From NCBI GenBank assembly GCA_016209275.1, contig JACQWM010000004.1, positions 42,243 to 106,242 of the forward strand: a stretch of 64,000 bases of DNA, written 5' to 3'. Shown piece by piece: positions 1-64,000 of the stretch (positions within the stretch are counted from its first letter, which is position 1; each line of letters begins with the position of its first letter). Source of the stretch: Candidatus Omnitrophota bacterium. Lineage in GTDB: Bacteria; Omnitrophota; Gorgyraeia; Aquiviventales; Aquiviventaceae. A model generated the notes under the pieces. That model worked only from the letters and a program-made list of their open reading frames with translations. It was not told the DNA's origin and made no database searches. Made by a program: the position numbers and the translations under genes.

Positions 1-1061
1 AGCAGGGGTTTGAGCGCGTGCTGCTCTGTCTGGGGTATTTGCCCAAGGTGATCCAGGCGTATTGCGGCGATGGCCAGCGATTCGGGCTGTCGATCGAGTA
101 CAGCGTGTCGGATGTCGAGGATGACACCGGCCGGCGGCTGAAGGTAGCCGCACCTCGCATTGAGCAGTACTTCCTCTTGATGTACTGCGACAACTACTGG
201 CCGCTGCGCTTTGACGCGCTGTGGAAGTCCTATCTCGACACCGGGGCCGAGGCCATGCTCACGGTCTATCGCAACGAGGATGGGTACACGAAAGATAATG
301 TCCGCCTCAGCGAAGATGGCGCAGTGCTGTTCTACGACAAAAATCGGGCGACGCCGAGATTGCAGGGTGTCGATATCGGTTTCGGGCTGTTTCGACGCGA
401 GGCGCTGGAGCTCGTGCCAGATGAAAACGTGTCATTTGAGCGCGTGGTCTACCCAACACTCGTGGCGCGGCGCACGCTCTTCGCGTTTCCTACGTCGCAT
501 CGGTATTACAGTGTCAGTTCGCATGAGCGGCTCGGGTTGACTGAGCGTTTTTTGGCGCGAACGCCCGCGGTAATTCTCGACCGGGACGGGGTGCTGAATG
601 CGCGGCCACCTCAAGGGGAGTATGTCACGTCATGGGCGCAGTGGCGATGGCTGCCGGGGGCTCGTGAGGCGCTACGGCTGTTACACGACGCCGGCTATCA
701 GGTGATCGTGATCTCGAATCAGGCCGGTATTGCGCGCGGGGCGATGCGCGCCGAGGACGTGGAAACGATTCATCGGCGCATGCGCGAGGAGGCGGCCGTC
801 GCTGGCGGGAGCATCGATGCGATCTACTACTGCCCGCATCATTGGGATGACGGGTGTGCGTGCCGCAAGCCGAAACCGGGGATGTTCTTTTCGGCGCAGC
901 GGGAGTTTCACTTGGATTTGAGCCGAACACGGTTCTATGGGGATGATGAGCGCGATGGCCAAGCGGCGAAGGCTGCCGGCTGCCCCTTCACCATGATTTC
1001 AGCGTCGTCGACGCTGCTGGACGCGGTTCGGCAATTACGGGAGGATGCGGTCCATGGCTAA
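1..1061 (+). CDS. Bifunctional sugar-1-phosphate nucleotidyltransferase (HddC-like, 5'-truncated at window edge) fused to D,D-heptose 1,7-bisphosphate phosphatase GmhB (HAD-IIIA)
   Basis: The reading frame is open from nt 3 (QGFERVLLCLGYLP..., nucleotidyltransferase C-terminal region). The C-terminal half has the GmhB signature VILDRDGVLN...VISNQAGIARG...AIYYCPHHWDDGCACRKPKPGM. Stop at 1059-1061. Confidence 0.7.
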   Translation, partial: QGFERVLLCLGYLPKVIQAYCGDGQRFGLSIEYSVSDVEDDTGRRLKVAAPRIEQYFLLMYCDNYWPLRFDALWKSYLDTGAEAMLTVYRNEDGYTKDNVRLSEDGAVLFYDKNRATPRLQGVDIGFGLFRREALELVPDENVSFERVVYPTLVARRTLFAFPTSHRYYSVSSHERLGLTERFLARTPAVILDRDGVLNARPPQGEYVTSWAQWRWLPGAREALRLLHDAGYQVIVISNQAGIARGAMRAEDVETIHRRMREEAAVAGGSIDAIYYCPHHWDDGCACRKPKPGMFFSAQREFHLDLSRTRFYGDDERDGQAAKAAGCPFTMISASSTLLDAVRQLREDAVHG

Positions 1062-2103
1062 GCGCGTGCTGATCACAGGACACAACGGGTATGTCGGCTC
1101 GGTGATGGCGCCGCTGATGCTGGAGGCCGGCTATGAGGTGACGGGGTTTGACACGAACTACTACGCGGAGTGCACCCTCGTGCCTGACGCGGTGCGCGTG
1201 CCCGCCATCCAGAAGGACCTCCGGGATGTGGCGGCCCGCGATCTGGAAGGCTTTGACGCCATCGTGCATTTGGGTGCGCTCAGCAACGACCCGATCGGCA
1301 ACTTAAGCGCCGAGTGGACTGAGCAGATCAATTTCCGCGCGTCAGTCCGCTTGGCCGAGCTGGCCAAACAGGCCGGAGTTCCGCGGTTGCTGTTTTCATC
1401 CTCGTGCATCATGTACGGCATGTCAGAAGCGGCCGTGGTCACGGAAGCCTCCCCCCTGGATCCCAAGACAGAATACGCCAGGTCTAAGGTCAAGGCGGAG
1501 CAGGCCATCTCCCATCTGGCCGATGCGAATTTTTCGCCGGTCTTTTTGCGCAACGGCACGATCTACGGCCTCTCGCCGCGGATGCGGTTCGATACGGTGT
1601 TGAACAACCTCGTGGGGGCGGCGGTGACAACCGGCAAGATCACGCTGCAAAGCGACGGCAAACCGTGGCGGCCGGTGGCCCATGTGGAGGACATTTCGCG
1701 CGCCTTTCTCCATGTGCTGCAAGCTCCCCGCGAGGCGATCCACAATCAGGCGTTTAACAACGGCGAGAACCGGATGAATTATCAGGTGATCGAGATGGCG
1801 CGGATCGTGGCCGAGACCGTGCCGGGCGGCACGGTGGAGTGCTTGGCCGATCCCGGGGCTGATCAGCGCACGTACAAAACTGATTTCGGCAAGTTCGCGA
1901 GGGCATTTCCCGACTTCCAGTTTCGGTGGACGGTACGCGAGGGGGCCAAGGAGCTCTATGAGGCGTGTACCGCCATGAAGCTGACCCGAGAGGATTTCAT
2001 CGATCGGAAGTTCACCCGGCTGAAGTGGCTGCGCTATTTAATGGACAGCGGCCGGCTGGATGGCTCGCTACGCTGGAGAACGGCGGTGGAGGCAACGCGA
2101 TGA
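1054..2103 (+). CDS. NAD-dependent epimerase/dehydratase (extended SDR)
   Basis: N-terminal Rossmann motif VLITGHNGYVGS, ~350 aa. GGAGG sits 9 nt upstream of the ATG at 1054. An alternative ATG at 1045 is possible. Confidence 0.65.
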   Translation: MAKRVLITGHNGYVGSVMAPLMLEAGYEVTGFDTNYYAECTLVPDAVRVPAIQKDLRDVAARDLEGFDAIVHLGALSNDPIGNLSAEWTEQINFRASVRLAELAKQAGVPRLLFSSSCIMYGMSEAAVVTEASPLDPKTEYARSKVKAEQAISHLADANFSPVFLRNGTIYGLSPRMRFDTVLNNLVGAAVTTGKITLQSDGKPWRPVAHVEDISRAFLHVLQAPREAIHNQAFNNGENRMNYQVIEMARIVAETVPGGTVECLADPGADQRTYKTDFGKFARAFPDFQFRWTVREGAKELYEACTAMKLTREDFIDRKFTRLKWLRYLMDSGRLDGSLRWRTAVEATR

Positions 2104-2558
2104 GCCGAACCATACACGACGTGAAGATCATCCCGCTGCGGCAGGTGGTCGATGAGCGGGGCAAGATCATGCACATGCTCAAGGCGACTGACCCGCATTT
2201 CATCCGCTTCGGCGAGATCTATTTTTCATGCGCGTGGCCTGGGGCGATTAAGGCCTGGCACATCCACACATCCATGACGCTGCATAACGCGGTGATCTCG
2301 GGCCGGGCGAAACTCGTGATGTACGACGGCCGCAAAGGCTCGCCGAGCTACGGCACGATCCAGGAGGTCTTTCTCGGGGAAGACAACTACGTGCTGGTGC
2401 AAATTCCGCCCGGCATTACGAACGGGTATAAGGCGTACGGCGATCGGCTGGTCATCCTGGCGAATTGCGCCACCGAGCCGCATCGGCCCGAAGAGATTGT
2501 GCGCATCGATCCGTTCACGACGGAGATTCCCTACGACTGGGGGCTGCGGCATGGCTGA
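2100..2558 (+). CDS. RmlC-like cupin sugar 3,5-epimerase / ketoisomerase
   Basis: ~150 aa cupin fold (GEIYFSCAWPGAIKAWHIH...). The ATG overlaps the upstream TGA. Confidence 0.55.
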   Translation: MSRTIHDVKIIPLRQVVDERGKIMHMLKATDPHFIRFGEIYFSCAWPGAIKAWHIHTSMTLHNAVISGRAKLVMYDGRKGSPSYGTIQEVFLGEDNYVLVQIPPGITNGYKAYGDRLVILANCATEPHRPEEIVRIDPFTTEIPYDWGLRHG

Positions 2559-3618
2559 GCTTGTGAATGCGGAGTGCGGAGTGCGGAACGCGGAGTTCGT
2601 TGAGCACTACGCCACAAATCGACGGCCGCGATTAATCGTCACGCGCACACCGCTGCGTATTAGCTTTGCCGGCGGCGGAACGGATTTGCCGGATTTTTAT
2701 GCGCGCGAAGATGGCGCCGTGCTGAGCACGACGATTAACCACTACTTGTACGTGACGGTCAAGCCGCACGGGCGCTTGTTCAACGAAGGCTTTCGCCTCA
2801 ACTATTCCGAGACGGAGCATGTGGAGCGCTTGGATGAGGTGAAGAACCACATCGCCCGCGAATGCCTGAGGTTTTTGCGGATTGATCCGCCGCTGTACAT
2901 CAGCACGATCGCCGACGTGCCGGAGTTTTCCGGCTTAGGCTCCTCCAGCAGTTTCGCGGTCGGCCTGCTGCAAGCGCTCCATGCGCTTCGCGGCGAGCGG
3001 ATTGCCGCCGGACCGCTGGCCGAGGAAGCGGCTCATATTGAAATCGAGGTGCTGCGCCGGCCGATCGGCAAGCAGGATCACTACGCGGCCGCCTTCGGCG
3101 GCGTGAATGTGTTTTACTTTAAGGCCGACGGCCGGGTGACGGTGGAATCCCAGCACGTCGCCGAGGGGGTCTTGGATGAGATGTTTGCGCATTTACTGAT
3201 GTTTTGGACCGGCATCCGCCGGGATGCCAGCACGATCCTGAGCCTGCAGCAACAGCGGACCGAAACGAATCGTGAGTATTTGCAGCAGATGCGCGAGCAT
3301 GCGCGGCAGCTCCAAGCGCTCTTGCGCAACGGGTTTGACCCGGAGCGCTTTGGGCGCATCCTGGACGCCTCGTGGCATCTGAAGCGGCAGTTGACGAGCA
3401 ACATGACGAACGCGCGCATCGAAACGTGGTATCAGCGCGCCAAGCAGGCCGGGGCGTCGGGCGGCAAGATCTGCGGGGCCGGCGGCGGCGGCTTCCTCTT
3501 ATTCACCGCGCCACCGCAGCGGCAAGAGGCGGTCAGAGCCGCACTGGCCGATCTCACCGAGGTGCCGATTCGCTACGAGGCGCACGGCTCTCGGGTGCTG
3601 CTGCCCTCGATGGAGTAG
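2551..3618 (+). CDS. hddA: GHMP-family sugar kinase, D-glycero-D-manno-heptose 7-phosphate kinase (HddA-like)
   Basis: RTPLRISFAGGGTD, GLGSSSSFAVGLL and GGKICGAGGGGFLLF GHMP motifs. Start uncertain (an unusual ~35-aa N-terminal leader). Confidence 0.7.
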   Translation: MAELVNAECGVRNAEFVEHYATNRRPRLIVTRTPLRISFAGGGTDLPDFYAREDGAVLSTTINHYLYVTVKPHGRLFNEGFRLNYSETEHVERLDEVKNHIARECLRFLRIDPPLYISTIADVPEFSGLGSSSSFAVGLLQALHALRGERIAAGPLAEEAAHIEIEVLRRPIGKQDHYAAAFGGVNVFYFKADGRVTVESQHVAEGVLDEMFAHLLMFWTGIRRDASTILSLQQQRTETNREYLQQMREHARQLQALLRNGFDPERFGRILDASWHLKRQLTSNMTNARIETWYQRAKQAGASGGKICGAGGGGFLLFTAPPQRQEAVRAALADLTEVPIRYEAHGSRVLLPSME

Positions 3619-3621
3619 ACG

Positions 3622-4602
3622 ATGACCCAACGCATTTTGATCACCGGGGCCACCGGGATGATCGGCGCGGCCTTCATCCGGCGCGCGCTGGCGGATGGCC
3701 ATGAGGTGACCGTGATGGTCCGCCGCGAATCAAATCGTTTGCGGCTGATTGAGGTCGAATCGTCGCTGCGCTTGCACGACGGTGATGTCACCGATGCGCA
3801 GAGTGTTGCGAACGCTGTTGACGCGGCGCGTCCTGAGGTGGTCGTGCATTTGGCGAGCAGCTCGTTTAATCCTCCGACGATCAGCGCGCAGACGCATTGG
3901 GACGCGATCGGCAAGGGAACCCTGATCATGCTGGAGATCCTCCGATCATGGCCGCAGACGCGGTTCGTCATGACCGGCTCCGCCGCGGCGTACGGCAGTG
4001 GTGCCAGGCTCACCGAGACCCAACCGCTGCGGCCAGCCACCGCGCTCGGCGCGGCCAAAGCGACGGCGAGTATATGGATGCACACCTATGCTCGGCTCTA
4101 CGGGATCCAGGCTGTTGAGCTGAGACTGTTCATGCCGTATGGCCCGTGGGAGCATCCGCGACGGTTGATTCCGCAGACCATCCTCTCTGCGCTCGCCGGA
4201 GAAGAGCTCCGGACCACTGACGGCAGGCAGCAGCGGGATCTGGTGTATGTTGACGATGTGGTGGACGCACTCCTCTTGGCGGCCACGCGGCCGGTCGCCG
4301 CCGGGTCGGTTTTCAACATCGGCTCAGGGATCGGCACGCGGGTGCGCGATGTGGTCGACCGGATTCTTACGCTGATGGGCGATCCGGTGAACGTGATCCG
4401 AGGCGCCTTGCCGACGCGGCCGGATGAAATCCTTGAGATGTCGGCGGATATCACGGCGGCCAAAAGGAAACTCGGATGGCAGCCGCGCATCGGATTAGAC
4501 GAAGGACTGCGCCGGACGATCGCGTGGGTCACGGATCATCGCGAGCTCTTAGAGCACCTGGCACAGCCGCAAGCACCGATCGCCGCCGGCGGCGAACGAT
4601 GA
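3622..4602 (+). CDS. NAD-dependent epimerase/dehydratase (extended SDR)
   Basis: ILITGATGMIGAAF Rossmann motif. ~326 aa. Confidence 0.7.
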   Translation: MTQRILITGATGMIGAAFIRRALADGHEVTVMVRRESNRLRLIEVESSLRLHDGDVTDAQSVANAVDAARPEVVVHLASSSFNPPTISAQTHWDAIGKGTLIMLEILRSWPQTRFVMTGSAAAYGSGARLTETQPLRPATALGAAKATASIWMHTYARLYGIQAVELRLFMPYGPWEHPRRLIPQTILSALAGEELRTTDGRQQRDLVYVDDVVDALLLAATRPVAAGSVFNIGSGIGTRVRDVVDRILTLMGDPVNVIRGALPTRPDEILEMSADITAAKRKLGWQPRIGLDEGLRRTIAWVTDHRELLEHLAQPQAPIAAGGER

Positions 4603-5891
4603 CGGCGTGCGTGGTGTGCGAGTCAACGCGGGTGGAAGCATTTCTCGATTTTGGCACGACCGCATTGGCCAATAAATTTTTGACGAAGGAAGAATTATCG
4701 CGGGCGGAGCCTGCGTTTCCGTTACGCGTCGGGTTTTGTCATGGCTGCACGCATGTGCAGCTGATGGAGCGCGTCGCCCCCCGCGACATGTTCACTGACT
4801 ATCTGTATGTGTCATCGGCGTCGGAGACGCTGACGGCGCATCTCTTCGAACTCAGCGATGTCGTCGCACGGCGATTCCGCCTGGGCGCGGGCGACCTTGT
4901 CGTCGACATCGGCTGCAATGACGGCACGCTGTTGCGGGGATTCCAGCGCCACGGGGTGAAGACGCTCGGGGTGGATCCAGCCAAAAATCTTGCAGCACTA
5001 GCTGCGGAAAGCGGAATGGAGCGATTCGTGGGATTTTTTAATAGCCAAACCGCCACGCAGATCGCGCAGCGGTGGGGTCGAGCCTCAGCCATCACCGCCA
5101 CCAATACGTTCCCGCATGTTCCCGAGCTGCGTGATTTCATGGAGGGCATTCGCACCGCGTTAGCCCCCGGCGGGGTCTTTGTCATCGAAGCGCATTACCT
5201 GCTGGATCTGCTGGAGCAGGCAGCGTTCGATACCATCTATCACGAACACGTGTCGTACTGGGCCCTCGCACCCATGATGGGCCTCTTTGAGCGCTGCGGC
5301 ATGCAGGTCGTGGATGTCGAGCGGCTTCCGATCCATCATGGACAATTGCGTGTCTTCGTGCAGCGAACGGGTGAAGGGCGTGTGCAGCCGAGCGTTGCTC
5401 GACAGCTTGACGTCGAGCGGAGTGCTGGTTTGGATCGGTTGGCCACCTTCCGGGCGTTTGCCGATCGCACGCAGCAGATCAAGCGGCAGCTGAAGGAGCG
5501 GTTGAGGCAGCTGCGCGCCGAGAGCAAGCGCGTGGCCGGCTATGGGGCGCCGGCGAAAGGCAGCACGTTGTTAGGGTTTCTTGAGTTGGGACCGCAAGAG
5601 ATCGACTACATCGTGGATCGAAGCCCCCTCAAGCAGGGCCGGTTCACGCCCGGCTCGCACATTCCAATCGTGCCGGCAGAGCGCTTGCTTGAGGATCAGC
5701 CCGATGTGGTGGTCGTGCTCGCCTGGAATTTTCTCGACGAAATTATGGATCAGCAACAGGAATATCTGCGGCGTGGGGGGACATTTCTTCTTCCTGTGCC
5801 TGAGGTTCGCCTCATTACAGCCGAAAGCTCGCGCTTTCGGCATTCCGCGGCGACCCCGATGGTCACCGCTTCACGAGGAGAGGGTGCATGA
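4599..5891 (+). CDS. NDP-hexose C-methyltransferase (TylCIII-like class I SAM MTase with N-terminal Zn-ribbon)
   Basis: N-terminal CxxC...CxxC (ACVVCES...CHGCTH), SAM motif VVDIGCNDGTLL, and a C-terminal C-methyltransferase-type domain. ATGA overlap with the upstream gene. Confidence 0.6.
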   Translation: MTACVVCESTRVEAFLDFGTTALANKFLTKEELSRAEPAFPLRVGFCHGCTHVQLMERVAPRDMFTDYLYVSSASETLTAHLFELSDVVARRFRLGAGDLVVDIGCNDGTLLRGFQRHGVKTLGVDPAKNLAALAAESGMERFVGFFNSQTATQIAQRWGRASAITATNTFPHVPELRDFMEGIRTALAPGGVFVIEAHYLLDLLEQAAFDTIYHEHVSYWALAPMMGLFERCGMQVVDVERLPIHHGQLRVFVQRTGEGRVQPSVARQLDVERSAGLDRLATFRAFADRTQQIKRQLKERLRQLRAESKRVAGYGAPAKGSTLLGFLELGPQEIDYIVDRSPLKQGRFTPGSHIPIVPAERLLEDQPDVVVVLAWNFLDEIMDQQQEYLRRGGTFLLPVPEVRLITAESSRFRHSAATPMVTASRGEGA

Positions 5892-6892
5892 GCCACGAGT
5901 TGCACGTCGTTGAAATCAAGCAAATCAACCTGGAGATGGCCGGAGGCTGCAACCTCAAATGCCCCATGTGCCCCCAGTCGTTCGGCCGGGAAAAGGATTT
6001 CTTGAAGCGGCTCCCGCTGGAAGAATTCCGCAAGATCATCGACCAGGCGATTCCCGTGGGGTTGAAGTATGTCAACCTCAGCGGCTCCGGCGAACCGCTG
6101 CTGCACACCGGCTTGGAGGAGGCGGTCCGCTACCTCAATGAGCGGGGCATTACGAGCATGATCTACACCAATGGGATCCGCTTGACTCCAGAGCGTTTTG
6201 AGAGCCTCTGCCAGGCCGGGTTGACGATTTGCAAAGTGTCCTGCCAGGGATGGGATCGGGACAGCTACGCCAAATGGATGTCGATCGACGCGTTTGACCA
6301 AGTGCGGCAGCAGCTCAAAGCGTGCGTCGCACTGCTGAAGACGAAGGGGTATGCCACCTTTCTCCAAACCAACCATCTCGTGCATGACTATGACCAGCGC
6401 GAGCACCAGACCCAGCAGTACGTGACCAATTGGGTCGAGTATCTGGGCGTGCAGGCGGAAATCTGGCTGGAGCACAACTGGTCCGGCCAGTATAAAGACG
6501 CGATCCCTCGGGAGAATATTTTTCAGGACCGGCCCAAGCGCACGTGCGGACGCCCGATGGGCGGGGTCTTGGAGATTCGCGCCGGAGGACTGGGCGGCAA
6601 ATCGGGTGCTGTCGTGCCGTGCCCGTTCGTGCTGGGGCAGGACTCCAAAGCGGTCCTGGGGCATACGCAAGACACGCCCCTCATGGACATCGTCAACGGC
6701 GAGCCGATGCTCGCCTTGCGATCGGCGCACGTGCGCGGAGATTTCGATTCGGTGGACTACTGCCGCAACTGCGATCAATTGCTAGAGGTCAAAGAGTCGC
6801 TGGTGTGGACCAACATCCCCGGTCGCACGTATGGGCCGAGCCGAATCTCAGGAATTAATTACTTAAATCTGTCCGCGGCGCCATCGCCATGA
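5888..6892 (+). CDS. Radical SAM protein (possible SPASM/twitch C-terminal Cys cluster)
   Basis: CNLKCPMC (Cx3Cx2C) near the N-terminus. Additional Cys residues near the C-terminus (CGRPMG...CPFVLG...CRNC). Confidence 0.7.
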   Translation: MSHELHVVEIKQINLEMAGGCNLKCPMCPQSFGREKDFLKRLPLEEFRKIIDQAIPVGLKYVNLSGSGEPLLHTGLEEAVRYLNERGITSMIYTNGIRLTPERFESLCQAGLTICKVSCQGWDRDSYAKWMSIDAFDQVRQQLKACVALLKTKGYATFLQTNHLVHDYDQREHQTQQYVTNWVEYLGVQAEIWLEHNWSGQYKDAIPRENIFQDRPKRTCGRPMGGVLEIRAGGLGGKSGAVVPCPFVLGQDSKAVLGHTQDTPLMDIVNGEPMLALRSAHVRGDFDSVDYCRNCDQLLEVKESLVWTNIPGRTYGPSRISGINYLNLSAAPSP

Positions 6893-7458
6893 CGGGTCTT
6901 GCCTTCCCAACGACAGAGGTTGCGCCGATCACTACGGATCGGTTGGCGCTGCGCATGATATCAGCCGCTGATGTGACGCCGGTGTATGTTGCGTCGATGA
7001 ACGATCCTGAGGTGGTGGGGTTGACCGAGGCGCGGCACGTGGTGTGGGACCATCAGCGGGTGGCGCAGTTCATTGAGCGATCCAACGTTGAAGGGGTGTC
7101 AACTTTGGTGGGGATCTTCCTGAAAGACACCGGACGCCATATCGGCAATCTGCGGTTGTTCAATTTCCATCCCGTGCATCGGCGGGCGGAGCTGAGCTTC
7201 GTCATTTTTGACAAGACCCAATGGTCGAAAGGCTATGCCACAGAGGCGGTCGGCGCGCTCTGCCGCTACGCGTTTGAGACGATGCGTTTGCACCGCATCC
7301 ACGCGGACTATTACGCGACCAACCACGCCTCAGCCCGGTTGTTCCAGAAGGCGGGGTTCCAGGTCGAGGGCGTCTATCGAGGACATTTCTTCGCTGACGG
7401 ACGATATGTGGATTCCATTCGAGTGGCAACACTGAATCCGACTGAGCAGCGCATATGA
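6889..7458 (+). CDS. GNAT-family N-acetyltransferase
   Basis: RimL/RimJ-like motif pattern (HRAELSFVIFD...GYATEAV...ARLFQKAGF). 189 aa. Confidence 0.65.
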   Translation: MTGLAFPTTEVAPITTDRLALRMISAADVTPVYVASMNDPEVVGLTEARHVVWDHQRVAQFIERSNVEGVSTLVGIFLKDTGRHIGNLRLFNFHPVHRRAELSFVIFDKTQWSKGYATEAVGALCRYAFETMRLHRIHADYYATNHASARLFQKAGFQVEGVYRGHFFADGRYVDSIRVATLNPTEQRI

Positions 7459-8618
7459 CGCGCCCATTCATCCCATCGGCGGGTCCTTCGATGACGGAGC
7501 ACGAAGTCCAGTTAGTGGCTCAGGCCGCCCGGGATGGCTGGTATCTTGGCATGATCAAGTACATTGAAGAATTTGAACGGCGATTCTCTGAGTACACCGG
7601 GATGACCTACTGCTTGGCCACGAATAGCTGCACGGCGGCCATTCACCTGGCGATGCTCGCCTTGCGTCTCGGGCCAGGGGATGAGGTGATCGTGCCGGAT
7701 ATCACCTGGGTCGCCTCGGCAGCCCCGGTGTGCTATGTGGGTGCTCGGCCTGTCTTGGTGGATATCGACCCGGTGACGTGGTGCATCTCGCCCGAGGCGT
7801 TTGAGCGCGCGATCACCCGGCGGACGAAAGCCGTTGTGGTCGTTGGCCTGCTGGGTAACATGCCGGAGATGGATGCGATTCGGACGATGGCCGCCAAGCG
7901 CGGGATTCCGATTATCGAGGACGCGGCTGAGTCGGCCGGAGCCACGTACCGCGGCAAAAAAGCCGGCACCTTCGGCACGATCAACGTCTTCAGCTTTAAT
8001 GGCACGAAGCTGATGGTCACCGGCGAAGGCGGCATGTTCGCCACGAATGACAAGCGCTTGTACCTGCGCGCCAAAGGGCTCGCGCACCATGGCTTGCTGA
8101 TGCAGGGCAAGCGATCAAAATTCTACTGGTCCTATGAGCTGGGGTACAAATACAAGATGACCAATGTCCAGGCGGCCCTGGGGTTGGCGCAATTGAGCCG
8201 GATCGACGAGCTGGTGGCGAAACGCCGGCAAAACTTTTTCTGGTATCACGAGCGGCTGAAGAGTGTCGAGGGTCTGCAGCTGAACCAGGAAGGCCCGCAT
8301 GTGAACAGCACGTTTTGGATCGTGACCGGGATTGTGAGCCCGCGCTACCGGATAAAGAAGGAAGCGCTGGTCAGGAAGCTGGTTGAGCGGAAGATCGGCG
8401 GGCGCCCGTTTTTCTATCCGATCAGCGCGATGCCGCCGTTTACCGCGTACGGCCGGGGCCGATCGATGCGCAAGGCTAACCCGGTGTCGTATCGGATCTC
8501 CCCGTACGGCATCTGCCTGCCATCGTCCGCCGCGCTCACCGAAGCGGATGTGGACTATGTCTGCGAGCAGCTTATGGAGATTTTAACGGCGCGAACCGCG
8601 AAAGCGGTCCTGGTATGA
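7455..8618 (+). CDS. DegT/DnrJ/EryC1/StrS-family PLP-dependent sugar aminotransferase
   Basis: Characteristic N-terminal region and the Lys-region FSFNGTKLMVTGEGGM. Confidence 0.8.
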   Translation: MTRPFIPSAGPSMTEHEVQLVAQAARDGWYLGMIKYIEEFERRFSEYTGMTYCLATNSCTAAIHLAMLALRLGPGDEVIVPDITWVASAAPVCYVGARPVLVDIDPVTWCISPEAFERAITRRTKAVVVVGLLGNMPEMDAIRTMAAKRGIPIIEDAAESAGATYRGKKAGTFGTINVFSFNGTKLMVTGEGGMFATNDKRLYLRAKGLAHHGLLMQGKRSKFYWSYELGYKYKMTNVQAALGLAQLSRIDELVAKRRQNFFWYHERLKSVEGLQLNQEGPHVNSTFWIVTGIVSPRYRIKKEALVRKLVERKIGGRPFFYPISAMPPFTAYGRGRSMRKANPVSYRISPYGICLPSSAALTEADVDYVCEQLMEILTARTAKAVLV

Positions 8619-9679
8619 GTAGCACTGAATCACTGACCGTGCTGATCCCGACCTACAACCGGCATCCCCAGCTGCTGCGGCTGCTGCGGTATGCCGCGAC
8701 GGTCGGCTGCCCCTACCCGATGCGTGTGCTCGACTCCAGCAGCGATCCGCTGACATCAGTGGAGCTGCGCCGCGCGCTGGAAGCAGATCGTATCCGGCAT
8801 GAGCGATGGGCGCCGTCGACACCACCCATGCAAAAGCTGCATGAGGGCTTAGCGCATGTGGCCTCGCCGTATGTGGTGGTGTGGGCGGATGATGATTTTC
8901 TCGTGCCCCGCGCGCTGACCGCCGGTGTGAGTTTTTTAGACGCGCACCCGGACTACAGCGTCGTGCATGGCCGCAGCTATCTTCTGACCGTGGAACAAGT
9001 CAATGGCCATGGCGTGCCGTCACGCCAGCCGTATGGGCAGCGGGCCATCACCGCCGCGACCGCGGGTGAAAGGCTTGACGATCATCTGCGCGGCTACACC
9101 GTGCTCAACTACGCCATCCACCGCGCGGAGCGTTTGGCGCGGAATGTTGCGCAGTGCGTGGAGCGCGGCTTCGGCTACAACTGGGGCGAGATCGCGCTGG
9201 GGAGCCTGGACGCCATCCAGGGCAAGGTGGGAGTGTTGGACCAGCTGTATCTTGTGAAGGAAGGGCATCAAGGGCCGGATGCGTGGTGGACATGGTTGTG
9301 CGCAGGTGCTGCAACTCGGCCGAGCGATGTGTTTGACTGGGTGACAGAGGCGAATTTTCCCTCGGCCTATGCGTCGTTCCGCGAGTGTGTGGCGGCCGCC
9401 CTCTCCCAGGAAGACCGCCTGACCATGGATGAGGCGCGGGACATCGTGAAGGCGGCCTTCTGGTCGTATGCGGCGAGGGCGCTGACGGAAAAGCGGCGCG
9501 CGCATGACGGCATGACACATCGCGATGCGTCGATGCGATGGCGCCGCGCGGCCCGCCGAATCCCCGGCCTTCGAGGAATCGTCCGCGCGGTGCGCGGCGG
9601 CAAGGGCGGGGCCGAGCCCGATTGGCTGCCGATCTATCAGGCGATGACCACGAAAGACGTTGAGATGGTGGCTGCATGA
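8615..9679 (+). CDS. GT-A (GT2-like) glycosyltransferase-like protein, paralogue 1 of 3
   Basis: LIPTYNR N-terminus and an acidic WADDDFLVP motif. Its C-terminal Arg-rich helix is shared with the next two genes. Confidence 0.5.
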   Translation: MSSTESLTVLIPTYNRHPQLLRLLRYAATVGCPYPMRVLDSSSDPLTSVELRRALEADRIRHERWAPSTPPMQKLHEGLAHVASPYVVVWADDDFLVPRALTAGVSFLDAHPDYSVVHGRSYLLTVEQVNGHGVPSRQPYGQRAITAATAGERLDDHLRGYTVLNYAIHRAERLARNVAQCVERGFGYNWGEIALGSLDAIQGKVGVLDQLYLVKEGHQGPDAWWTWLCAGAATRPSDVFDWVTEANFPSAYASFRECVAAALSQEDRLTMDEARDIVKAAFWSYAARALTEKRRAHDGMTHRDASMRWRRAARRIPGLRGIVRAVRGGKGGAEPDWLPIYQAMTTKDVEMVAA

Positions 9680-10794
9680 GCGAATGGCTCACCCTGTGCG
9701 TGCCGACGATTAATCGCCCGGCGTTCCTCGGGCGGCTGCTGCGGTACTACGCGGCGGCGTCTGCGCCGTATCGAATCGCCATTGCCGATTCCAGCGACCC
9801 GGTGCGCGCCGAGCAGAATCAGCAGATCATCCGCCGGCTGGCGGGCCGGTTGCACGTGGTGTACCGGCAGTACCCAGGGATGAGCGTGGGCGCATGTTTT
9901 GAAGCCATGAATCAGACGCTGGACACACCGTACTGCGCGCTGCTGGGCGATGATGACTTCCTCTGCCCGCCAGGCTTGGAGCGATGCGTGGAGTTTCTCG
10001 AGGGACATCCTGACTACGGGGCGGCGCACGGGATCGGGCTGCACTTCCAAACTGAAGGCGGCCATCCTCACGGACCGATCGGGAGGGTCGGGCCGTACCC
10101 CCAAGCGGTCCTCGAAACCGACACCGGAGCCCAACGGCTGGGCGAGTTTGTGATGAAAAGCTTGTACGTCCTGATCTATTCGGTCCATCGCGCCGCGATC
10201 TGGCGATCGATGTTCACCGGGGTGGGCGCGATGGAAGACATCAAGACGCAAAACGGATTCAAGAACGAAGTGCTCGCGACGTGCGTCTCTGCGGTCCGCG
10301 GCAAAGTCAAAGCGCTCGATGGCCTCTACTTGTTTCGCCAGGTCCATCAGCGCAACACGCCAGTGCCCCATGTCTACGAGTGGCTGACCGATCCGGAATG
10401 GTTTCCTTCGTATCGCATTTTTGAGGATCGTGTCAGCGAAGAGCTCATGCGGCAAGATCAGTTGCCGATGGAGCAGGCGCGCCAGATCGTCCGAGACGTG
10501 TTTTGGTCCTACTTGGCCAAGGTCATGATGGGGGTACGGGAGAAAGAGCTTCGCCGTCCGAGCCGCCAGGGGACGCTTTCGTCTCTGCGAAGAGCGGCTC
10601 GAGCGATTCCCTGGCTCCGCCGCAGCGGCCGGGCTGCGCGATCCATGTTTGACCGCTATCAGCGCCCGTGGTCGCTGTCCGCCCTCTTGCATCCGTCATC
10701 ACCGTACCACACCGATTTCATGGCGGTGGCGCGGGCCGTGGAGGACCTCAGGCAGACGGTTGAACAGCCGTCAGGGGAGGCGGTGGCGGTCTGA
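9676..10794 (+). CDS. GT-A (GT2-like) glycosyltransferase-like protein, paralogue 2 of 3
   Basis: LCVPTINR and LGDDDFLCP motifs. Clearly paralogous to 8615-9679 and 10794-11870. Confidence 0.5.
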   Translation: MSEWLTLCVPTINRPAFLGRLLRYYAAASAPYRIAIADSSDPVRAEQNQQIIRRLAGRLHVVYRQYPGMSVGACFEAMNQTLDTPYCALLGDDDFLCPPGLERCVEFLEGHPDYGAAHGIGLHFQTEGGHPHGPIGRVGPYPQAVLETDTGAQRLGEFVMKSLYVLIYSVHRAAIWRSMFTGVGAMEDIKTQNGFKNEVLATCVSAVRGKVKALDGLYLFRQVHQRNTPVPHVYEWLTDPEWFPSYRIFEDRVSEELMRQDQLPMEQARQIVRDVFWSYLAKVMMGVREKELRRPSRQGTLSSLRRAARAIPWLRRSGRAARSMFDRYQRPWSLSALLHPSSPYHTDFMAVARAVEDLRQTVEQPSGEAVAV

Positions 10795-11870
10795 TGTTGA
10801 CGTTGTGCGTCCCGACCAAGGATCGATCAGACTTTGTGGGCCGCCTCCTGCGCTACTGCGCGGAGGTCCGCATGCCGTATCGGGTGATGATCGGCGATGC
10901 CAGCCATCCTGAGCATGTCCAGCGCACGCAAGCGACGGTCAGGTCGGTGCAGTCGCTGGTCAATGTTGAGCATCACCTCTGCCCGGGATTGAGCTCCTGC
11001 GCGACCCTGGAATCGCTGAGCCGGCGCATCACGACGCCGTATAGCGTCTTTTTGGGCGATGATGATTTCCTCTGCCCGAGCGGGCTTAAGCGTTGTGCCG
11101 AGTTTTTGGACGCGCATCCAGAGTATAGTGCCGCGCACGGCGAGGGGCTGCGGTTTCAGACCGAGGGCAATGGCGCGCAGGGTGCGATTGGTGTCGTGGC
11201 CTCGTATCCGCAAGCCGTGATTTCCGCATCAACCGGAGCGCAACGCCTGAAGGAATTTTTCACGGCGAGCCTCTACACCTTGCTGTATTCGGTGCACCGC
11301 ACGGAAACGTGGCAAGCGATGTTTCAGGGGCTCTCATCGCTTGAGGGCGTGCAGAATCGCAACATGTTTAAAGATGAGCTGATCGCCGTGTCGGTGTCGG
11401 TGATCCGCGGCAAAGTCAAAGCGCTCCCCAGGCTCTCGCTCATCCACCAGGTGCATGAGGACAGCTATCGATTTCCGCATGTGTATGATTGGATCGCCCA
11501 CCCGTCGTGGTATCCGTCGTTCCAGGCGTTCCGCCAACGCCTTATCGATGAGCTCATCCGGCAAGATGGGATCAGCGCCGAGGACGCGAGCCGGGTAGTG
11601 GCCCGCGTGTTTTGGCCGTATCTCGCGCGCATCATCGGCGATGAGTGGCGCAAGCAGCGCCGCGGAGCCCCGGCTGCGCCCTCGCGGTTACGAGTGGCGG
11701 CAGCGCGGATCCCGGCGGCTCGGCAGGCCTGGCGGGCGGTTCACCAGACGTTTCAGCGCTATCACGATCCGCACTCGCTGGCCGCCTTGCTGCGGCCTTC
11801 CTCGCGGTACGCGGCGGATTTTCTTCCGGTGTATCGAGTGGCGGTGGCCACAGAATGGAATGGAGCGTAG
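10794..11870 (+). CDS. GT-A (GT2-like) glycosyltransferase-like protein, paralogue 3 of 3
   Basis: LCVPTKDR and LGDDDFLCP motifs. Highly similar to paralogue 2 along its full length. Confidence 0.5.
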   Translation: MLTLCVPTKDRSDFVGRLLRYCAEVRMPYRVMIGDASHPEHVQRTQATVRSVQSLVNVEHHLCPGLSSCATLESLSRRITTPYSVFLGDDDFLCPSGLKRCAEFLDAHPEYSAAHGEGLRFQTEGNGAQGAIGVVASYPQAVISASTGAQRLKEFFTASLYTLLYSVHRTETWQAMFQGLSSLEGVQNRNMFKDELIAVSVSVIRGKVKALPRLSLIHQVHEDSYRFPHVYDWIAHPSWYPSFQAFRQRLIDELIRQDGISAEDASRVVARVFWPYLARIIGDEWRKQRRGAPAAPSRLRVAAARIPAARQAWRAVHQTFQRYHDPHSLAALLRPSSRYAADFLPVYRVAVATEWNGA

Positions 11871-11871
11871 C

Positions 11872-12585
11872 ATGACGACCCAACTTCAGCAGCGCCCGCG
11901 GGTGAGAGCCTCTCGCAAGACCACCGCCGGGATCATGGAGCAGCTCGATGCATGGGTGGCATCACACGGCAACGGCCGGTATGAGCGAAGCGATTGGGTG
12001 CCGATGGATGCCTTCATGATCCCGGATGACGCCGGCATTCAGCAGGACCGGGATGAGATTCAGGAGTTTGTCGATGTGCTGCTCAAGCGCCAACACTGCG
12101 CGACCGCGCTTGAAGTCGGCCTGGGCTACTACGGCAGCACGCATTTTCTGTGGCGGCTCATCTTCAACCGCGTCATCACGATCGAAAAATCGCATGAGCG
12201 CGTGCGCAGCTTCGGCACGAGCATGCGCCGGTTCTACAAGCGGTGGGTCTTGGATGACCGGCGCAGCGCCTTCCTGATCGGCATGAGCTATGAACCCTCG
12301 ACGGTGCAAAACGCGTATCAGAGCGCTTCGGATGGTGTTGATCTGTTGTTCATCGACGGCGATCACCAGTACCACTCAGTGCTCACCGATTGGCTGCTCT
12401 ACAGCCCGCTGGTCCGCCCGGGCGGGCTGGTGGCGTTTCATGATATCGGCTTGACGGTCAAAGGCCAGTACGGCGTTCCGGAATTCCTGCGCCGGTTGTC
12501 CTCCGGCGCGCTTGATGGCACGCGGCGCACACTGCGCACCATTCAGCGCACCAAGAACTTGGGGATCGCATTCTATGAAGCCTAA
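11872..12585 (+). CDS. Class I SAM-dependent methyltransferase (Methyltransf_24 / CmcI-like)
   Basis: LLFIDGDHQYHSVLTDW...GGLVAFHDI motif, typical of TylF/CmcI-type sugar O-methyltransferases. Confidence 0.55.
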   Translation: MTTQLQQRPRVRASRKTTAGIMEQLDAWVASHGNGRYERSDWVPMDAFMIPDDAGIQQDRDEIQEFVDVLLKRQHCATALEVGLGYYGSTHFLWRLIFNRVITIEKSHERVRSFGTSMRRFYKRWVLDDRRSAFLIGMSYEPSTVQNAYQSASDGVDLLFIDGDHQYHSVLTDWLLYSPLVRPGGLVAFHDIGLTVKGQYGVPEFLRRLSSGALDGTRRTLRTIQRTKNLGIAFYEA

Positions 12586-13573
12586 GGGGTCTGAGGGCGC
12601 GCGCGTGCTGCTCATCGGCTGCGGCGAGTTGGGCAGCCGCCACCTGCAGGCGATTGCGAGCCTGCCGCAGGTGACAGACATCGACGTGGTCGATCCGAGG
12701 CCAGAGGCCTTGGCCTTGGGACGCAAGCGGCTGGGGGAACTTGCTCCTGGGAATCCATCGACCTCGATCCGTTGGCTCTCATCGTTGGCAGAGGCCACGC
12801 CGGCAGGAGCGCTGTGCATCGTGGCGACGCAAGCCGAGGGCCGGTGCGAGCTCATTCGTCAGGTGGCCCAAACGCTTGGCTACACGAACTTCCTGCTTGA
12901 AAAAATCGTCGCGCAATCGCTGCGCGCCATCGAAGAGCTGGTGGATTTTTTGAGCACACGGCGCTGTGCGGCATGGGTGAATTGCCAAACTCGGGCTTAC
13001 CCGTTTCATCAGCGCGTCAAGCAGCGGCTGGAGGCTTCCTCGCCCATCATGATGACGGTGACCGGAGGCAACCTCGGGCTCGTGACGAATGGCATCCATA
13101 ACGCGGACTTATTTGCGTTCTATACCGGGGCCACTTGCATCGAGCCGGCCGGGGCGTCCATTGATCCGGTGCTCCATCGAACCAAGCGCGGGCAGTATGA
13201 TCTCAGCGGCACGTTGCAGGGACGGACCGAAGACGGCAGCCGGTTCACGCTGGCCTACGCGGCCGATCATGCGCTGTCTGAGCAGATCACGATCGTCACT
13301 CGATCGTATCGATGCGTCGTAGACCATATCCAGCGATGGGCGGTGGAGAGCGACGCCGCCTCTCGCTGGTCATGGCGCAGCGTGCCGTTTGAGGATCAGA
13401 TCATGGTCAGCCAGATGACGCAGCGATTTGCCGCTGACATCTTGGCGCAAAGACGGTGCGCGCTGCCGACGCTTGAGGAATCGTTGGTGGCGCACCGGTT
13501 GATCCTCGGCGAGCTGCAGCCGCATTTCAGCCGCCTTCTGGAGCGGGATCTTGAGCTGGTTCCGGTGACCTGA
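12575..13573 (+). CDS. Gfo/Idh/MocA-like NAD(P)-dependent oxidoreductase
   Basis: N-terminal Rossmann RVLLIGCGELGSRHLQ...DVVD. Confidence 0.5.
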   Translation: MKPKGSEGARVLLIGCGELGSRHLQAIASLPQVTDIDVVDPRPEALALGRKRLGELAPGNPSTSIRWLSSLAEATPAGALCIVATQAEGRCELIRQVAQTLGYTNFLLEKIVAQSLRAIEELVDFLSTRRCAAWVNCQTRAYPFHQRVKQRLEASSPIMMTVTGGNLGLVTNGIHNADLFAFYTGATCIEPAGASIDPVLHRTKRGQYDLSGTLQGRTEDGSRFTLAYAADHALSEQITIVTRSYRCVVDHIQRWAVESDAASRWSWRSVPFEDQIMVSQMTQRFAADILAQRRCALPTLEESLVAHRLILGELQPHFSRLLERDLELVPVT

Positions 13574-14604
13574 TGAGCATGCCATTGGACGCGCAGCCGC
13601 TCGTGTCCTCTGCCGAGCTTGCCGCCGCGCTTGCCGCAACCGACCTTCGCGGTAACACGGCCACGGTGATCGGCTATGGCACCATGGGCCAGCAGTTTGT
13701 CCAAGCGCTGCGAGCCCTTCACCTGCGCCGCGTGCGGGTCTGCTCTCGGTCGCCGCAGTCGATCGAGCCGCTGAAGCCGCTCGAGGGTCTTGAAGCCATC
13801 AGCGGAGGATTCGAGCATCTGCAGTGCCGTCCCCAACCGGATGAGTTAGGCATCATTGCCACGCCGACCGCGTTCTTGGCGGCTGCGGCCGACCGGCTCG
13901 CCGCTTTAGGTTTTCGGCGGCTGCTCATCGAAAAACCGATCGCGCTGCGGTCGGATGAAATCGAGCGGCTGGCGGATCGGCTGGAGCGCCAGGGCGTGGA
14001 TGCGGCATGCGCGTACAACCGGGTGAGCTATCCATCGTTCCATGAGGCGCGCGCACGGGCGGCACAGGACGGTGGGATCACCTCGTGCACCTACACATTC
14101 ACCGAGATGATCAAACCGGATTGGCCCCAGCGGTTTCCTGCCGAGGAGCTGCGGCGATGGGGGATTGCCAACAGCCTGCACGTGATGAGCATGGCCCACG
14201 GGCTGATCGGTTGGCCATCGACGTGGAACGGGCAGCGCGCCGGATCATTGCCCTGGCATCCGACGGGTGCAGTATTTGTCGGCTCCGGTGTCTCGGTGCG
14301 CGGGATCCCGTTTAGCTACCATGCAGATTGGGGCTCCACCGGCCGCTGGTCGGTGGAACTGCATACGGCGGTCTCATCGTATCGGTTCTGCCCGCTCGAG
14401 CAGTGTTTCAGAAGGACATCAGCGCTCGGGGTCTGGGAGGAAGTGCCGGTGGCGGCATTCGCCCCTGAGATCAAAGTCGGGATTGTTGAGGAAGTCGCAG
14501 CCATGCTGGATCCCGGCATCAGAGCTGGCGTTCCTCTGATGTCCTTGCGCGATGCCGCCGTATTGACGCGGTTTGGCGAATCGGTCTTTGGCTACGATGA
14601 TTGA
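13573..14604 (+). CDS. Putative NAD(P)-binding oxidoreductase (Gfo/Idh/MocA-like N-terminus)
   Basis: ATVIGYGTMGQQF Rossmann-like N-terminus. TGATG coupling with the upstream gene. Confidence 0.4.
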   Translation: MSMPLDAQPLVSSAELAAALAATDLRGNTATVIGYGTMGQQFVQALRALHLRRVRVCSRSPQSIEPLKPLEGLEAISGGFEHLQCRPQPDELGIIATPTAFLAAAADRLAALGFRRLLIEKPIALRSDEIERLADRLERQGVDAACAYNRVSYPSFHEARARAAQDGGITSCTYTFTEMIKPDWPQRFPAEELRRWGIANSLHVMSMAHGLIGWPSTWNGQRAGSLPWHPTGAVFVGSGVSVRGIPFSYHADWGSTGRWSVELHTAVSSYRFCPLEQCFRRTSALGVWEEVPVAAFAPEIKVGIVEEVAAMLDPGIRAGVPLMSLRDAAVLTRFGESVFGYDD

Positions 14605-15661
14605 GAGAGAACCAGCCGAGCTGATGGCGGGCATCGAGCAGGATCTGGCCGCCTACCGGGAGTGCGGATTGCTTGAGCATCGCGGGGATCGCCTGACATC
14701 GGAATGGGCGCTGCAGGTGAAAGAGCAGCCCGGGCGGTTCATCCGACCTGATGGCACGATCGACACGGAGCGGCTGCGCAATTTCAGGAAGCTGCTGATC
14801 TTTCTGAAAGATGTCCCGTCCTTCTCGCTGCAGTGGTGGAACCGCTGGACGCTTCTCGGCGGAGGACGGCGAGGGTCGGTGAAGATGCTTCGTGAAAATC
14901 TCGCCCTCCTCAAAACCCATGGCTACGACGCCTTGCTGAAAAAACATCCGTGCTCGATGGTGGGCCACCCGTACGTCTTTCGCACCGACGGTTACCAGTT
15001 CACGTATCGCTGGTTCAGGCACATTTACTTTCTTGGCCTGCTGCAACGGGTCTTAGGCAGCCGTCTCAGCGGGGAGCTCACCCCGCCCCATGGGGCGGGG
15101 TTCACCGAACTTTCCATCGGCGGCGGCTATGGCGTGTTTTCCTATGTGCTCAAGCGCGAATATCCGGCGGCCCGGTCAATCCTTGTGGATTTTCCAGAGC
15201 AGCTGCTCTTGGCTCGCTACTTTCTCGGACGAAGTTTTCCTCAGGCTCGGATCGCCGGCATGGCGCAGATCGCTCAGTTGCCGTCCATCTCGCGCGAGTT
15301 CATCCAGGCGCATGATTTTGTGCTCGTCCCATGCCAGTATTACCCTCGGCTTGAGGGCGGGAGTGTGGATCTCGTCACCAACTTTATTTCCTTCGGTGAA
15401 ATGACGCCTGAGTGGTTCAGGTTCTATGTGGAGGCCCCGCCGTTTACATCGGCGAAGTGGTTCTTTACCGTCAACCGCGTGCAATCGCGTCCGGTGTACG
15501 ACAGCGACCTGACGATCCTTGACTATCCGATTTGGGATGCGGCGAAACGGCTGCACTTCGGGCTGTGTCCGGCCCTCTCCTCATATTTTACCCAGCGGGG
15601 AGTGTTCTTGATGGAGCGGACGGCGCACGCGCCGTTTTTCGAATACCTCGGCGAGAAGTAA
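14597..15661 (+). CDS. Hypothetical protein, possible sugar O-methyltransferase-like (GxGxG motif)
   Basis: ELSIGGGYGVFSYVL...ILVDFPEQ resembles a class I MTase motif I and acidic motif II. Otherwise unrecognised. Confidence 0.3.
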   Translation: MIEREPAELMAGIEQDLAAYRECGLLEHRGDRLTSEWALQVKEQPGRFIRPDGTIDTERLRNFRKLLIFLKDVPSFSLQWWNRWTLLGGGRRGSVKMLRENLALLKTHGYDALLKKHPCSMVGHPYVFRTDGYQFTYRWFRHIYFLGLLQRVLGSRLSGELTPPHGAGFTELSIGGGYGVFSYVLKREYPAARSILVDFPEQLLLARYFLGRSFPQARIAGMAQIAQLPSISREFIQAHDFVLVPCQYYPRLEGGSVDLVTNFISFGEMTPEWFRFYVEAPPFTSAKWFFTVNRVQSRPVYDSDLTILDYPIWDAAKRLHFGLCPALSSYFTQRGVFLMERTAHAPFFEYLGEK

Positions 15662-15666
15662 GCGAA

Positions 15667-16668
15667 ATGAAAATCGCAGTCTTGGGCACCGGCAGCATCG
15701 GCCTGCGCCATCTGGGGCTGTTGCGGACCATCGACGGGGCTCGGCCGATCGCCATTCCCATCAGAGCGTCGCGGCGCAGCGAACTGCGCGCCCTCGGGTA
15801 CGAGACGGCGGAGGATCTGGCGGCCGCCGCAGCGCTGGGGGCGAGCCTGTGCCTTGTGGCGACCGACACCGGCCGCCATGAAACCGACAGCCGTGAAGCG
15901 CTGCAGCGCGGCTTCGACTTGTTGGTGGAAAAACCTGTGGCGACGGATGCCGAGGCGGCCTTGCGCGTGCTGGAACGCGCTCGAGCCTTGCAGCGCCGGG
16001 TCTTCGTCGGCTGCGTGGTGCGATTCTCCGAGTCGCTGAAGACGTTTCGCCAGCGGCTGGCTGATGTGGGCGAGGCGCACGCGGTCCGGATTGAATGCCA
16101 ATCATACCTTCCGTCGTGGAGGCCGGATCGGCCGCACCAGAACTCGTATTCCGCGCGCGCCGAGGAGGGCGGGGTACTGCGCGATTTGATTCACGAGATC
16201 GATTACGCCGGATGGATCTTCGGATGGCCGGTCGCACTCTCCGCTCGGCTGCGGAATACCGGCCGGCTTGGGATTGCGGCCGAGGAGATGGCGGAATTAA
16301 TGTGGGAGACCCCGGCCGGAGCCAGCGTTTCCGTGGCGCTGGATTATCTCACACAGCCGCCGCGGCGGCGGATGCGGGTGAGCGGGTCGCGCGGCACCAT
16401 CGAATGGGATGGGATGGAGCAGACCGTCACCGTGGATTTCCCCGGGGGCTCGCGCACGACCGTTCCTTCATCCCAGACCCGTGATGCGATGATCCGTGAA
16501 GAGTTGCTCGCGTGGCTCAATGCCCGTCACGGTGTCGTGGATGAGCGGCTGGCGACCGCGGAGGAAGGCCTTCGGGCACTCGCCGTCTGTGACGCGGCGC
16601 GCCAGGCCTCGGATGCGCATCGAGAGGCAACTGTGGAGGAGCGATGGCCAGTGCCATTAAGCGCTTAG
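15667..16668 (+). CDS. Gfo/Idh/MocA-family oxidoreductase
   Basis: MKIAVLGTGSIGLRHL...EKP motif pattern. Confidence 0.65.
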   Translation: MKIAVLGTGSIGLRHLGLLRTIDGARPIAIPIRASRRSELRALGYETAEDLAAAAALGASLCLVATDTGRHETDSREALQRGFDLLVEKPVATDAEAALRVLERARALQRRVFVGCVVRFSESLKTFRQRLADVGEAHAVRIECQSYLPSWRPDRPHQNSYSARAEEGGVLRDLIHEIDYAGWIFGWPVALSARLRNTGRLGIAAEEMAELMWETPAGASVSVALDYLTQPPRRRMRVSGSRGTIEWDGMEQTVTVDFPGGSRTTVPSSQTRDAMIREELLAWLNARHGVVDERLATAEEGLRALAVCDAARQASDAHREATVEERWPVPLSA

Positions 16669-17393
16669 CGGTCATCCCGGCGCGAACCGGCTCAAAAGAG
16701 CTGCCGGGGAAAAACGTGCGGCCCTTTGCCGGGGTGCCGTTGATCGCCCACACGATTCTCTTTGCCAAAGGGTGCCCCCAGGTTACGCGGTGCATCGTGT
16801 CAACGGATTCATCGTCAATCGCCGACGTCGCGCGGCAGTTCGGGGCCGAGGTCCCGTTTCTGCGTCCGGAGGCGTTGGCGCAAGATGACACTCCGCTGTG
16901 GCCGGTTCTTCGGCACGCGTTGGCGATGGCGGAAGCCGAGGACGGCCAGCCGTATGACGAATTACTGCTGCTGGATCCGACCTCGCCGGCACGAACGATC
17001 GAGGATGTGACCGGAGCGTTGCGCCGGCTTCATGAGGCTCCGTCGGCCGATGGTGTGGTTAGCGTCTCGCGTCCGGAGTTCAATCCGGTCTGGCACTGCG
17101 TGGTGGAGCAGGACGGATGGATGGCGGACCTGATCCCTGGCGGCGGCCGAATCACCCGCCGGCAAGACGCTCCGGTGGTGTATCGGATTAACGGCGCGCT
17201 CTACATTTGGCGCACGAGATTTCTTCGAGCCGCCCAGCCGTCCTGGCGGACGGGACGCCATGTGATCTATGAGATTCCGGAGTCTCGGGCGATTTCCATC
17301 GACACCTTGGAGGCGTTTGAGCGGGCCGAGCTGCTGGTGAAAAGCGGGATGATTGCCTTCCCGTGGATGCAAGGACAGCATGCCAGCCGCTAA
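16644..17393 (+). CDS. neuA: Acylneuraminate (nonulosonate) cytidylyltransferase, NeuA/LegF-like
   Basis: RLAVIPARTGSKELPGKN N-terminal CMP-transferase signature. ~249 aa. Confidence 0.75.
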   Translation: MASAIKRLAVIPARTGSKELPGKNVRPFAGVPLIAHTILFAKGCPQVTRCIVSTDSSSIADVARQFGAEVPFLRPEALAQDDTPLWPVLRHALAMAEAEDGQPYDELLLLDPTSPARTIEDVTGALRRLHEAPSADGVVSVSRPEFNPVWHCVVEQDGWMADLIPGGGRITRRQDAPVVYRINGALYIWRTRFLRAAQPSWRTGRHVIYEIPESRAISIDTLEAFERAELLVKSGMIAFPWMQGQHASR

Positions 17394-17439
17394 GCGCGCG
17401 AGACGCACGCGACGTCCCATGCGATCTATCGCGGAGTTG

Positions 17440-18222
17440 ATGGATCTTCATGGCCGACGCGCCGTGGTGACGGGTGGGGCCGGGCATGTGGGGCGGGTCA
17501 TCGGCGCAACACTCATCGAGCTAGGTGCGACGGTGACACTGCTGGATCTCGACGCGTCCGCCGTTCGCGCGCGCGCCCGGGAACTCTCGAGATCCGGAAG
17601 CGGCGAAGCGCTCGGGCTGGCGTGCGACTTGACGGATGAGGCCGAGACGCGCGGCACGCTGCGGACCGCGGTCAAGGCGATGGGCGGAGTCGACATTCTG
17701 ATTCACAATGCCGCCTATGTGGGCAACCTGTCTCGGCCTGGCTGGTCGGTGCCGTTTGAGCAGCAAACCGTGGAGGGGTGGGATGCTGCGCTGCGTGTGA
17801 ATTTGACCGCGGCATTTGTGATGGCGCAGGAAACCCACAAGGCGCTGGGTGCCTCAGGCCATGGCAGCATCGTTCTGATCGGCTCCATCTATGGCGTTTC
17901 CGCGCCGGACTTTCGTCTCTATGAGGGGACCGCGATGGCCAACCCGGCGGCGTATGCGGCGTCCAAAGGCGGGCTGCTGCAATTGATGCGGTATTTAGCT
18001 ACGTGGCTCGCCCCCCGGGTGCGGGTCAATGCCATTTCTCCCGGCGGGCTGTTGCGCGGCCAGCCGAGCAGCTTCCAACAGCGCTACGTAGAGCGGACAC
18101 CGCTTGGCCGGATGGGAACCGAGGAGGATGTGAAAGGTGCGGTCGCCTACCTCGCCAGCGATCTTTCGGCATACGTCACAGGACATAATCTGATGGTGGA
18201 TGGAGGATGGACCGCGTGGTGA
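17440..18222 (+). CDS. SDR-family short-chain dehydrogenase/reductase
   Basis: RAVVTGGAGHVGR Rossmann motif and the SDR catalytic YxxxK region (YAASKGG). Alternative in-frame starts at 17380 and 17419. Confidence 0.6.
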   Translation: MDLHGRRAVVTGGAGHVGRVIGATLIELGATVTLLDLDASAVRARARELSRSGSGEALGLACDLTDEAETRGTLRTAVKAMGGVDILIHNAAYVGNLSRPGWSVPFEQQTVEGWDAALRVNLTAAFVMAQETHKALGASGHGSIVLIGSIYGVSAPDFRLYEGTAMANPAAYAASKGGLLQLMRYLATWLAPRVRVNAISPGGLLRGQPSSFQQRYVERTPLGRMGTEEDVKGAVAYLASDLSAYVTGHNLMVDGGWTAW

Positions 18223-19268
18223 TGAACGTCGACATCGCTGGGCATCGCGTGGGTTTGGGACACCGGTGTGTGATCATCGCCGAGGCCGGGGTCAATCACA
18301 ACGGCAGCATCGAGACGGCGCGCCGGTTGGTGGATGCGGCGGTGGATGTCGGCGCTGATGCCGTGAAGTTTCAGGCTTTTTCCGCCCAGCGGCTCGTGGC
18401 CGCCTCTGCGCCGAAGGCGGCGTACCAGGCGCGCACCACCGGCGCAGGCGAGTCGCAGCTGGCGATGCTTACGCGCCTGGAATTATCCGCGCGCGATCAT
18501 CAGGACCTCTTCGCCTACTGCCGGCAGCGAGGGATCATGTATCTGTGCACGCCATTCGATGAGGCGAGTGCGGATTTCTTGGCCGAGCTCGGTGTAGCGG
18601 CATTTAAGTTGCCATCCGGAGAGCTGACCAACCTGCCGTTGCTTGCGCACGTGGCGAGGAAGGGCAGGCCGATACTGGTGTCAACCGGGATGGCCACCCT
18701 CGCCGAGGTCCGCAGCGCGGTGGAGGCCATCCGGCAGGCAGGGAATCCGCCGCTGATTCTGCTGCATGCGGTGAGCAGCTATCCGGCCGATGCGGCCGAT
18801 GCGAATCTCAGGGCCATGCAGACGATGGGCGATGTGTTCGGCGTGCCGGTGGGGTATTCAGATCATACGCTCGGCATCGAAGTGGCGTTGGCGGCGGTCG
18901 CCCTGGGTGCGTGCGTCATTGAAAAGCACGTCACACTGGACCGCACGCTGCCCGGGCCTGACCACCGCGCGTCGCTTGAGCCGCATGAGTTCGCCTCGTT
19001 GGTGCGAGGCATCCGAACGGTGGAAGCCTCACTTGGCCACGGGCGCAAAGAGCCGGCGGCGAGCGAAGCGAACACGGCGGCGGTGGCGCGCAAGAGCCTG
19101 GTGGCGGCGCGGCCGATTGCTCGGGGCAGTGTGGTGACGGCTGATGCCGTGGCGATCAAGCGGCCGGGGACCGGCCTAGCACCCACCGAGCTTTCGCGCA
19201 TCGTGGGAAAAATCGCCGCGGAAGATATTCCGGCGGATGCGCTCTTTACCCTGGAGATGCTGACATGA
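18207..19268 (+). CDS. neuB: N-acetylneuraminate synthase family (NeuB/LegI-like) with C-terminal SAF domain
   Basis: CVIIAEAGVNHNGS...AVKFQAF signature. ~350 aa, consistent with NeuB plus SAF. Start could instead be 18222. Confidence 0.8.
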   Translation: MDRVVMNVDIAGHRVGLGHRCVIIAEAGVNHNGSIETARRLVDAAVDVGADAVKFQAFSAQRLVAASAPKAAYQARTTGAGESQLAMLTRLELSARDHQDLFAYCRQRGIMYLCTPFDEASADFLAELGVAAFKLPSGELTNLPLLAHVARKGRPILVSTGMATLAEVRSAVEAIRQAGNPPLILLHAVSSYPADAADANLRAMQTMGDVFGVPVGYSDHTLGIEVALAAVALGACVIEKHVTLDRTLPGPDHRASLEPHEFASLVRGIRTVEASLGHGRKEPAASEANTAAVARKSLVAARPIARGSVVTADAVAIKRPGTGLAPTELSRIVGKIAAEDIPADALFTLEMLT

Positions 19269-20473
19269 CACCACGGATGATCGGGGTGGTGACGGTCGGC
19301 CGGTCAGATTACGGCATGGTCACGCCCATCCTGAAAGCGATACAGCGCGAACCGTCCTTGCGATTGCATCTGATCGTCTCCGGCGCGCATCTCTCGGCGG
19401 AATTCGGAGCGACCATCAACGACATCGAGCGCGATGGGGTGCCAATCGGCGACCGGGTGGAGATGCTGCGCCATGCCGATACGCCGGAGGGCATCGCCGA
19501 CTCGATCGGCCGAGGGGTCTCGGGATTCGCGCGCTCCTTTGCCGCCACACGGCCTGATGTGCTGCTCATTCTCGGCGACCGGGTGGAGATGTGCGCGGCG
19601 GCACTCGCGGCGCTGCCCATGACCATTCCAGTCGCGCATCTGCACGGAGGCGAGCTCACCGAGGGTGCGATCGATGATGCGTTGCGGCATGCCATGACGA
19701 AACTCAGCCACGTCCATTTTGTGGCCACCGACGCCTACGCCAAGCGCGTCATGCAGCTTGGCGAGGAGCCGTGGCGCGTCACACGCTGCGGCGCGCCCAG
19801 CTTGGATCACATCACAGACATCCCGCGGTTGAACCGGGAAGAGCTGCACGTGCAATTTGGGTTGCGACTGCGCGAGCCCATCCTCTTAGTCACGTGTCAT
19901 CCGGTGACGCTGGAATTCGAGCGGACCGAGTGGCACATCGCGCAGCTGCTGGAGGCACTGGCCGAGTGGACCGGCACCGTCGTCTTCACGGCGCCGAATG
20001 CGGATACGCACGGCCGGCTCATCCGGCGCGCGATTGAGGCGTTTCTCTCGGCCCATCCGCAGCATCAGATGATCGAGCACCTGGGACGCCAGGGATATGT
20101 CAGCGTGATGGCGCAAGCGTGCGCGATGGTTGGCAACTCGTCCAGCGGCCTCATCGAGGCGCCGTCCTTCGAGCTGCCGGTGGTCAACATCGGTTCGCGC
20201 CAGCAGGGACGGATCCGTGCGGCGAACGTGATTGATGTCGGCGAAACACGGCAGGACATTCTTGATGGCATCCGCCAAGCAACCGCTCCGGCCTTCCGAC
20301 AGCGGCTGCGCGGGCTGGTAAACCCGTACGACCAGGGCGGAGCGGCGGCAATGATTGTGCGGCGATTAAAGGAGATGCCGATCGACGCTCGGCTGCTCCG
20401 CAAACGGTTTGTGGATCTTCCCGCAGCTTCTGCGAGTCACCCTGAACCGACCGTGGTGTCGCATGCCGACTGA
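19265..20473 (+). CDS. neuC: UDP/GDP-N-acetylhexosamine 2-epimerase (hydrolysing), NeuC/LegG-like
   Basis: IGVVTVGRSDYG...HLHGGE motifs of hydrolysing 2-epimerases. Confidence 0.8.
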   Translation: MTPRMIGVVTVGRSDYGMVTPILKAIQREPSLRLHLIVSGAHLSAEFGATINDIERDGVPIGDRVEMLRHADTPEGIADSIGRGVSGFARSFAATRPDVLLILGDRVEMCAAALAALPMTIPVAHLHGGELTEGAIDDALRHAMTKLSHVHFVATDAYAKRVMQLGEEPWRVTRCGAPSLDHITDIPRLNREELHVQFGLRLREPILLVTCHPVTLEFERTEWHIAQLLEALAEWTGTVVFTAPNADTHGRLIRRAIEAFLSAHPQHQMIEHLGRQGYVSVMAQACAMVGNSSSGLIEAPSFELPVVNIGSRQQGRIRAANVIDVGETRQDILDGIRQATAPAFRQRLRGLVNPYDQGGAAAMIVRRLKEMPIDARLLRKRFVDLPAASASHPEPTVVSHAD

Positions 20474-21137
20474 TCAGCGATGCTGTCTGGTTCTTGGCGG
20501 CGGGGGGCATGCGCGGGTGGTGATCGACTGTCTGCTGGCGAGCGGCATCGCGAAGCCGCAGGGGATTCTTGATGCGAGTCCGCGGCTATGGGGGACTGAG
20601 GTGCTTGACGTGCCGATTCTCGGCGGGGATGAGATGATCGCTCAGCTCGCGCGCGAAGGTGTAACGCTGTTTATCGTCGGAGTGGGCGCGGTAGGTGACA
20701 ACGGACCGCGGCAGCGGCTCTTTGAGCTTGGGATCTCCCGCGGCCTCACCCCGTTGTCGGTGCGCCATCCGTCTGCCGTGTGCTCATCATCGGCGACGGT
20801 GGGAGCCGGCTCGCTGCTGTGCCCAGGGGCGGTGGTCAACGCGGGTGCGGTGATCGGCGGCAATGTCATTATCAACTCCGGCGCGATTGTGGAGCATGAG
20901 TGCGTGATCGAGGATCATGCGCACGTTGCCAGCGGGGCGGTCCTGGCCAGCGCGGTGCGTGTTGGCCGCGGCGCGCATGTGGGCGCAGGGGCTACGGTGC
21001 GCCAAGGCCTCTCCATTGGTGAAGCGGCGATCGTCGGTGCCGGGGCGGTTGTCGTCAAGCCGGTCGAGGCCGGGACGGTGGTTGTAGGGGTGCCGGCGCG
21101 CGAGCTCAAGCGCTTGTCGACGGCAGGAACCGGATGA
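20463..21137 (+). CDS. NeuD/PglD-family hexapeptide-repeat sugar N-acetyltransferase
   Basis: N-terminal Rossmann-like CLVLGGGGHARVV, followed by left-handed beta-helix hexapeptide repeats. Confidence 0.75.
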   Translation: MPTDQRCCLVLGGGGHARVVIDCLLASGIAKPQGILDASPRLWGTEVLDVPILGGDEMIAQLAREGVTLFIVGVGAVGDNGPRQRLFELGISRGLTPLSVRHPSAVCSSSATVGAGSLLCPGAVVNAGAVIGGNVIINSGAIVEHECVIEDHAHVASGAVLASAVRVGRGAHVGAGATVRQGLSIGEAAIVGAGAVVVKPVEAGTVVVGVPARELKRLSTAGTG

Positions 21138-22096
21138 GCATCGCGAACAGAAGACGTATTGGATCGAACGGAAACGAGATCCGTATGGCAGCGCTGCCCT
21201 CTGTGAGCGGCGCAGGAGGGTGGGAATCTGATGGTCTTTGCGAAGTGGAATCCTTCTATGATCTGATGTCCGAGGGCGCTGATTTCTCCTACTATCAGGA
21301 CCTCGGGCCAGGCAAATACGAAGAGCATTATTACAATCCGGATGGGGTCATCCTGTTTCCCGCGGCGCGGCAGCTGTATTGGTTTGGCGTGTCGCATCTC
21401 TCGGTTGGCACGCTTCGCCCTGGAGTTCGGGGCTATGTGCCGTGGAATCTCTGGAGAAAGAAATTCGTGTTTGCGTACCAGGGCAATCGCGTGAGCATCT
21501 TGCCGTACTCGTTCTGGCACGTGCCGGCGGGGGCGGCCGATCCCATGCGTGGGCAGTCCGCGGTGAAAGTCGCATACGCCGTCGGCCAGCGATTCCAACG
21601 GCTGTGCGATGTGCGCCCCGAAGAAGGAATGCCAGCGCAGGCGCTGGAGGCGATCGCCTCAGCGTGGAAGACGCATCGACGGCTCAAGATCGGGGTGACG
21701 ATCGGCCACAGCGTGGCGATGTTTGACGTCCGAACCGCATTTTTTGAGCGCGGGATTTTTTCGTTTTCTTCGAAGATCATCGTGATTCCTGATGCGGATG
21801 CCACGGCATTTTCCTGGGATCGCGCGTCGCTCGGCCACGTGTGCGTGTCAACGGACGGCACCTGCTCGATGGTGCAGGAAAAGCGCCCGCGGGCGGCCTG
21901 GAAGCATCAGCTCGCGGCGCTCTGTCCCGGGGTGATCGGCGCCCATCAGCTCCTTGAGCATTCTCCGCGGCCCGTTCAAGAATGGTGCCGCGCGATGCTG
22001 CGCGGTCCATCGCAAATGCTGCTGCGGTGGCTCGCGCCCTACGAGGTCAAGCAGCTCCGGTGCCCGTTTACGGTGTTTGTGAGCGAAAATACATGA
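21134..22096 (+). CDS. Hypothetical protein
   Basis: 320-aa ORF in operon context (ATGA coupling on both sides). No recognisable motif. Confidence 0.35.
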   Translation: MSIANRRRIGSNGNEIRMAALPSVSGAGGWESDGLCEVESFYDLMSEGADFSYYQDLGPGKYEEHYYNPDGVILFPAARQLYWFGVSHLSVGTLRPGVRGYVPWNLWRKKFVFAYQGNRVSILPYSFWHVPAGAADPMRGQSAVKVAYAVGQRFQRLCDVRPEEGMPAQALEAIASAWKTHRRLKIGVTIGHSVAMFDVRTAFFERGIFSFSSKIIVIPDADATAFSWDRASLGHVCVSTDGTCSMVQEKRPRAAWKHQLAALCPGVIGAHQLLEHSPRPVQEWCRAMLRGPSQMLLRWLAPYEVKQLRCPFTVFVSENT

Positions 22097-23655
22097 GCGT
22101 GCGGATCATCCCGCGTCTTGACATCAAAGGCCCCAACCTGGTGAAGGGCATTCACCTGGAGGGGCTGCGGGTGTTGGGACGGCCTGAACCGTTCGCGCGT
22201 TGCTACGCTGAGCACGGCGCGGATGAATTGTTGTTCATGGATGCGGTGGCCAGCTTGTATCAGCGTAACAGCCTGCTCGATTTGATTTCGCGGACCTCGC
22301 GGGAAATCTTCATCCCGCTGGCCGTCGGCGGCGGGCTGCGTTCGATTGACGATATCCGGATGGTCTTGCGCGCAGGCGCTGATAAAGTGTCGCTGAACAC
22401 GGCGGCCATCCAGAGGCCTGAGCTGATCCGTGAAGCCGCCCAGCGCTTCGGCAGCTCAACCATCGTCGTATCGATCGAGGCGATCAAGAGACCTGATGGG
22501 TCCTATGAGGCGTACACCGACAATGGACGGGAGCGCAGCGGGGTGGATGCGATGGCGTGGGCGCGCCGTGCGGCCGAGCTCGGAGCCGGGGAGCTGCTGG
22601 TGACCTCGATCGACCGCGAAGGCACGGGCAAAGGATTCGATGTGGAGTTGACGCGCGCCATCGCAGAATCGGCGCCGATTCCGGTGATTGCGTGCGGAGG
22701 AGCTGGCCAACTCGCCCATGTGGAGGAGGTTGTCGCGGCCGGGCGCGCGGATGCGGTCTGCCTGGCGTCGATGCTGCATTATGCCGATGGCGCTCCCCGA
22801 ACCGCGGAACATGTGGCGGCCCAGGAAGGCAACACCGAGTATCTGAAGAGCCGCCGAGGATTTTCCAAGGTGCGCGGAGCCACACTCGGGGAGATCAAAT
22901 CATTTCTTGCATCGAAACACGTCGAGTGCCGACCAGGGGACGGTGCTCTTTTTCGATGCTCGAAAAAGAGCACCGTCCCCGCACCGACCGTCGCGATCAT
23001 CGACTATGAGATGGGCAATCTCTTCAGCGTCAAACACGCCTGCGAGCATGCCGGCATGCAGGCGATCATCACCTCCTCGCGCGAGGCGATCCAGTCGGCC
23101 GATGCGATCATCCTGCCGGGTGTTGGAGCCTTCGGCGATGCGATGGCGGCCTTAAGACGGCTGGATCTGGTCAGCCTGCTGAAGGAATGCGCAGCGTCAG
23201 GCAAACCGTTGATGGGAATCTGTCTTGGCATGCAACTGCTGATGACGGAAAGCGAGGAGTTCGGGCGCCACCAAGGGCTGGGCATCATTGAGGGCGATGT
23301 GGTGCGACTCAGTCCAGGGGCTTATGACGGGCGGGCCATGAAAGTGCCCCAGGTGGGATGGAATCGGATTACGCCAACGGCCCCGGAAGCATGGCGCAAC
23401 AGCCTCTTGGCGGACACGCCGCCCGGGGCGTGGACGTATTTCGTCCATTCGTTTTATGCCCGTCCAGCCGATCCTGAGGTGATGGTGTCCACGACGCGCT
23501 ACGGTGATGCGACGTTTTGCTCAAGTCTTGCGCGGCGCAACGTGTTTGCCTGCCAATTCCATCCTGAGCGCAGCGGGCCGGACGGGCTGCGCATCTACCG
23601 CCAGTTCGCCGCGATGGCGCAACGCACGATGAAGGAGGTGGCTCCACATGCCTGA
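22093..23655 (+). CDS. Fused imidazole-glycerol-phosphate-synthase-like cyclase (HisF/WbuZ-like) and glutamine amidotransferase (HisH/WbuY-like)
   Basis: N-terminal half: IIPRLDIKGPNLVKG...AVGGG (HisF TIM barrel). C-terminal half: VAIIDYEMGNLFSV...CLGMQLL...FHPE (class I GATase triad). Confidence 0.8.
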   Translation: MSVRIIPRLDIKGPNLVKGIHLEGLRVLGRPEPFARCYAEHGADELLFMDAVASLYQRNSLLDLISRTSREIFIPLAVGGGLRSIDDIRMVLRAGADKVSLNTAAIQRPELIREAAQRFGSSTIVVSIEAIKRPDGSYEAYTDNGRERSGVDAMAWARRAAELGAGELLVTSIDREGTGKGFDVELTRAIAESAPIPVIACGGAGQLAHVEEVVAAGRADAVCLASMLHYADGAPRTAEHVAAQEGNTEYLKSRRGFSKVRGATLGEIKSFLASKHVECRPGDGALFRCSKKSTVPAPTVAIIDYEMGNLFSVKHACEHAGMQAIITSSREAIQSADAIILPGVGAFGDAMAALRRLDLVSLLKECAASGKPLMGICLGMQLLMTESEEFGRHQGLGIIEGDVVRLSPGAYDGRAMKVPQVGWNRITPTAPEAWRNSLLADTPPGAWTYFVHSFYARPADPEVMVSTTRYGDATFCSSLARRNVFACQFHPERSGPDGLRIYRQFAAMAQRTMKEVAPHA

Positions 23656-24877
23656 GGTGACGGCGTCCTTATCCGAAGGGCTCGAAGCCAAATACGGATT
23701 GCCCAGGGAGGTGGCGTTTTGCCGCCGCTGCGTGATGTCGAACCAGCGTCCGGCCTCCTCGGTGGAGTTCAAGCACGGGCTGGATCACCAGCATCGCACC
23801 TTGCATTTCGACGCGGATGGGGTGTGCGATGCATGCCGAGTGGCCGAGCACAAAGAGCAGATCAACTGGACGGCGCGCGAGACCGAGCTGCTGGCCCTCT
23901 TAGAGCAGCACCGGCGCAGCGACGGCGGCTACGACTGCATCGTGCCGGGCAGCGGCGGCAAGGACAGCGCGTACGCCGCGCATGTGCTGAAGTACAAGTA
24001 CGGCATGCATCCGCTGACCGTGACCTGGCCGCCGATCCTCTACACCGACATCGGCTGGAAAAATTTCCGCAACTGGGTTGAAGTCGGCGGATTCGATAAT
24101 GTGACCTTCAAACAGAATGGCCGCGCCCACCAGCTCTTGACGCGCTTGGCCATTGAGCACTTGCTCCACCCCTTTCAGACCTTCATCCTCGGGCAAAAGA
24201 ACCTCGCCCCAAAGATGGCGCTGCACTTCAACGTGCCCTTGATTTTTTTCGGCGAGAACGAGGCCGAGTACGGCAACCCGATCGCGGATAACGCCCAGTC
24301 GCTGCGCGATAAGTCGTACTTCGCGATGCAGCACCTCGGCGAGATCCGCCTCGGAGGGCTGTCGGTCGATGAGCTGATCGAGCGGCACGGGCTGGCACTC
24401 AATGAGCTGATGGCGTACCTGCCGGCGGATGCGGCGGCGTTGGCGCGCTCGAACATCGAAGTGCGCTACCTCGGCTACTACCTGAAGTGGACGCCGCAGG
24501 AGAGCTACTACTATGCGGTGGAGCACACCGGGTTTGAAGCCAACCCCGTCCGCACCGAGGGGACGTATAGCAAGTACAACAGCTTGGATGATAAAATCGA
24601 CGGCTTCCACTACTACACGACGTACATCAAGTTCGGCATCGGGCGTGCCACGTACGATGCCTCACAGGAGATTCGCAACAAGCATTTGACCCGCGAGGAA
24701 GGGGTGGGACTCGTGCGCCGTTTCGACGGGGAGTTTCCTGAGAAATATTTCCGCGAGGTCATGGAGTATCTTGGCATGAAGCCTGAGCGATTCATGGAGT
24801 TGTGCGATCAGTTCCGCTCGCCCCATTTGTGGAAACAGGAGGGCGGGCAGTGGAAGCTTCGGCACCAGGTGGCTTGA
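23648..24877 (+). CDS. N-acetyl sugar amidotransferase (WbuX/PseA-like PP-loop ATPase)
   Basis: PP-loop GSGGKDS motif. A CRRC N-terminal Zn-ribbon-like motif. ~409 aa, adjacent to the HisH/HisF homologues. Confidence 0.75.
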   Translation: MPEVTASLSEGLEAKYGLPREVAFCRRCVMSNQRPASSVEFKHGLDHQHRTLHFDADGVCDACRVAEHKEQINWTARETELLALLEQHRRSDGGYDCIVPGSGGKDSAYAAHVLKYKYGMHPLTVTWPPILYTDIGWKNFRNWVEVGGFDNVTFKQNGRAHQLLTRLAIEHLLHPFQTFILGQKNLAPKMALHFNVPLIFFGENEAEYGNPIADNAQSLRDKSYFAMQHLGEIRLGGLSVDELIERHGLALNELMAYLPADAAALARSNIEVRYLGYYLKWTPQESYYYAVEHTGFEANPVRTEGTYSKYNSLDDKIDGFHYYTTYIKFGIGRATYDASQEIRNKHLTREEGVGLVRRFDGEFPEKYFREVMEYLGMKPERFMELCDQFRSPHLWKQEGGQWKLRHQVA

Positions 24878-24890
24878 GGGAGGAGAGCGC

Positions 24891-25979
24891 ATGGACCACG
24901 ATGTGAGCGCGCTATGCGTCGACCGCCATCGCGCCTTCGGCGAGGCGATCGCGCAGATGGACCGCAATCGCCGGGGGATTGTCCTGGTGGTGGATGAGCA
25001 TGAGCAGCTGGTGGGCACGATCACCGACGGTGATGTGCGTCGGGCGATCCTGAGCCGGATTGACCTTCGCGAGCCGGTGACAGCGCTGTTGGAGACAAAA
25101 TCCAGGACGCCGTATGCCCGGCCGATTACCGCGCCCATCGGGCAAGATCCAGCGACCTACCTGGAGCTCCTCACCCAGCACCGGATTTTGCACCTGCCGC
25201 TGCTCGATGCCCGCCAGCGGGTGGCCGGGCTCGCGACGATGGAGCAGTTTCTCCAGCACCAGCCGCTGGCGCTTCACGCCATCGTCATGGCCGGAGGGCA
25301 GGGCAGCCGGTTGACGCCGCTGACTGAGGATCTGCCGAAGCCGATGCTGCCGGTGGGCGACCGGCCGCTGATGGAAATCGTCATCCAGCAATTGCGCGCG
25401 GCGGGTATCACGCGCGTCAAAGTGTCCACCCATCATAAACCGGAAAAGATCGAGGAGCATTTCGGCGATGGGCAGGCCTTCGGGGTGCGCCTGTCGTATG
25501 TGGCCGAGGACCGGCCGTTGGGCACCGCCGGAGCGTTGGGGCTGGTGGAGGTGCCTGACGAAACCACCCTGGTGATCAACGGCGACATTCTCACGCAAGT
25601 CGATTTCCGGGCGATGTTGGCGTATCACCGCGAGCACCAAGCGGATTTGACCGTGGCCGTCCGCCATTACGATGTTGAAGTGCCGTATGGCGTGGTGGAG
25701 TGCGAAGGGGCCATGGTCCGCCGGCTGACCGAGAAGCCGGTCAGCCGCCTGTTCGTCAATGCCGGGATTTATCTGCTGGAACCGTCGGTCTATCGCTTCA
25801 TTCCGAATGGCGAGCGGTTTGACATGACGGATCTGATCCAGCGGCTGCTGGACCACCAGCGGCCGGTGGCCAGTTTTCCGATCCGGGAATATTGGCTGGA
25901 CATCGGCCAGCATGCGGATTATCAGTTGGCGCAGGAGCATGCCAAAACGCTGAATCTGGCAAAGGAGGCTGCCGAATGA
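24891..25979 (+). CDS. CBS-domain-containing sugar-phosphate nucleotidyltransferase (PtmE-like)
   Basis: N-terminal CBS pair (VGTITDGDVRRAI...), then the NTP-transferase motif MAGGQGSRLTPLT...KPML. Confidence 0.7.
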   Translation: MDHDVSALCVDRHRAFGEAIAQMDRNRRGIVLVVDEHEQLVGTITDGDVRRAILSRIDLREPVTALLETKSRTPYARPITAPIGQDPATYLELLTQHRILHLPLLDARQRVAGLATMEQFLQHQPLALHAIVMAGGQGSRLTPLTEDLPKPMLPVGDRPLMEIVIQQLRAAGITRVKVSTHHKPEKIEEHFGDGQAFGVRLSYVAEDRPLGTAGALGLVEVPDETTLVINGDILTQVDFRAMLAYHREHQADLTVAVRHYDVEVPYGVVECEGAMVRRLTEKPVSRLFVNAGIYLLEPSVYRFIPNGERFDMTDLIQRLLDHQRPVASFPIREYWLDIGQHADYQLAQEHAKTLNLAKEAAE

Positions 25980-26959
25980 GCTGGCATGGCAAACGGGTCT
26001 TGGTGACCGGAGCCGGAGGGTTTATCGGCAGCCATCTGGCCGAGAAGCTGACGGCCGCTGGGGCCAAGACGCGCGCCCTGGTGCATTACCGCAGCGACGG
26101 CTCCTGGGGCTGGCTGGACCGTTCGCCGATGAAGGAACAGATCGAGATCGTCGCCGGAGACGTGCGGGATGCCGAGAGTGTGCAGCAGGCCATGCAGGGC
26201 ATCGATATCGCGTTTCACCTGGCCGCGCTGATCGGCATTCCGTATTCGTACCACGCGCCGAGCTCCTACATCCATACCAATGTCGAGGGCACGCTGCATG
26301 TGCTGCAAGCGGCGCGCACGCATGGCATCGAACGCGTCGTCCATACGTCCACGAGCGAAGTGTATGGGACGGCGCGGTACGTGCCGATTGATGAAGCCCA
26401 TCCGCTGCACGCCCAGTCTCCCTATGCGGCCAGCAAAATCGGGGCGGATGCCTTGGCGGAATCGTTCGCTCATGCGTTTGGATTACCGGTCGTCATCGTG
26501 CGGCCCTTCAACACCTTCGGGCCTCGGCAATCCGCTCGGGCGGTCATCCCGACGATCATGACGCAATGCCTGACGGATGGCGTGATTCGCTTAGGCCATC
26601 TGCACCCCACGCGAGATCTGAATTATGTCGACAACACAGTCGAGGGGTATCTGCGGGCGGCGGAGGCTCCTGCGGCCATCGGGCGCACGATCAATCTCGG
26701 CTCCGGCCGGGAAATCAGCATCGGGGATCTGGCGGCAGTGATTGCCGGTCTGGCCGATCGGCCGATCCGGATCGAGGAAGACGAGTCCCGTCTTCGTCCG
26801 CCGCAGAGCGAGGTCGACCGGTTGCTGGCCAAGAATGCGTTGGCCCGCGAAGTACTCGGCTGGGAGCCGTCGATCACGCTTGAGGAGGGGTTGCGAATCA
26901 CCATGGCATGGATGCGAGAACACCTTGATGGATACCGCGCAGGCCTCTACGCCATCTAA
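25976..26959 (+). CDS. NAD-dependent NDP-sugar 4,6-dehydratase/epimerase (LegB-like)
   Basis: VLVTGAGGFIGSHL Rossmann motif and the SYxxxK region (YAASK). ATGA coupling. Confidence 0.7.
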   Translation: MSWHGKRVLVTGAGGFIGSHLAEKLTAAGAKTRALVHYRSDGSWGWLDRSPMKEQIEIVAGDVRDAESVQQAMQGIDIAFHLAALIGIPYSYHAPSSYIHTNVEGTLHVLQAARTHGIERVVHTSTSEVYGTARYVPIDEAHPLHAQSPYAASKIGADALAESFAHAFGLPVVIVRPFNTFGPRQSARAVIPTIMTQCLTDGVIRLGHLHPTRDLNYVDNTVEGYLRAAEAPAAIGRTINLGSGREISIGDLAAVIAGLADRPIRIEEDESRLRPPQSEVDRLLAKNALAREVLGWEPSITLEEGLRITMAWMREHLDGYRAGLYAI

Positions 26960-28133
26960 CCGCCAGGCATCCCAGGCATCGGTGCCGTTGAGCGCGCCGC
27001 TCTTCCAGGGGCGGGAATGGGAGTATCTCAAGACCTGCCTGGACAGCGGGTGGGTCTCCTCGGCCGGCCCGTTTGTGGAGCGGTTTGAGCGCGAGGTGGC
27101 GGCGTATGTAGGAAGCCCTGAGGCGGTGGCCGTCGTCAACGGGACCGCGGGGTTGCATGTGGCTCTGCGCATGGTCGGCGTTGAGCCGGAGGATGAAGTG
27201 CTGGTTTCCGATGTGACGTTTATTGCGCCGGCGAATGCGATCCGGTATTGCCAGGCCCACCCGGTGTTCATTGATGCCGAGGCCGACACGTGGCAGATGG
27301 ATGTGGAGAAGGCGGAGCGGTTTTTGCGCACGGCATGCCAGCGCCGTCGGAAGGCGTGCTACAACCAGCGTACCGGCCGGCGCGTGCGCGCTATCGTGCC
27401 GGTGCACATCCTGGGACTAGCCTGCGAGATGGATCGGCTGATGGCGCTCGCACGCGAGTATCACCTGCAGGTCGTCGAAGATGCGGCCGAAGCGATGGGC
27501 GTGCGGTATCGCGGAACCCATGTCGGCACGTTTGGCGATGCCGGAGTGTTAAGTTTCAACGGCAACAAAATCATCACTGCCGGAGGCGGCGGCATGGTCC
27601 TCACACGCAGTCGGCGCCATGCGGCCGCTGCTCGGTATCTGACCACGCAGGCCAAAGATGATGCGCTGGAGTATGTGCATCACCACATCGGATACAATTA
27701 CCGGCTGCCGAATATCCAGGCGGCGCTTGGGCTGGCGCAACTGGAGCAGCTGGATGGGTTCATCGCGAAAAAGCGCGCCATCGCCGCGGTGTATGCCGAG
27801 GCGCTGGGGACGATCCATGGCCTGACCTTGATGCCGGCACCGCCGCACACGGAGCCGACCTATTGGCTCTACACCGTGCTGCTCGCACCCGGGACCACGA
27901 TTGCGCGGCGCCAGGCGGTCATCCGAGCGCTGCGCGCCGCCGGGATCGAGGCCCGGCCGTTGTGGCATCCGCTGCACGCCTTGCGGCCCTACCGGCGGTG
28001 CCAGCGGGTGGCGATCGAATACGCGCCTCGGTTATACGCGCGGGCGGTGAGCCTGCCATCCGGGGTGGGCTTGGGCGGCGAGACGCTCGCTGAGTGCGTG
28101 GCCACCGTCAGAGACACCTTGTTAGCCTCATGA
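26928..28133 (+). CDS. DegT-family PLP-dependent sugar aminotransferase (second copy)
   Basis: Lys-region SFNGNKIITAGGGGM and the typical DegT N-terminus. Start uncertain (overlaps upstream by ~30 nt). Confidence 0.7.
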   Translation: MDTAQASTPSNRQASQASVPLSAPLFQGREWEYLKTCLDSGWVSSAGPFVERFEREVAAYVGSPEAVAVVNGTAGLHVALRMVGVEPEDEVLVSDVTFIAPANAIRYCQAHPVFIDAEADTWQMDVEKAERFLRTACQRRRKACYNQRTGRRVRAIVPVHILGLACEMDRLMALAREYHLQVVEDAAEAMGVRYRGTHVGTFGDAGVLSFNGNKIITAGGGGMVLTRSRRHAAAARYLTTQAKDDALEYVHHHIGYNYRLPNIQAALGLAQLEQLDGFIAKKRAIAAVYAEALGTIHGLTLMPAPPHTEPTYWLYTVLLAPGTTIARRQAVIRALRAAGIEARPLWHPLHALRPYRRCQRVAIEYAPRLYARAVSLPSGVGLGGETLAECVATVRDTLLAS

Positions 28134-30211
28134 CATATTTCGTTGAACATTTGACGTTTCGAACATGGGGTGTTGCCATGCTGCCTCGGCTGCTCATGGC
28201 GCGGCTGCGAGGACAGCGCAGGCCGGTGCGCTGCTACGTGATTGAAGGATCGCGGCTCGCACTGCAGGCGGCTCGCGTCACTGGGCGCCTGATCGGTATC
28301 ACGCCGGAGCGGCTTCAATTCCGCCTCATGGAGATTCGCGATGACGCCGGGCTGTCGATCCGCGTGCGGCTGGCCTATCGAGATTTGGCCGAGGTGCAAG
28401 CCGATGCGATGCGCGAGCCGGATTTCATTGCGTGCCAACAGCGCGCTCAAGGGACGGATCGCTTGCTGCCCTACCTGGCCAAGGGGTTGGCGGCCATTGA
28501 TCGGGCCGAGCGGGGAACCCTCTGGCGAAGGATGCTCACCACTCAGATCTGCGCGCGGCATATTTCCAGCGATGGGCAATCTCACGAGACACCGGTCGTG
28601 GTGATGGAGCGGCAGCCGTGGCATGGCGCGATTGAGCGCTATGCCAATCGGCACGGGCTTCGCGTCATTCCGGTTACCGCCGGCTGGGATCTCAATCGGC
28701 GGCTGCGCCGCCTGGCGCGCCGGCTCATCGATCGCATTCCTCGACCGCGGCCAACACAGGCGGTGACTGCCGGCCGAGTCGCCCCAACAGCTCGGCCGCG
28801 GATCGGGCTAACCTTCTATGGCCAGTTGAACCTGAAGCATCCGGGGCGCTACTCGGATCTGTTTTTCCTGCAGCAGTCCGCGATCCGCGGCAGCGACACG
28901 GTCCTGTTCTTTGAGTTTCCGCAGGATCCGCTTGATATGAAGAAGGCGGCTGAGTTGGCCGAGGAGGGCATTGAGGCGGTGGTGCTCAATCCGCGCGCGG
29001 CCACACTCCCCAAGGCGCGCGTGTGGAGTCCAAGACGGCGTGTGAGCGTGAAACAGCCTCGGGGGCGCAGCTGCGAGTCAGCATGGCTGGCGGAGCAAGC
29101 CGAGTCCTATCACGCGCTGCGGGCGTCGTGGCGCGAACTGTGCGCAGCACACCGCGTGAAGATCTACCTGACCTGGTACAAATATGACGGGGTCCATGCG
29201 GCGATCGCGGATGCGCTGCGGGATCTTGGCGGCATCCTCGCGGTCTATCAGCGGGCGTATGAAGGTCTTGCCTCGGCAGAGACGACGGTGAATGCTGATA
29301 TCATGTTCGGTTTCTCCACGATGGGTGCGGAGGTGGAGCAGCGCTCCGGCTCGACGATCGCCTACCATGTCACGACCGGCTACGTCGGCGATCATCGCGT
29401 TTCCCTGTGGCGCGGAGAGGCGATGAAGATCCGGCAGTCGCTGCAACAGCGCGGGGCGCGGCAGATCCTCGCCTTCGCCGATGAATCGACGAAAGATGAC
29501 GCGCGGTGGGCTCCTGGGCATCCGCAGGCCCAGCGCGACTATGCCTTTCTGCTTGAGCGCGTGCTGAATGAGCCGTGGCTTGGATTGGTGGTCAAGCCGA
29601 AGCGGCCGGTGAAGCTGCGGCCGCGGCTTGGGGCCATCGCCCAGCTCTTAGCGCGCGCCGAGGCCACGGGTCGCTGCATCGTGCTCGAAGGAGGGATTCT
29701 TCACGGCTCGGTTCCGCCGGCCGCCGCGGCACTGGCCGCCGATGTGATGATCCACGGCCACCTCTATGCCGCCACCGCCGGGGTGGAGTCTGCCTTAGCC
29801 GGCGTGCCCACGCTGTTGCTTGATCACGAGGGGTGGGCGGCAAGCCCCTTGTATCGATTAGGCGTGGGGCAGGTGGTGTTTCATGACTGGGAGTCCTTGT
29901 GGAAGCGGTGCCGTGAGCACTGGCATCAGCCGGGTGGTGTGCCGGGATTTGGCGACTGGTCTTCGATGCTTGATGAGCTGGATCCGTTTCGAGACGGCCG
30001 GGCGGCCGAGCGGCTGAGCACGTATCTTCAGTGGCTGCTCGAAGGATTTGCCGCCGGAGCCAGCCGCGAGACGGTCATGGCTGATGCCGCGCAGCGCTAT
30101 GCCTTGCAATGGGGCCACGAGATGGTGACCTCTGTTAACGCGGCCGGCTCAATTCGATATCAGATATCAAACCGCGGTTTGATATCTGATATCGCCTTGC
30201 AGGCGAGATGA
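28130..30211 (+). CDS. Large hypothetical protein (~693 aa), possible GT-B/capsule-synthesis-like transferase
   Basis: No canonical motifs. The C-terminal Rossmann-like segment resembles GT-B or CDP-glycerol transferase folds. ATGA coupling with the upstream DegT. Confidence 0.4.
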   Translation: MTYFVEHLTFRTWGVAMLPRLLMARLRGQRRPVRCYVIEGSRLALQAARVTGRLIGITPERLQFRLMEIRDDAGLSIRVRLAYRDLAEVQADAMREPDFIACQQRAQGTDRLLPYLAKGLAAIDRAERGTLWRRMLTTQICARHISSDGQSHETPVVVMERQPWHGAIERYANRHGLRVIPVTAGWDLNRRLRRLARRLIDRIPRPRPTQAVTAGRVAPTARPRIGLTFYGQLNLKHPGRYSDLFFLQQSAIRGSDTVLFFEFPQDPLDMKKAAELAEEGIEAVVLNPRAATLPKARVWSPRRRVSVKQPRGRSCESAWLAEQAESYHALRASWRELCAAHRVKIYLTWYKYDGVHAAIADALRDLGGILAVYQRAYEGLASAETTVNADIMFGFSTMGAEVEQRSGSTIAYHVTTGYVGDHRVSLWRGEAMKIRQSLQQRGARQILAFADESTKDDARWAPGHPQAQRDYAFLLERVLNEPWLGLVVKPKRPVKLRPRLGAIAQLLARAEATGRCIVLEGGILHGSVPPAAAALAADVMIHGHLYAATAGVESALAGVPTLLLDHEGWAASPLYRLGVGQVVFHDWESLWKRCREHWHQPGGVPGFGDWSSMLDELDPFRDGRAAERLSTYLQWLLEGFAAGASRETVMADAAQRYALQWGHEMVTSVNAAGSIRYQISNRGLISDIALQAR
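30155..30194. repeat. Perfect 40-bp palindrome CGATATCAGATATCAAACCG|CGGTTTGATATCTGATATCG
   Basis: Read directly from the sequence. Lies in the last codons of the 28130-30211 gene, 14 nt before the next ATG. Confidence 0.9.
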
Positions 30212-32322
30212 CGCAGCAGCGGCGCGGGGCGGTTTTTTTGGATCGCGATGGCACCATCGCGCGATACCGCGAGTACTGCCGATCGCCTGAGGAGTTTGAT
30301 CTGCTGCCTGGGGTGGGCGAGGCGATCCGCAAACTGAATGACGCGAACGTGCCGGTGGTGGTGATGACGAATCAGTCCGCGGTCGGCCGAGGATGGCTCA
30401 CGATGGAGACGTTGTCCTCGATCCATGAAAAGATGCAGCAGGAGCTGGCTCGCGTCGGCGCGCGGATCGATGCGATTTATGTCTGCCCGCATCATCCGGA
30501 TGACGGCTGTGCGTGCCGAAAACCTGGAACGCACATGCTGACCAAGGCGGCGGATGAGCTGGGGCTCTCACTGACTGAGTCGTATGTGATCGGCGATCGA
30601 TGGCAGGATGTCCAAACCGGCCGCGGGGCCGGCAGCCGGGCGATCCTTGTCAAGAGCGGTCATCCGGCTGAGCCGGCCAATGGGACCACGGCAGATTATG
30701 AAGCCCCAACACTTGGCGACGCGGTTGATTGGCTCTTGCAGCAGCGCCAGCAGCAGACCGCCTCGGCTCAGACCGACTGGTCCACGCGGTACCGCGCGTT
30801 AGCCGAGCGACTCTATGAAGTTCGTCGAGCGTGCCCGCGGTTTGCGGTCTTGGGCACGTCCACGCTGCACCCGCGGCATTCGCTGCCTGCGGATCAGGTG
30901 GAGCTGGCGGATCGGCCACAAGAAGACGCGCCTTGGCCGATTCCCTCATGGCCGCGGATCATCACCCACGCCCTGAAATTGGCCGTCTACGCGGCACAAG
31001 AAACAGCCAATCTCGTGTGGATTTCCTGGCATGGCCGAGGCATGTTGCGCCGCCTGTCGCAGCAGCCAGCCACCGTGGTGATGAAGACCTGGTGTTTTGG
31101 TCCGCAGTCGTTTGATGCCGCGCGTGACTTTTATTACGGCACCGTACCGCATCAGCTGCAGGCGAAAGGGATCTCCACGGTCGTGTTGTGCGGCGACACC
31201 CGAGAGCGATGCGACCTCGCCTTCCTCACAGCATTCTTGCGGGAGGGCGCGGTTCGCTACGTGCCCGAATGGCTGTTGCTGCCCTGGTGGGCGCCGATGA
31301 TCACCCTGTGCCGGCAGCTTTGGGGAGCGTTGTCGTTGCGCCGCGTGGCACAACGAGCCGCCTCTTCGTCGTTGGCCGCCGTGGCTGCGACGGCCTGCGT
31401 GAATGCTTTGACACCAATTACCATGCGTAATCTGCTGCAATATCACATCGCGCGGGCGGCCGTGAAACGATGGAACGCCGGCGCGTTTGTCACGTTGTAC
31501 GAAGGACAACCCTGGGAACAACCGGCGTGGCATGGAGCCAGAGCCGCGAATCCCTCATGCCGCCTCGTCGGCTATCAGCACACCGTCATCATGCCGCATT
31601 CCTTGGCTGTCCGCCGCCCCCAGTCGATTGGGAAAGAAATTGCAGCACCCGACATCGTCCTGTGCCTTGGAGAAACCACTCGGCGAATGATCGCCCCAGG
31701 ACATCAGCCGCACGGCAATCGCCTCATCACGTTTGGCACATGCCGGCGGCCAGCTTCCCGCGGTTCGGCTCGCGGCCCGCGGCCGGATCTTCGGACGGTC
31801 CTCGTCTTGCCTGAGGGGTTCCAGAGCGAGGCGCGCCTGCTCTTTCGTTTCGCCATGAACGTCGCAGCGATCATGCCAGACCACAGGTTCATTTTCCGCT
31901 CGCACCCAGTGCTGCCGTTTTCTCAAGTCCGGCCGCATCTTCAGCGCGATCCAGCACAGATGACCAATATCGAGATTTCAACGCGCAAGACGATCGAAGA
32001 AGATTTCAGCCGGGCTTCCGTCGTGCTGTACCGAGGATCCTCGACGGTCTTATATGCGGTGCTGCACGGTGTGAAGCCGATCTACGTGCATGACGCGGCA
32101 GCCCCTGATGTGGATCCATTGTTTGAGCTCAGCGCGTGGCGTGAGGGGGTCGAGGCGGCCACCCAGGCGCATGATCGGCTCGCGGCGTATGCCACCGGTG
32201 CCGTGCCGTCAGCGGCCGCCGAATGGCTATCGGCCGCCGCCTATGTCGATCAGTACGTGATACCGGTGGATGAGGCGGCGATTGATCGGTTCATTGACGC
32301 CTTCCGCGGAGCAAGGACGTGA
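30208..32322 (+). CDS. GmhB-like HAD-IIIA phosphatase domain fused to a ~520-aa uncharacterised C-terminal domain
   Basis: N-terminus VFLDRDGTI...VMTNQSAVGRG...AIYVCPHHPDDGCACRKPG (second GmhB signature in the window). The remainder is unrecognised but ends in a GT-B-like Rossmann segment. Confidence 0.55.
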   Translation: MTQQRRGAVFLDRDGTIARYREYCRSPEEFDLLPGVGEAIRKLNDANVPVVVMTNQSAVGRGWLTMETLSSIHEKMQQELARVGARIDAIYVCPHHPDDGCACRKPGTHMLTKAADELGLSLTESYVIGDRWQDVQTGRGAGSRAILVKSGHPAEPANGTTADYEAPTLGDAVDWLLQQRQQQTASAQTDWSTRYRALAERLYEVRRACPRFAVLGTSTLHPRHSLPADQVELADRPQEDAPWPIPSWPRIITHALKLAVYAAQETANLVWISWHGRGMLRRLSQQPATVVMKTWCFGPQSFDAARDFYYGTVPHQLQAKGISTVVLCGDTRERCDLAFLTAFLREGAVRYVPEWLLLPWWAPMITLCRQLWGALSLRRVAQRAASSSLAAVAATACVNALTPITMRNLLQYHIARAAVKRWNAGAFVTLYEGQPWEQPAWHGARAANPSCRLVGYQHTVIMPHSLAVRRPQSIGKEIAAPDIVLCLGETTRRMIAPGHQPHGNRLITFGTCRRPASRGSARGPRPDLRTVLVLPEGFQSEARLLFRFAMNVAAIMPDHRFIFRSHPVLPFSQVRPHLQRDPAQMTNIEISTRKTIEEDFSRASVVLYRGSSTVLYAVLHGVKPIYVHDAAAPDVDPLFELSAWREGVEAATQAHDRLAAYATGAVPSAAAEWLSAAAYVDQYVIPVDEAAIDRFIDAFRGART

Positions 32323-33356
32323 TGCGGTGCATCATTTTCGGCTATGGCTACATGGGGAAAATCCGCTATGAGGTCTTGCGCCGCCATCCGAAGGTGCGCT
32401 CGATCGTCGTCGTCGATCCAGCGCTGAACGCTGCATCGGTGTCAGGGCTGGGCGTGGTGGCCCTGCCTGAGGGTGCGCCGATTCCGTGGGAGACATGCGA
32501 TGCGGCGTTTATCTGCACGCCCAATCATGCGACGGCGGATCTGTGTATCGAGAGTCTCCGACGGTGCGGGCGAGTGTTCTGCGAAAAGCCTCCCGGCCGC
32601 CACTGGGATGATTTTTCACGGATCGCCGAGGCTGCGGCCCGCATTCCGGATCACACACTGGTCTTTGGCTTCAACCACCGGCTGCATCCTTCGGTGCAAG
32701 CGGCCAAGGCGCTCGTGGGGCCAGGGGGGTTGGGCGAGATTCTCTATGTCAAAGGCACCTACGGCAAGTCCGGAGGGCTTCGCTTCCGCGAGAACTGGCG
32801 CAGCAATCTTGAGCTTGCCGGCGGCGGCATTCTGCTGGATCAAGGCATCCACATGCTGGATGTGTTTCATCTGTTCCTCGATGGTCCGCTGACCGTGGTC
32901 GATGCGGTCCTGGCCAACGCGTTTTGGGGTGTGGGCGGCGAGGATAATGCGTTCGTGCTGATGCGCTCAGCCCAGGGGATTCCGGCATTCCTGCATTCCT
33001 CGGCGACGCTGTGGAAGCATACGTTCCGCATCGAAATCGGGTGCCGCGATGGCTATCTCGTGGCCAGCGGGTTGCTGTCGCAGACCGGAAGCTACGGCCG
33101 GGAGCAGTTGGTGATCGGCAAACGGCAGTTCGAGGATGAGGCGATGGCGCTGGGCAATCCGCGCGAGGAAATTATTTATTTCGACCGCGATGAGTCATGG
33201 GAAAAAGAAGTGAATGAATTTCTTGATGCGGCCATTCAGCGTCGCCCGGCGACCCACGGCACGCTGGAGGATGCGCGGCGCGCCATGCAAGTCGTGCGCG
33301 ACGCGTATGCGCTTGCCGAAGGGCAACGCGCGAAAGGACACGTCTCATGCGACTGA
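32322..33356 (+). CDS. Gfo/Idh/MocA-family oxidoreductase
   Basis: CIIFGYGYMGK...FCEKPP canonical motifs. Confidence 0.7.
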   Translation: MRCIIFGYGYMGKIRYEVLRRHPKVRSIVVVDPALNAASVSGLGVVALPEGAPIPWETCDAAFICTPNHATADLCIESLRRCGRVFCEKPPGRHWDDFSRIAEAAARIPDHTLVFGFNHRLHPSVQAAKALVGPGGLGEILYVKGTYGKSGGLRFRENWRSNLELAGGGILLDQGIHMLDVFHLFLDGPLTVVDAVLANAFWGVGGEDNAFVLMRSAQGIPAFLHSSATLWKHTFRIEIGCRDGYLVASGLLSQTGSYGREQLVIGKRQFEDEAMALGNPREEIIYFDRDESWEKEVNEFLDAAIQRRPATHGTLEDARRAMQVVRDAYALAEGQRAKGHVSCD

Positions 33357-34330
33357 TTCAAACGAGCACCACCGTGCCGCTCTCATCCGTCAAGCCGCTT
33401 GAGGAGGTTTTCCAGTATCGAGCGTTTTGCCTTGAGGCCACGCGCCGAGCGTTGGCCGCAGGGCCGACCACGGTGCGAGCGCGCTCGCCAGTCAGCAACG
33501 CACGGCTTGAGCCGTGGGAAGCGATCGAGGGGCTGCCGTACTCGCGGTGTCCTGACTCCGGCAGCCTGTTGCTGTCACGACTCCCTGCGGATTCCGCGCG
33601 ATGGGCCGAGCTGTTGCGCGAGGTGAGCCGGCACCGCGTGTCATCCCGCGGTTTTTATCCCGGGCTCGCGCAATCGCGCGCCGATCATGTCCACGCGCCC
33701 AAGGTCGAGTGGATGCTCGAGACGATGCGGCTGCACGGCCTGGACCGGCCACGGGTCCTGGAAGTCACGACACCGCCGAGCGCGATCAGCGCGCTGTTAC
33801 AGGCCAGCGGCCGATTTTCAGACCTGCTCGTTGAGGATGAAATGGCGCTCGCCCATGAGCGCACGCCTCGTCCCTCGGCGGATCAGGTCGAGGCGGCGAT
33901 GCTCTGCGAGTCGCTCGATCGGGTGGATGATCCCGCGGCCTTGCTGCGCGCGGTGGCTGGCCGCTTGGTGGATGGCGGATTGCTGTTTGTGACAGCGCTG
34001 GTCGCCTCCGGATTTGACCTGGCGGTCTTGGGGTGCCGCAGCGCCTACCTCTATCCTCCGGATCGCGCCAACTGCTTTAGCCTGCGAGGGCTCTCCTTGC
34101 TGCTGGAGCGCTCGGGGTTTGCGCTGCAAGAGGTGAGCACGCCCGGCATGCTTGATGTGGAGATCATCCAGGCCCATCTGCAGCACGAGGCGTCCTTACC
34201 GCTATCGGTCTTCGAGCGGCAGCTGGTCACGGCGGATCACGAGACGCAGCGCGCGTTTCAAACATTTTTGCAGCAGCAGGCGCTGAGCTCCTTTGCCCGT
34301 CTGGTTGGCCGGAAACATTCGGAGGGTTGA
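33347..34330 (+). CDS. Hypothetical protein, degenerate methyltransferase-like fold
   Basis: RVLEVTT...LCESLDRVDDPAALLRAV...GGLLFV resembles a class I MTase without an intact glycine motif. Confidence 0.3.
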   Translation: MRLIQTSTTVPLSSVKPLEEVFQYRAFCLEATRRALAAGPTTVRARSPVSNARLEPWEAIEGLPYSRCPDSGSLLLSRLPADSARWAELLREVSRHRVSSRGFYPGLAQSRADHVHAPKVEWMLETMRLHGLDRPRVLEVTTPPSAISALLQASGRFSDLLVEDEMALAHERTPRPSADQVEAAMLCESLDRVDDPAALLRAVAGRLVDGGLLFVTALVASGFDLAVLGCRSAYLYPPDRANCFSLRGLSLLLERSGFALQEVSTPGMLDVEIIQAHLQHEASLPLSVFERQLVTADHETQRAFQTFLQQQALSSFARLVGRKHSEG

Positions 34331-34959
34331 TGATCCCAGAGACGTTTTTAACTCGATATTTTGAAGAGGCCTCACACGTTGCGCGCGCGCTCGACGTGGA
34401 AGTGGTCGACCGCATGGTGCAGCGCCTGGTCAAGCTTCGCGATGAGGGCGGTCGGTTGTTTCTCTGCGGGGTCGGCGGGGGGGCTGGCAACTGCAGCCAT
34501 GCGGTCAATGATTTCAGGAAGCTGGCCGGCATCGAAGCGTATTCGCCGGTGGACAATGTGTCTGAATTAACCGCGCGCGCCAACGATGAGGGATGGGACA
34601 CGGTGTTTGCCGGCTGGCTGCGGGGCAGCCGCGCTGGAGCGCGCGATGTGCTCTTGGTGTTCTCCGTGGGCGGTGGCGATCGCAAGCGCAACATCAGTGC
34701 GAATCTGGTGGCGGCCATCGATGAAGCCAAAGCCCGCGGCATGGATGTGCTGGGCATTGTCGGGCGAGACGGCGGCTACACCAAGCAGCGCGGCGATATC
34801 GTGCTCGTCATTCCGACGGTGAATCCCCAGTCGATTACGCCGCACACCGAAGCGTTTCAGGCGGTGGTGTGGCATGGGATCGTGTGCGATCCTCGCCTGA
34901 TGGCCCACAGCAACACGTGGGAGCGTCTGGCCTCGGACCAGGAGGCCGTGAAGGTCTGA
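34330..34959 (+). CDS. gmhA: Phosphoheptose (sedoheptulose-7-phosphate) isomerase GmhA (SIS domain)
   Basis: LFLCGVGGGAGNCSHAVNDF...VLLVFSVGGG SIS motifs. ~210 aa. Confidence 0.75.
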   Translation: MIPETFLTRYFEEASHVARALDVEVVDRMVQRLVKLRDEGGRLFLCGVGGGAGNCSHAVNDFRKLAGIEAYSPVDNVSELTARANDEGWDTVFAGWLRGSRAGARDVLLVFSVGGGDRKRNISANLVAAIDEAKARGMDVLGIVGRDGGYTKQRGDIVLVIPTVNPQSITPHTEAFQAVVWHGIVCDPRLMAHSNTWERLASDQEAVKV

Positions 34960-35687
34960 TGAAGCTTGCGGCTCTCATCCCGCGCCGGCGCGGACTCTCC
35001 AAGGCCCAATTACAGCAGCGGGCGGCGCTGAATCAGCTGCAGCGGTTCGAGGCAGTCCTCAACCGCCATCGCCGGTCCCTCAAGGACTGCACGACCATTC
35101 TGGAGTTCGGCTGCGGCCATGGGCGGCTGCTGAAGCCGGTGGCGGATTTCGTTCCGGGTGCTTCCATTGCCGGGTGCGATGTGCTGAACAAGGCGGTCGC
35201 CGTCTGCCGACGGAAGTTTCCTCAGGGACGCTTTGTGACCAATGGCGCGCTGCCGCCGCTGGCGTTCGCGGATGGATCGTTTGACTTGATGTATTCCTAC
35301 AGCGTCTTCACGCATCTGCCGGAAGCGCATCATCGCGCCTGGTTGAAGGAGCTCGCCCGCGTGCTGCGCCCCGGCGGGGTGATGCTGCATACGATTCACT
35401 CGCATGAGTTTCTCCGGCGGGCATCGCGTTTCAGCCCGGAATCGCTGGTGAAGTACGCATTACCGCAGCCGGTCGATGCGTTGATCCGCTCAGGCACAGG
35501 CTATACCTATACCATGGATGATCCCACACAGCCAGCCTACGGGCTGGCGATTATCAGCCCAGCGTACGTGGCGGCGCACTGGCCAAAGGTGAGCGGGCTC
35601 ACACTGCTCGATCATGTCGAGGGGGCCATTGAAGCCTACCCAGAAGGCTGCCAGGACATTGTCCTGTTGCTGAAAGCTCCGCAATGA
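34959..35687 (+). CDS. Class I SAM-dependent methyltransferase
   Basis: ILEFGCGHGRLL motif I and DLMYSYSVFTHL. TGATG coupling. Confidence 0.65.
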   Translation: MKLAALIPRRRGLSKAQLQQRAALNQLQRFEAVLNRHRRSLKDCTTILEFGCGHGRLLKPVADFVPGASIAGCDVLNKAVAVCRRKFPQGRFVTNGALPPLAFADGSFDLMYSYSVFTHLPEAHHRAWLKELARVLRPGGVMLHTIHSHEFLRRASRFSPESLVKYALPQPVDALIRSGTGYTYTMDDPTQPAYGLAIISPAYVAAHWPKVSGLTLLDHVEGAIEAYPEGCQDIVLLLKAPQ

Positions 35688-36076
35688 CGCGTCGACCGAA
35701 TCAAGAACGCTCCTTTGGCTATTCCGTGGGGATCGTGTGCGCGCTGCTTGCCGGGTTTCAGGTGTGGCGCGCGCGGCCACTCGCCGCGAGTGTCTTTAGC
35801 GTCCTCGCGATCGTGTTGATCGCCGCCGCATGGCTGCGGCCGATGCTCTTGCGTTGGCCGAGCGCATGGTGGTGGACGATGGCTCACGCGTTGGGATGGT
35901 TCAACGCGCGCGTGCTGCTGTCGGTGATGTTTTATATCATCCTGACACCGCTGGGGATTCTCCTGCGCTTTGTTCGGTGGGACCCGCTGTGTGTGCGTTC
36001 TCCGCGGCGGTCCAGCGGGTGGGTGCCGTATCCCGAAGGCCATCGGAGCCCGAAGCATTATGAACGCCTGTATTGA
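35684..36076 (+). CDS. SxtJ-like small membrane protein (carbamoyltransferase-associated)
   Basis: 130 aa with three predicted TM helices. This family typically sits next to NodU/CmcH carbamoyltransferases. Confidence 0.45.
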   Translation: MTRRPNQERSFGYSVGIVCALLAGFQVWRARPLAASVFSVLAIVLIAAAWLRPMLLRWPSAWWWTMAHALGWFNARVLLSVMFYIILTPLGILLRFVRWDPLCVRSPRRSSGWVPYPEGHRSPKHYERLY

Positions 36077-36082
36077 TCGCCC

Positions 36083-37147
36083 ATGATGACGAAGACGCGC
36101 TTTCTGAAGTTTGCGGTTGCGACGGTGATGATCTCCACGGTCCTGATCGTCGGCGCGCTCCTCGGGCTTGATCTGTGGTACCACAAACGGTTCGAAAAGG
36201 TCGCCGGAATGAACTGGCGGGGCTATCGCGGCCCGGTCGTCCATCGAAAACTCCCCGGGGAGCAGCGCGTCGCCGTCCTCGGAGGCAGCACGGCCTTTTG
36301 CTTCGGGGTCTCGGGCGCCGAGGCCTGGCCTGCGGCGCTGGAGCGGTCTGTGAATGCGCAGCGGCGAGCGCGCCACCAAGGGCCGGTGAGCATCGTCAAC
36401 TTGGGAGCATTGCATGTCGGCGCCTACTCATTTACCGACACCCTGCGCGATTACGCGTCGCTGGACTACGATGTGGCGCTCTTCTACACCGGCTACAACG
36501 ATCTGGGTGCGCCGAACATCCGAAATATTCGGCGGGAGTCGCCGCTCTTCCGGCTCACCGGCTATTACCCGATCCTGCCGCTCGTCGTCAAAGAAAAGCT
36601 GATGGCCCTTCGCTACGGAGGCAACTTGGAGGCCGCGTATCTCGCCGAGCAGGGCAAGCGCCCGACCTTCCGCCCGAATTATACGCAGGTGCAATCCTCC
36701 GAGGGTGCGCAGGCGGTGGCCGCCGTCAAGAAAGCGCTGCTCGAGTTTCCTGAAGAGGATCTGGTCGTGCACGGCGACCTGTCGCGCGCGCTGGGGGCGG
36801 TGAATGCCCAGCAGGTGCAGCTCGCCGCGGAGGGCTGCGGAGATCTGTGGGCCTTCTACTGTTGGTCGCTGGAGCGGGCGGTGAGCGTGGCACTCGATGA
36901 TGGCAAGACCGTGATGGTCGTCACGCAGCCGTATCTGTCTCCGCGCCATATCCAGCAGCAACAGGTGATGACGCGCCGGCTTCAGGAGCGATGGAAGGAT
37001 GATCCGCGCATTCAGTATGTCAACGTGGGGCAGACGGCGGATCTTCGGGATCCAGCGCTCTGTTTTGACGGCATCCACCTGACGGTGCAGGGCAACCAGC
37101 GGATCGCCGAAGCCCTAGTCGATCCGTTATTGCAGCGGCTTGATTGA
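36083..37147 (+). CDS. Membrane-anchored SGNH/GDSL-like hydrolase
   Basis: N-terminal TM helix, VAVLGGSTAFCFG (a GDS-like block I) and a later YTGYNDL block. Confidence 0.5.
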   Translation: MMTKTRFLKFAVATVMISTVLIVGALLGLDLWYHKRFEKVAGMNWRGYRGPVVHRKLPGEQRVAVLGGSTAFCFGVSGAEAWPAALERSVNAQRRARHQGPVSIVNLGALHVGAYSFTDTLRDYASLDYDVALFYTGYNDLGAPNIRNIRRESPLFRLTGYYPILPLVVKEKLMALRYGGNLEAAYLAEQGKRPTFRPNYTQVQSSEGAQAVAAVKKALLEFPEEDLVVHGDLSRALGAVNAQQVQLAAEGCGDLWAFYCWSLERAVSVALDDGKTVMVVTQPYLSPRHIQQQQVMTRRLQERWKDDPRIQYVNVGQTADLRDPALCFDGIHLTVQGNQRIAEALVDPLLQRLD

Positions 37148-37154
37148 GAGGGGC

Positions 37155-37316
37155 ATGATGAGCAAAGGACGCGTCCTTCGGGAATTTTGGCAGTTCCTCT
37201 GGCAAGAAAAAAAGTTCTGGCTGATTCCGATTGTGGTGGTGCTGGTCCTCTTCGGCGCGCTGCTGGTCTTTTCGCAAAGCAGCGCGGTGGCCCCCTTTAT
37301 CTACACGCTGTTTTGA
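37155..37316 (+). CDS. SxtK-like small membrane protein (53 aa; not in the supplied ORF track)
   Basis: MMSKGRVLREFWQFLWQEKKFWLIPIVVVLVLFGALLVFSQSSAVAPFIYTLF. Its stop overlaps the carbamoyltransferase ATG (TGATG). Confidence 0.45.
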   Translation: MMSKGRVLREFWQFLWQEKKFWLIPIVVVLVLFGALLVFSQSSAVAPFIYTLF

Positions 37317-39148
37317 TGCCAACACGGATCCTGGGGATTTCAGCGTATTACCATGACTCGGCGGCGTGCCTGCTGAGCGATGGGGATATTGTGGCCGCGG
37401 CCCAGGAGGAGCGCTTCACGCGCAAGAAGCATGACGCGCGCTTTCCTTCGCGCGCCGTGGAGTTCTGTTTGACGCAGGCTGGGATCACGATGAACGATCT
37501 TGACCTCGTCGGCTTCTATGAGAAGCCGCTGGTGAAGTTCGATCGGCTCTTAGAAACGTATCTGGCGTACGCCCCACGCGGGTGGCGATCGTTTCTGACG
37601 TCGATGCCGGTGTGGTTGAGCGAGAAGCTGTGGCTTCCCGACCTCATCGGCAGGGAGCTGGGGTATTCGGGGAAGATCCTCTTCGGAGACCACCATGAGT
37701 CCCATGCGGCCTCGGCGTTTTACCCCTCGCCGTTTGATGAGGCGGCGATTCTGACCATGGATGCGGTCGGGGAATGGGCCACGTCATCGTACGGCTACGG
37801 CAAGGGGAAGGACATCACCCTGCTTGGCGAAATGCGCTTTCCGCATTCGTTGGGGATGCTGTACTCGGCGTTCACCTATTTCACCGGCTTTAAGGTGAAC
37901 TCCGGGGAGTATAAGGTGATGGGGCTGGCCCCCTACGGCGAGCCGAGGTACGCCTCGCGGATCCGGGATCATCTGGTGCAGATTCATGACGACGGCAGTC
38001 TGACCCTCAACATGGACTACTTTAATTATTGCACCGGCTTGACCATGACCAACCGGAACTTCGAGCGGCTCTTCGGCGGGCCGCCGCGCGAGCCGGAAAG
38101 CCCGATCACGCAGCGTGAGATGGATCTGGCCAGGTCGATTCAAGAAGTGACCGAAGAGATCATGCTGAAGATGGCCCGGCACGTGCACCGGGAAACCGGA
38201 TTGTCATCGCTGTGTTTGGCTGGCGGTGTTGCGCTCAACTGTGTCGGCAACGGCCGGATCTTGCGCGAAGGGCCGTTTGAGCAGATCTGGGTGCAGCCTG
38301 CGGCCGGCGATGCCGGCGGGGCTCTCGGCGTGGCTTTGGCGTTGTGGCATCGATCCCTGGGACAGCCACGGCGCGCTCGCATCGGTCAAGCGTTCGCCGA
38401 TGATATGCGCGGCAGTCTCTTAGGGCCGGCATTTTCTGATGAAGTGATCAGCGCCTGGTTGAGCCAGGAAGATGTGGCCGCGACCCGGGTGGATCGCGAT
38501 GAGCTGCCCCGCCGCGTCGCAGGGTTGATCGCCGAGGGCAAGGTGGTCGGCTTGTTTCAATCCCGGATGGAATTCGGGCCCAGAGCGCTTGGAGCCCGCT
38601 CGATCCTCGGGGATCCGCGCTCGCCGCAGATGCAATCGCTGATGAACCTGAAGATCAAGTTCCGGGAGTCATTCAGGCCCTTCGCCCCGACGGTGCTGCG
38701 GGAGCGGGTGAGCGACTGGTTTGATCTGGATGGCGAGAGCCCCTACATGCTCCTGGTGGCGGATGTCTCCGAGAAACGCCGCCGGCCGATGGCGGATGCG
38801 GAACAATCGCTGTGGGGAATGAAGAAGCTCAACGTGGTCCGCTCTGAGATTCCGGCCGTGACCCACGTCGATTATTCGGCGCGCATCCAGACGATCCGCC
38901 GGGAGGCGAACCCGCTGTTCTATGATATTATCCAGGCGTTCGATTGGCTCACCGGCTGTCCCGTCGTCATCAACACCTCGTTTAACGTCCGCGGCGAGCC
39001 GATGGTGTGCACGCCGCAGGACGCCTATCGCTGTTTCATGCGCACACAGATGGATGCGCTGGTCCTGGAGAGCTTTCTGATCGAAAAATCTCAGCAGAAG
39101 CCGGTGGCGGAGGATGCCTCATGGCAGAAGGAGTTTCAACTCGATTAG
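37316..39148 (+). CDS. NodU/CmcH-family O-carbamoyltransferase
   Basis: ILGISAYYHDSAACLL...EERFTRKKHD N-terminal carbamoyltransferase signature. ~610 aa. Confidence 0.8.
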   Translation: MPTRILGISAYYHDSAACLLSDGDIVAAAQEERFTRKKHDARFPSRAVEFCLTQAGITMNDLDLVGFYEKPLVKFDRLLETYLAYAPRGWRSFLTSMPVWLSEKLWLPDLIGRELGYSGKILFGDHHESHAASAFYPSPFDEAAILTMDAVGEWATSSYGYGKGKDITLLGEMRFPHSLGMLYSAFTYFTGFKVNSGEYKVMGLAPYGEPRYASRIRDHLVQIHDDGSLTLNMDYFNYCTGLTMTNRNFERLFGGPPREPESPITQREMDLARSIQEVTEEIMLKMARHVHRETGLSSLCLAGGVALNCVGNGRILREGPFEQIWVQPAAGDAGGALGVALALWHRSLGQPRRARIGQAFADDMRGSLLGPAFSDEVISAWLSQEDVAATRVDRDELPRRVAGLIAEGKVVGLFQSRMEFGPRALGARSILGDPRSPQMQSLMNLKIKFRESFRPFAPTVLRERVSDWFDLDGESPYMLLVADVSEKRRRPMADAEQSLWGMKKLNVVRSEIPAVTHVDYSARIQTIRREANPLFYDIIQAFDWLTGCPVVINTSFNVRGEPMVCTPQDAYRCFMRTQMDALVLESFLIEKSQQKPVAEDASWQKEFQLD

Positions 39149-39164
39149 CGAAAGGAGTCAGGGC

Positions 39165-39884
39165 ATGAGAACGCTGACCGGAATTTTCTTGGACACGGGC
39201 AAGCTGGAGGAAGTCCGCACCTACCATGAGCTTGGCATCATCCGCGGAGTCACGACCAACCCGACGATCCTCTGCAAGGAGGGGTTGACCGGCGGCTGGC
39301 CAGCCATTGAGCGGCGGTGCAAGCAGCTCGCGGCGCTGATTGATCCCTTGCCGCTGTCGGTCGAGGTGACCACGAACGATCCGGATGAGATGCTCGCGCA
39401 AGCGCTCCGTTTCAGATCCTGGGCGGAGAACGTCAACGTGAAAGTCACGATCCACGGCCCTGACGGCGGCACCGAGAACCTGAAACTCGTGCATCGGCTG
39501 GAGACCGAGGAAGATATCCGAGTGAATGTCACGGCGATGATGAGCGCGCAGCAGTGCCTGCTGGCCGCGCAAGCCGGGGCGACGTATGTCTCGCTCTTCG
39601 GCGGGCGGGTCAACAACATGGGCTACGACTCGCGATCGGAAGTGCGCCGCCTGCGGCAATTGCTGGATGCCTTCGAGAGTCCTGCCAAGATCATCGTGGG
39701 CTCAACCAGGGAAGTGCTCAACATCATTGAGTGGTTCGAGGCTGGGGCCGACATCGTCACGGCCGTGCCGCAGCTGCTGGAGGGCATGCTGGTGCATCCG
39801 TATAGCAAGGAAACGGTCCGCCAATTCCTGGCGGATGGCGCGAAGCTGCATCAGGCCATCCCGGAGCCGGCGATTGCGACATGA
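39165..39884 (+). CDS. Transaldolase / fructose-6-phosphate aldolase family (short type)
   Basis: FLDTGKLEEV...GVTTNPTIL motifs. An AAAGGAG Shine-Dalgarno lies 8 nt upstream. Confidence 0.75.
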   Translation: MRTLTGIFLDTGKLEEVRTYHELGIIRGVTTNPTILCKEGLTGGWPAIERRCKQLAALIDPLPLSVEVTTNDPDEMLAQALRFRSWAENVNVKVTIHGPDGGTENLKLVHRLETEEDIRVNVTAMMSAQQCLLAAQAGATYVSLFGGRVNNMGYDSRSEVRRLRQLLDAFESPAKIIVGSTREVLNIIEWFEAGADIVTAVPQLLEGMLVHPYSKETVRQFLADGAKLHQAIPEPAIAT

Positions 39885-40657
39885 GGCCTCATCTGGCGAG
39901 CGTGCGGCTGCTTCCGAGAAAATTGCTGTGGCGGGCCGCGCCCCGGCGCACGGTCCATGCCCGCGGGCTGCGGTTTACGCTGCAGTGCGATAATTGGATC
40001 ACGCACTACCGGTGGTCCACGTACAACACCAAGGAGCCTGAGACGCTGGACTGGATTGACCGGTGGATCCGCGATGGCGATACCTTCTTCGACATCGGGG
40101 CCAACATCGGCCTCTATACTATCTATGCGGCGCTGCGGCATCCTGCTGCGCGGATCATCGCGTTCGAGCCGGAGTACGCCAACCTGCACTTGCTGAGAGA
40201 TAATCTTATCCAGAACGGCGTGCACGATCGGGTGGAGGTCTATTCGGTCGCGCTCGGCAATCACACCGGCATCAGCCGGCTCCACATCCAGGATTTCACT
40301 CCCGGGGCAGCGCTCCATACGGAATCGCAAGCGCCCTTGCGCCGCACGAGAACGGAGCGCTCCGTCATCTGGCAGGAGGGCATCGGCACCTTTACGCTGG
40401 ATCAGTTTTGCGAAGAGACGCAGTGCGCGCCGACCTGCTTGAAAATCGACGTGGATGGGACCGAACGCGAAATTTTGGAGGGGGCGGCGCGGACGCTTCA
40501 GTCGACCGCGATGCGGTCGCTGATCGTCGAGCTCTCCGAGGAACCCTCCATCCGAGGGGCGTGCGAACGATTGCTGGCGACCGCCGGCTTGCGCCGCGAG
40601 ATGTCCTGGAGCCAGCCGGAGCGATGCGATAATCAACTGTGGGTGAGAAGCGCATGA
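39881..40657 (+). CDS. FkbM-family methyltransferase
   Basis: FFDIGANIGLYT...FEPE...LKIDVDGTE motifs. Confidence 0.7.
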   Translation: MRPHLASVRLLPRKLLWRAAPRRTVHARGLRFTLQCDNWITHYRWSTYNTKEPETLDWIDRWIRDGDTFFDIGANIGLYTIYAALRHPAARIIAFEPEYANLHLLRDNLIQNGVHDRVEVYSVALGNHTGISRLHIQDFTPGAALHTESQAPLRRTRTERSVIWQEGIGTFTLDQFCEETQCAPTCLKIDVDGTEREILEGAARTLQSTAMRSLIVELSEEPSIRGACERLLATAGLRREMSWSQPERCDNQLWVRSA

Positions 40658-41718
40658 CGCCGCTCGCCGGGCTGATCGCGGCACTGGCCCTCCTCGAGGG
40701 CATGGTTCGAGGTCTCCGTCGTGCTCGAAGCCTGACGTGGACATCCGCCCCGCCGCGGCTGCTGTCATTCCTGAGCCATCCCTACGCGCTCTATGTCCGT
40801 CGGCCGAACTGCGACGGGTTGTATCCGTCCAACAGCCTCGGCTATGCCGGCAAGCGCGAGTATCCGCCGGCTTGCCTGCCAGGAACGATCCGCATCTATT
40901 GCGTGGGCGGCTCGACGACCGAAGCGCATGATCCGGCTCAGGGACCGGATGCGAGCTGGCCTGGAAAATTGCAAGACCTGCTCGCGCAGCGGTTTCCTGG
41001 CACGGCATTTGAATGCATCAATGCCGGGACCGCCGGGTATACGTCTGCCGAGTCGCTCGCCGAATTCGCCTTTCGCGGGGTGGACCTGAAACCTGATCTG
41101 CTGGTGGTGTATCACAATGTGAATGATGCGTGGACCTGCCAAATGGTCGAGGGATTCCGCTCAGACTATTCCCATGCCCGACGCCATAAGCCTTGGGATG
41201 TCGGCTGGATCAACCGCTTGCCCCCGATCCCATGGTGGGCCGGCTATGAGCTCCTTCGAGGCTGGATTATGCGGAGGTGGGGCAAGGCGAATGCCCTAAT
41301 CTACTGGATCGCTGATCCACCGTGGCGATCCGCGCGGTCGTTTCAGCCGCAGGCCGTCGCCGCGTTTGAGCGAAATATCAGGAATCTCATCGCCCTCGCC
41401 ACGACCTGGGACTGCGTGCCGGTGCTCATCAAATGGGAGTGCGACTGGGCTGCGCGGCGCGTGCCGAATTACCTTGAGCCGCACCCAGAAACCGCCGAGG
41501 TCTATTTCCGCTATCTGCAGGCGAACAATGAGGCCTTGGCCCGGCTCGGAGCCGCGGTTCCAGGATGCCATTATCTCGATGTCGGGCCCTTCGACCCGGA
41601 GCATTTCTCAGACACGATTCACTTCAGCCCGCAGGGTCTTGAGGAAATGGCCAGGCGGGTGGCCGATGGATTACTACCGGTGGTCCAATCATTGATGGTC
41701 AGCGCAGGAGGCCGATGA
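40654..41718 (+). CDS. SGNH/GDSL-like hydrolase (second paralogue)
   Basis: IYCVGGSTT block I and VVYHNVNDAW block III, with an N-terminal hydrophobic segment. Confidence 0.5.
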   Translation: MTPLAGLIAALALLEGMVRGLRRARSLTWTSAPPRLLSFLSHPYALYVRRPNCDGLYPSNSLGYAGKREYPPACLPGTIRIYCVGGSTTEAHDPAQGPDASWPGKLQDLLAQRFPGTAFECINAGTAGYTSAESLAEFAFRGVDLKPDLLVVYHNVNDAWTCQMVEGFRSDYSHARRHKPWDVGWINRLPPIPWWAGYELLRGWIMRRWGKANALIYWIADPPWRSARSFQPQAVAAFERNIRNLIALATTWDCVPVLIKWECDWAARRVPNYLEPHPETAEVYFRYLQANNEALARLGAAVPGCHYLDVGPFDPEHFSDTIHFSPQGLEEMARRVADGLLPVVQSLMVSAGGR

Positions 41719-41835
41719 TGCGAGGATGGTGGGGTCGTCTCTGGGCGCGCGTGCGATCGCTATTCTCTCGGAAGAAAAAAACTGAGTCCGGCGCGCAGAA
41801 AAATATTTACCCCATGTGGTAGCCAGGGGATGCCG

Positions 41836-42732
41836 ATGACGACGCAAGAGTCTGTGACGAATACGGTGGCCCAGTTTTACCGGGCACTGCCGTTTAATTA
41901 TGAAGAGACGGTCGAGCAGACCTGCCAGACGATCACCGAGCGCAATCAAGTGGCGGAGGCATACCCGCCGCTTCATGCCCTGCTTCAGCGGCTTCGCGGC
42001 GCCTCGATCCTGGATGTCGGCTGCGGTGCTGGATGGTTCGTGAACACGGTGGCCTCCCACTACAAGGCTCGCGTATGCGGAGTCGACCTGTGCGAGCCGG
42101 CCTTAACGCGGGCGAGCGACGTGGCCGAGGCCCTTGGTCTTGCGGGTCGTGTGCAGCTGGCCTGTGCGGATCTCTTCGCCCTGGATCCTGCAGCGGTGTT
42201 TGGCCAAGCGGCGTTTGATGTCATCAACAGCCTCGGCGTGCTGCATCATACGCACGATTGCCGTGCGGCGGCGGCACGGGTCCTTCAGTGGGTGGCACCC
42301 GGCGGATGGGTGCATCTTGGGTTGTACCATCGCTACGGCCGCCAGCCGTTTTTGGATCTGTTTGAGCCGGCACGGCAGGCCCTGCGCGCGGCGGCCTCTG
42401 ATGCGCAGCGCAGCGCCATTGAGGAGGAGGCGTTTGCGCGCTACCGAAGGCTGCATGGCGCCTTCACCAGCGAGACCTTGCTGCGTTCGTGGTTCCGCGA
42501 TCAGGTGCTGCATCCGCATGAGTCCCAGCATACGTTTGAGGAGGTCCACGGGTGGCTGGCGGACGCAGGGTTCAGTTGCCGAGCGACGAGCCTGAATCGA
42601 TTCCAACCGACGACGGATTGGCGCGCGGTCATCGAGGAAGAACAAACGCTGTCTGATGTCTCGTACCAGCGCAACGTGAAACAACACCAATATTTTCCAG
42701 GATTTTTTGTGGTCCTTGCCCAGCGGCAGTAA
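41836..42732 (+). CDS. Class I SAM-dependent methyltransferase
   Basis: ILDVGCGAGWF motif I. An alternative start at 41830. Confidence 0.6.
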   Translation: MTTQESVTNTVAQFYRALPFNYEETVEQTCQTITERNQVAEAYPPLHALLQRLRGASILDVGCGAGWFVNTVASHYKARVCGVDLCEPALTRASDVAEALGLAGRVQLACADLFALDPAAVFGQAAFDVINSLGVLHHTHDCRAAAARVLQWVAPGGWVHLGLYHRYGRQPFLDLFEPARQALRAAASDAQRSAIEEEAFARYRRLHGAFTSETLLRSWFRDQVLHPHESQHTFEEVHGWLADAGFSCRATSLNRFQPTTDWRAVIEEEQTLSDVSYQRNVKQHQYFPGFFVVLAQRQ

Positions 42733-42744
42733 CCCGGAGCGGCC

Positions 42745-43599
42745 ATGCCAAAAACGATCACGGCTCGCCGGACCATCGTCCGTCGGGATGTTCCAAAAGC
42801 GCCTCACAGCCTGACGATCGCCCGGTCGTTGCGGGAACGGTTTCAGCGCCGGCAGCAGCTCTTCGGTGGCTGGATCTCGATCGGCCACCCGGAGACCGCG
42901 GCAATTTTTGCGCGGGCCGAGAATGATTTCATCGGCATCTGCATGGAGCACACGACGATTGACTTGGCCACGGCAGGGCAGATCATCCGGGCTTGCCATG
43001 AGTTTCGCAAAGCGTGCCTTCCTCGGATCTACGGCGGTGATCTACAGCAGGTCCGCCGCTTATTGGATGCGGGGGCTGACGGCATCATTGTGCCGCAGGT
43101 CAGCTGCCGGCAAGACATTGACCGGGTGCGGGACGCCATGTGGTATCCGCCGCAAGGCGCACGAGGCTTCGGCGTGGCGGCCGCCCAGGGGTATGGCCGC
43201 GATTTCAACGCGTATGTGCGCGGGGCGAACGAGGCGCTGTCGCTGATGATCCAGATCGAATCGATCGACGGAGTTGAGCGCATTCAGGAGCTCGTGACCC
43301 ATCCCGGCGTGGATGCGGTCATGGTCGGGCCGTACGATATTTCCGGCTCGCTCGGCCTTCCCGGCGAGCTGCAGCATCCGAAGGTGGCGGCGGCGTGCCG
43401 CCGCGTGATCGCCGCGTGCGCTGCGGCCGGAAAAAGTTGCGGCTATCAGTTGGTCTATCCTGATGCCAATGATCTCCGACGGGAATTTGAGGCCGGGTTT
43501 AGTTTCTTAGTGCTGGGCTCTGACGTGTTTAACTTATCGCATCGCAGCGAAGAAGTCGATCGCATGATCGCCGGGGTCAAGGGTCATGATCGCGCTTGA
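42745..43599 (+). CDS. HpcH/HpaI-family class II (pyruvate-dependent) aldolase
   Basis: The fold pattern of 2-keto-3-deoxy-acid aldolases and citrate lyase beta (GWISIGHPE...GADGIIVPQV...MIQIES). Confidence 0.6.
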   Translation: MPKTITARRTIVRRDVPKAPHSLTIARSLRERFQRRQQLFGGWISIGHPETAAIFARAENDFIGICMEHTTIDLATAGQIIRACHEFRKACLPRIYGGDLQQVRRLLDAGADGIIVPQVSCRQDIDRVRDAMWYPPQGARGFGVAAAQGYGRDFNAYVRGANEALSLMIQIESIDGVERIQELVTHPGVDAVMVGPYDISGSLGLPGELQHPKVAAACRRVIAACAAAGKSCGYQLVYPDANDLRREFEAGFSFLVLGSDVFNLSHRSEEVDRMIAGVKGHDRA

Positions 43600-44335
43600 G
43601 GATCGGTTTCGCCTGCGCGGGAAAATCGCCGCCATCGCCGGAGGCGAAGGCCAATTGGGTTCTGCCCTTAGCCGCGCCATGGCGGAATCCGGGATGACGG
43701 TCTACTCGTTGGATCGCGCGCGCGCCGGCATCCGGCGGCGCGAGGTGGCGTGGTTGCGGTGCAACGTGACCGAAAAACGCGATGTCATCGCCTGCCGCAC
43801 GGCGATCCTGAAGCGCCATGGGCGCATCGACGTGCTGCTCAATGCCGCAGGAGCCAATGCGCCGACACCGGCGCTGAAGATCACCGCGAAGGAGTTTCAC
43901 CGGATCGTTGATGTCAATCTCCTCGGCACGCTCTACGGCTGCCAGGTCTTCGGCGAGACGATGGTGAAGCAACGCTGTGGCAGTATCATCAATTTTTCTT
44001 CCGTCTCGCTCGGCCCTCCGCTCTCGAAGGCGTTTGCGTATTCGGCCGCCAAGGCCGGCGTGTACAATCTCACGCAAAATCTTGCGCGGGAGTGGGCGCC
44101 GTTTCAAGTCCGCGTCAATGCGCTGCGTCCGGGGTTCTTTCCCACCGCGTGGAGCTTGACGCATTTCATCGATCGCACGCGCAGGCGGGATATTCTCCGC
44201 CACACGCCGATGGGCCGGTTTGGGAAACCCGAGGAGCTGATCGGCGCCGTCCTCTGGCTGGCCTCGGATGCGGCAAGCTTTGTCACCGGCTCGCTGGTCA
44301 CGGTTGACGGCGGGTTTACCGCCATGACGATCTGA
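43586..44335 (+). CDS. SDR-family oxidoreductase
   Basis: KIAAIAGGEGQLGSAL Rossmann motif. YSAAK catalytic motif. Confidence 0.7.
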   Translation: MIALEDRFRLRGKIAAIAGGEGQLGSALSRAMAESGMTVYSLDRARAGIRRREVAWLRCNVTEKRDVIACRTAILKRHGRIDVLLNAAGANAPTPALKITAKEFHRIVDVNLLGTLYGCQVFGETMVKQRCGSIINFSSVSLGPPLSKAFAYSAAKAGVYNLTQNLAREWAPFQVRVNALRPGFFPTAWSLTHFIDRTRRRDILRHTPMGRFGKPEELIGAVLWLASDAASFVTGSLVTVDGGFTAMTI

Positions 44336-45087
44336 TGAAACGCACGCCGATGGTGGTGGCGGTCACCGGGGGAACGAGCGGCATCGGCTTGGCGGTCGCC
44401 GAGCTCTTCATGGCGCGAGGACACCCGGTGGCGGTCTGCTCGCGGTCCCCGCGGGCGAACGCGTTGCGATCAGCGATGGTCCATGTGCCGCTGGATGTCC
44501 GGCGGCGGGATGCGGTGGCGCAATTTGCCAAGGACGTGCGACAACGATTCGGAACCTTGGATGTGCTGGTCAATTGCGCCGGAGTCTCGCGTTGGCGCGC
44601 GATCACCGATGTGGATGAGGTGTTTGCAGAAGAATTGATCGGCACCAATCTGCTGGGAACGCTGTGGGGCTGCGCGGCGGCCGCGGCGGTGATGAAGCGC
44701 GGTGGGTGCATCGTGAATATCTCCAGCCTGGCGGGCAAGCGGGGCAGTGCCAACAATAGCGTCTACTGCGCGACCAAATTTGCCGTCAATGGCCTCACAC
44801 AAGCACTCGCCAAGGAGCTTGGGCCCCGCGGCATCCGAGTCAACGCGGTCTGCCCAGTGTATGTGGAAACCGAGCACGTTCTTCTATCGCTGGCCGATCC
44901 TGCCTCGCCGGCCGCCGGACGCAACGTGCGAACGTATTTGTCATCATTTGCCTCGACACAGACCGCCCTGGGCCGGCTGCCGACGGCGCGTGAAGTCGCC
45001 GAGGTCGTGTACTTTCTTGCGAGTCCAGCCGCCTCAGCGATCACCGGCCAGTGCGTGAATGTGGATTGCGGGGTGCTGCCCCAATGA
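44335..45087 (+). CDS. SDR-family oxidoreductase
   Basis: VVAVTGGTSGIGLAV Rossmann motif. YCATK catalytic motif. Confidence 0.7.
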   Translation: MKRTPMVVAVTGGTSGIGLAVAELFMARGHPVAVCSRSPRANALRSAMVHVPLDVRRRDAVAQFAKDVRQRFGTLDVLVNCAGVSRWRAITDVDEVFAEELIGTNLLGTLWGCAAAAAVMKRGGCIVNISSLAGKRGSANNSVYCATKFAVNGLTQALAKELGPRGIRVNAVCPVYVETEHVLLSLADPASPAAGRNVRTYLSSFASTQTALGRLPTAREVAEVVYFLASPAASAITGQCVNVDCGVLPQ

Positions 45088-45860
45088 GTGCTTTGCGCAT
45101 CGCCGCGATCATCCCGGCCCGCATGGCCTCCTCGCGCTTTCCCGGCAAGCCGCTGCTGGCGGTCAACGGGTTGCCGATGATTGAGCATGTGCGGCGCCGG
45201 ACCGCGCTGTGCGCCGGGTTTTCCGAAGTGATTGTGGCCACATGCGATCAGGCCATTGCCGAGGTGGTCAAGGCCTATGGCGGAATCTGCGTGATGACAT
45301 CACCGGAGCACCCGGCCGCATCGGATCGCGTGGCCGAGGCGATGGCGCAGCGTGACTGCACGCATGTGGTGAATGTGCAAGGGGATGAAATTTTGGTCTT
45401 GCCACATGATTTGCAGCGGATGGCCTCAGCCATCGAAGCCGCGCCCGAAGTTCCAGCCTGGAATGCGGTGGCCCGGATTGAAACTCGCGAGGAGCTCGGC
45501 GATCCCTCGGTGGTGAAGTGCGTGCTCTCAGGCTCCGGGCGGGTGTTGTATTGCGCGAGGGATTTCTCGGCGCTTGGAGTGCGGCGCGAAGAAGGCTATG
45601 AACCGGTGCGCCGGGTGCTCGGCATTCTCGGCTACCGGAGGGAATTTCTTCAGCGGTACGGCGAGCTTCCGCGCACACCGCTTGAGCGCGCAGGCTCCAT
45701 TGATCAAAACCGCATCCTGGAGCACGATGTGCTGTTGCAGGCGATTGAATTCACCCGAGGCTATCCTGGCATCAACGAGCCGCGCGAGGTCGCGGTGGTG
45801 GAGCAGCTCCTGAGGAGCGATGCGTCACAGCAGGGCGTCTTGCAGGAGATTCTCCGATGA
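45084..45860 (+). CDS. KdsB-like ulosonate cytidylyltransferase (CTP_transf_3)
   Basis: IAAIIPARMASSRFPGKPL N-terminal motif, near-identical to the KdsB/NeuA consensus. Confidence 0.7.
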   Translation: MSALRIAAIIPARMASSRFPGKPLLAVNGLPMIEHVRRRTALCAGFSEVIVATCDQAIAEVVKAYGGICVMTSPEHPAASDRVAEAMAQRDCTHVVNVQGDEILVLPHDLQRMASAIEAAPEVPAWNAVARIETREELGDPSVVKCVLSGSGRVLYCARDFSALGVRREEGYEPVRRVLGILGYRREFLQRYGELPRTPLERAGSIDQNRILEHDVLLQAIEFTRGYPGINEPREVAVVEQLLRSDASQQGVLQEILR

Positions 45861-46798
45861 CGCGGCCGGTGGTGTATGTGGCGTTGCAGCAGTTCTGCGA
45901 GGCGGATGACCGTCCGCGGCGTCTGCTGCAGGAAGCCGGTGTTGCCGTGAACGTCAACAGGCTTGGGCGGCGCATGAAGCGGGAGGATTTGCTGCGGGAA
46001 CTTCCAGGGGTCGATGCGGTGCTCGCCGGGATCGAGCCCTACGACGCCGAGCTGCTCGCGGCCTTGCCGCAGCTTCGGTGCATCAGCCGTTGCGGAGTCG
46101 GCACCGATGCGATTGATCTTGAGGCCGCACAGCGGCTGGGGGTTGCCGTGCTGACCACCGGAGATGAAGTCGTCGAGCCGGTGGCCCAGCTGACCATCGC
46201 CATGATGCTGGCACTCGCGCGCCAGATTCCTGAGCACCTTGCCGATGCGCGCCAAGGCCGATGGACGAAGCGGACCGGGGTGTTGTTGTCCGAATGGACC
46301 ATCGGCCTGGTGGGGTTTGGACGCATCGGGCGTCGTGTGGAGCAGTATCTGCGCCCGTTTCAGCCGACGGTGCTGGTGGCGGATCCGCAGGCCACGTCAA
46401 GCGAGCTTCCAAAATCGGTCCATCTGCGGTCGCTTGAGACGCTGTTGGTAGAGGCGGACTGCGTCTCGCTGCATGTCAGCCGGCCTCGAACTGAGGGTGT
46501 GGTGATCGGCCGCAAGGAGTTCGCGTTGATGAAGCCCGGGGCGGCGCTGATTAATACGTCGCGGGGCTATCTGGTGGATGAAGCCGCGCTGCATGATGCG
46601 ATCCAGGAGCACCGGCTAAGCGCAGCCGCGCTCGACGTCTTCGAGGCCGAGCCGCATGTCGGGCCGCTGGCAACGCTGCCCCAAGTCTTGTGTACTCCGC
46701 ATATCGGCTCCTTGACCCGTGCGTCACGCATGGCCATGGAGCAACGCTGCGCTCAGCACGTGGTCGACTTCTTCGCTGCCGCATCAACGCGACGATGA
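45857..46798 (+). CDS. D-isomer-specific 2-hydroxyacid dehydrogenase
   Basis: NAD-binding motif GLVGFGRIGRRV. ~313 aa. Confidence 0.75.
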   Translation: MTRPVVYVALQQFCEADDRPRRLLQEAGVAVNVNRLGRRMKREDLLRELPGVDAVLAGIEPYDAELLAALPQLRCISRCGVGTDAIDLEAAQRLGVAVLTTGDEVVEPVAQLTIAMMLALARQIPEHLADARQGRWTKRTGVLLSEWTIGLVGFGRIGRRVEQYLRPFQPTVLVADPQATSSELPKSVHLRSLETLLVEADCVSLHVSRPRTEGVVIGRKEFALMKPGAALINTSRGYLVDEAALHDAIQEHRLSAAALDVFEAEPHVGPLATLPQVLCTPHIGSLTRASRMAMEQRCAQHVVDFFAAASTRR

Positions 46799-49218
46799 CT
46801 CCGCGCGTGACTGTGCTCATGACCGTCTATAACGGCGTGCCCTATCTGCGAGAAGCGATTGACAGCGTCCTCGCGCAAACCTTCAGAGACTTCGAGCTGC
46901 TCATCATCGATGATGCCAGCACGGATCAATCAGCGGCGCGCATCGAGTCATTTGGCGATCCTCGGATTCGCCTCATCCGCAATCCCCGCAACCTCGGGCA
47001 AACGCCCTCGCTGAATCTGGGGATGGCCGAATCGCGTGGCCGTTACATCGCCCGGATGGATCAAGACGACGTGTGCCTTCCGGATCGGCTGCAGCAGCAG
47101 GTGGCGTGTCTTGATGCGCGGTCAGACGTGGCCGCCGTCGGCACCTGGGCCTTTCTCATCGGGCCTGAGGGACGCGCGACCGAGATGGTCGGAACGCGGG
47201 TGGATGAGTTCGGGACATTCCTCGGCATGACGCTGACATTCGCCTCGCCGATCGGCCATCCAACCCTGGTGATCCGCCGCGACGTGTTGGCAGCGTTTGG
47301 CGGATATGACGAGTCGTTTGCCCCGTGCGAAGATTACGCGCTATGGTGCCACTTGGCCGAGCGGCGCCACGGATTGGTCAGCATTCCTCGGCCGCTCATG
47401 AAGCTTCGGCGTCATGCGCAGCAGCAAAGCCGCGTGCGGCTGGCCGCGCAGCAGGCGCAGGGCAGGCGGGCGCATGCGCGGCTTCTCTCGGCCTGGGCAG
47501 ATGCCGAGCATCTCGACCTCATCAGCTCGCTGCTGCGCGGCGACGATGCCTTCTGGCAGGCGTGCCCAACGAAGCATGATGTGCGGCAAGCGCTAGCGGC
47601 ATGGAATCAGATGCGCACCACCATGACGGCTGCGCTGCGGCTCAGCCCCGAAGAGTCCGCACGGCTGAATCACCGCGTTCGGTGGTGGTTCGGCCACAAT
47701 GCGGCGTTTGCCGCCCTGCAAGGCAGGCGGCAGAGCCTTCCTCTCTATACGGCTTCCCTGGAGGGGGGAATCTCGATGCTGCGGTACCCTGCGGTGGCCT
47801 CGTATCCGGTGTTGCTGGCCGCCTCCCCATTGTTCGGGGCAACGCTCAGGAAGATCTGCAAAGACGCGGTGATGGCGTTGGGCCGTCAGAAGTATGTGGC
47901 TCGCCTGATGACACAGACGCTAAAAAATCGATGGCAATCGGCGCAAGCATCCGGAAGGGAAATTCTGTATGTGTCGTATGACGGCATGCTCGAACCCTTG
48001 GGGGCTTCCCAAGTCGTGAGCTACCTGCTGCCCATGGCCGTGACGCGCCGCATCACGCTGCTCTCGTACGAGAAGCCATCCGATCGCCGCGATGTCAGCC
48101 GATATGCGACGATGCGCCAGCGCCTGGAGGCTGCTGGTATTCGCTGGATTCCGCTGCGGTATCACAAGCGCCCGTCGCTGCTGGCCACCGGGTGGGATGC
48201 GCTCATCGGGATCATCGTCGGATGGATCGTCTGCCGGCGCCGCCAGATTCGGCTCATCCATGCGCGGGGGTATGTGCCGTCAGTGATTGCGCTCACACTC
48301 AAGCGCGCAACTGGTGCGCGCTTTCTCTTTGACATGCGAGGCTTCTGGCCGGAGGAAAAGGTCGATGCCGGCCATTGGCGCCGCGGCTCGCTGGCGTATC
48401 GCCTAACGAAATGGTGCGAGCGGAAATTTTTTGAGCAGGCGGACGCCATCGTCTCGCTCACGCACGCCGGGGTCAAGGCCTTCGACACGCTCGGCTATCA
48501 GATTCCGGCGGCAACCCCCATCGACGTCATCCCCACCTGCGCTGACACCTCGCGCTTTTCGCCGGAGGCAGCAGACCGTGATCTGCAAGCGCAGCTTGGC
48601 CTTCAAGGGAAGACCGTCATCGGCTGTGTTGGCACGTTGAGCAACTGGTATCTAAGAACACCGACGCTGCGTTATTGTTCGTTCTTGCTGCGGCACCTCG
48701 AGCATGCCGTCATCCTCTGCGTGACGCAGGAAGACCATGCGCAGCTGCGCCGAGATGCGCAGGCCGCCGGCATCCCGCCGGAGCGTTTCCGCTTGGCACG
48801 GGCGGCCTTTGAGCAGATGCCTGGGTATCTGTCCTTGATGCATGTGGGGGTCTTTTTCATCACGCCGACGTTTTCGAAAACGGCTTCAGCCGCCACGAAG
48901 CTGGCGGAATTTCTCGCCAGCGGGGTGCCGGTCGTGATCAACGACCTGATCGGGGATTCCGGAGGGGTGGTTCGCGAGCATCGCGTGGGCGTGGTGTTGC
49001 GCGACGTCGCCGAGCGCGAATGGACGGCGAGCCTGCAGGATGTCCAAGCACTGCTCGCCGATGCTGCCTGCGCGCGGCGGTGCCGAAACACCGCGCTGGC
49101 CCTGTTTGATCTGAGGGATGGCGTGAAGAAATATCTTGCCCTCTATGACCGATTCGCCGAAAATGTGGAGCCATTATCGGCTTCGGTGGTTCGACCTCTT
49201 GAGTGGGCCAAATCATGA
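46795..49218 (+). CDS. Two-domain glycosyltransferase: N-terminal GT2 (GT-A) and C-terminal GT4-like (GT-B)
   Basis: VTVLMTVYNGVPYL...IIDDASTD...DQDD (GT2), then a GT-B block ...GCVGTLSNWY...FLASGVPVV. Confidence 0.7.
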   Translation: MTPRVTVLMTVYNGVPYLREAIDSVLAQTFRDFELLIIDDASTDQSAARIESFGDPRIRLIRNPRNLGQTPSLNLGMAESRGRYIARMDQDDVCLPDRLQQQVACLDARSDVAAVGTWAFLIGPEGRATEMVGTRVDEFGTFLGMTLTFASPIGHPTLVIRRDVLAAFGGYDESFAPCEDYALWCHLAERRHGLVSIPRPLMKLRRHAQQQSRVRLAAQQAQGRRAHARLLSAWADAEHLDLISSLLRGDDAFWQACPTKHDVRQALAAWNQMRTTMTAALRLSPEESARLNHRVRWWFGHNAAFAALQGRRQSLPLYTASLEGGISMLRYPAVASYPVLLAASPLFGATLRKICKDAVMALGRQKYVARLMTQTLKNRWQSAQASGREILYVSYDGMLEPLGASQVVSYLLPMAVTRRITLLSYEKPSDRRDVSRYATMRQRLEAAGIRWIPLRYHKRPSLLATGWDALIGIIVGWIVCRRRQIRLIHARGYVPSVIALTLKRATGARFLFDMRGFWPEEKVDAGHWRRGSLAYRLTKWCERKFFEQADAIVSLTHAGVKAFDTLGYQIPAATPIDVIPTCADTSRFSPEAADRDLQAQLGLQGKTVIGCVGTLSNWYLRTPTLRYCSFLLRHLEHAVILCVTQEDHAQLRRDAQAAGIPPERFRLARAAFEQMPGYLSLMHVGVFFITPTFSKTASAATKLAEFLASGVPVVINDLIGDSGGVVREHRVGVVLRDVAEREWTASLQDVQALLADAACARRCRNTALALFDLRDGVKKYLALYDRFAENVEPLSASVVRPLEWAKS

Positions 49219-50123
49219 AGATTCTTGTGACGGGTGCTGATGGCATGGTGGGCAGCGCGCTCTGCCCTGAGCTGCGGCGGTGCGGACATGAGCTGATCCC
49301 GACGGATCTGGCTCCGCTGACCCCCGGCACGCAGGTTTTGGACATCTGCGATGCGGCGGCGGTGCGCGCGGCTGTTGAGCAGGCGAAACCCGCCCTGGTG
49401 GTTCATCTGGCGGCGGCGACGGACGTCGACCGATGCGAGCAGGAGCCATCCCTCGCCTATCGCGTCAATGCCGCCGGCACCGAGCATGTGATCAGTGCCT
49501 GCCGGATCGGGAAGGCCCGCCTGCTGTACATGAGCACGGCCGGGGTGTTCGACGGCGAGAAGCTCACACCGTATGTCGAAACGGACGCGCCCAATCCGGT
49601 CAATGTGTACGGACGCTCAAAGCTGATCGGAGAGCACGCCGTTTCGCAGTACCGCGGCAGGCATCAAATCGTTCGCGCGAGCTGGATGGTGGGAGGTTTT
49701 GCGCGGGACAAGAAGTTCGTGGCGAAGATTCTCCGGCTGTTGGAAGAGCGCCGAGAGCTCACGGTGGTCACCGATAAGATTGGCAGCCTCACGTTTACGG
49801 AAGATGTGTCCCGCGGTATTGCCGCGCTCATCGCCACCGACCATGCCGGCCTGTTTCACATGGCGAACCAAGGCGTCTGCTCTCGGTATGACGTGGCCTG
49901 TGAAATCGTGACGTCTCTTGGCCGAACCGACGTGACCGTCCGGCCGATTAGCTCAGATGCGTTTCCGTTGCCAGCGCCTCGGGCGGCTTCTGAAGCGCTG
50001 GCGAATGCCCGCTTGCAGGCCGTCGGGATGGATCAGATGCCGTCGTGGCAGACCTCATTGCGCCGGTATGTGCAGCGTTACATGGCGACCCTGAAAGGAT
50101 CCTCGTGCGCGTCCTCTTCGTAA
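49215..50123 (+). CDS. RmlD-like NAD(P)-dependent sugar reductase/epimerase
   Basis: MKILVTGADGMVGSAL N-terminus, typical of the dTDP-4-dehydrorhamnose reductase family. Confidence 0.6.
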   Translation: MKILVTGADGMVGSALCPELRRCGHELIPTDLAPLTPGTQVLDICDAAAVRAAVEQAKPALVVHLAAATDVDRCEQEPSLAYRVNAAGTEHVISACRIGKARLLYMSTAGVFDGEKLTPYVETDAPNPVNVYGRSKLIGEHAVSQYRGRHQIVRASWMVGGFARDKKFVAKILRLLEERRELTVVTDKIGSLTFTEDVSRGIAALIATDHAGLFHMANQGVCSRYDVACEIVTSLGRTDVTVRPISSDAFPLPAPRAASEALANARLQAVGMDQMPSWQTSLRRYVQRYMATLKGSSCASSS

Positions 50124-51244
50124 TTCCTCATCCGATCGAGGCCGCAAGCGGCCGCCTGCGGGTGTTGCAGTACTTGCCGTGGCTGCATGCGCAGGGCATC
50201 CAGTGCGAGGTCCGCCCGTTCATGCCGCCGGCGCTTTATCGGCTCCTGTATCAGCCTGGGCGGCTCCCGCAGAAAATTTCGATGAGCGCTGCAGCGGTGA
50301 TCCGTCGCTGCCTCGATGTGGGGCGCGTGGCGAAGGCCGACGTGGTGGTGGTCCATCGCGAAGCCTGGCCGCTGGGCACGGCGCTGCTTGAGCGGCTGAT
50401 GGCTCGGCGATCTTCCGCCATGGTGTTTGATTTTGATGATGCCATTTACCTTCCGCACGCGAGCCGGGTCAACGCGTGGGCGAACGTCTTCAAGCGTCCG
50501 GGAAAAATCTCCCAGGTCATTGCCGCCAGCACGCACGTCACGGCCGGCAATTCCGTGCTGGCCGGCTACGCCCGCCGGTACAACCCCAAGGTGAGCATCA
50601 TTCCCACGCCGGTCGATACCGAGGCCTTTCATCCGCGGCAGGCCAGGGTGGATTCGTCCCGGTTGGTGATCGGATGGATGGGGAGCCACACGACCGCCAG
50701 TTACTTGCAGGAAATCCGCCGTCCGCTTGAACAGCTCCTCCGAGCGCATCCGCAGGTCGAGCTTCGCGTGGTGGGAGCCGGGCATCTGCCGTATCGGCTG
50801 CCGAATCTCCAGGAGATTCCGTGGACGCTGGAATCCGAGCAACACGAGTTGCACCGGTTTGATATCGGCCTGATGCCCATGCCGGATGATCCCTGGACCC
50901 AGGGCAAATGCGGGTTTAAGGCCCTCCTCTACATGAGTGTTGGGATTCCTGTCGTGGCCTCGCCGGTTGGGGTCAACAGCGCGATCATCCAGGATGGGGT
51001 GTCAGGGTTTCTGGCCAACGATGAGCAGACGTGGTTCGATCGGCTCGCTCAGCTCATCGACGATGAAGCGTTGCGGCGCCGCATGGGGCGTGCTGGCCGC
51101 GCGATGGTCGAGCAGGAATATTCCGTCAAGGCCCAAGCGCCGCGCCTGATTCGCGTGCTCCGCGAGGCGCATGACGGGCCTCGGGGCGATGGCGTGCCTC
51201 TCAGCGAGCCGGTTCATGCGGGAGCGAGTCATGCCGCAGCCTAG
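50105..51244 (+). CDS. GT4-family (GT-B) glycosyltransferase
   Basis: C-terminal block GFKALLYMSVGIPVVASPVG...E...FDR of retaining GT-B enzymes. The GTG start was chosen by alignment to typical N-termini. Confidence 0.6.
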   Translation: MRVLFVIPHPIEAASGRLRVLQYLPWLHAQGIQCEVRPFMPPALYRLLYQPGRLPQKISMSAAAVIRRCLDVGRVAKADVVVVHREAWPLGTALLERLMARRSSAMVFDFDDAIYLPHASRVNAWANVFKRPGKISQVIAASTHVTAGNSVLAGYARRYNPKVSIIPTPVDTEAFHPRQARVDSSRLVIGWMGSHTTASYLQEIRRPLEQLLRAHPQVELRVVGAGHLPYRLPNLQEIPWTLESEQHELHRFDIGLMPMPDDPWTQGKCGFKALLYMSVGIPVVASPVGVNSAIIQDGVSGFLANDEQTWFDRLAQLIDDEALRRRMGRAGRAMVEQEYSVKAQAPRLIRVLREAHDGPRGDGVPLSEPVHAGASHAAA

Positions 51245-53606
51245 CCCATTCGAGGCCGGATTCAGGCTGCTGCTCCTCATCGGGGTGGGGACTGGGCTCT
51301 TGTGGTTTCTGGCAAGGCGGGTCACGCCGCATCGAGGGCTTCGCAGCGTGCTGATCGCGACGTTCAGCCTACGAGCCATCCTCGGCGTGTCGCTCTACGC
51401 GATCTCCTATTGGGGCTGGCCCGTGCTTCGGTCGCTGCAGTTTTCGCGCGGCTTCTGGCTCTTCAGCCCTGATTCGCGGATGTACCATTATTACGGCTGG
51501 CAATTTGCCCAGGCGTGGGCCAACGGCACGCAGCTGCCGGATCCGGTCCTGGCTCCTGATTATTTCGTGGTGGTCGCGAGCATCTACACGATGCTTGGCG
51601 CCCACCCCCTGTATCCCATCCTGCTCAACGCTTGGCTGGCGGCGGCGACCGGGTTGCTGGCATTTGTGCTCGCCCGGGACGTCTTCGGGCCGCGGACGGC
51701 GATCGTCACCGCGGCCTTGGTGAGCGCTTGGCCCTCCACCTTCATCTGGTCCGCCCAACTGTTGAAGGACTCGGTGACATGGTGCCTGGTGTTTTCAGCG
51801 CTCGTGCTGGTGGTGCGCATCGTCCGCGCGGCGAAGCATCACGAAGGACGCGGCGCTGGCCGCTTGTCTGCGCGGTATCTTGGTCTTGCCGTTTCAGTGC
51901 TCTTCCTTACGCGGTTTCGGTTCTACCTCGGGTCCGCCTTCCTCCTCGGGGCCATCATCGTGGCGCTTCCGGCTGCAGGCCTCGCCCTTCGGCGAAGGCA
52001 GATGGCGCGCGCGCTGGCGTATGGAGGGCTCGTCACGGTGGTCGCGCTTTCGACCATTTTTGCGAGGACGCTGCCGGTGCTGGCCCTCGTGTCGCCAGCC
52101 CATCCGGAACGCGGCCATTTCCGGCTCGCCGAGAGCTACTATGCGCAGGGGAACCTCGAGCGGGCGGAGCACCATTTATCGAGAGCCGTATCCTTGGATC
52201 CAACCTCTCGAGAGGCGGCCCTAGGGCTTGCGGCAGTGCAGGTGCAGCGGCAACGATTCCCCCAGGCGCTTGAGATCTATAAGCAGTACCTGCATCAAGG
52301 CGATCCGACTGAGCAAGCGGTGATCCGGAAGATCATCGTGCAGATCTATCTGGATCGCGCGACGGTCAATGCGGATGCGGAGTACTGGGAAGGCGTGGCC
52401 GCGGCCTACCAACAGATCTTGGAGCTGGAGCCGACCCTGCTGCCGATTCACCTGGAGTACAGCATGGCGCTGGCCCAGCTGCGGCGTTTTGAGAAGGCCA
52501 AGGACGCGCTGGCACACGCCAAGCTGTTGATCCGCACCCCGGAGGAGCAGGCGGAGTACTCGGCGGCGATCGATCGCATGGTGCAGATTTATCTGGATCG
52601 CGCGAAGGCGAATACGGATGGAGCGTACTGGGAAGGCGTGGCCGCGGCCTATCAACAGATCTTGGAGCTGGAGCCGACCCTGCTGCCGATTCACCTGGAG
52701 TACAGCATGGCGCTGGCCCAGCTGCGGCGTTTTGAGAAGGCCCAGGCTGCGCTGGAGCGCGCCAAACCGTTGATCCATACCTCGGAGGAGCAAGCGGACT
52801 TCGCCGCAGCGCAGGCCGAGCTTCAGGCGCTGCTTAAGGGAAAGCCGCGAAGGTGGATCCGCAAACGCTCCATCATGCCTGCGGTGCTGCCGAAGAGCAG
52901 CGGTATGTCAGTGAATCCGGAAGAGTTGCTGTCGCTGGCGTTATCCTTGTTCCCACGGACCGGGGGTGCGCTGCGGCTGCGGTTGTCGCGCGAAAGCGGC
53001 CGAGGGTTCTCCATGTTGTCGCACAGCGTCTCCCAGATGGATGAGCAAGCGATCGCGACGATCCGTGAAACATCCCCCGAAGCCCTCGCGGTGCGGCGCG
53101 AGGGATTTGTCTCCAGCGGAGGGTACTCCCTCACCGATGCCTGGGCGAAAATTTCAAGCCCTCGCAAACTGATCACGTATCTTCCGCGAGCGATGGCGAT
53201 TGGTTTTCTCGCTCCGTTTCCCTGGCAATGGTTTGATCTCCGCGGCAGCACCGGGATCATGCGGGTGTTCGCGGGCCTGGAAATGCTGGGCTTCTATCTG
53301 CTCATTCCCGGATTGATCCGCGGGGTGTCTCGCCTCGCATCGCTGCGGCGCGTGGAAGCGCTCTTCCTCCTGGCGGTGATCGCCTCCATTGCAGCGCCCG
53401 TGTCCCTGGTCGTGGCCAACATGGGCACGCTGTTTCGGCTTCGGCTGCTGTTTCTGTTGCCCCTCTTGCTCATTGCCGCGCACGGTGACCCCATCGAGAT
53501 CTATCGGAGGATCTTTCGGAGGCCTCCAGCACTCCCTGAGGGAAGTCCCCATGAGCATCGTCAGGCCGGCGCGCTCGAAGACGCGTTGTCCGGAGGCGTG
53601 AAGTAG
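51231..53606 (+). CDS. Polytopic membrane protein with an internal duplicated TPR-like soluble domain (possible polymerase/ligase-like)
   Basis: Multiple hydrophobic segments at the N- and C-termini. A central region with an 81-aa repeat unit (EYWEGVAAAYQQILELEPTLLPIHLEYSMALAQLRRFEKA x2). Confidence 0.45.
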   Translation: MPQPSPFEAGFRLLLLIGVGTGLLWFLARRVTPHRGLRSVLIATFSLRAILGVSLYAISYWGWPVLRSLQFSRGFWLFSPDSRMYHYYGWQFAQAWANGTQLPDPVLAPDYFVVVASIYTMLGAHPLYPILLNAWLAAATGLLAFVLARDVFGPRTAIVTAALVSAWPSTFIWSAQLLKDSVTWCLVFSALVLVVRIVRAAKHHEGRGAGRLSARYLGLAVSVLFLTRFRFYLGSAFLLGAIIVALPAAGLALRRRQMARALAYGGLVTVVALSTIFARTLPVLALVSPAHPERGHFRLAESYYAQGNLERAEHHLSRAVSLDPTSREAALGLAAVQVQRQRFPQALEIYKQYLHQGDPTEQAVIRKIIVQIYLDRATVNADAEYWEGVAAAYQQILELEPTLLPIHLEYSMALAQLRRFEKAKDALAHAKLLIRTPEEQAEYSAAIDRMVQIYLDRAKANTDGAYWEGVAAAYQQILELEPTLLPIHLEYSMALAQLRRFEKAQAALERAKPLIHTSEEQADFAAAQAELQALLKGKPRRWIRKRSIMPAVLPKSSGMSVNPEELLSLALSLFPRTGGALRLRLSRESGRGFSMLSHSVSQMDEQAIATIRETSPEALAVRREGFVSSGGYSLTDAWAKISSPRKLITYLPRAMAIGFLAPFPWQWFDLRGSTGIMRVFAGLEMLGFYLLIPGLIRGVSRLASLRRVEALFLLAVIASIAAPVSLVVANMGTLFRLRLLFLLPLLLIAAHGDPIEIYRRIFRRPPALPEGSPHEHRQAGALEDALSGGVK
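52341..52826 (+). repeat. Tandem direct repeat, 243-bp unit x2 inside the CDS (near-identical ~117-bp core at 52383-52499 and 52626-52742)
   Basis: Direct comparison of the sequence shows only a few mismatches across the core. Confidence 0.8.
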
Positions 53607-53610
53607 CTCG

Positions 53611-55539
53611 ATGTGCGGCATCGCTGGCGTGGTCCACTTCGACGGGCGTCCGGTTGCGAGCGACGTCCTGCAGGGCATGGTCGCCGCCCTCCGCCACCGC
53701 GGACCGGAGGGCGAAGGGATCCAGAGCCTGGCGACCGGTTCGCTCCGTATCGGACTTGGGCATGCGCGGCTGAAGATCATCGATCTGTCCGATGCGGCGG
53801 CTCAGCCGATGGGAAACGATGATGGCTCCATCTGGCTCGTCTTCAACGGGGAGATCTATAACTTTCGTGAGTTGCGCGCCTCGCTTGAGCAGCGAGGCCA
53901 CCGGTTCCGGACCTCCTCGGATACCGAGGTGTTGCTGAAGCTCTACGAGGCGGACGGCGACGCGTGCGTGCAGCAGCTTGAGGGCATGTTCGCCTTCGCG
54001 ATGTGGGACAGCCGGAAAGGGCAGCTGCTGCTGGCCAGAGACCGGGCAGGGAAGAAGCCGCTGTTCTACCGTGCGACCCCGACGATGATCGCGTTTGCCT
54101 CGGAGATGAAGGCGTTGTTTCAGCACCCGGATATCGTTCCTGAAGTAGACACCGCAACACTTCCTGCGTTTTTTCTCTTTGGGTATGTTCCCTCGCCCGC
54201 GACCATCTACCAGGGGATCCAACAGCTGCCGCCTGGGCAAGTGCTCATCGCAAGAGACGGCCACGTGCGCCTTCAGGAGTACTGGGATGCGCCGCTGCCG
54301 CCGGCATCCAGCGGCCGCGCACCCTCCGAGGCTGAGGCGGCTTCGCGCGTGCGCGAGCTCCTCACGGCGGCAGTGGCACGGCGGCTCATCAGCGACGTGC
54401 CGCTGGGCGCGTTCCTCAGCGGCGGCATTGATTCCTCGATCGTCGTGGGGATCATGAGCCGGCTGTGTGATGAGCCGGTGCGGACGTTCAGCATCGGGTT
54501 TGCCGGGGATCCTGCGTTTGATGAAACGTCCTACGCGCGGATCGTGGCCAAGCGATTTGGCACGCGCCACACGGAGTTTATCGTCGAGCCGAAAGCGATT
54601 GAGCTCATCGACCGGCTCGTGTGGCATCACGACGGTCCGTTTGCCGACTCCTCGGCGATTCCGACCTATCTGCTGGCTCAGTTGACCAAACAGCACGTGA
54701 CGGTGGCGTTAAGCGGCGATGGGGGCGATGAGCTCTTTGCCGGCTATCAGCGGTTCCGCGCGGTCCTGTTGTCAGAAGCGATTCCCAGGTGGCTCCGCAC
54801 GGCCGGCGCTTCAGCGCTGACCCGGCTGCCGGCCTGGGGGCATCCCCGAAGCCTGTATCGCCGAGCGCAACGCTTCGCGCAGGGCACCGTGCTGCCGTTT
54901 GAGCACCGGGTGAACCGCTGGGTCTCAATTTTCTACGAGGATCTGCCGCAGCTGCGGCTCGGCGCATCAGGGGGCGCGACGCATCCTTCGATAGCCTGCG
55001 CGTCCTACCTGGCGCGCAGCCGGCAGGCCTCGGCGCTGACGCAATTGCTCTATGTCAATTTCAAGATGTATCTGTTGGATGACTTGCTCGTGAAAATGGA
55101 TCGGTGCTCCATGGCGCATGCGTTGGAAGCCCGATCGCCGTTTCTGGATCGTGCCCTCATCGAATACGTGTGTGGGCTGCCGGATGCCATGAAACTCCGC
55201 GGAGGAGCGACCAAAGTCATTCTTCGCAAGGCGTTCGCCGACCTGCTGCCCCCGGAAGTGCTCACGCGGGGAAAAATGGGCTTCGGCGTGCCGCTGCATC
55301 ACTGGTTTCGGTATGAGCTGCGCGATTTCGTCACCGATTGGCTGCTTGCACCGAACGCGTTGCTGCGGCAGTATCTGCATCAGCCGTATGTGCGGCAGCT
55401 GGTTCAACAGCACTTCGCCGGGCGCTGCGACCATTCCCACCGGCTGTGGACGCTGCTGACCTTTGAAGTCTGGCTGCAGCAGCTGCGCCGCGGCGCGTTC
55501 CGCGCGGCCGCGCCTTCCCTCAACCTCGTCACACAATAA
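53611..55539 (+). CDS. asnB: Asparagine synthase (glutamine-hydrolysing) family amidotransferase, AsnB/WbpS-like
   Basis: MCGIAG N-terminal nucleophile and an SGGIDSS PP-loop. 642 aa. Confidence 0.85.
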   Translation: MCGIAGVVHFDGRPVASDVLQGMVAALRHRGPEGEGIQSLATGSLRIGLGHARLKIIDLSDAAAQPMGNDDGSIWLVFNGEIYNFRELRASLEQRGHRFRTSSDTEVLLKLYEADGDACVQQLEGMFAFAMWDSRKGQLLLARDRAGKKPLFYRATPTMIAFASEMKALFQHPDIVPEVDTATLPAFFLFGYVPSPATIYQGIQQLPPGQVLIARDGHVRLQEYWDAPLPPASSGRAPSEAEAASRVRELLTAAVARRLISDVPLGAFLSGGIDSSIVVGIMSRLCDEPVRTFSIGFAGDPAFDETSYARIVAKRFGTRHTEFIVEPKAIELIDRLVWHHDGPFADSSAIPTYLLAQLTKQHVTVALSGDGGDELFAGYQRFRAVLLSEAIPRWLRTAGASALTRLPAWGHPRSLYRRAQRFAQGTVLPFEHRVNRWVSIFYEDLPQLRLGASGGATHPSIACASYLARSRQASALTQLLYVNFKMYLLDDLLVKMDRCSMAHALEARSPFLDRALIEYVCGLPDAMKLRGGATKVILRKAFADLLPPEVLTRGKMGFGVPLHHWFRYELRDFVTDWLLAPNALLRQYLHQPYVRQLVQQHFAGRCDHSHRLWTLLTFEVWLQQLRRGAFRAAAPSLNLVTQ

Positions 55540-55581
55540 TTGAGTTGCAAGTGAAGAGCGGTTTCCATACAATTGATGCAG

Positions 55582-55598
55582 TGTTCATATTCTGAACA
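55582..55598. promoter_or_regulatory. Palindromic candidate operator TGTTCA-N5-TGAACA in the 64-bp intergenic gap
   Basis: An inverted repeat seen directly in the sequence, 6 nt upstream of the regulator ATG. This is the only AT-richer non-coding gap of this size in the window. Confidence 0.3.
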
Positions 55599-55603
55599 TC
55601 ATC

Positions 55604-56242
55604 ATGGACGTTGACGCCTACCGAGAATTACAGCTCCTGACGGAGATTTCCGCAAGCGATTCCGTCACTCAGCGCCGCTTGGCGCAAAAGCATGGCCTGG
55701 CACTGGGCCTGACGAATTTCCTGATCCGACGGCTGGTCAAGAAGGGCTATGTCAAGATCGTCAACTTGGAGCGCAAACGCCTTCGCTATCTCATCACCCC
55801 GAAAGGCATCGCTGAAAAAGCCCGGCTCACCTACGAATACGTGGAATACTCGCTCCACCTCTACCGTCAGATCCGCACCCTGGTGACGCGCACCATCTCG
55901 ACCATGGCCGTCTCAGCGGGCGCTTCCGTCGTGCTCTACGGCACCGGGGAGATCGCGGAGATCGCGTTTCTCTTGATGCAGCAGCGCGGCTTGCGCGTGG
56001 TCGGGGTCGTGGATGAGTCGCGCAGCGACCAGAGCCTGTTCATGAGCCATGCCATCACCCCGCCTGAGGCCCTCGAGCGCCTCTCGTTTGATTGGGTGCT
56101 GATCGCGTCGTTTAAGAATCACCGGCAGATTATCCAGCAGCTCTGCCGCTGGGGCGTGCCGGAGCAAAAAATCGTCCGGATTGCTGAAGAGCAGCAAGTC
56201 CCATCGCTGCCGGAGGCGATGGTGGAGGTCTCCTCATCATGA
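55604..56242 (+). CDS. Winged-helix (MarR-like) transcriptional regulator with C-terminal Rossmann/CoA-binding-like domain
   Basis: The N-terminus SDSVTQRRLAQKHGLALGLTNFLIRRLVKKGYV resembles wHTH. The C-terminus VVLYGTGEIAEIAF... resembles NeuD/sugar-transferase N-terminal domains. Confidence 0.45.
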   Translation: MDVDAYRELQLLTEISASDSVTQRRLAQKHGLALGLTNFLIRRLVKKGYVKIVNLERKRLRYLITPKGIAEKARLTYEYVEYSLHLYRQIRTLVTRTISTMAVSAGASVVLYGTGEIAEIAFLLMQQRGLRVVGVVDESRSDQSLFMSHAITPPEALERLSFDWVLIASFKNHRQIIQQLCRWGVPEQKIVRIAEEQQVPSLPEAMVEVSSS

Positions 56243-57003
56243 GGGTGAAGCGACGGCGGATTCCGAAGGCGCTGGTGGTGATGGGGGTCGGCCTCGGCGC
56301 GGTTTGTCTGCTGATCGCCCCGGTCGCCTCGACGCGGCAAGGGGTGAATTTCCAGGTGTCCCAGCACCGCATCCCTCCGTATGTGAAAGCGATCGATTTC
56401 CTCCATCGGCACTACGCCTATCAGCGCCTGGCACGGGAGATCACCGAGGGCAAGACGACCGATGACGCCCGAGTGCTCGCGGTCTTCAATTGGACGCGGG
56501 AGCATATCCAGCCGATGCCAAAGGGCTGGCCGGTCATCGATGACCACATCCTCAACATCATCATCCGAGGCTATGGCCTCGGCGATCAGATGGCGGATGT
56601 CTTCACCACACTCTCCACGTACGCTGGCGTTCCCGCGTTCTGGAAAGATTTGCGCGCGAGCGACACTCCGGGAGTGCTGGTGCTGTCGTTTGCCAAGATC
56701 GATGGCCAGTGGGTGATCGTCGACGTGGCGGATGGGTTGATCTTCCGTATGCCGGATGGCTCCTTGGCGGATGCCGCCGCACTCGTGGAGAACCCGCCCG
56801 TGCTGAAAACCGTGGTGCAAGCGCGCACCCGCAGCGGCATCGAGTACTGGCGTTACCTTGAAACGATGCGGCCGTTTTCCGTTCCGAACACGCTGCGCGC
56901 GCAGCAGCAGATGCCCGGGCCGCGCCTATGGTTTGAGCTCCGGCGCGCGCTGCATCTGGCCGGCGCGTATGACCAAACACGGTGGGCGCTCCATGCCCGG
57001 TGA
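56239..57003 (+). CDS. Hypothetical membrane-anchored/exported protein
   Basis: N-terminal signal-anchor (ALVVMGVGLGAVCLLIAPVAS). No recognised catalytic motif. Confidence 0.35.
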   Translation: MRVKRRRIPKALVVMGVGLGAVCLLIAPVASTRQGVNFQVSQHRIPPYVKAIDFLHRHYAYQRLAREITEGKTTDDARVLAVFNWTREHIQPMPKGWPVIDDHILNIIIRGYGLGDQMADVFTTLSTYAGVPAFWKDLRASDTPGVLVLSFAKIDGQWVIVDVADGLIFRMPDGSLADAAALVENPPVLKTVVQARTRSGIEYWRYLETMRPFSVPNTLRAQQQMPGPRLWFELRRALHLAGAYDQTRWALHAR

Positions 57004-58036
57004 TCCATCGGCCCTGGCCATGCCTGTCTCCGCCGCGGCGTTTAGCGCATTTCGGATCGGATTCCACCCGGCGGATCAGGTGAGGGTGCTTGAGTATTGG
57101 CGTGAAATTTTTAATTCGCAACAGTGGGTGGAAGGCCAGTACACCAAGCGCTTCGAGGAGTTGTGGGCCGCGTGGAATGCGCTGCCGGCGGTGGCGACCT
57201 CAAGCTGGGGCGGGGCTGCGCTGGCCGCCTTGGACTATTTCAAGGTTCGCGGGAAAACCGTGCTATGCCCTACGAATACGTTCATGGCAACCCCGCTGTC
57301 GGTCATCCATGCCGGCGGGACGGTCGTCTTCGGCGACTGCAACCGAGACGATTTGTGCCTCAGCTACGAGGCGGTGGCGCAGGCGGCCAAGGCGCAGGAG
57401 CTTGCGGCCGTGTGGCTCGTGCACATCGGCGGCCATCTGGCTTTTGACACGCCGCGCATCGCGGAGTTCTGCCGGGCCAACGGCATCATCCTGCTTGAAG
57501 ATTGCGCCCACGCGCATGGGGCCTCATGGCACGGCCAGCGGCCTGGCAGCTTCGGCGATGCCGGGGTCTATTCATTTTACGGCACCAAAACGATTTCGAC
57601 CGGCGAGGGCGGCATGCTGGTCTCAAAACATCCTGGCCTCATCGAGTTCGCGAAAGGATTCCGCAATTACGGCAAGCCAACCTACCAGGTGTCGGGCCTG
57701 AACTACCGGATGTCGGAGTTCACCGCGGCCCTCGGCGTGGTCCAGGTTGAGCGCATGGAGGAGATCGTGGCCTGGAAGCGCGCGGTGGCGGCCAGGGATC
57801 TTGATCCTGTGTTTGCGCAGCGCGTGCGGCTGCCTGAGGGTATGCAGTCCGGCTACTACAAATACATCGTGTTTGAGCCGATTGCGCGCTCCAGCGGCAA
57901 GGTTTACGACACGCTCTGCCACACCATCATGGGGCAGGGCGGATCATTTCCCAACGCCGAGTGGATCGCGCAGCATCACTGGTGCGTTCCGCTCTATTAC
58001 CATCCTGAGCTGGACAACAATGGAGTGGATGCATGA
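56993..58036 (+). CDS. DegT-family PLP-dependent sugar aminotransferase/dehydratase (third copy)
   Basis: Lys-region SFYGTKTISTGEGGM. Start uncertain. Confidence 0.65.
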   Translation: MPGDPSALAMPVSAAAFSAFRIGFHPADQVRVLEYWREIFNSQQWVEGQYTKRFEELWAAWNALPAVATSSWGGAALAALDYFKVRGKTVLCPTNTFMATPLSVIHAGGTVVFGDCNRDDLCLSYEAVAQAAKAQELAAVWLVHIGGHLAFDTPRIAEFCRANGIILLEDCAHAHGASWHGQRPGSFGDAGVYSFYGTKTISTGEGGMLVSKHPGLIEFAKGFRNYGKPTYQVSGLNYRMSEFTAALGVVQVERMEEIVAWKRAVAARDLDPVFAQRVRLPEGMQSGYYKYIVFEPIARSSGKVYDTLCHTIMGQGGSFPNAEWIAQHHWCVPLYYHPELDNNGVDA

Positions 58037-58974
58037 GAGTTCTCGTGACAGGCGGCGCAGGCTTTATTGGATCGCATGTGGTGGATCGTTTGGTGGCGCA
58101 CGGGGTGGTGCCGCTCATCTTCGATCAGCAGCGCTCCACGTATCACCCGTCGGTCGAGCACTGCATCGGCAGCATCCTGGACGTGGAGGCCCTGCGGGTG
58201 GCGATGTTCGGTGTGCAAGCGATCATCCATCTGGCGGCGGTTGCGGATGTGAAAGATGTATTCGAGGATCCTTCCTACGCCGAAATGGTGAACACGCGCG
58301 GCACGGCCTGCGTGCTCGAGGCGGTCCGGCGCTCCAAGGTGATGCGCATCGTCTATGGCAGCACGACTTGGGTGTATAGCGACGTGCCCCAGCAGGAGGT
58401 GGACGAAGACACGCCATTGGCCGCGCCCTCGCATCTGTACACCGCCACGAAAATCGCGTCGGAATATTACTGCCAGGCGTACGCAAAGCTCTACGGCATC
58501 GAGTACACGATCCTGCGCTTCGGCATTCCCTATGGCCCTCGCGCGCGCGATGGGGCGGTGATCCCGATCTTCGTCAACAAAGCGCTTCAGGGCGAGCCGC
58601 TGACGATCGCCGGCGACGGCTCGCAGTTCCGCAAGTTCGTCTATGTCGAGGACCTGGCTGAGGGCAACGCGCTGGCGTTAGCTCCAGCCGCGAAGAATCG
58701 CATCTATAACCTCGATGGAGCTGAGCCGGTGACGATCAAGCAGATCGCCGAGACGGTGCAGCGCGTCCTCGGCGGCGCGCGCATTGAGTATGTGGCGGCC
58801 CGGCCTGGGGATTTCAGCGGCAAGCGGGTGCTCAGCGCGCGGGCGAAACAGGAGCTTGGATGGGAGCCGACGACGCCATTTGAAGAGGGCGTGCGGCGGT
58901 ACGTGCAGTGGGTCAAGCACCGGAAGGACCAGCGGGATGCGGAAGAAGCCCGGCTCGACCCGGCCTTGCGGTAG
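58033..58974 (+). CDS. NAD-dependent sugar epimerase (GalE-like)
   Basis: VLVTGGAGFIGSHVV Rossmann motif. YTATK catalytic motif. Confidence 0.75.
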   Translation: MRVLVTGGAGFIGSHVVDRLVAHGVVPLIFDQQRSTYHPSVEHCIGSILDVEALRVAMFGVQAIIHLAAVADVKDVFEDPSYAEMVNTRGTACVLEAVRRSKVMRIVYGSTTWVYSDVPQQEVDEDTPLAAPSHLYTATKIASEYYCQAYAKLYGIEYTILRFGIPYGPRARDGAVIPIFVNKALQGEPLTIAGDGSQFRKFVYVEDLAEGNALALAPAAKNRIYNLDGAEPVTIKQIAETVQRVLGGARIEYVAARPGDFSGKRVLSARAKQELGWEPTTPFEEGVRRYVQWVKHRKDQRDAEEARLDPALR

Positions 58975-58992
58975 CGCGGCGATGCGCTGGGC

Positions 58993-59715
58993 ATGAGTCG
59001 GATCAGCGTGATCCTCTGCTGTTATAACGGAGCCCCCTGGGTCGGCGAGGCGCTGGGGAGCCTTGACCGACAAACCATGCCGCGCGATGGCTACGAAGTG
59101 GTCTTCGTCAATGACGGGTCCACCGACGCGACAGAACAGGCGATGGCCCCGTATCGTGCGCGCAGCAACGTGCAGTACCTGGCCCATGAGCGCAATCAAG
59201 GGCTCGTGGCCTCCTGCAACCAGGCGCTTGAGGCCTCACACGGCGAGTATATCGTCCGCCTGGATGCGGACGACACGTTTGAGCCGCCGCTGCTTGAACG
59301 GATGTCGACGCTGCTGCGTGAGGGCCAGACCGATCTGGTGTATTCCGACCGCTACGAGTGGTCCGAGAAGCGCCGGGCGCGCCGTCTCATCACATTAGGG
59401 AGCTTTAATCTTTTTGATCTGACGGCCGTCGGGACCATGATGCGGCGCGATCTCGTGTTGAGCGTCGGGGGGTACCGCGAACTCTTCTGGGAAGAATACG
59501 ACCTCTACCTGCGGTATTTGCTGCGCAGCGGCCGGGCGGCGTCCCGGGTGCCTGAGCCGCTGTTTACGTACCGCCGCCACCACGGCAGCATGACCAGTGA
59601 TCCTGCGGCGGTGCGCCGTGGATGGGAAGAGTTGCAGCGAGTGTGGCCGGCAAGCATGCTGGAACGGTTTGGGCGGTGTCCGGATTCAACAGCCTGCGCA
59701 GAGGCCGCGTTCTGA
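58993..59715 (+). CDS. GT2-family glycosyltransferase
   Basis: ISVILCCYNGAPWV...VNDGSTD...DADD motifs. Confidence 0.7.
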   Translation: MSRISVILCCYNGAPWVGEALGSLDRQTMPRDGYEVVFVNDGSTDATEQAMAPYRARSNVQYLAHERNQGLVASCNQALEASHGEYIVRLDADDTFEPPLLERMSTLLREGQTDLVYSDRYEWSEKRRARRLITLGSFNLFDLTAVGTMMRRDLVLSVGGYRELFWEEYDLYLRYLLRSGRAASRVPEPLFTYRRHHGSMTSDPAAVRRGWEELQRVWPASMLERFGRCPDSTACAEAAF

Positions 59716-60524
59716 TGGCGCCGCGGACCACCATCATTGCGGAGATCGGCGAGAACCATGTCGGCGACTGGGATCGCGCGCGGCAGATGATCTGTGCTGC
59801 CGCCGCCACCGGCGCGGACATCGTCAAATTTCAGTCCTATCGCAGCGCGGATGTGGCGGATGACGATCCGGAAAAGACGTGGTTTGGGCGCGTGGAAGTC
59901 CCGGATGCCGTGCACCGGCAGCTCGCCCAGGCGGCTCGAGCCGCCGGGGTGGGATTCTTGAGCGCGCCGTTCACCGTTGAGCGGGCGCAGTTTCTGTGCG
60001 AGCAGATGGGATTGCGGGCCGTCAAGATCGCCTCCTCCGAGCTGTTGAACAGGCGGTTGTTGGACTATGTGAGCACGCAGGCGGAGACGGTGTATCTGTC
60101 GACAGGGATGGCGACGCTGGATGAGGTGCGCGAGGCGGTCACCCGCCTGCGCGCCGTCCCGCGCGTGATCATCATGCATTGCGTGACCCAGTACCCGCTG
60201 AAGGATGAGGACGCCAACTTGCGGGCCATCGAAGCGCTGCGGCAGGCGTTCCCTGAGCATTCGATCGGATACTCTGATCACACCATCGGGATCACGGCGC
60301 CGCTGATCGCCGTGGCGTTGGGCGCTGCCGTGATCGAGAAGCATTTCACCATGGATAAATCGCTGCCAGGCACGGATCATGCGCTCTCTGTCACCCCGGA
60401 GGAGCTCAGGGCCATGGTGGACGGCATTCGCCGGGTGGAGCGGCTCTTGGGGGTGGCCGAGAAGCAGCCGGTGGCGGCGGAGCTGGCCATTCGCGACGCG
60501 GTCCGTGCGAGGTTTCCGAAATGA
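59715..60524 (+). CDS. NeuB-family ulosonate synthase lacking the SAF domain (SpsE/PseI-like)
   Basis: TTIIAEIGENHVGD...DIVKFQSY signature. Only ~269 aa, with no C-terminal SAF domain. Confidence 0.65.
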   Translation: MAPRTTIIAEIGENHVGDWDRARQMICAAAATGADIVKFQSYRSADVADDDPEKTWFGRVEVPDAVHRQLAQAARAAGVGFLSAPFTVERAQFLCEQMGLRAVKIASSELLNRRLLDYVSTQAETVYLSTGMATLDEVREAVTRLRAVPRVIIMHCVTQYPLKDEDANLRAIEALRQAFPEHSIGYSDHTIGITAPLIAVALGAAVIEKHFTMDKSLPGTDHALSVTPEELRAMVDGIRRVERLLGVAEKQPVAAELAIRDAVRARFPK

Positions 60525-62620
60525 GCCAAGAGCCGATGCGCATCTTCCTCGCCGATCTCACGCACGACGGCACCGGCAAGCTCGCCGTCGACATGATGCC
60601 CTACAACATCGGCCTCATCGCCTCGTATGCCAAGCAGCAGCTTGGCGATGCGGTGCAGATTTCGCTCTTCAAATATGTGCAACCGCTGCTTGAGGCGCTG
60701 AAGTGCCAACCGCCGCACATCCTCGGATGCAGCAATTACGTGTGGAACAGCCACCTCTCGGAATTCGCCTGCGAGCACGCGAAGCAGATCAACCCCGCGA
60801 TCGTCACGGTGCAAGGGGGCACGAACTATCCGTTTGACGCGCCAAGCCAGCTGGCGTTTCTGTCAACGCGGCCAGCCACGGATCTCCACGTGTACTATGA
60901 AGGCGAGGCCGCGTTTGTGAATCTTCTCAAGGCGTTTCAATCGTCTCCTGATGTCCGCGAGCTGCGCGAGCGTCCGATCGACGGATGCCAGTCCATCTCG
61001 CCGACCACCGGCCGGTTGGTGTCCGGAGCCGCGGTGGCGCGCATCAGCGCGTTGGGGGAGATCCCCTCGCCCTATGCCACCGGCCTCTTGGATCAATTTT
61101 TCGATGGGCGGCTCACTCCCATTGTCGAAACGAATCGCGGGTGCCCCTTCACGTGCAACTTCTGCAACGCCGGCAACAGCTATTTTTCGAAGGTCAACAT
61201 GTTCCCGCTGGAGCATCTGGAGGCGGAGTTTTCCTACATCGCGCCGCGGATGGCGGCCTCAGGCGTGGGCCTGCTCGTGCTGGCCGACAACAATTTCGGC
61301 ATGTATCCTCGCGATGCGGAGCTCTGCCGGATCCTCAAGCGGCTGCAGGAGCGGCACGGCTGGCCCCTGCGCATCCTCTCGACCACCGGCAAGAACAGCA
61401 AGGACCGCATCATCAAGGCGACGGAAATCTTAGGGACCAGCATGAGCATCAACATGTCTGTCCAATCAATGAACCAGGCGGTGCTGGAGAACATCCGGCG
61501 TCAGAATGTGAGTCTTGAGGCGTACCAGCAGATCAACGAGGTGCTGGTGCGACAGGGCCGCGTGCAGAAAGCCGAGATGATCGTGCCGCTGCCTGGCGAA
61601 ACGCTCGCGTCGTTCATGCAGGGTCTGAAGGAGCTCATGGACACCAAGGCCCAGCTCATCTACTCCTATACGCTGCAACTGCTCTACGGCACGGAGTACA
61701 AGGACGCGGCGTACCGAGCCCAGTGGGGCTACCAGGGCAAGTGGCGGCTCGTGCCGCTGAATTTCGGCGCCTACGACGGCACGAAGATCTTTGACGTGGA
61801 AGAAGTGGCGGTGGCGTCCAAGAGCCTGTCATTCGACGACTATGTGAAGATCCGCGTCTTCGCGCTGCTGACGGAGACGATGTACAACGATTATCAATGC
61901 TGGGAATTCGTGAAATATCTCAATGCGTGGGGGATTTCGCCGTTTGATTGGCTGGCGAACACGGCGGAGCACCTGCACCAGGCCCCCGAGTCCGTTCAAC
62001 AGATCGTGCAAAGTTTCATCCGTGATACCCAAGAAGAGCTGTGGGATTCAGAAGAGGCCTTATTCGAGTTTTATCGCCGGCCGGAACATTATGCCCGGCT
62101 GCTCAAGGGCGAGGCCGGGCATAATGTCGTGTTTACCCATAAAGGCCTGATGATCAGCCGGCATATTGAGGACTGGGTGCCGTTCATCGCCCGCATGTGC
62201 CGCGAACTCGTCCAGGAGCGCGTGCCCACCGCGAACCCTGAGGCCGTGAGGAAGGAGGTTCACGCGCTTGAGCAGTTCCTGCTGGCGAAATTCGAAGGGG
62301 TCTTGCGCAAGGATGGAAACGTTGACGACGTGTTCGTGGAGCTTGCCTACGACATCCCTCAATGGCTCAGCGACAGCAGCGGCAAACCCCTCGGCGCCTT
62401 TGCGCGCGAAACGCCGATGGCCTTCCGCGTGTACTTTACGGATGCTCAACGCAAAGAGCGTGAACAATGCCTGAGACTCTACGGCTTTGATCGCATCGGC
62501 CTGGCCAGGATTTTCGCGCGCAATCCATCGCTGAACACCTTGTATCGCGCCGTGGAGCCTGCGGGGCAGGCGGTCACGATTCCCCAGCGCCCTGAGTGGC
62601 GGCCGGCATGGAACAATTAA
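60521..62620 (+). CDS. Cobalamin-binding-domain radical SAM enzyme (class B, putative methyltransferase)
   Basis: N-terminal B12-binding-like region, a CPFTCNFC (Cx3Cx2C) cluster and a long C-terminal extension. 699 aa. Confidence 0.7.
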   Translation: MSQEPMRIFLADLTHDGTGKLAVDMMPYNIGLIASYAKQQLGDAVQISLFKYVQPLLEALKCQPPHILGCSNYVWNSHLSEFACEHAKQINPAIVTVQGGTNYPFDAPSQLAFLSTRPATDLHVYYEGEAAFVNLLKAFQSSPDVRELRERPIDGCQSISPTTGRLVSGAAVARISALGEIPSPYATGLLDQFFDGRLTPIVETNRGCPFTCNFCNAGNSYFSKVNMFPLEHLEAEFSYIAPRMAASGVGLLVLADNNFGMYPRDAELCRILKRLQERHGWPLRILSTTGKNSKDRIIKATEILGTSMSINMSVQSMNQAVLENIRRQNVSLEAYQQINEVLVRQGRVQKAEMIVPLPGETLASFMQGLKELMDTKAQLIYSYTLQLLYGTEYKDAAYRAQWGYQGKWRLVPLNFGAYDGTKIFDVEEVAVASKSLSFDDYVKIRVFALLTETMYNDYQCWEFVKYLNAWGISPFDWLANTAEHLHQAPESVQQIVQSFIRDTQEELWDSEEALFEFYRRPEHYARLLKGEAGHNVVFTHKGLMISRHIEDWVPFIARMCRELVQERVPTANPEAVRKEVHALEQFLLAKFEGVLRKDGNVDDVFVELAYDIPQWLSDSSGKPLGAFARETPMAFRVYFTDAQRKEREQCLRLYGFDRIGLARIFARNPSLNTLYRAVEPAGQAVTIPQRPEWRPAWNN

Positions 62621-63765
62621 TGGAGCGTTCGGGCCGCGTGCGCGTGTTGGCGGCTGCGCAGGAAGCGGGCGCAGCCAACGCGCTGGTTCCGGTCATCACC
62701 ACGTTGCGCCGAAGCCTGTCTGCCGAGGTGGTCGTCGCCGCCTGCGCGCAAGCGGCAGAGGTCTTTGCGGGTGCCGGGCTCTCGCCACGCCAGGCGGACG
62801 CGATCGAACCGTTGATGCGCGAGGCATCGCCCAACGTCCTGCTATTGGGCACATCGTGGGGATGGACGCTCGATAAACGCTTGCTGTCGCTCGGCAATGA
62901 GTGCTTGCTGCCGTCGGTCTCGGTGGTGGATCATTGGACCCATTACCGAGAGCGGTTTCTTGATCCGAGATCGAATCGGCTCGTGCTTCCCACGAGAATC
63001 GCGGTGCCGGATCAGGTAGCACTCGCCCAAGCCGCGCGCGCAGGTCTGCCTGAGGATCTGATGATCGCGACCGGGCACCCGCATCTTGAAACCATGATCA
63101 ACGCCTTGGAAGCCCCAGGGTGCCAAGCGCGCGCTCGCGAGCTGCGCCGGGCTTGGTGCGAATCGCTCGGCCGATCGCCTGATGGCTCGCGCGTCGTCCT
63201 GTTCGTATCAGAGCCGTTTTCTCAATTTCATGGGCCAGGCAGCCCGTCCCCGTATGATTTTACTGAGCAAGACGCCCTGGAGGGCGTTGTGGAAGCGATT
63301 GAAACACTCGAGCAGCAGACGCGCGGGCGTCTAGCGCTGGTAGTGAAGCGGCACCCGCGGGAGCAATCGCAACCGCTGCAGTTTGGGTCGCGCGCGAAGC
63401 GTCGCAATCTCTGCGTGGTGTCAGGACAAGAGCCGTCATCTGTTTGCGTCATGGCGGCTGATCTCGTCGTGGGGATGTTGTCGATGGTGTTGCTGGAGGC
63501 GGTGCTCGCCGGCCGGCCGGCGAGCAGCTTCCGGCCGACGCGGACCGCTGCCGAGGCATTTATCGGCTCTGAGCTGGGTCTGGTTGAGTCTGCCTTCTCC
63601 GTTGAGGCGCTGCGGCGATGGCTCAGCGAGGCGTGCAGCGCCGGATCATCCGCCAGAGATCGGATGCGCCAGGCCGCCGCAGGAGTGCTCGCGCATCAGG
63701 GGGCCGCCGCTCGGATCGCCGATCTGGTGATGGAGCTGGCGGTTGAGGCCAGGATGGCGTCATGA
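62608..63765 (+). CDS. Hypothetical protein, capsule-synthesis/GT-B-like (KxHP motif)
   Basis: VVKRHPRE motif and overall resemblance to the C-terminal halves of the 28130 and 30208 proteins. Confidence 0.35.
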   Translation: MEQLMERSGRVRVLAAAQEAGAANALVPVITTLRRSLSAEVVVAACAQAAEVFAGAGLSPRQADAIEPLMREASPNVLLLGTSWGWTLDKRLLSLGNECLLPSVSVVDHWTHYRERFLDPRSNRLVLPTRIAVPDQVALAQAARAGLPEDLMIATGHPHLETMINALEAPGCQARARELRRAWCESLGRSPDGSRVVLFVSEPFSQFHGPGSPSPYDFTEQDALEGVVEAIETLEQQTRGRLALVVKRHPREQSQPLQFGSRAKRRNLCVVSGQEPSSVCVMAADLVVGMLSMVLLEAVLAGRPASSFRPTRTAAEAFIGSELGLVESAFSVEALRRWLSEACSAGSSARDRMRQAAAGVLAHQGAAARIADLVMELAVEARMAS

Positions 63766-64000
63766 ATATCGTGGCGACGGTTCAAGCGCGGATGGGGTCC
63801 TCGCGCCTTCCGGGAAAAGTGCTGAAGCCGATTGTCGGAAAACCGATGCTGCAACTGCAGATTGAGCGGATTCAGCAGAGCCGATTGATCGATCAGGTTG
63901 TGATTGCCACCTCAGTGGAGCAGGGCAACGATCCGATTGAACGGCTAGCCCATACGCTTGGCGTCGGATGTTTCCGGGGCAGCGAAGAGGACTGCTTATC
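63762..64000 (+). CDS. Ulosonate cytidylyltransferase (PseF/SpsF-like), 3'-truncated at window edge
   Basis: IVATVQARMGSSRLPGKVL N-terminal motif. The ORF runs off the end of the window. Confidence 0.65.
   Translation, partial: MNIVATVQARMGSSRLPGKVLKPIVGKPMLQLQIERIQQSRLIDQVVIATSVEQGNDPIERLAHTLGVGCFRGSEEDCL

Follow-up and report, generated by a model that had tools for sequence, protein, structure and literature searches.

The 64,000-bp window, by which we mean the whole stretch of DNA analyzed here, is predicted to encode an elaborate acidic surface glycan. The preliminary description of this DNA had proposed an elaborate glycan, and our analysis likewise points to a single very large locus whose genes are tightly packed and all run in one direction. 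With slightly better than even confidence, we regard the window as the central part of an array of at least 65 kb for surface-glycan synthesis, in which activated sugars would be made by cytoplasmic enzymes, assembled on a polyprenyl carrier, exported, and used in a periplasmic step. The predicted sugars include a tailored, C-methylated GDP-heptose (g1-g9, the N-terminal part of g30, and g33) and acetamidino-bearing CMP-legionaminic acid (g18-g28); we infer in addition a CMP-activated 2-keto-3-deoxy acid, formed via a pyruvate aldolase (g41-g46), as well as one more NeuB-type product that is methylated (g54-g60). Pathway products beyond the legionaminate core were assigned purely by domain family.

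Gene layout of the window

The window derives from Candidatus Omnitrophica, a very small, as yet uncultivated bacterium of groundwater; the proteins g29, g30, and g50 match those of a Candidatus Omnitrophica MAG (162,391-bp contig) at 100% identity. It is tiled on the + strand by stop-to-stop ORFs whose GC position bias is of the coding type. Our gene model contains 61 + strand genes covering 99.6% of the 64,000 bases; 59 are complete, g1 being cut at its 5' end and g60 at its 3' end. The long minus-strand ORFs are antisense to these genes and have the GC1-high/GC3-lower pattern of shadow ORFs. Neighboring genes overlap at 48 of the 60 junctions (ATGA, n = 24; TGATG or TAATG, n = 10), and a further 10 junctions have gaps of 1-18 bp. 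Throughout the window, gaps longer than 20 bp were found only at 41719-41829 (111 bp) and 55540-55603 (64 bp); an apparent third gap downstream of 37147 is occupied by a membrane ORF of 53 aa (37155-37316). No intergenic terminator-like site was detected in the window, all 53 matches being weak and within genes. The preliminary description had reported credible genes on the + strand only, a prevalence of ATGA and TGATG junctions, two gaps above 60 bp including that at 55540-55603, and no visible terminators, all of which our analysis reproduced.

Searches of the window revealed no Rfam elements or tRNA genes and, with Pfam, no transposase or integrase genes. Assuming a probability of 0.8-0.9 per neighboring gene pair, the chance of a 61-gene same-strand run is approximately 1.5e-6 to 2e-3. 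GC content (0.61-0.635) and tetranucleotide usage are uniform over all nine modules. As had been surmised, the locus exceeds the window at both ends: g1 is interrupted by the left edge, and on the right a Logan contig (L001) adds two + strand genes, a complete cytidylyltransferase gene and a GFO gene, to approximately window coordinate 65,518.

Sugar biosynthesis and modification modules

All genes described below are on the + strand. In the product of the truncated g1 (3-1061), an HddC-like sugar-1-P nucleotidyltransferase is fused to a GmhB-like heptose bisphosphate phosphatase (Pfam HAD families; NCBIfam GmhB PRK08942, 164 bits, with nucleotidyltransferase matches over residues 2-158), and its full-length 399-aa homolog in L008 consists of NTP_transferase and HAD domains. 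Pfam and NCBIfam assigned g2-g5 (1054-4602) to an SDR epimerase/dehydratase, an RmlC-like cupin epimerase, a GHMP (HddA-like) kinase, and a 4,6-dehydratase-like SDR, which are predicted to tailor a GDP-heptose jointly. Dozens of metagenome contigs carry the g1-g6 cassette in a syntenic arrangement (55-85% identity). By Pfam, g6-g9 (4599-8618) encode an NDP-sugar C-methyltransferase (Methyltransf_14/13; Methyltransf_14 at 2.5e-55), a radical SAM/SPASM enzyme (Radical_SAM and SPASM), a GNAT acetyltransferase (Acetyltransf_3), and a DegT aminotransferase (1e-112). They are followed by three paralogous tandem glycosyltransferase genes of the TIGR04440 type, g10, g11, and g12 (8615-11870; NCBIfam, 138-147 bits, cutoff 70), whose products share 30-48% identity. 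Downstream, g13-g17 (11872-16668; Pfam) encode a Methyltransf_24 methyltransferase, a weak GFO-like protein, a GFO oxidoreductase, a NanM-like sugar O-methyltransferase (g16; NCBIfam TIGR04371, 102 bits, cutoff 44), and another GFO oxidoreductase.

The legionaminic-acid pathway is predicted to be complete and to include an acetamidino branch. The first genes, g18-g22 (16644-21137; Pfam, NCBIfam), encode a LegF-like CMP-nonulosonate synthetase, an SDR, a NeuB/LegI-type synthase with a SAF domain, the hydrolysing 2-epimerase NeuC/LegG (g21), and a NeuD/PglD-type N-acetyltransferase (LegH). The NCBIfam cutoffs were passed by g20 (NeuB_NnaB, 452.5 versus 399.65), NeuC (433.9 versus 235.9), and NeuD (207 versus 160.8), whereas g18 scored below that of the PseF model (139 versus 205.7). 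The acetamidino-forming branch (21134-24877) comprises g23, to which no function was assigned, g24, a HisF-HisH fusion (Pfam His_biosynth and GATase), and g25, a WbuX N-acetyl sugar amidotransferase (NCBIfam, 356.7 versus cutoff 203.2). HisF and HisH are encoded by two separate genes in the loci of another Omnitrophica MAG (CG11) and of GCA_021735655.1. Finally, g26-g28 (24891-28133) encode a PtmE-like CBS-nucleotidyltransferase (Pfam CBS and NTP_transferase), a LegB-like 4,6-dehydratase just under its NCBIfam cutoff (450.8 versus 475), and a LegC-family aminotransferase that passes (480.6 versus 420).

Next to a GFO oxidoreductase (g31), a methyltransferase (g32), and a GmhA-like SIS isomerase (g33), the region 30208-34959 encodes g30, a GmhB-like HAD protein with an additional domain of approximately 520 aa and unknown function. 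This C-terminal family has at least 181 homologs, all without a Pfam domain and at times fused to HAD, GT2, or PF01522; g30 is a single gene here but two genes in CG11. The carbamoylation module (34959-39148) consists of a methyltransferase (g34), an SxtJ-like membrane protein (g35), a weak SGNH/GDSL protein (g36), the 53-aa membrane ORF, and a carbamoyltransferase (37316-39148, start ATG at 37316); Pfam identified SxtJ, Carbam_trans_N (6.6e-97), and Carbam_trans_C, and membrane calls came from a TM scan. In CG11, this module is missing between the SIS and TAL genes. Pfam placed g38, g39, and g40 (39165-41718) in the transaldolase/F6P-aldolase (below the NCBIfam fsa_talC cutoff), FkbM methyltransferase, and GDSL/SGNH esterase-acyltransferase families; g38-g39 are syntenic in CG11.

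The ulosonate module, g41-g46 (41830-46798; Pfam), encodes a methyltransferase, an HpcH/GarL-type pyruvate aldolase (g42, below the NCBIfam equivalog cutoffs), two SDRs, a KdsB-type cytidylyltransferase (NCBIfam KdsB subfamily NF003952, 208.5, cutoff 193), and a D-2-hydroxyacid dehydrogenase. The order of g42-g46 is the same in CG11 (58-73% identity). Pfam further identified a two-domain GT2 and GT4 glycosyltransferase (g47), an RmlD-like reductase (g48), and a GT4/GT1 glycosyltransferase (g49) at 46795-51244. The AsnB-type glutamine amidotransferase g51 (53611-55539; Pfam Asn_synthase at 7.6e-111 and GATase_7), syntenic in CG11 at 65% identity, probably amidates a uronate or ulosonate carboxyl. 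In the whole window, the decorating enzymes comprise one carbamoyltransferase, eight methyltransferases, acetyl/acyl transferases, and this amidotransferase. The heptose, nonulosonate, amidination, carbamoylation, and C- and O-methylation functions named in the preliminary description were thus all recovered with Pfam and NCBIfam.

Glycosyltransferases and proposed pathway

Two proteins annotated as "hypothetical" are glycosyltransferases according to their predicted structures, and both had been missed previously. The 693-aa orphan protein g29 (28130-30211) has a predicted GT-B fold resembling TagF/WaaA-type CMP/CDP-dependent transferases, and its placement downstream of PtmE/LegB/LegC is kept in four loci; g29 is a candidate CMP-legionaminate (or related CMP/CDP-donor) transferase. 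The other, g50 (51231-53606), is predicted to be a polytopic GT-C fold enzyme with a central TPR domain and is the sole multi-pass membrane protein of the window (eight hydrophobic segments in a TM scan; TPR repeats in Pfam; 18 bits against Pfam PMT_2, under the cutoff of 26.1). Five homologs of g50 carry an additional, fused GT2 domain, to which the GT2 domain of g47 is 33-38% identical. With g10-g12, g29, g47 (two domains), g49, g50, and g56, the tally is eight proteins with nine glycosyltransferase domains, so that the earlier count of five to six was too low.

The character of g50 as a GT-C/TPR membrane enzyme points to a polyprenyl-linked, periplasmic step. In the pathway we propose, the soluble GT-A/GT-B transferases g10-g12, g29, g47, g49, and g56 would build the glycan on polyprenyl phosphate, with g29 adding legionaminate. 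The carrier-linked glycan would then cross the inner membrane via an MsbA/PglK-type ABC exporter, which in the loci of the closest relatives is encoded immediately upstream of the g1 homolog. In the periplasm, g50 would transfer a sugar from a polyprenyl-phosphate-sugar, a donor probably made by the GT2 domain of g47. Pfam searches found no initiating phosphoglycosyltransferase, Wzx, Wzy, WaaL/PglL, or transporter in the window.

Intergenic gaps and last block

The larger of the two real gaps (41719-41829) lies at a module boundary, and neither a terminator nor a significant RNA fold was found in it; the matching site in CG11 spans approximately 1.3 kb and includes two small ORFs on the minus strand. 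The 64-bp gap (55540-55603, + strand) is AT-rich (GC 0.39 versus 0.62 for the window) and contains the only intergenic sigma-70-like site, TTGCAA-17-TACAAT at 55545-55573. There are nine promoter-like matches in the window, and the chance of one falling within this gap is approximately 0.005. A TGTTCA-N5-TGAACA palindrome (55582-55598) lies just upstream of g52, which with g53 (55604-57003; Pfam) encodes a winged-helix/MarR-like DNA-binding protein (HTH_24 at 1.9e-6) and a protein with a weak transglutaminase-core match. The g52 protein may regulate the last block.

This block includes a second NeuB module, g54-g60 (56993-64000; Pfam, NCBIfam; g60 3'-truncated), which encodes a short DegT aminotransferase, an SDR dehydratase, a GT2 enzyme, and a short NeuB without a SAF domain (g54-g57), followed by a KedN5-like B12 radical-SAM C-methyltransferase, g59 (no function assigned), and a cytidylyltransferase (g58-g60). 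The module shares synteny with a locus in a Planctomycetia MAG (L002; 38-69% identity), and CG11 synteny stops at the 64-bp gap. Both gaps coincide with synteny or module breakpoints.

Conservation and transcriptional organization

The order of g20-g51 is the same in CG11 (50-80% amino-acid identity), which indicates that the array is conserved and is not an accidental mosaic. A 36%-GC Omnitrophica locus repeats the local order, and in 11 relatives an ABC exporter gene and an SIS gene lie upstream of the g1 homolog; this exporter is of the fused MsbA/PglK type, not Wzm/Wzt. Accessory modules vary among relatives, and we regard the array as modular but retained across the phylum. Alternatively, horizontal transfer might recently have brought together unrelated cassettes that lie side by side by chance and make several independent products. 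Such a mosaic would accord with the best matches of g1-g7 (unassigned metagenome contigs, 73-85%) and g54-g60 (the Planctomycetia MAG, up to 69%) and with the lack of the carbamoyl module in CG11. We consider it improbable, given the uniform composition of all nine modules, the more than 30 genes whose order recurs in another Omnitrophica genome, the absence of transposase, integrase, and tRNA genes from the window, and inter-module junctions that are mostly overlapping start and stop codons. The preliminary description had named homology revealing a mosaic of unrelated loci as grounds for rejecting its reading, and the kept gene order and uniform composition speak otherwise.

The "single super-operon" of that description fared less well. 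One translationally coupled polycistronic operon of at least 64 kb, with its promoter upstream of the window, is consistent with the co-directionality of all 61 genes, the overlaps at 48 of 60 junctions, and a window free of intergenic terminator-like sites and uninterrupted by Rfam elements or tRNA genes. However, the two gaps fall exactly at synteny and module boundaries, the 64-bp gap combines 39% GC, a promoter-like motif, and a palindrome with an adjacent regulator gene, relatives gain and lose modules independently, which speaks for separable units, and promoters within coding sequences are also conceivable. A single operon thus seems unlikely to us. The tight overlaps suggest translationally coupled blocks, and the array is probably transcribed as several units, starting at least at the two gaps.

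Acceptor and comparison with known systems

The final acceptor is not among the genes of the window. We tentatively favor periplasmic or surface proteins, closely followed by LPS or another glycolipid as a possible acceptor. The alternative of a Leptospira rfb-type locus for LPS O-antigen or capsule, in which a repeat unit would be polymerized and joined to lipid A-core by the products of genes outside the window, has a precedent in the very large Leptospira glycan loci with nonulosonate genes (PMC13111663, PMC3438082). A weak Wzy_C gene adjoining GT2/GT4 genes in a related Omnitrophica locus would favor it, as would the ABC exporter upstream in relatives and the LPS/capsule glycosyltransferases reported from variable loci in genomes of Omnitrophota (bioRxiv 10.64898/2026.06.07.730766). 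A Wzy/WaaL or ABC pathway would then lie outside the window, and g50 would only decorate in the periplasm. We nevertheless hold this reading doubtful, since the 64 kb contain no Wzx, Wzy, Wzz, WaaL, or ABC-2 (Wzm/Wzt) genes by Pfam, the exporter of relatives is not of the Wzm/Wzt type, and the TPR domain of g50 resembles those of the protein-specific GT-C enzymes TMTC and TMEM260 (PMC7801869, PMC10214176). Flagellin is an unlikely acceptor and the least likely of the targets named in the preliminary description. In a cytoplasmic O-glycosylation island of the Campylobacter pse/ptm/maf type, nonulosonates are put directly on flagellin without a flippase, which would fit the missing Wzx. The legionaminate pathway and acetamidino branch of the window, with PtmE-like, LegB/C/H/G/I/F-like, and amidotransferase genes, likewise parallel the Campylobacter ptm genes (PMC3958885). 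Such an island is very improbable here: genes for Maf (PF01973), an FlmG-type enzyme, flagellin, or pilin are all missing from the window, its TPR protein g50 is predicted to be a membrane GT-C enzyme rather than a soluble FlmG-like one, the main genomic survey of the Omnitrophota does not mention flagella, and eight to nine glycosyltransferase domains imply oligo- or polysaccharide synthesis rather than single nonulosonates.

The locus is very large, as had been claimed, but less unusual in size than described, considering that rfb loci of more than 100 kb occur in Leptospira (PMC13111663); it is of a recognizable kind, very large co-directional glycan loci being already known.

Gene layout and extent of the array

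The + strand of the window is tiled by stop-to-stop ORFs with a coding-type GC position bias, whereas the long ORFs of the minus strand are antisense shadows of + strand genes. The GC content is 61-65% all along the window, and the GC skew of the + strand is positive. With gene starts picked from overlaps and Shine-Dalgarno context, our model placed 61 of 61 genes on the + strand (g1 to g60 in order, plus a 53-aa ORF) and covered 99.6% of the window. Of 60 junctions, 48 overlap (24 as ATGA and 10 as TGATG/TAATG) and 10 have gaps of 1-18 bp; just two gaps are longer, one of 111 bp (41719-41829, before g41) and one of 64 bp (55540-55603, before g52). The preliminary description had proposed a single co-directional glycan operon of about 60 genes, and the layout that it reported (one strand, overlapping junctions, and two larger gaps) was matched exactly by the 61-gene model. 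A same-strand run of 61 genes is far above chance when ordinary gene-orientation statistics are used as the yardstick. The proteins g29 (locus tag HY737_00845), g50, and g30 match NCBI proteins of a Candidatus Omnitrophica MAG with 100% identity, on a contig of 162,391 bp.

The array is not confined to the window. On the right it continues in a short Logan assembly (L001), which contains the complete g60 cytidylyltransferase gene and one GFO-family gene, both on the + strand, to approximately position 65,518; short Logan assemblies of the runs SRR12113385 and SRR12113383 contain pieces identical to the window. Exact-protein searches gave no match for g2 and g7, and for g3, g58, and g59 they gave short Logan contigs only. 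On the left, g1 is 5'-truncated at the window edge, and its homolog in the related locus L008 has 399 aa.

The 53-aa ORF (37155-37316) has one hydrophobic helix and escapes ORF lists that start at 100 aa; it fills an apparent gap between g36 and the carbamoyltransferase gene. The carbamoyltransferase gene starts at ATG 37316, where its Pfam match also begins. The SxtJ-like product of g35 and the 53-aa ORF presumably resemble the small membrane partners of SxtI-type carbamoyltransferases. A purely putative 34-codon ORF (MRGWWGRLWARVRSLFSRKKKTESGAQKNIYPMW, 41718-41822), starting from the TGATG stop/start of g40, occupies most of the 111-bp gap. Scans of the whole window for Rfam families and tRNAs returned none.

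Predicted sugar pathways of the array

All of the modules described here are on the + strand. The central one (g18-g28) comprises a PtmE-like CBS-nucleotidyltransferase, LegB, LegC, a NeuD-family acetyltransferase, NeuC, NeuB with a SAF domain, and a cytidylyltransferase, and is predicted to be a complete legionaminic acid set. The LegC-family aminotransferase g28 passed the NCBIfam model TIGR04181 (480.6 bits; cutoff, 420), and g27 scored just below the cutoff of the LegB model TIGR04180 (450.8 bits; cutoff, 475), which was by a wide margin the best family for this protein. The g21 NeuC (433.9; cutoff, 235.9), g22 NeuD-family (207.2; cutoff, 160.8), and g20 NeuB_NnaB (452.5; cutoff, 399.65) matches all passed, although these three models cannot tell legionaminic acid enzymes from Neu5Ac enzymes; the assignment to legionaminic acid is based on LegB, LegC, and the CBS-nucleotidyltransferase g26. 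The candidate CMP-nonulosonate synthetase, g18, passed Pfam CTP_transf_3 (71.7; cutoff, 22.6) and reached 139 bits, under the cutoff of 205.7, with NCBIfam PseF. The same module contains a WbuX amidotransferase, which passed its cutoff, and a fused HisF-HisH protein, which together probably form acetamidino groups.

The first module (g1-g9) encodes an HddC-like nucleotidyltransferase-GmhB fusion, two SDR enzymes, an RmlC-like epimerase, a GHMP (HddA-like) kinase, an NDP-sugar C-methyltransferase, a radical-SAM/SPASM enzyme, a GNAT protein, and a DegT aminotransferase. Once the SIS isomerase g33 and a second GmhB domain in g30 are included, these genes would constitute a GDP-heptose pathway with extensive tailoring. 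The GDP-D-glycero-D-manno-heptose set (GmhA, HddA, GmhB, and HddC) is complete at the family level only: g33 (SIS_2) and the GHMP kinase g4 were assigned by Pfam, the nucleotidyltransferase is the N-terminus of g1, and the GmhB-like domains at the C-terminus of g1 and the N-terminus of g30 scored slightly below the NCBIfam cutoff (164-166 bits; cutoff, 178).

Between these two modules, g10-g17 encode three tandem TIGR04440 glycosyltransferases, two methyltransferases (one a NanM-like sugar O-methyltransferase), and GFO oxidoreductases. A carbamoylation set (g34-g37) consists of SxtJ, the small membrane protein, the carbamoyltransferase, a methyltransferase, and a weak SGNH protein, and is followed by a transaldolase/FSA-family enzyme, an FkbM methyltransferase, and a GDSL protein (g38-g40). 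The genes g41-g46 encode a methyltransferase, an HpcH/GarL-type pyruvate aldolase, two SDRs, a KdsB-subfamily cytidylyltransferase that passed its cutoff, and a D-2-hydroxyacid dehydrogenase, from which we infer that a 2-keto-3-deoxy sugar acid is made and activated with CMP. Next come a GT2+GT4 two-domain transferase, an RmlD-like reductase, a GT4 enzyme, the TPR protein g50, and an AsnB-type amidotransferase (g47-g51). The last group (g52-g60) comprises a winged-helix protein, a short DegT protein, an SDR dehydratase, a GT2 enzyme, a short NeuB without the SAF domain, a KedN5-like B12 radical-SAM C-methyltransferase, a cytidylyltransferase, and two proteins of unknown family. According to Pfam and NCBIfam, the window as a whole encodes eight methyltransferases, three cytidylyltransferases, two NeuB-type synthases, and three aminotransferases.

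The second NeuB, g57 (59715-60524, 269 aa), lacks the C-terminal SAF domain, and the DegT protein g54 (56993-58036) is C-terminally short. These short forms are kept in a locus of a Planctomycetia MAG (L002; 99% and 94% coverage, respectively), indicating that g57 and g54 are not pseudogenes. Two fusions are specific to this genome: g30 (30208-32322), which joins a GmhB-like HAD domain to a 520-aa domain of unknown family, and g24 (22093-23655), which joins HisF to HisH. Both are separate gene pairs in the Omnitrophica MAG CG11, and HisF and HisH are also separate in the Omnitrophica genome GCA_021735655.1.

Transcriptional organization

Consensus scans detected 53 terminator-like sites, all weak and all intragenic; the earlier statement that no terminators are visible is thus borne out between the genes. 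Positions 1-20000 contain 25 hairpins with a T-run, roughly double the 13.1 +/- 3.3 of dinucleotide shuffles; most of them are on the + strand and all are within genes. This excess, which was absent from the other segments of the window, may be related to codon usage or T-skew.

The absence of intergenic terminator-like sites and the overlapping junctions, which make translational coupling within blocks plausible, would suit a single transcript. The gaps point the other way. Only one of nine sigma-70-like sites is intergenic, as defined by a consensus that may not be that of Omnitrophota; this site (TTGCAA-17-TACAAT) lies in the 64-bp gap before g52, and the probability of such a placement of one of nine by chance is approximately 0.005. 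The GC content of this gap is 39%, compared with 62% for the window, and the synteny with CG11 stops there. The counterpart of the 111-bp gap in CG11 is 1.3 kb long and contains two ORFs on the minus strand, and both gaps coincide with module boundaries. Since the only real gaps lie at module boundaries and one of them, which is AT-rich, carries a promoter-like site, the sequence suggests that several transcription units are likelier than one.

A perfect palindrome, TGTTCA-N5-TGAACA (55582-55598), extended to GATG...CATC, is located between the -10 element of the promoter-like site and the start codon of g52, and could be a putative operator for autoregulation of this winged-helix gene. RNA folding of both gaps, including the palindrome, was no better than that of shuffled sequence.

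Conservation and origin of the array

The array shares synteny with CG11 (GCA_002796105.1, PCVX01000026.1, plus a JGI copy), in which the gene order from NeuB to AsnB is the same, with 50-80% identity. Counterparts were found for g20-g33, g38-g39, g42-g46, a g48/g47-like gene, g50 (fused to GT2), g49, and g51; the carbamoylation set g34-g37 and g40-g41 are lacking, and the genes after AsnB differ. The CG11 locus is one-stranded except for two small ORFs, with strands in this and the other relatives taken from database gene calls, since an ORF-based census is unreliable in high-GC DNA owing to antisense shadow ORFs. The segment g54-g60 is syntenic with the Planctomycetia MAG locus (up to 69% identity). 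No near-identical relative was found by scanning genome contigs, where the best match of g58 had 63% identity, or metagenome contigs, where that of g2 had 79%.

The heptose cassette at the left end is a widely distributed unit: g1-g6/7 occur in dozens of metagenome contigs with 55-85% identity. In the 11 closest relatives of g1-g6 (L008 (1-8812), L010, L013, L015, L018, L020, L022, L023, L027, L036, and L043), an MsbA/ABCB-type ABC exporter gene is located directly upstream of the g1 homolog, usually with a SIS gene. Some of these loci also have a second GHMP kinase, a B12 radical-SAM enzyme, two epimerases, and a UbiA-family prenyltransferase upstream. In L008, co-directional glycan genes run at least 9 kb further upstream.

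In the nine modules of the window, GC content stays within 0.61-0.635 and tetranucleotide usage is even, and integrase, transposase, and tRNA genes are absent; these results argue against a mosaic formed by recent horizontal transfer and against derivation from a phage or mobile element. The array instead appears to consist of an old backbone that is conserved and of accessory cassettes that can be exchanged, because the order is conserved in CG11 and the composition is uniform across the modules. The genome GCA_021735655.1 has a GC content of 36%, and its locus (JAIPGM010000003.1, 32206-54260) has the local order of the 62%-GC window (HisF, HisH, WbuX, PtmE-like, LegB-like, LegC-like, and, further on, a g29 homolog), which points to deep conservation of the arrangement; a DHQ-synthase-like gene is also present in this locus, as is a weak Wzy_C gene. 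In another relative (ENA ERZ25766553 contig_3), IS elements with an rve integrase and DDE transposases interrupt the locus and FemAB-like acetyltransferase genes are duplicated; mobile elements can thus reshape arrays of this kind.

The GT-B protein g29 and the GT-C/TPR protein g50

No relatives of g29 (693 aa) were found in Pfam, NCBIfam, or PDB sequences, even with a profile of 44 sequences. An AlphaFold2 model built from the 44-sequence alignment was confident (pLDDT 90.2), and on this model g29 is predicted to adopt a GT-B fold of two Rossmann domains, the C-terminal one of which would bind the nucleotide. A g29 homolog follows the PtmE/LegB/LegC triad, directly or a few genes later, in four independent loci, namely the window, CG11, GCA_021735655.1 (36% GC), and an ENA contig. 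These observations make g29 a candidate legionaminate transferase. An exhaustive profile search returned 1001 cluster representatives at E<=1e-30, and g29 therefore belongs to a sizeable uncharacterised family; in profile comparisons, this family showed no relationship to the C-terminal domain of g30 or to g59. PDB sequence searches with g29, g30, g11, and the g29-family and g50 membrane-domain profiles returned useful matches only for HAD and TPR parts. The TagF/TarL teichoic acid polymerases and WaaA/KpsC-type Kdo transferases are also GT-B enzymes, and they use CDP- or CMP-activated donors; however, g29 has no detectable sequence similarity to them and differs in its extra N-terminal domains, its length of about 690 aa, and the absence of a predicted membrane anchor.

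The sole multi-pass membrane protein in the window is g50 (791 aa), in which about six hydrophobic segments at the N-terminus are followed by TPR repeats (residues 295-520) and then by two further hydrophobic segments. Its membrane part is predicted to have a GT-C fold. The Pfam PMT_2 score was 18.0 bits (cutoff, 26.1; E 0.0034), which places g50 outside this curated GT-C family by sequence, and no sequence match to a solved GT-C structure was found, including with the profile of the membrane domain. The residue D81, in the motif GFWxFxxDSxxY, is invariant in 20 homologs and is a candidate for the acidic catalytic residue that is expected in the first extracytoplasmic loop of GT-C enzymes. GT-C enzymes use polyprenyl-phosphate-linked donors on the outward-facing side of the membrane, and such donors are made by ArnC/Dpm1-type GT2 enzymes. 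In five g50 homologs, a GT2 domain is fused to the C-terminus and has 33-38% identity to that of g47, which is encoded three genes upstream of g50; this fusion argues for a relay from GT2 to GT-C.

Proposed assembly and acceptor of the glycan

In the assembly route that we envisage, cytoplasmic enzymes would produce and modify the nucleotide sugars, an oligosaccharide would be assembled by GT-A and GT-B enzymes on a polyprenyl carrier, and an ABC exporter like that of the relatives would flip it. In the periplasm, g50 would then transfer a sugar from a polyprenyl-phosphate donor made by the GT2 domain of g47.

Among the 61 products, we detected no Wzx, Wzy, Wzz, WaaL/PglL, initiating phosphoglycosyltransferase, or ABC-2 transporter (Pfam, E<=1e-5), an absence that covers the window only, as such genes may lie outside it. 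Nor does the window encode Maf (PF01973), an FlmG-type transferase, flagellin, or pilin. The TPR domain of g50 and the lack of Wzy and WaaL in 64 kb favour a protein acceptor, while the weak Wzy_C gene in a related locus and the precedent of Leptospira favour LPS. Flagellin is an unlikely acceptor; FlmG, moreover, is soluble, whereas the TPR protein g50 appears to be a polytopic GT-C membrane enzyme.

Significance

To our knowledge, nothing is known of the cell surface of Omnitrophota, and glycan pathways of this kind were absent from the two genomic surveys of the phylum that we searched. The array is predicted to make sialic-acid-like, heptose, and Kdo-like sugars. Since Omnitrophota genomes measure 0.86-3.2 Mb (PMC10066038), a conserved array of more than 65 kb represents a large investment, suggesting that a glycan coat is central to how Omnitrophota nanobacteria meet hosts, prey, or phages. 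Large uncharacterised families gain a functional context: the g29 GT-B family beside legionaminate genes, the family to which the C-terminal domain of g30 belongs, and that of the GT-C/TPR enzyme g50 with its GT2 fusion partners. A more speculative proposal, which we think improbable as a whole, is that ultra-small, possibly host-dependent Omnitrophota with reduced genomes devote over 65 kb, or 2-7% of the genome, to a lineage-conserved production line for a protein-linked surface glycan with up to three acidic ulosonic sugars, using g29 as a GT-B legionaminyl transferase and g50 as a GT-C/TPR protein glycosyltransferase with a GT2 donor synthase. If true, this would be a new bacterial protein glycosylation route, possibly serving host-cell attachment or mimicry.

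Comparison with known systems

The rfb genes of Leptospira lie almost all on one strand. The locus is reported to exceed 100 kb in some strains (PMC13111663), and nonulosonate genes have been reported in Leptospira (PMC3438082). Both rfb and the present array are very large, carry nonulosonate genes and numerous tailoring enzymes, and have variable modules ascribed to horizontal transfer; however, rfb encodes Wzx, Wzy, and the initiating enzyme WcaJ (PMC13111663), all three of which are missing from the window. The window also has the GT-C/TPR protein as its sole membrane enzyme and comes from another phylum; the comparison of the two loci covers gene content.

The pse, ptm/leg, and maf locus of Campylobacter jejuni/coli shares with the window the GDP-GlcNAc-type legionaminic acid route, the CBS-nucleotidyltransferase, equivalents of LegC, LegH, LegG, and LegI, candidate equivalents of LegB and LegF, and an acetamidino derivative, and both loci are variable and gene-dense (PMC3958885). 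In contrast to Campylobacter, the window has no maf and no adjacent flagellin genes, a membrane GT-C enzyme in place of cytoplasmic Maf transferases, and many more glycosyltransferases, as well as heptose, carbamoyl, and ulosonate modules.

Tannerella forsythia is reported to carry a nonulosonate-terminated decasaccharide on S-layer and other proteins, made by a general protein O-glycosylation cluster (PMC5420450, PMC6120980). The two systems would share a complex methylated glycan with legionaminic or pseudaminic acid, many glycosyltransferases, a lipid carrier, and transfer to periplasmic or surface proteins, along with a nonulosonate transferase of an unusual family, for which g29 is the candidate in the window. 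Tannerella differs in using a Wzx flippase and a different type of oligosaccharyltransferase.

The combination of GT-C and TPR domains is found in eukaryotes in the protein-specific O-mannosyltransferases TMTC1-4 and TMEM260 (PMC7801869, PMC10214176). Their TPR repeats are at the C-terminal end, whereas those of g50 are inserted between transmembrane segments 6 and 7, and just about eight hydrophobic segments are seen in g50, which sets it apart from the ArnT/PMT enzymes, whose GT2 partners are ArnC and Dpm1/Ppm1, as well as from the TMTC/TMEM260 enzymes.

Huge modular one-strand glycan loci are already known from Leptospira, Campylobacter, and others, and the array therefore extends a known theme and does not open a new one. 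What is new is the host phylum, the size relative to the genome, the three stacked ulosonic acid modules, and the context for g29, the g30 C-terminal domain, and g50.

Follow-up and report, generated by a model that had tools for sequence, protein, structure and literature searches.

The window, that is, the whole 64,000-nucleotide stretch of DNA analysed here, opens within a gene (ORF1) that is followed by the genes collected in Table 1. ORF1 matches residues 48-399 of MBI4596905.1 (P0001), a 399-aa protein of a Candidatus Omnitrophota MAG, at 100% identity; the window misses the first 47 codons of this gene and holds its 3' 88%. The domain matches of ORF1, of the kinase and of the distal genes are all far beyond chance. 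By its domains, MBI4596905.1 is a two-in-one protein, in which a predicted sugar-1-P nucleotidyltransferase and a predicted GmhB-type HAD-IIIA phosphatase share one polypeptide. Public annotation labels such fusion proteins only as 'HAD-IIIA family hydrolase', and no biochemical description or study of a nucleotidyltransferase-GmhB fusion was found in the literature.

Table 1. Coordinates of the features discussed, as positions of the window.
Feature	Position	Strand	Domain match or remark
Fusion ORF1	1-1061 (nt 3-1061, frame 3)	+	352 codons + stop; open at the window's left edge
Nucleotidyltransferase domain, 3' part	1..536	+	residues 48-~225 of MBI4596905.1/P0001
GmhB-type HAD-IIIA phosphatase domain + stop	561..1061	+	residues ~234-399; profile match nt ~561-995
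SDR1, extended SDR	1054..2103	+	PF01370; intact S/YxxxK triad
RmlC-like cupin	2100..2558	+	PF00908, 6.6e-12
HddA-like GHMP kinase, 355 aa	2551..3618	+	GHMP_kinases_N and _C domains
SDR2, extended SDR	3622..4602	+	PF01370, PF16363; Leu at catalytic Tyr position
Sugar C-methyltransferase (Zn-ribbon, SAM-MT, C-terminal domains)	4599..5891	+	PF08421, PF13489, PF08484 (2.9e-55)
Radical SAM/SPASM enzyme	5888..6892	+	PF04055, PF13186
GNAT N-acetyltransferase	6889..7458	+	PF13302, 4.5e-27
DegT/DnrJ/EryC1 sugar aminotransferase	7455..8618	+	PF01041, 1.3e-112
Glycosyltransferase (TIGR04440/GT2-like)	8615..9679	+	TIGR04440, 142 bits (cut-off 70)
Distal SIS/GmhA-family gene, MBI4596937.1	34327/34330-34959	same as fusion	TIGR00441, 56.8 bits
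TAL/FSA-family gene	39114-39884	same as fusion	family match

The preliminary description had read ORF1 as a nucleotidyltransferase fused to a GmhB-type phosphatase, and this reading holds on the full-length protein. For the phosphatase half, TIGR01656 (135.6-135.9 bits, cut-off 84.15) and TIGR01662 (113 bits, cut-off 44.6) place it among the HAD-IIIA/histidinol-phosphatase-type domains. In a PDB search its best solved relatives were the GmhB structures 3L8H, 4PNH and 2GMW (E 2.5e-32 to 5e-24), and the top matches, which also include 3L8E, are all GmhB or GmhB-like. The GmhB models TIGR00213 (100 bits vs 149.6) and NF050049 (alpha-specific; 91 vs 250) stay below their cut-offs, and HisB models reach 64-65 bits only (cut-offs 140 and 443). 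The DxD nucleophile D240/D242, K336 and D361/D362/D365 are invariant in 16 homologs, as is the zinc loop C324-x-H326-x5-C332-x-C334 expected of GmhB.

On the N-terminal side, a profile search aligned the part of the domain inside the window to positions 45-203 of the mannose-1-P guanylyltransferase model NF052502. The full-length P0001 carries PF00483 together with the signature GGxGTRLxPLTxxxPK, which is invariant among the homologs aligned; precomputed annotation assigns PF00483 to P0001 and to 112 of its 120 best homologs, and G12, G13, G15, R17, L18, P20, T22, P26, K27, D110 and K160 are invariant across 16 homologs. The AF2 model (pLDDT 88.9) shows a Rossmann-like fold, with TMt values of 0.81-0.88 to HddC and MurU. 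This half belongs to the sugar-1-phosphate nucleotidyltransferases (PF00483).

The nucleotide used by the fusion is most likely GDP. Foldseek top matches are GDP-mannose pyrophosphorylases, MurU and RmlA, with HddC 6JQ8 at rank 39 (TMt 0.81), and the HddC structures 6JQ8 and 5XHW are matched at ~5e-15 in the PDB search, in which other structures score better. As the domain is no nearer to HddC than to mannose-1-P guanylyltransferase, UGPase, MurU or RmlA, GDP is predicted rather than established. A heptose carried by ADP, CDP, UDP or dTDP is an unlikely but appreciable alternative, considering that uridylyl-, thymidylyl- and cytidylyltransferases score similarly as sequence and fold neighbours of the domain, and that the downstream C-methyltransferase and DegT enzymes belong to families best known from dTDP/CDP-sugar pathways. 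Against this, GDP-mannose pyrophosphorylases score best in both the NCBIfam and the Foldseek comparison, and those heptose routes with a GHMP kinase (alpha-anomer) that have been characterised to date yield GDP-heptose (PMC10680097).

An HddA-like kinase does follow ORF1, as first described, but an SDR and a cupin intervene. Its start is the same in an independent gene call on the Logan contig L085 (same 355-aa product). Its best PDB matches are heptose-7-P kinases (3K85, 1e-39; 4USK/4UT4, 1.4e-36 for 4USK; 4N3O, 1.3e-34), the next being fucokinase (~1e-14) and galactokinase (3e-11), and the PxxSGLGSSS motif aligns. The proposed grouping with heptose-7-P kinases (1e-39 to 1e-35, vs ~1e-14 for fucokinase) is in agreement with these results, the E-values for solved members of that group being over 20 orders of magnitude below those for other GHMP kinases. 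It would convert heptose-7-P to heptose-1,7-bisphosphate.

We also looked for the isomerase. The preliminary description had proposed a split pathway, with GmhA ~30 kb away; more exactly, an isomerase ~34 kb downstream (34330-34959) would act together with a transaldolase at ~39.1 kb supplying sedoheptulose-7-P. A GmhA-family SIS gene and a TAL/FSA gene are indeed located there, both on the strand of the fusion, and the distal SIS retains the equivalents of H61, D65, E172 and H180, so that isomerisation of a ketose phosphate, as a redundant contribution, is in principle conceivable. However, the accession directly before the fusion, on the same 162,391-bp contig, is MBI4596904.1 (P0361), a GmhA-like SIS that matches GmhA/DiaA/MurR models only. 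The accession order agrees with the window, as the distal MBI4596937.1 lies 32 accessions after MBI4596905.1, equal to the window gene count. On a near-identical contig, L088, linked to the window by P0001 and the accession order, the stop of the SIS gene overlaps the start codon of the fusion, and the last 34 residues encoded on that contig are identical to residues 1-34 of P0001. A GmhA-like isomerase gene therefore lies just beyond the window's left edge, so that the apparent split is a window-edge artefact.

The distal SIS differs from its upstream counterpart in several respects. The two are only 32% identical, the distal match to GmhA is weak (cut-off 209.45), and it has a 6-residue insertion in its phosphate loop and the substitutions S55G, T120V and S121G; at N52, S55 and S121 it is unlike 52/52 cassette SIS. 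Its orthologs (~80% identity) lie in a module of HAD, Gfo, MT, SIS, carbamoyltransferase, TAL_FSA, HpcH aldolase, KdsB-like and 2-Hacid_dh genes, with its own GmhB-like phosphatase, HpcH aldolase and KdsB-like cytidylyltransferase. One relative has this module on the same contig as a fusion gene to which a second SIS gene is adjacent. The genes for the distal SIS and TAL/FSA, although present as described, thus belong to a separate conserved module, and a split pathway is very improbable.

The predicted heptose-activation operon is complete and contiguous, not split. Its order is GmhA-like SIS, fusion, Cj1427-like SDR, RmlC-like cupin, HddA-like kinase and second SDR, followed by the C-methyltransferase, the radical-SAM/SPASM enzyme, GNAT, aminotransferase and glycosyltransferase, with reading frames overlapping by 4 or 8 nt. 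The best PDB match of SDR1 is 6VO6/6VO8 (2e-28), which we take to be C. jejuni Cj1427, a GDP-heptose C4-dehydrogenase, and 50 cassette orthologs share its 'SSSCIMYG...YARSK' motif; we infer that it is a C4-dehydrogenase of a nucleotide-heptose. The cupin, matching 3EJK ('dTDP sugar isomerase', 6e-31) and 72-85% identical in most loci of the same gene order, would be a C3/C5 epimerase or isomerase acting on a 4-keto sugar nucleotide. SDR2 matches GalE and RmlB-type enzymes (~1e-33) but carries the motif 'ALGAAK', and the catalytic Tyr position in its orthologs is Y in 5 and L in 6; it is a candidate C4-reductase or an altered enzyme. The C-methyltransferase comes after the kinase or SDR2 in 28/55 loci, and the radical SAM/SPASM gene is syntenic in the closest relative (L001), where its ortholog is 84% identical. 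Another locus (L005) likewise has a GNAT + DegT pair downstream. The glycosyltransferase is a candidate for transferring the operon's product.

Results for the four core enzymes showed that all score under their NCBIfam equivalog cut-offs (GmhB NF006506, a near miss at 163.9 bits vs 178; HddC NF049965, 70.1 vs 300; HddA NF049969, the best NCBIfam match of the kinase, 148.3 vs 600; GmhA TIGR00441, 90.6 vs 209.45 for P0361), indicating divergent subfamilies and not certified orthologs. Across 52/52 cassette SIS sequences, Asp occupies GmhA position 65 and Glu position 172, while position 180 varies and the phosphate-binding serines are invariant (n = 52); the catalytic positions of E. coli GmhA are E65, Q172 and H180. 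Both the scores and this E65D/Q172E swap, as well as the mannose-1-P guanylyltransferase model being the best for the nucleotidyltransferase domain, would fit the same enzyme logic applied to a sugar other than D-glycero-D-manno-heptose, such as a hexose or another ketose-phosphate-derived sugar. We consider this rather improbable, as the kinase, phosphatase domain and isomerase are nearest to characterised or solved heptose-pathway enzymes, and the best solved relative of SDR1 is presumably a GDP-heptose C4-dehydrogenase. Moreover, we know of no hexose activation route that needs the set of isomerase, anomeric kinase, phosphatase and nucleotidyltransferase.

Judging from domains and gene order, the fusion probably carries out two successive steps, 3 and 4, of a GDP-heptose-type route, within one contiguous operon for a tailored heptose. 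The SIS isomerase and the kinase would lead from sedoheptulose-7-P into the heptose route, the phosphatase domain would dephosphorylate heptose-1,7-bisphosphate to heptose-1-phosphate, and the N-terminal domain would turn this into the nucleotide-heptose, heptose-1-phosphate possibly being channelled between the two domains. Tailoring of a 4-keto intermediate may then yield a heptose with C-methyl and/or amino groups, destined for a surface glycan.

The HldE fusion offers a comparison, being composed of a PfkB-family kinase and a cytidylyltransferase-fold domain and making a beta-anomer/ADP sugar. Both are two-domain fusions of a nucleotide-heptose pathway that include the nucleotidyltransferase step, but HldE covers steps 2 and 4, which do not follow each other, while the Omnitrophota protein covers the successive steps 3 and 4 and has unrelated HAD and PF00483 folds. 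Calling it the reverse of HldE was therefore imprecise; it is a separate fusion, not a mirror image. Bacteroides FKP (L-fucokinase/GDP-fucose pyrophosphorylase), the next-best PDB relative of the Omnitrophota kinase, is likewise a sugar-activation fusion, of the salvage type, but there the GHMP kinase is joined to the nucleotidyltransferase, with no phosphatase, whereas the Omnitrophota kinase is a separate gene.

In C. jejuni, GDP-heptose is tailored by the C4-dehydrogenase Cj1427, Cj1430-type cupin C3/C5 epimerases and Cj1428-type C4-reductases. The SDR, cupin, SDR trio also adjoins the activation genes here, but SDR2 has no catalytic Tyr and the operon encodes further enzymes (C-methyltransferase, radical SAM/SPASM, aminotransferase and GNAT), implying a branched and/or amino heptose that is not among the C. 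jejuni products. The known heptose pathway and the Cj1427-type 4-keto chemistry have been described (PMC10680097). With the GDP-heptose route of that work the Omnitrophota operon shares the four activities and the order of their reactions, a GHMP-type and not a PfkB kinase, a HAD-IIIA phosphatase with the Zn loop and a short (~225 aa) PF00483 nucleotidyltransferase; it differs in that steps 3 and 4 share one polypeptide and the enzymes are divergent. In C. jejuni, the LPS cluster supplies GmhB (PMC10680097), while the Omnitrophota phosphatase is built into the operon. The HisB-N domain, derived from GmhB (PMC9798254), is of the same HAD-IIIA/TIGR01656 type and also fused to a pathway partner, but it is a histidinol-phosphate phosphatase joined to imidazoleglycerol-phosphate dehydratase, another partner in another pathway.

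We also asked how widespread the fusion is, as it had been called uncommon. On the contrary, two peptide patterns alone retrieve it from at least 294 species-representative genomes (GTDB) of more than 15 phyla; Omnitrophota, Nitrospirota, Verrucomicrobiota and Acidobacteriota are among the many represented. At E<=1e-30 it occurs in 973 50%-identity clusters. The nucleotidyltransferase-GmhB fusion is thus not rare but a common architecture in environmental bacteria. Its usual cassette is SIS-fusion-SDR-cupin-kinase. Among 80 fetched GTDB loci (81 including L001), the kinase is present in 55/60 loci, the cupin in 48/60 and SDR1, directly after the fusion, in 46/60; SIS is directly upstream in 36/74 and within +/-10 kb in 49/74. 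For the 7 closest relatives, SIS is directly upstream in 5. Further, Rosetta-stone fusions occur in relatives, with the orders NTase-HAD-SIS (P0501), SIS-NTase-HAD (P0509) and SDR-NTase-HAD (P0375, P0437).

More tentatively, and as a possibility we would not favour at present, the SIS-[nucleotidyltransferase~GmhB]-SDR-cupin-GHMP kinase cassette, often with a C-methyltransferase, might be a widespread route to a new C-branched and/or amino heptose, which many phyla, most of them uncultivated, would use in their surface glycans. The fusion would then channel heptose-1-phosphate, and the GmhA variant with Asp65/Glu172, like the SDR2 that lacks Tyr, would depart mechanistically from the C. jejuni paradigm.

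In conclusion, correcting the window-edge artefact leaves a predicted heptose pathway that is complete and contiguous, and a two-step fusion of a GDP-heptose-type route emerges as a common architecture in environmental bacteria, while the chemistry of the pathway as understood is unchanged. One characterised member of the fusion family would improve the annotation of hundreds of protein clusters and could also reveal a new tailored heptose.

The first ORF is open at the left edge of the window, and its nucleotides 3-1061 encode 352 residues plus a stop codon, which match with 100% identity residues 48-399 of P0001 (MBI4596905.1), a 399-aa protein from a Candidatus Omnitrophica MAG that NCBI names "HAD-IIIA family hydrolase". 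The N-terminal part of this piece aligns to positions 45-203 of a mannose-1-phosphate guanylyltransferase model, and its residues ~187-331 form a HAD-IIIA/histidinol-phosphatase-type domain; the ORF scored 135.9 bits with TIGR01656 (cut-off 84) and 164 bits, against a cut-off of 178, with the GmhB model NF006506. The classic 17-residue nucleotidyltransferase signature lies in the N-terminus of P0001, outside the window. This signature was invariant in 16 homologs, as were the DxD, K and DD motifs of the HAD domain and a Cys-His-Cys-Cys zinc loop. The AlphaFold model of the fusion is confident (pLDDT 88.9, pTM 0.84), with GDP-mannose pyrophosphorylases, MurU, RmlA and HddC as structural neighbours, and the transferase domain shows no specific closeness to HddC. 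By sequence comparison, the closest solved relatives of the C-terminal domain are GmhB phosphatases. Therefore, domain matches, invariant motifs, the AlphaFold model and GmhB-like structures together show that the fusion is real. The preliminary description, which had proposed a nucleotidyltransferase joined to a GmhB-type phosphatase, was right on this point: extended upstream, the ORF begins with a nucleotidyltransferase domain bearing the PF00483-type signature.

The same description had called this architecture uncommon. We found PF00483 together with a HAD domain at ~400 aa in 112 of the best 120 database matches to the fusion. When 1.84 billion cluster representatives were searched exhaustively, 973 matched at E<=1e-30; of the best 150 of these, ~100 span both domains without interruption, with identities as low as 31%. 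Confirmed relatives of the fusion were present at 294 sites in >15 phyla, as counted in species-representative genomes with only two peptide patterns. Therefore, "uncommon" was an overstatement. Triple fusions were also found among the relatives, with a SIS domain at either end (P0501 and P0509, C- or N-terminal) or an N-terminal SDR (P0375, P0437); these three-domain proteins are metagenome predictions, in which assembly or gene-calling errors are possible. They provide independent support for a functional link of SIS and SDR proteins with the fusion. The third domains seen in P0365 and P0367 were a C-terminal methyltransferase and a PRK/uridine-kinase-family domain. In the literature covered, which is incomplete, we found the fusion neither described nor characterised.

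We compared gene by gene the loci of fusion relatives from 80 species-representative genomes, the best GTDB species-representative locus being 70% identical. The fetched relatives have in common a cassette with the order [SIS]-fusion-SDR1-cupin-kinase-[SDR2]-[C-methyltransferase], in which the kinase was found in 55/60 loci, SDR1 in 46/60 and the cupin in 48/60. Domain identity, motifs and gene linkage of this cassette are directly observed. In the window, the kinase is not adjacent to the first ORF, as SDR1 and the cupin stand in between, and it is followed by SDR2, a sugar C-methyltransferase, a radical SAM/SPASM enzyme, a GNAT protein, a DegT aminotransferase and a glycosyltransferase. The start and stop codons of these genes overlap by 4 or 8 nt, indicating one translationally coupled operon. 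The kinase groups with heptose kinases, in line with the HddA assignment of the preliminary description: its four closest solved relatives are the heptose-7-phosphate kinases 3K85, 4USK, 4USM and 4N3O (1e-39 to 1e-35), and the next one is a fucokinase at only ~1e-14. The catalytic Tyr position of SDR2 is occupied by Tyr in 5 and by Leu in 6 of 11 copies, including that of the window, and judging from these residues SDR2 may be non-canonical or non-redox.

The fusion is immediately preceded by a GmhA-like SIS gene in 36/74 loci and in 5/7 closest relatives. The closest of these (L001, 75% identity) has its SIS immediately 5' of the fusion and a gene order otherwise as in the window. The top Logan match to the SIS query, P0122, is encoded on a 5.3-kb contig (L088) of a near-identical strain, from a sequencing project that also holds exact copies of other window genes. 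On this contig the stop codon of the SIS gene overlaps the following ORF, whose first 38 residues end in 34 residues identical to residues 1-34 of P0001; the next-closest homolog differs from these 34 residues at three positions. The cluster of P0122 includes P0361 (MBI4596904.1), a "SIS domain-containing protein" of the 162,391-bp source contig, which matched models of the GmhA/DiaA/MurR type only. Accession numbers on the source contig track gene order, considering that MBI4596937.1, the SIS protein encoded at 34330-34959, has an offset of 32 and is the 33rd gene by count. The L088 junction and the consecutive accessions of P0361 and the fusion (MBI4596905.1) therefore place the isomerase directly 5' of the fusion; on this sequence evidence, its predicted position is ~140 nt past the left edge of the window. 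The pathway that had been described as split is thus not split, and the apparent gap is created by the cut at the left edge of the window. Directly 5' of the SIS gene, L088 also carries a 1070-aa ORF (1391-4603) with B12-binding/radical SAM and ABC-transporter domains; in L001 they are encoded separately, and a second GHMP kinase lies between them.

The SIS proteins of the cassette (P0361 and 51 from the compared loci) have, in 52/52 cases, Asp where E. coli GmhA has E65 and Glu where it has Q172. Relative to that protein, this is an apparent swap. The phosphate-binding serines are invariant, and the H180 position is H in 33, L in 10, D in 7 and V in 2.

The distal SIS protein (34330-34959), which had been proposed together with a transaldolase to complete the heptose pathway, is only 32% identical to P0361 and matches GmhA weakly (56.8 bits vs a cut-off of 209). 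At three positions that are invariant throughout the 52 cassette SIS proteins it has other residues, its phosphate loop contains an insertion, and it has hundreds of homologs of its own at ~80% identity. One of them is found on the contig of the closest relative's fusion gene, ~39 kb downstream, where the fusion keeps its own adjacent SIS. The surrounding module is common to the window and this relative and includes, in both genomes, a GmhB-like HAD, a ~520-aa unknown protein, a Gfo/Idh/MocA oxidoreductase, methyltransferases, the SIS, a carbamoyltransferase, TAL/FSA, an FkbM methyltransferase, an HpcH-type aldolase, a KdsB-like cytidylyltransferase and a 2-hydroxyacid dehydrogenase. A ~705-aa unknown protein, SxtJ/DUF5989 small ORFs, a GDSL protein and two SDRs are also encoded there. 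Considering the divergence of the distal SIS and its own conserved module, neither it nor the "transaldolase" is a missing part of the heptose cassette. By analogy with the Kdo pathway, which runs through an isomerase, an aldol-type condensation, a HAD-IIIA phosphatase and a cytidylyltransferase, the module looks like a separate, Kdo-like CMP-ulosonic-acid route. Its GmhB-like HAD scored 166 bits with NF006506 and has a DRDGT motif and a CPHH...CACRKP zinc loop. In the window it forms one ORF with a C-terminal region of ~515 aa, for which searches of Pfam, NCBIfam and PDB sequences gave nothing; in relative L086 the HAD (198 aa) and a 529-aa protein are separate genes. We considered the neighbouring 704-aa and 705-aa ORFs as paralogs and rejected this.

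Features of the window by position
Feature	Coordinates	Strand	Basis or remark
SDR1, extended SDR	1054-2103	+	closest solved relative 6VO6/6VO8 (2e-28), presumably C. jejuni GDP-heptose C4-dehydrogenase Cj1427
RmlC-like cupin	2100-2558	+	between SDR1 and kinase
GHMP kinase, 355 aa	2551-3618	+	GHMP domains; same product called in independent assembly
SDR2	3622-4602	+	Leu in place of catalytic Tyr of YxxxK ("ALGAAK")
Legionaminic/pseudaminic-acid-type nonulosonic acid pathway	16644-28133	+	includes the three genes below
NeuB	18207-19268	+	part of nonulosonic acid pathway
HisF/HisH-type fusion	21982-23655	+	part of nonulosonic acid pathway
CBS + nucleotidyltransferase, PtmE-like	24891-25979	+	part of nonulosonic acid pathway
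Conserved module, separate from heptose cassette	28094-46798	+	relative L086, 1722-16621
Second GmhB-like HAD-IIIA fusion, 704 aa	30208-32322	+	HAD = residues 7-179
Carbamoyltransferase	37187-39148	+	distal module
TAL/FSA gene	39114-39884	+	distal module
HpcH aldolase	42745-43599	+	distal module
KdsB-like cytidylyltransferase	45051-45860	+	NF003952 208 bits, cut-off 193
Second NeuB-family synthase	59622-60524	+	NeuB family
Radical SAM protein, 699 aa	60521-62620	+	directly after second NeuB-family synthase

The window as a whole (G+C 62%, ~58 predicted genes, all on the + strand) is a single, very long glycan-biosynthesis island. Overlaps of 4 or 8 nt are frequent among genes throughout, and the cumulative GC skew rises monotonically. 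The nonulosonic acid region also includes a PseF-like cytidylyltransferase, an SDR, a NeuC-like 2-epimerase, a PglD-like acetyltransferase, a LegB-like dehydratase and a LegC-like aminotransferase. The second NeuB-family synthase and the genes after it (59622-63765, +) suggest a third sugar-acid branch within the same island; the 389-aa ORF following the radical SAM protein gave no family match. Among the window ORFs scanned, none was recognised as a flagellin, Wzx/Wzy or export gene.

For the cassette, the best-supported reading is a four-step activation route, although none of the four core enzymes reaches its curated equivalog cut-off. Further points of caution for this reading are the transferase domain, which is not specifically closest to HddC, the Asp and Glu of the cassette SIS proteins at E65 and Q172, and the Leu of SDR2 in place of the catalytic Tyr. 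The SIS isomerase would convert sedoheptulose-7-phosphate to heptose-7-phosphate, the GHMP kinase would produce the alpha-1,7-bisphosphate, the HAD domain of the fusion would take off the 7-phosphate and its transferase domain would form the nucleotide-heptose. SDR1, the cupin, SDR2, the C-methyltransferase, the aminotransferase and the GNAT protein would then tailor a 4-keto intermediate. We infer the substrate, the nucleotide, channelling and the final product. In conclusion, the fusion, real but widespread, links consecutive steps of a known pathway.

Follow-up and report, generated by a model that had tools for sequence, protein, structure and literature searches.

Three adjacent transferase genes in a sugar-biosynthesis cluster

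The locus studied here, a 64-kb window of a 162-kb contig, comes from an uncultured member of the Omnitrophota and carries a very large cluster of sugar-biosynthesis genes. GT2-like transferases are in themselves to be expected in a glycan cluster, and the question raised by this locus is a narrower one, namely how three genes of this type that lie directly one behind the other are related and what each of them may do. The three ORFs are GT1 (8615..9679, 354 aa), GT2 (9676..10794, 372 aa) and GT3 (10794..11870, 358 aa), all on the forward strand. A sequence-only reading of this stretch had described them as a tandem set with overlaps of 4 and 1 nt, and both overlaps were found, as ATGA at the GT1/GT2 junction and as TGATG at the GT2/GT3 junction. 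The start of GT1 is overlapped by 4 nt by the upstream aminotransferase gene (7455–8618) and the start of the next gene follows 1 nt after the stop of GT3, so the close packing is a property of the whole operon. Stop/start overlaps also occur at the radical SAM–GNAT and GNAT–aminotransferase junctions as well as at that of the aminotransferase with GT1, and being common in this operon they say little about the three transferase genes specifically. In the output of one gene caller GT3 appears as P0032, a protein of 332 aa starting 26 codons downstream. The ATG at 10794 is to be preferred, as the later one would remove the invariant N-terminal PTxxR strand. The C-terminal parts of the three proteins have a pI of 9.2–10.4. 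No hydrophobic or transmembrane segment was found in GT1, GT2 or GT3, and membrane anchoring was rejected.

Family membership and predicted fold

The three proteins had been taken, from their letters only, for GT-A-like transferases of a poorly characterised and possibly GT2-like family. A profile search identified this family as NCBIfam TIGR04440 (glyco_TIGR04440; RefSeq 'TIGR00180 family glycosyltransferase'), with scores of 142.0 (GT1), 138.2 (GT2) and 146.6 bits (GT3) over positions 2–215 of the 215-position model, about twofold over its curated cutoff of 70 bits, and their database relatives carry the same name. Against PF00535 (gathering threshold 23.3 bits), GT1 and GT2 barely pass with 27.4 and 25.7 bits and GT3 has no match, which places the three in a distant branch of GT2/PF00535. 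With SpsA and the CAZy GT2 enzymes they share the GT-A fold, the N-terminal nucleotide-binding strand, the Asp at the end of strand 2 and the DxD motif. The GT-A-like identity of all three is thus borne out by the TIGR04440 and Pfam searches, by AF2 models of GT1 and GT2 and by homology. It is very improbable that they are some other enzyme built on a GT-A-like Rossmann fold, such as a sugar nucleotidyltransferase. GT1–GT3 are additional members of a known, uncharacterised family; the literature search returned no mention of TIGR04440, no published function for any member and no biochemical or genetic data on close relatives, and the model itself is curated merely as a 'domain'. The family is a large one, with 2,098 clusters at 50% identity at E ≤ 1e-30 and 5,335 at 1e-10, and nearly all members are from uncultured bacteria. 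It has no studied member and is tied to cassettes for exotic sugars (heptose-derived, C-methylated and aminated sugars and nonulosonic acids).

The TIGR04440 model covers the N-terminal catalytic domain only, whereas GT1–GT3 are proteins of ~350 aa with a catalytic domain of ~220 aa, which carries the DDD motif, and a conserved, basic, helical C-terminal domain of ~140 aa with a tail motif. In the AF2 models both GT2 (pLDDT 91.9) and GT1 (pLDDT 87.2, pTM 0.86) adopt a GT-A fold with the same order of secondary structures; only the GT2 model was matched to solved structures. The matches were the wall-teichoic-acid-decorating GT-A enzymes TarS (5tze), TarP (6h1j) and RmlT (8bz4), at 12–14% identity, with TarS also the best PDB match by sequence. 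The query-normalised Foldseek TM-scores reach just 0.43–0.50, which indicates that the C-terminal domain of GT2 is unmatched in these structures, and superposition extended no further than the catalytic domain and some of the helices behind it. The three matched enzymes decorate teichoic acid, whereas the window genes have no teichoic acid context. No Pfam or NCBIfam match to a Maf (MptE-like/DUF115) or FlmG (TPR + GT-B) domain was obtained for GT1–GT3, the modelled fold being GT-A. In further comparisons unk705, the C-terminus of HAD704 and a 674-aa neighbour in locus L034 showed no kinship to each other or to the TIGR04440 family.

The motifs on which the first description of the three proteins rested are nearly all present. 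The N-terminal motif reads PTYNR in GT1, PTINR in GT2 and PTKDR in GT3, and the acidic DDDFL is common to all; the Arg-rich stretch is RRAARRIPGLR in GT1, RRAARAIPWLRR in GT2 and RVAAARIPAAR in GT3. The WSY motif is the exception, since it occurs as FWSY in GT1 and GT2 but is replaced by FWPY in GT3. Numbered as in GT2, the residues T11, R14, D38, D92–D94, G119, Y141, R154, R172, E198 and H224 occur in each of the three proteins, and they are invariant or nearly so in the A and B clades (16–17 of the 17 A-type sequences and all 13 of the B-type; see below). The DDD motif and D38 are invariant across 72 aligned relatives, bar one sequence at D93, and E198 is invariant in both clades and present in 39 of 42 other relatives. 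The DxD motif and the conserved acidic residues D38 and E198 are thus found in each copy, and since all conserved residues are retained a pseudoenzyme among the three was ruled out. In GT1 the conserved tail motif at the C-terminus is shorter by ~16 aa, which might impair the protein.

Relationship of the three copies and a conserved gene pair

Pairwise alignment confirmed that the three proteins are homologous, far beyond chance for every pair: GT2 and GT3 share 48% identity over 349 aa (E 3e-117), GT1 and GT2 32% (E 3e-39) and GT1 and GT3 30% (E 5e-32). Beyond these, no further paralogue was found within the window, only a weak GT2-type match in an 842-aa ORF at 46690–49218. The sequence-only reading had called the second and third copies very similar and suspected a recent duplication, and by that view they would be largely redundant. 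They are indeed adjacent, fall in one clade and resemble each other more than they do GT1. However, 47–48% amino-acid identity, with ~65% nucleotide identity across the best 480-nt stretch, makes "very similar" an overstatement, and the two were sisters in 0 of 100 bootstraps. GT2 shares 49–51% identity with B-type orthologues at other loci and up to 55% with database homologues, and GT3 shares 51–56% with the B-type proteins that are the downstream partners in gene pairs elsewhere, values which exceed that between GT2 and GT3. Neither is closer to its neighbour than to orthologues of other organisms. A recent duplication is contradicted by these identities and bootstraps, and we give next to no credence to recent, largely redundant copies.

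The phylogeny instead resolved two clades, an A-core clade that includes GT1 (97 of 100 bootstraps) and a B clade that includes GT2 and GT3 (98 of 100), which differ at a few clade-specific positions and both keep the catalytic residues. An A gene followed by a B gene was found at at least 12 loci besides the window (L001, L002, L003, L030, L037, L041, L043, L045, L046, L051, L055 and L060), a count that is a lower bound, and in 11 of 14 other pairs the stop of A and the start of B overlap. What looks like a triplication does consist of three homologous tandem genes, but these are an ancient pair (GT1 and GT3) with an old extra copy. The conserved unit is the ordered pair of the A-type GT1 and the B-type GT3, the latter being the canonical B protein that adjoins a methyltransferase gene as it does elsewhere, and GT2 is an old additional B copy between them. 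That the unit is an ordered pair, not a lineage-specific triplication, guides the choice of proteins for co-expression and of donors for assays.

Such a pair invites the reading that GT1 (A) forms an obligate complex with GT3 or, alternatively, with GT2 (B), the two B copies then giving two complexes of different specificity. The order of A before B is strict at these 12 or more loci, with the overlapping stop and start in most pairs, and the few differences between two clades that both have catalytic residues would suit two subunits. The structurally related enzymes TarS, TarP, RmlT and GalT1 form oligomers, which also favours a complex. Two proteins, P0087 and P0104, carry two full copies of the family in one chain; however, their halves look alike by eye (this was not quantified), so they seem to be fused recent duplicates and not fusions of A with B. 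Many members of the family are also single-copy (L032, L034, L048, L052, L057 and L076), and overlaps of this kind are common across the operon. An obligate complex is considered rather unlikely. A fuller version, in which A and B make an obligate two-subunit transferase that moves GDP-heptose-derived, C-methylated amino sugars to a surface protein or glycan and in which the extra B copy switches the specificity, is improbable; if true, it would define a large unstudied family (~2,000 clusters at 50% identity) with a C-terminal domain of its own.

Neighbouring genes

The genes around the pair are all on the forward strand, and those upstream of it include a co-conserved cassette. To this belongs an HddA-like GHMP sugar kinase (2497..3618; NF049969, 148 bits against a cutoff of 600; GHMP_kinases N and C domains), which has orthologues of 62–70% identity in L001, L003, L030 and L055. 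This is followed by an NDP-sugar 4,6-dehydratase-like SDR (3622..4602) with Epimerase and GDP_Man_Dehyd domains and orthologues in L001, L003, L030, L045 and L051, and by an NDP-sugar C-methyltransferase (4476..5891; Methyltransf_13, Methyltransf_23 and Methyltransf_14) with orthologues of 66–69% identity at six loci; the real start of the C-methyltransferase gene is probably near 4600. A radical SAM/SPASM enzyme (5888..6892; PF04055 and PF13186) has orthologues of 76–84% identity in L030, L045 and L051. A GNAT N-acetyltransferase (6889..7458; Acetyltransf_3, with a weak PseH-like match) is fused to the aminotransferase in L030. The last gene before GT1 encodes a DegT/LegC-type sugar aminotransferase (7455..8618; PF01041, 377 bits), and in L001, L030, L037, L051 and L055 the gene just before A is an orthologue of it with 63–69% identity.

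Directly after the B gene lies a Methyltransf_24 (TylF-like) methyltransferase (11872..12585; PF13578, 46.7 bits), with orthologues of 62–76% identity after or near the pair in L001, L002, L030, L045, L051 and L044. Two further genes follow. GFO-a (12512..13573) is weakly Gfo/Idh/MocA-like (PF01408, E 0.0018) and has orthologues of 54–62% identity after the pair in L001, L003, L037, L042, L051, L055, L060 and L034; its listed TTG start overlaps the methyltransferase gene and the real start may be later. Its partner GFO-b (13573..14604) is a Gfo/Idh/MocA-like oxidoreductase (PF01408, 32 bits) with orthologues of 55–68% identity adjoining GFO-a in L001, L003, L034, L051, L055 and L060. The order of the cassette is conserved in L001, L030, L045, L051 and L055, and the HddA-like kinase was found inside the fetched flanks of 13 of the 24 loci that span 10 kb or more. 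In P0153 a GmhB-like phosphatase is naturally fused to a TIGR04440 protein.

The genes had been linked in the earlier reading to neighbouring amidotransferase and nonulosonate genes, with a hint of a dedicated role. A dedicated context does exist, but the amidotransferase and nonulosonate genes are farther off and are less constant partners. The tightest linkage of the pair is with the upstream heptose-like, C-methyl and amino-sugar cassette and with the downstream methyltransferase and GFO-like pair.

Proposed function and acceptor

From these results the three proteins are predicted to be soluble, cytoplasmic, metal-dependent GT-A (GT2-like) glycosyltransferases, presumably inverting. The GT1 and GT3 pair travels with the predicted means of making an unusual nucleotide sugar, namely HddA/GmhB-like heptose activation, 4,6-dehydratase, C-methyltransferase, radical SAM enzyme, aminotransferase and GNAT. 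All three transferases would be active, each performing a different step with a distinct donor, acceptor or linkage, and a short glycan would be assembled from the sugars of the cluster, that is, a modified heptose-type sugar and legionaminic-acid-type nonulosonates, on the product of which the TylF-like methyltransferase may act. Successive action, a GDP-heptose derivative as donor, and the acceptor are what we infer, the donor and acceptor from the gene neighbourhood only. Successive transfer of the unusual sugars of the cluster is the most likely function, and we lean slightly towards the account as a whole, in which TIGR04440 GT-A transferases of an ancient A–B pair, together with the old GT2, carry out successive and distinct sugar transfers. 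Counted against it are at least four other glycosyltransferase genes in the window that could do some of the steps, and heptose-pathway matches that lie below the NCBIfam equivalog cutoffs (148 against 600 bits for the HddA-like and 164 against 178 for the GmhB-like protein). The family also occurs without the cassette, in L002, L032–L034, Pseudomonas and Bacteroides, and the short tail motif of GT1 and the missing Pfam GT2 match of GT3 count against it as well.

As to the acceptor, it is conceivable, if rather unlikely, that GT1–GT3 are cytoplasmic protein O-glycosyltransferases acting on a secreted filament protein such as flagellin or pilin and not builders of a lipid-linked polysaccharide, which would be compatible with successive action or with a complex. 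Searches of the 64-kb window turned up no Wzx, Wzy, ABC transporter or initiating phosphoglycosyltransferase, which counts for a protein acceptor. Apart from one membrane TPR protein the window encodes only soluble enzymes, and it has ptm/leg-like nonulosonate genes as in flagellin islands. Flagellin is a direct substrate of GT2-family enzymes such as FgtA (PA1091) and CD0240 (PMC11833859). However, no flagellin motif was found in the window or in any of the Omnitrophota and Planctomycetes loci examined, a family pair in L033 comes after a Wzm/Wzt O-antigen-type ABC transporter, and the best structural matches of GT2 are enzymes that decorate or build glycopolymers.

The comparison with Pseudomonas bears on the same point. 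Transferases of ~977 aa in flagellin islands of this genus, fusions of TIGR04440 and GT2, share the N-terminal TIGR04440 domain (124 bits) and also lie among genes for unusual sugars and nonulosonates, pse-like ones included, and in L007 such a gene is ~7 kb upstream of fliC, all of which would favour a protein acceptor. Their identity with the window proteins is 27–31% and is confined to the N-domain. They carry an additional GT2 domain at the C-terminus but not the C-terminal domain of the window type, whereas the window proteins are of 354–372 aa with one catalytic domain. The genetically characterised Fgt1 and Fgt2 are encoded upstream of fliC in P. syringae (PMC3927599; accession AB061230), and by our own reasoning the ~977-aa proteins are possibly these two, although the published work on Fgt1/Fgt2 and FgtA contains no domain data that link them to TIGR04440. 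A function for TIGR04440 could supply one for the widespread RefSeq 'TIGR00180 family glycosyltransferase' annotations, those in the Pseudomonas flagellin islands included. A putative Maf-like gene, named from translations only, also lies near the ~977-aa protein.

Tandem glycosyltransferase genes of the TIGR04440 family

Three consecutive ORFs on the forward strand, GT1 (8615–9679, 354 aa), GT2 (9676–10794, 372 aa) and GT3 (10794–11870, 358 aa), were confirmed with the boundaries proposed in the sequence-only reading, the GT1/GT2 junction being a 4-nt overlap (ATGA) and the GT2/GT3 junction a 1-nt overlap (TGATG). One gene caller placed the start of GT3 26 codons downstream (P0032), which would delete the invariant first strand, and the ATG at 10794 is therefore preferred. 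The aminotransferase gene upstream (7455–8618) also overlaps GT1 by 4 nt and the gene 3' of GT3 begins at 11872, one base past the GT3 stop, so that the operon as a whole is tightly packed. Pairwise BLASTP bore out the homology of the three proteins (GT2 and GT3, 48% identity, E 3e-117; GT1 and GT2, 32%, E 3e-39; GT1 and GT3, 30%, E 5e-32), and the shared motifs that had been described, PT[YIK][ND]R, DDDF, FW[SP]Y and an Arg-rich stretch, are present in each. No further paralogue was detected by BLASTP in the 64-kb window. A 351-aa ORF lies antisense to GT2 (9637–10692, reverse strand), one of many long antisense ORFs of this kind in the window. Such ORFs are expected by chance opposite a coding region of 63% G+C, and these high-G+C shadow ORFs are unsupported as genes.

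All three proteins match NCBIfam TIGR04440 over residues ~2–220 (GT1, 142 bits; GT2, 138; GT3, 147; curated cutoff, 70), so that the earlier guess of a GT2-like glycosyltransferase family was right. GT1 and GT2 score just above the threshold of Pfam Glycos_transf_2, which GT3 misses. They are new members of a known, curated and experimentally uncharacterised family; no publication mentioning TIGR04440 or its RefSeq product name was found in the searched literature. That product name, 'TIGR00180 family glycosyltransferase', cites a different accession in what looks like a naming slip, and has spread to RefSeq and UniRef names. An exhaustive profile search placed 2,098 clusters (50% identity) in the family at E <= 1e-30 and 5,335 at E <= 1e-10. 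The majority are ~350 aa long and match the entire profile, which makes the C-terminal domain and its tail motif (SL.ALL.PSSPYH.DF.PIY) the family norm. An NCBI protein of a 'Candidatus Omnitrophica bacterium' MAG has the same sequence as GT2, whose nearest relatives come from Omnitrophota and Planctomycetales MAGs and from metagenomes.

Unusual architectures were also seen among database proteins: P0153 is a natural fusion of a GmhB-like HAD phosphatase to a full family member, P0087 and P0104 each carry two complete family copies per chain, and P0206 joins an N-terminal domain without assigned family to a member with a duplicated C-terminal helical segment. A conserved protein of ~670 aa without family match adjoins TIGR04440 genes in five loci (L034, at 7935–9959, L044, L047, L052 and L053); the window lacks it.

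The best solved relative by sequence was TarS, found with a profile of the three proteins (E 1.5e-4, N-terminal 130 residues). AlphaFold2 models built from an 81-sequence alignment (GT2, pLDDT 91.9, pTM 0.90; GT1, 87.2 and 0.86) show an identical order of strands and helices. Foldseek matched the GT2 model to SpsA, TarS, WrtF and TarP with query-normalised TM-scores of only 0.4–0.5, because the helical C-terminal part of ~140 residues is without a close solved counterpart. The C-terminal parts of all three proteins are basic (pI 9.2–10.4), and no hydrophobic segment was found in any of them. Among 72 aligned relatives, T11, R14, R20, Y24, D38, D92–D94, G119, Y141, R154, R172, E198 and H224 (GT2 numbering) show no variation or almost none, and all are retained in GT1, GT2 and GT3 and in both subfamilies described below. 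The fold of GT1 and GT2 and the motifs of all three suggest that these are probably active, soluble, DxD-type glycosyltransferases, and a non-glycosyltransferase function is essentially excluded. It should also be noted that GT1 is without ~16 residues of the tail motif (around residues 325–335), where the confidence of its model is also reduced; the motif is retained in 14 of the 17 A-type relatives and in 12 of the 13 B-type ones.

An ordered gene pair within a conserved sugar cassette

Head-to-tail pairs of family genes were found in 12 further distinct loci (L001, L002, L003, L030, L037, L041, L043, L045, L046, L051, L055 and L060). A neighbour-joining tree with 100 bootstraps placed GT1 and the upstream partners in an A-core clade (97/100), except those of L003 and L060, which sit just beyond it in a broader A group (40/100 only). 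GT2, GT3 and all downstream partners form a B clade (98/100). L033 carries a more distant family pair, and many loci hold a single copy.

The pair follows a conserved cassette. Upstream of GT1 are genes for a nucleotidyltransferase/GmhB-like fusion, an epimerase, an HddA-like GHMP kinase, a 4,6-dehydratase-like SDR, an NDP-sugar C-methyltransferase, a radical SAM/SPASM enzyme, a GNAT and a DegT-type aminotransferase. The order kinase, dehydratase, C-methyltransferase, radical SAM, (GNAT), aminotransferase, A, B, and then a methyltransferase and/or GFO-a and GFO-b, recurs with proteins 55–84% identical in L001, L030, L045, L051 and L055, and partially in L003, L037, L042 and L060. GFO-a (12512–13573) and GFO-b (13573–14604) have a weak Gfo/Idh/MocA N-domain with little or no family signal; orthologous pairs (54–68% identical) lie after an A-B pair or a lone family gene in eight or more other loci, and the two are an uncharacterised co-conserved module. 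Of the 24 loci that span 10 kb or more, the HddA-like kinase occurs in 13, the aminotransferase in 11 and NeuB in eight. The recurring cassette, these kinase counts and the GmhB-like fusion P0153 point, by gene association, to a heptose-derived donor, with the heptose-pathway matches scoring under equivalog cutoffs. That the recurring unit is an ordered A-B pair inside a conserved exotic-sugar cassette is a modest new point; GT2-like transferases are expected content of a glycan cluster.

The suggestion that GT2 and GT3 arose by recent duplication was not upheld. GT3 shares 51–56% identity with the B partners of other loci and is followed by a Methyltransf_24 gene, as they are, while GT2 shares 49–51% with those partners, at most 55% with database homologues and only 47% with GT3. 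The two were sisters in 0/100 bootstraps, and their DNA is ~65% identical over the best stretch. Either their split therefore goes back at least to the time when these organisms diverged, or one of the two was acquired; redundant recent duplicates are essentially excluded. The L042 triple (2370–6976) is arranged differently, as an A-like gene, a C-methyltransferase and then A and B, which indicates that extra copies arose more than once.

The most likely reading, at moderate confidence, is that the three are active GT-A transferases differing in donor, acceptor or linkage specificity, which would act in succession on one growing glycan built from sugars that the cluster itself makes. A and B would then be long-standing functional partners, to which GT2 would add a further step. 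The main rival, an obligate A-B complex, is rather unlikely: the fixed A-B order, the stop/start overlap (seen in 11 of 14 other pairs and spanning 1 to 29 nt) and the fusions P0087 and P0104 would suit it, but the halves of these fusions appear alike on reading by eye, many family members are single-copy, and overlaps also occur at other junctions of this operon.

The possible acceptor

A protein acceptor in the style of flagellin islands is a possibility. Nothing resembling a flippase, polymerase, ABC exporter or initiating phosphoglycosyltransferase was found within the 64-kb window, which together with its ptm/leg-like genes gives a resemblance to flagellin glycosylation islands; distant Pseudomonas family members also lie among pse-like genes. 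However, no flagellin signature was found in the window or in the Omnitrophota/Planctomycetes loci, the distant pair of L033 is located after a Wzm/Wzt transporter, and the nearest solved structures act on glycopolymers.

The Pseudomonas protein (~977 aa, widespread, including P. syringae) differs in that a second GT2 domain is fused to its N-terminal TIGR04440 domain (124 bits). In L007–L012 (e.g. L010:9914–12895, L007:5087–8035) it lies amid pse-like genes and a putative Maf-like gene, named from translations only, and in L007 its gene precedes fliC by ~7 kb. In P. syringae, fgt1 and fgt2, which encode flagellin glycosyltransferases, lie upstream of fliC (PMC3927599, PMC3402453), and FgtA/PA1091 is a GT2-family flagellin glycosyltransferase (PMC11833859). 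The ~977-aa protein may be equivalent to Fgt1 or Fgt2.

The sole multi-pass membrane protein in the 64 kb is an 811-aa TPR protein (51171–53606), with ~8 hydrophobic segments in its first ~300 aa followed by TPR repeats and with family matches to TPRs only. It may be a periplasmic transferase or ligase of the GT-C/ArnT-like type.

Remaining genes of the window

Downstream of GT3 are a TylF-like methyltransferase, a NanM-like O-methyltransferase and a legionaminic-acid-type module (GFO, CMP-transferase, SDR, NeuB, NeuC-like, PglD-like, HisF/HisH fusion, WbuX amidotransferase, CBS-nucleotidyltransferase, dehydratase and aminotransferase). Further downstream are a carbamoyltransferase, aldolases (HpcH and transaldolase-type), additional methyltransferases, a second NeuB, a second CMP-transferase, four other glycosyltransferase genes and a B12-radical SAM enzyme. 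Two proteins of ~705 aa, not paralogous to each other, are encoded at 28094–30211, without any family match, and at 30208–32322, where a GmhB-like HAD domain precedes ~520 residues without assigned function. The window has two NeuB genes, at 18207 and 59622, and two cytidylyltransferase genes, at 16644 and 45051; a third cytidylyltransferase gene lies just beyond the end of the window on the overlapping contig L035. It also encodes two radical SAM enzymes, of which one carries a B12 domain, and no fewer than seven glycosyltransferase domains. The 64 kb form one forward-strand array of sugar-pathway genes, which at 64 kb or more is unusually large for a single glycan locus.
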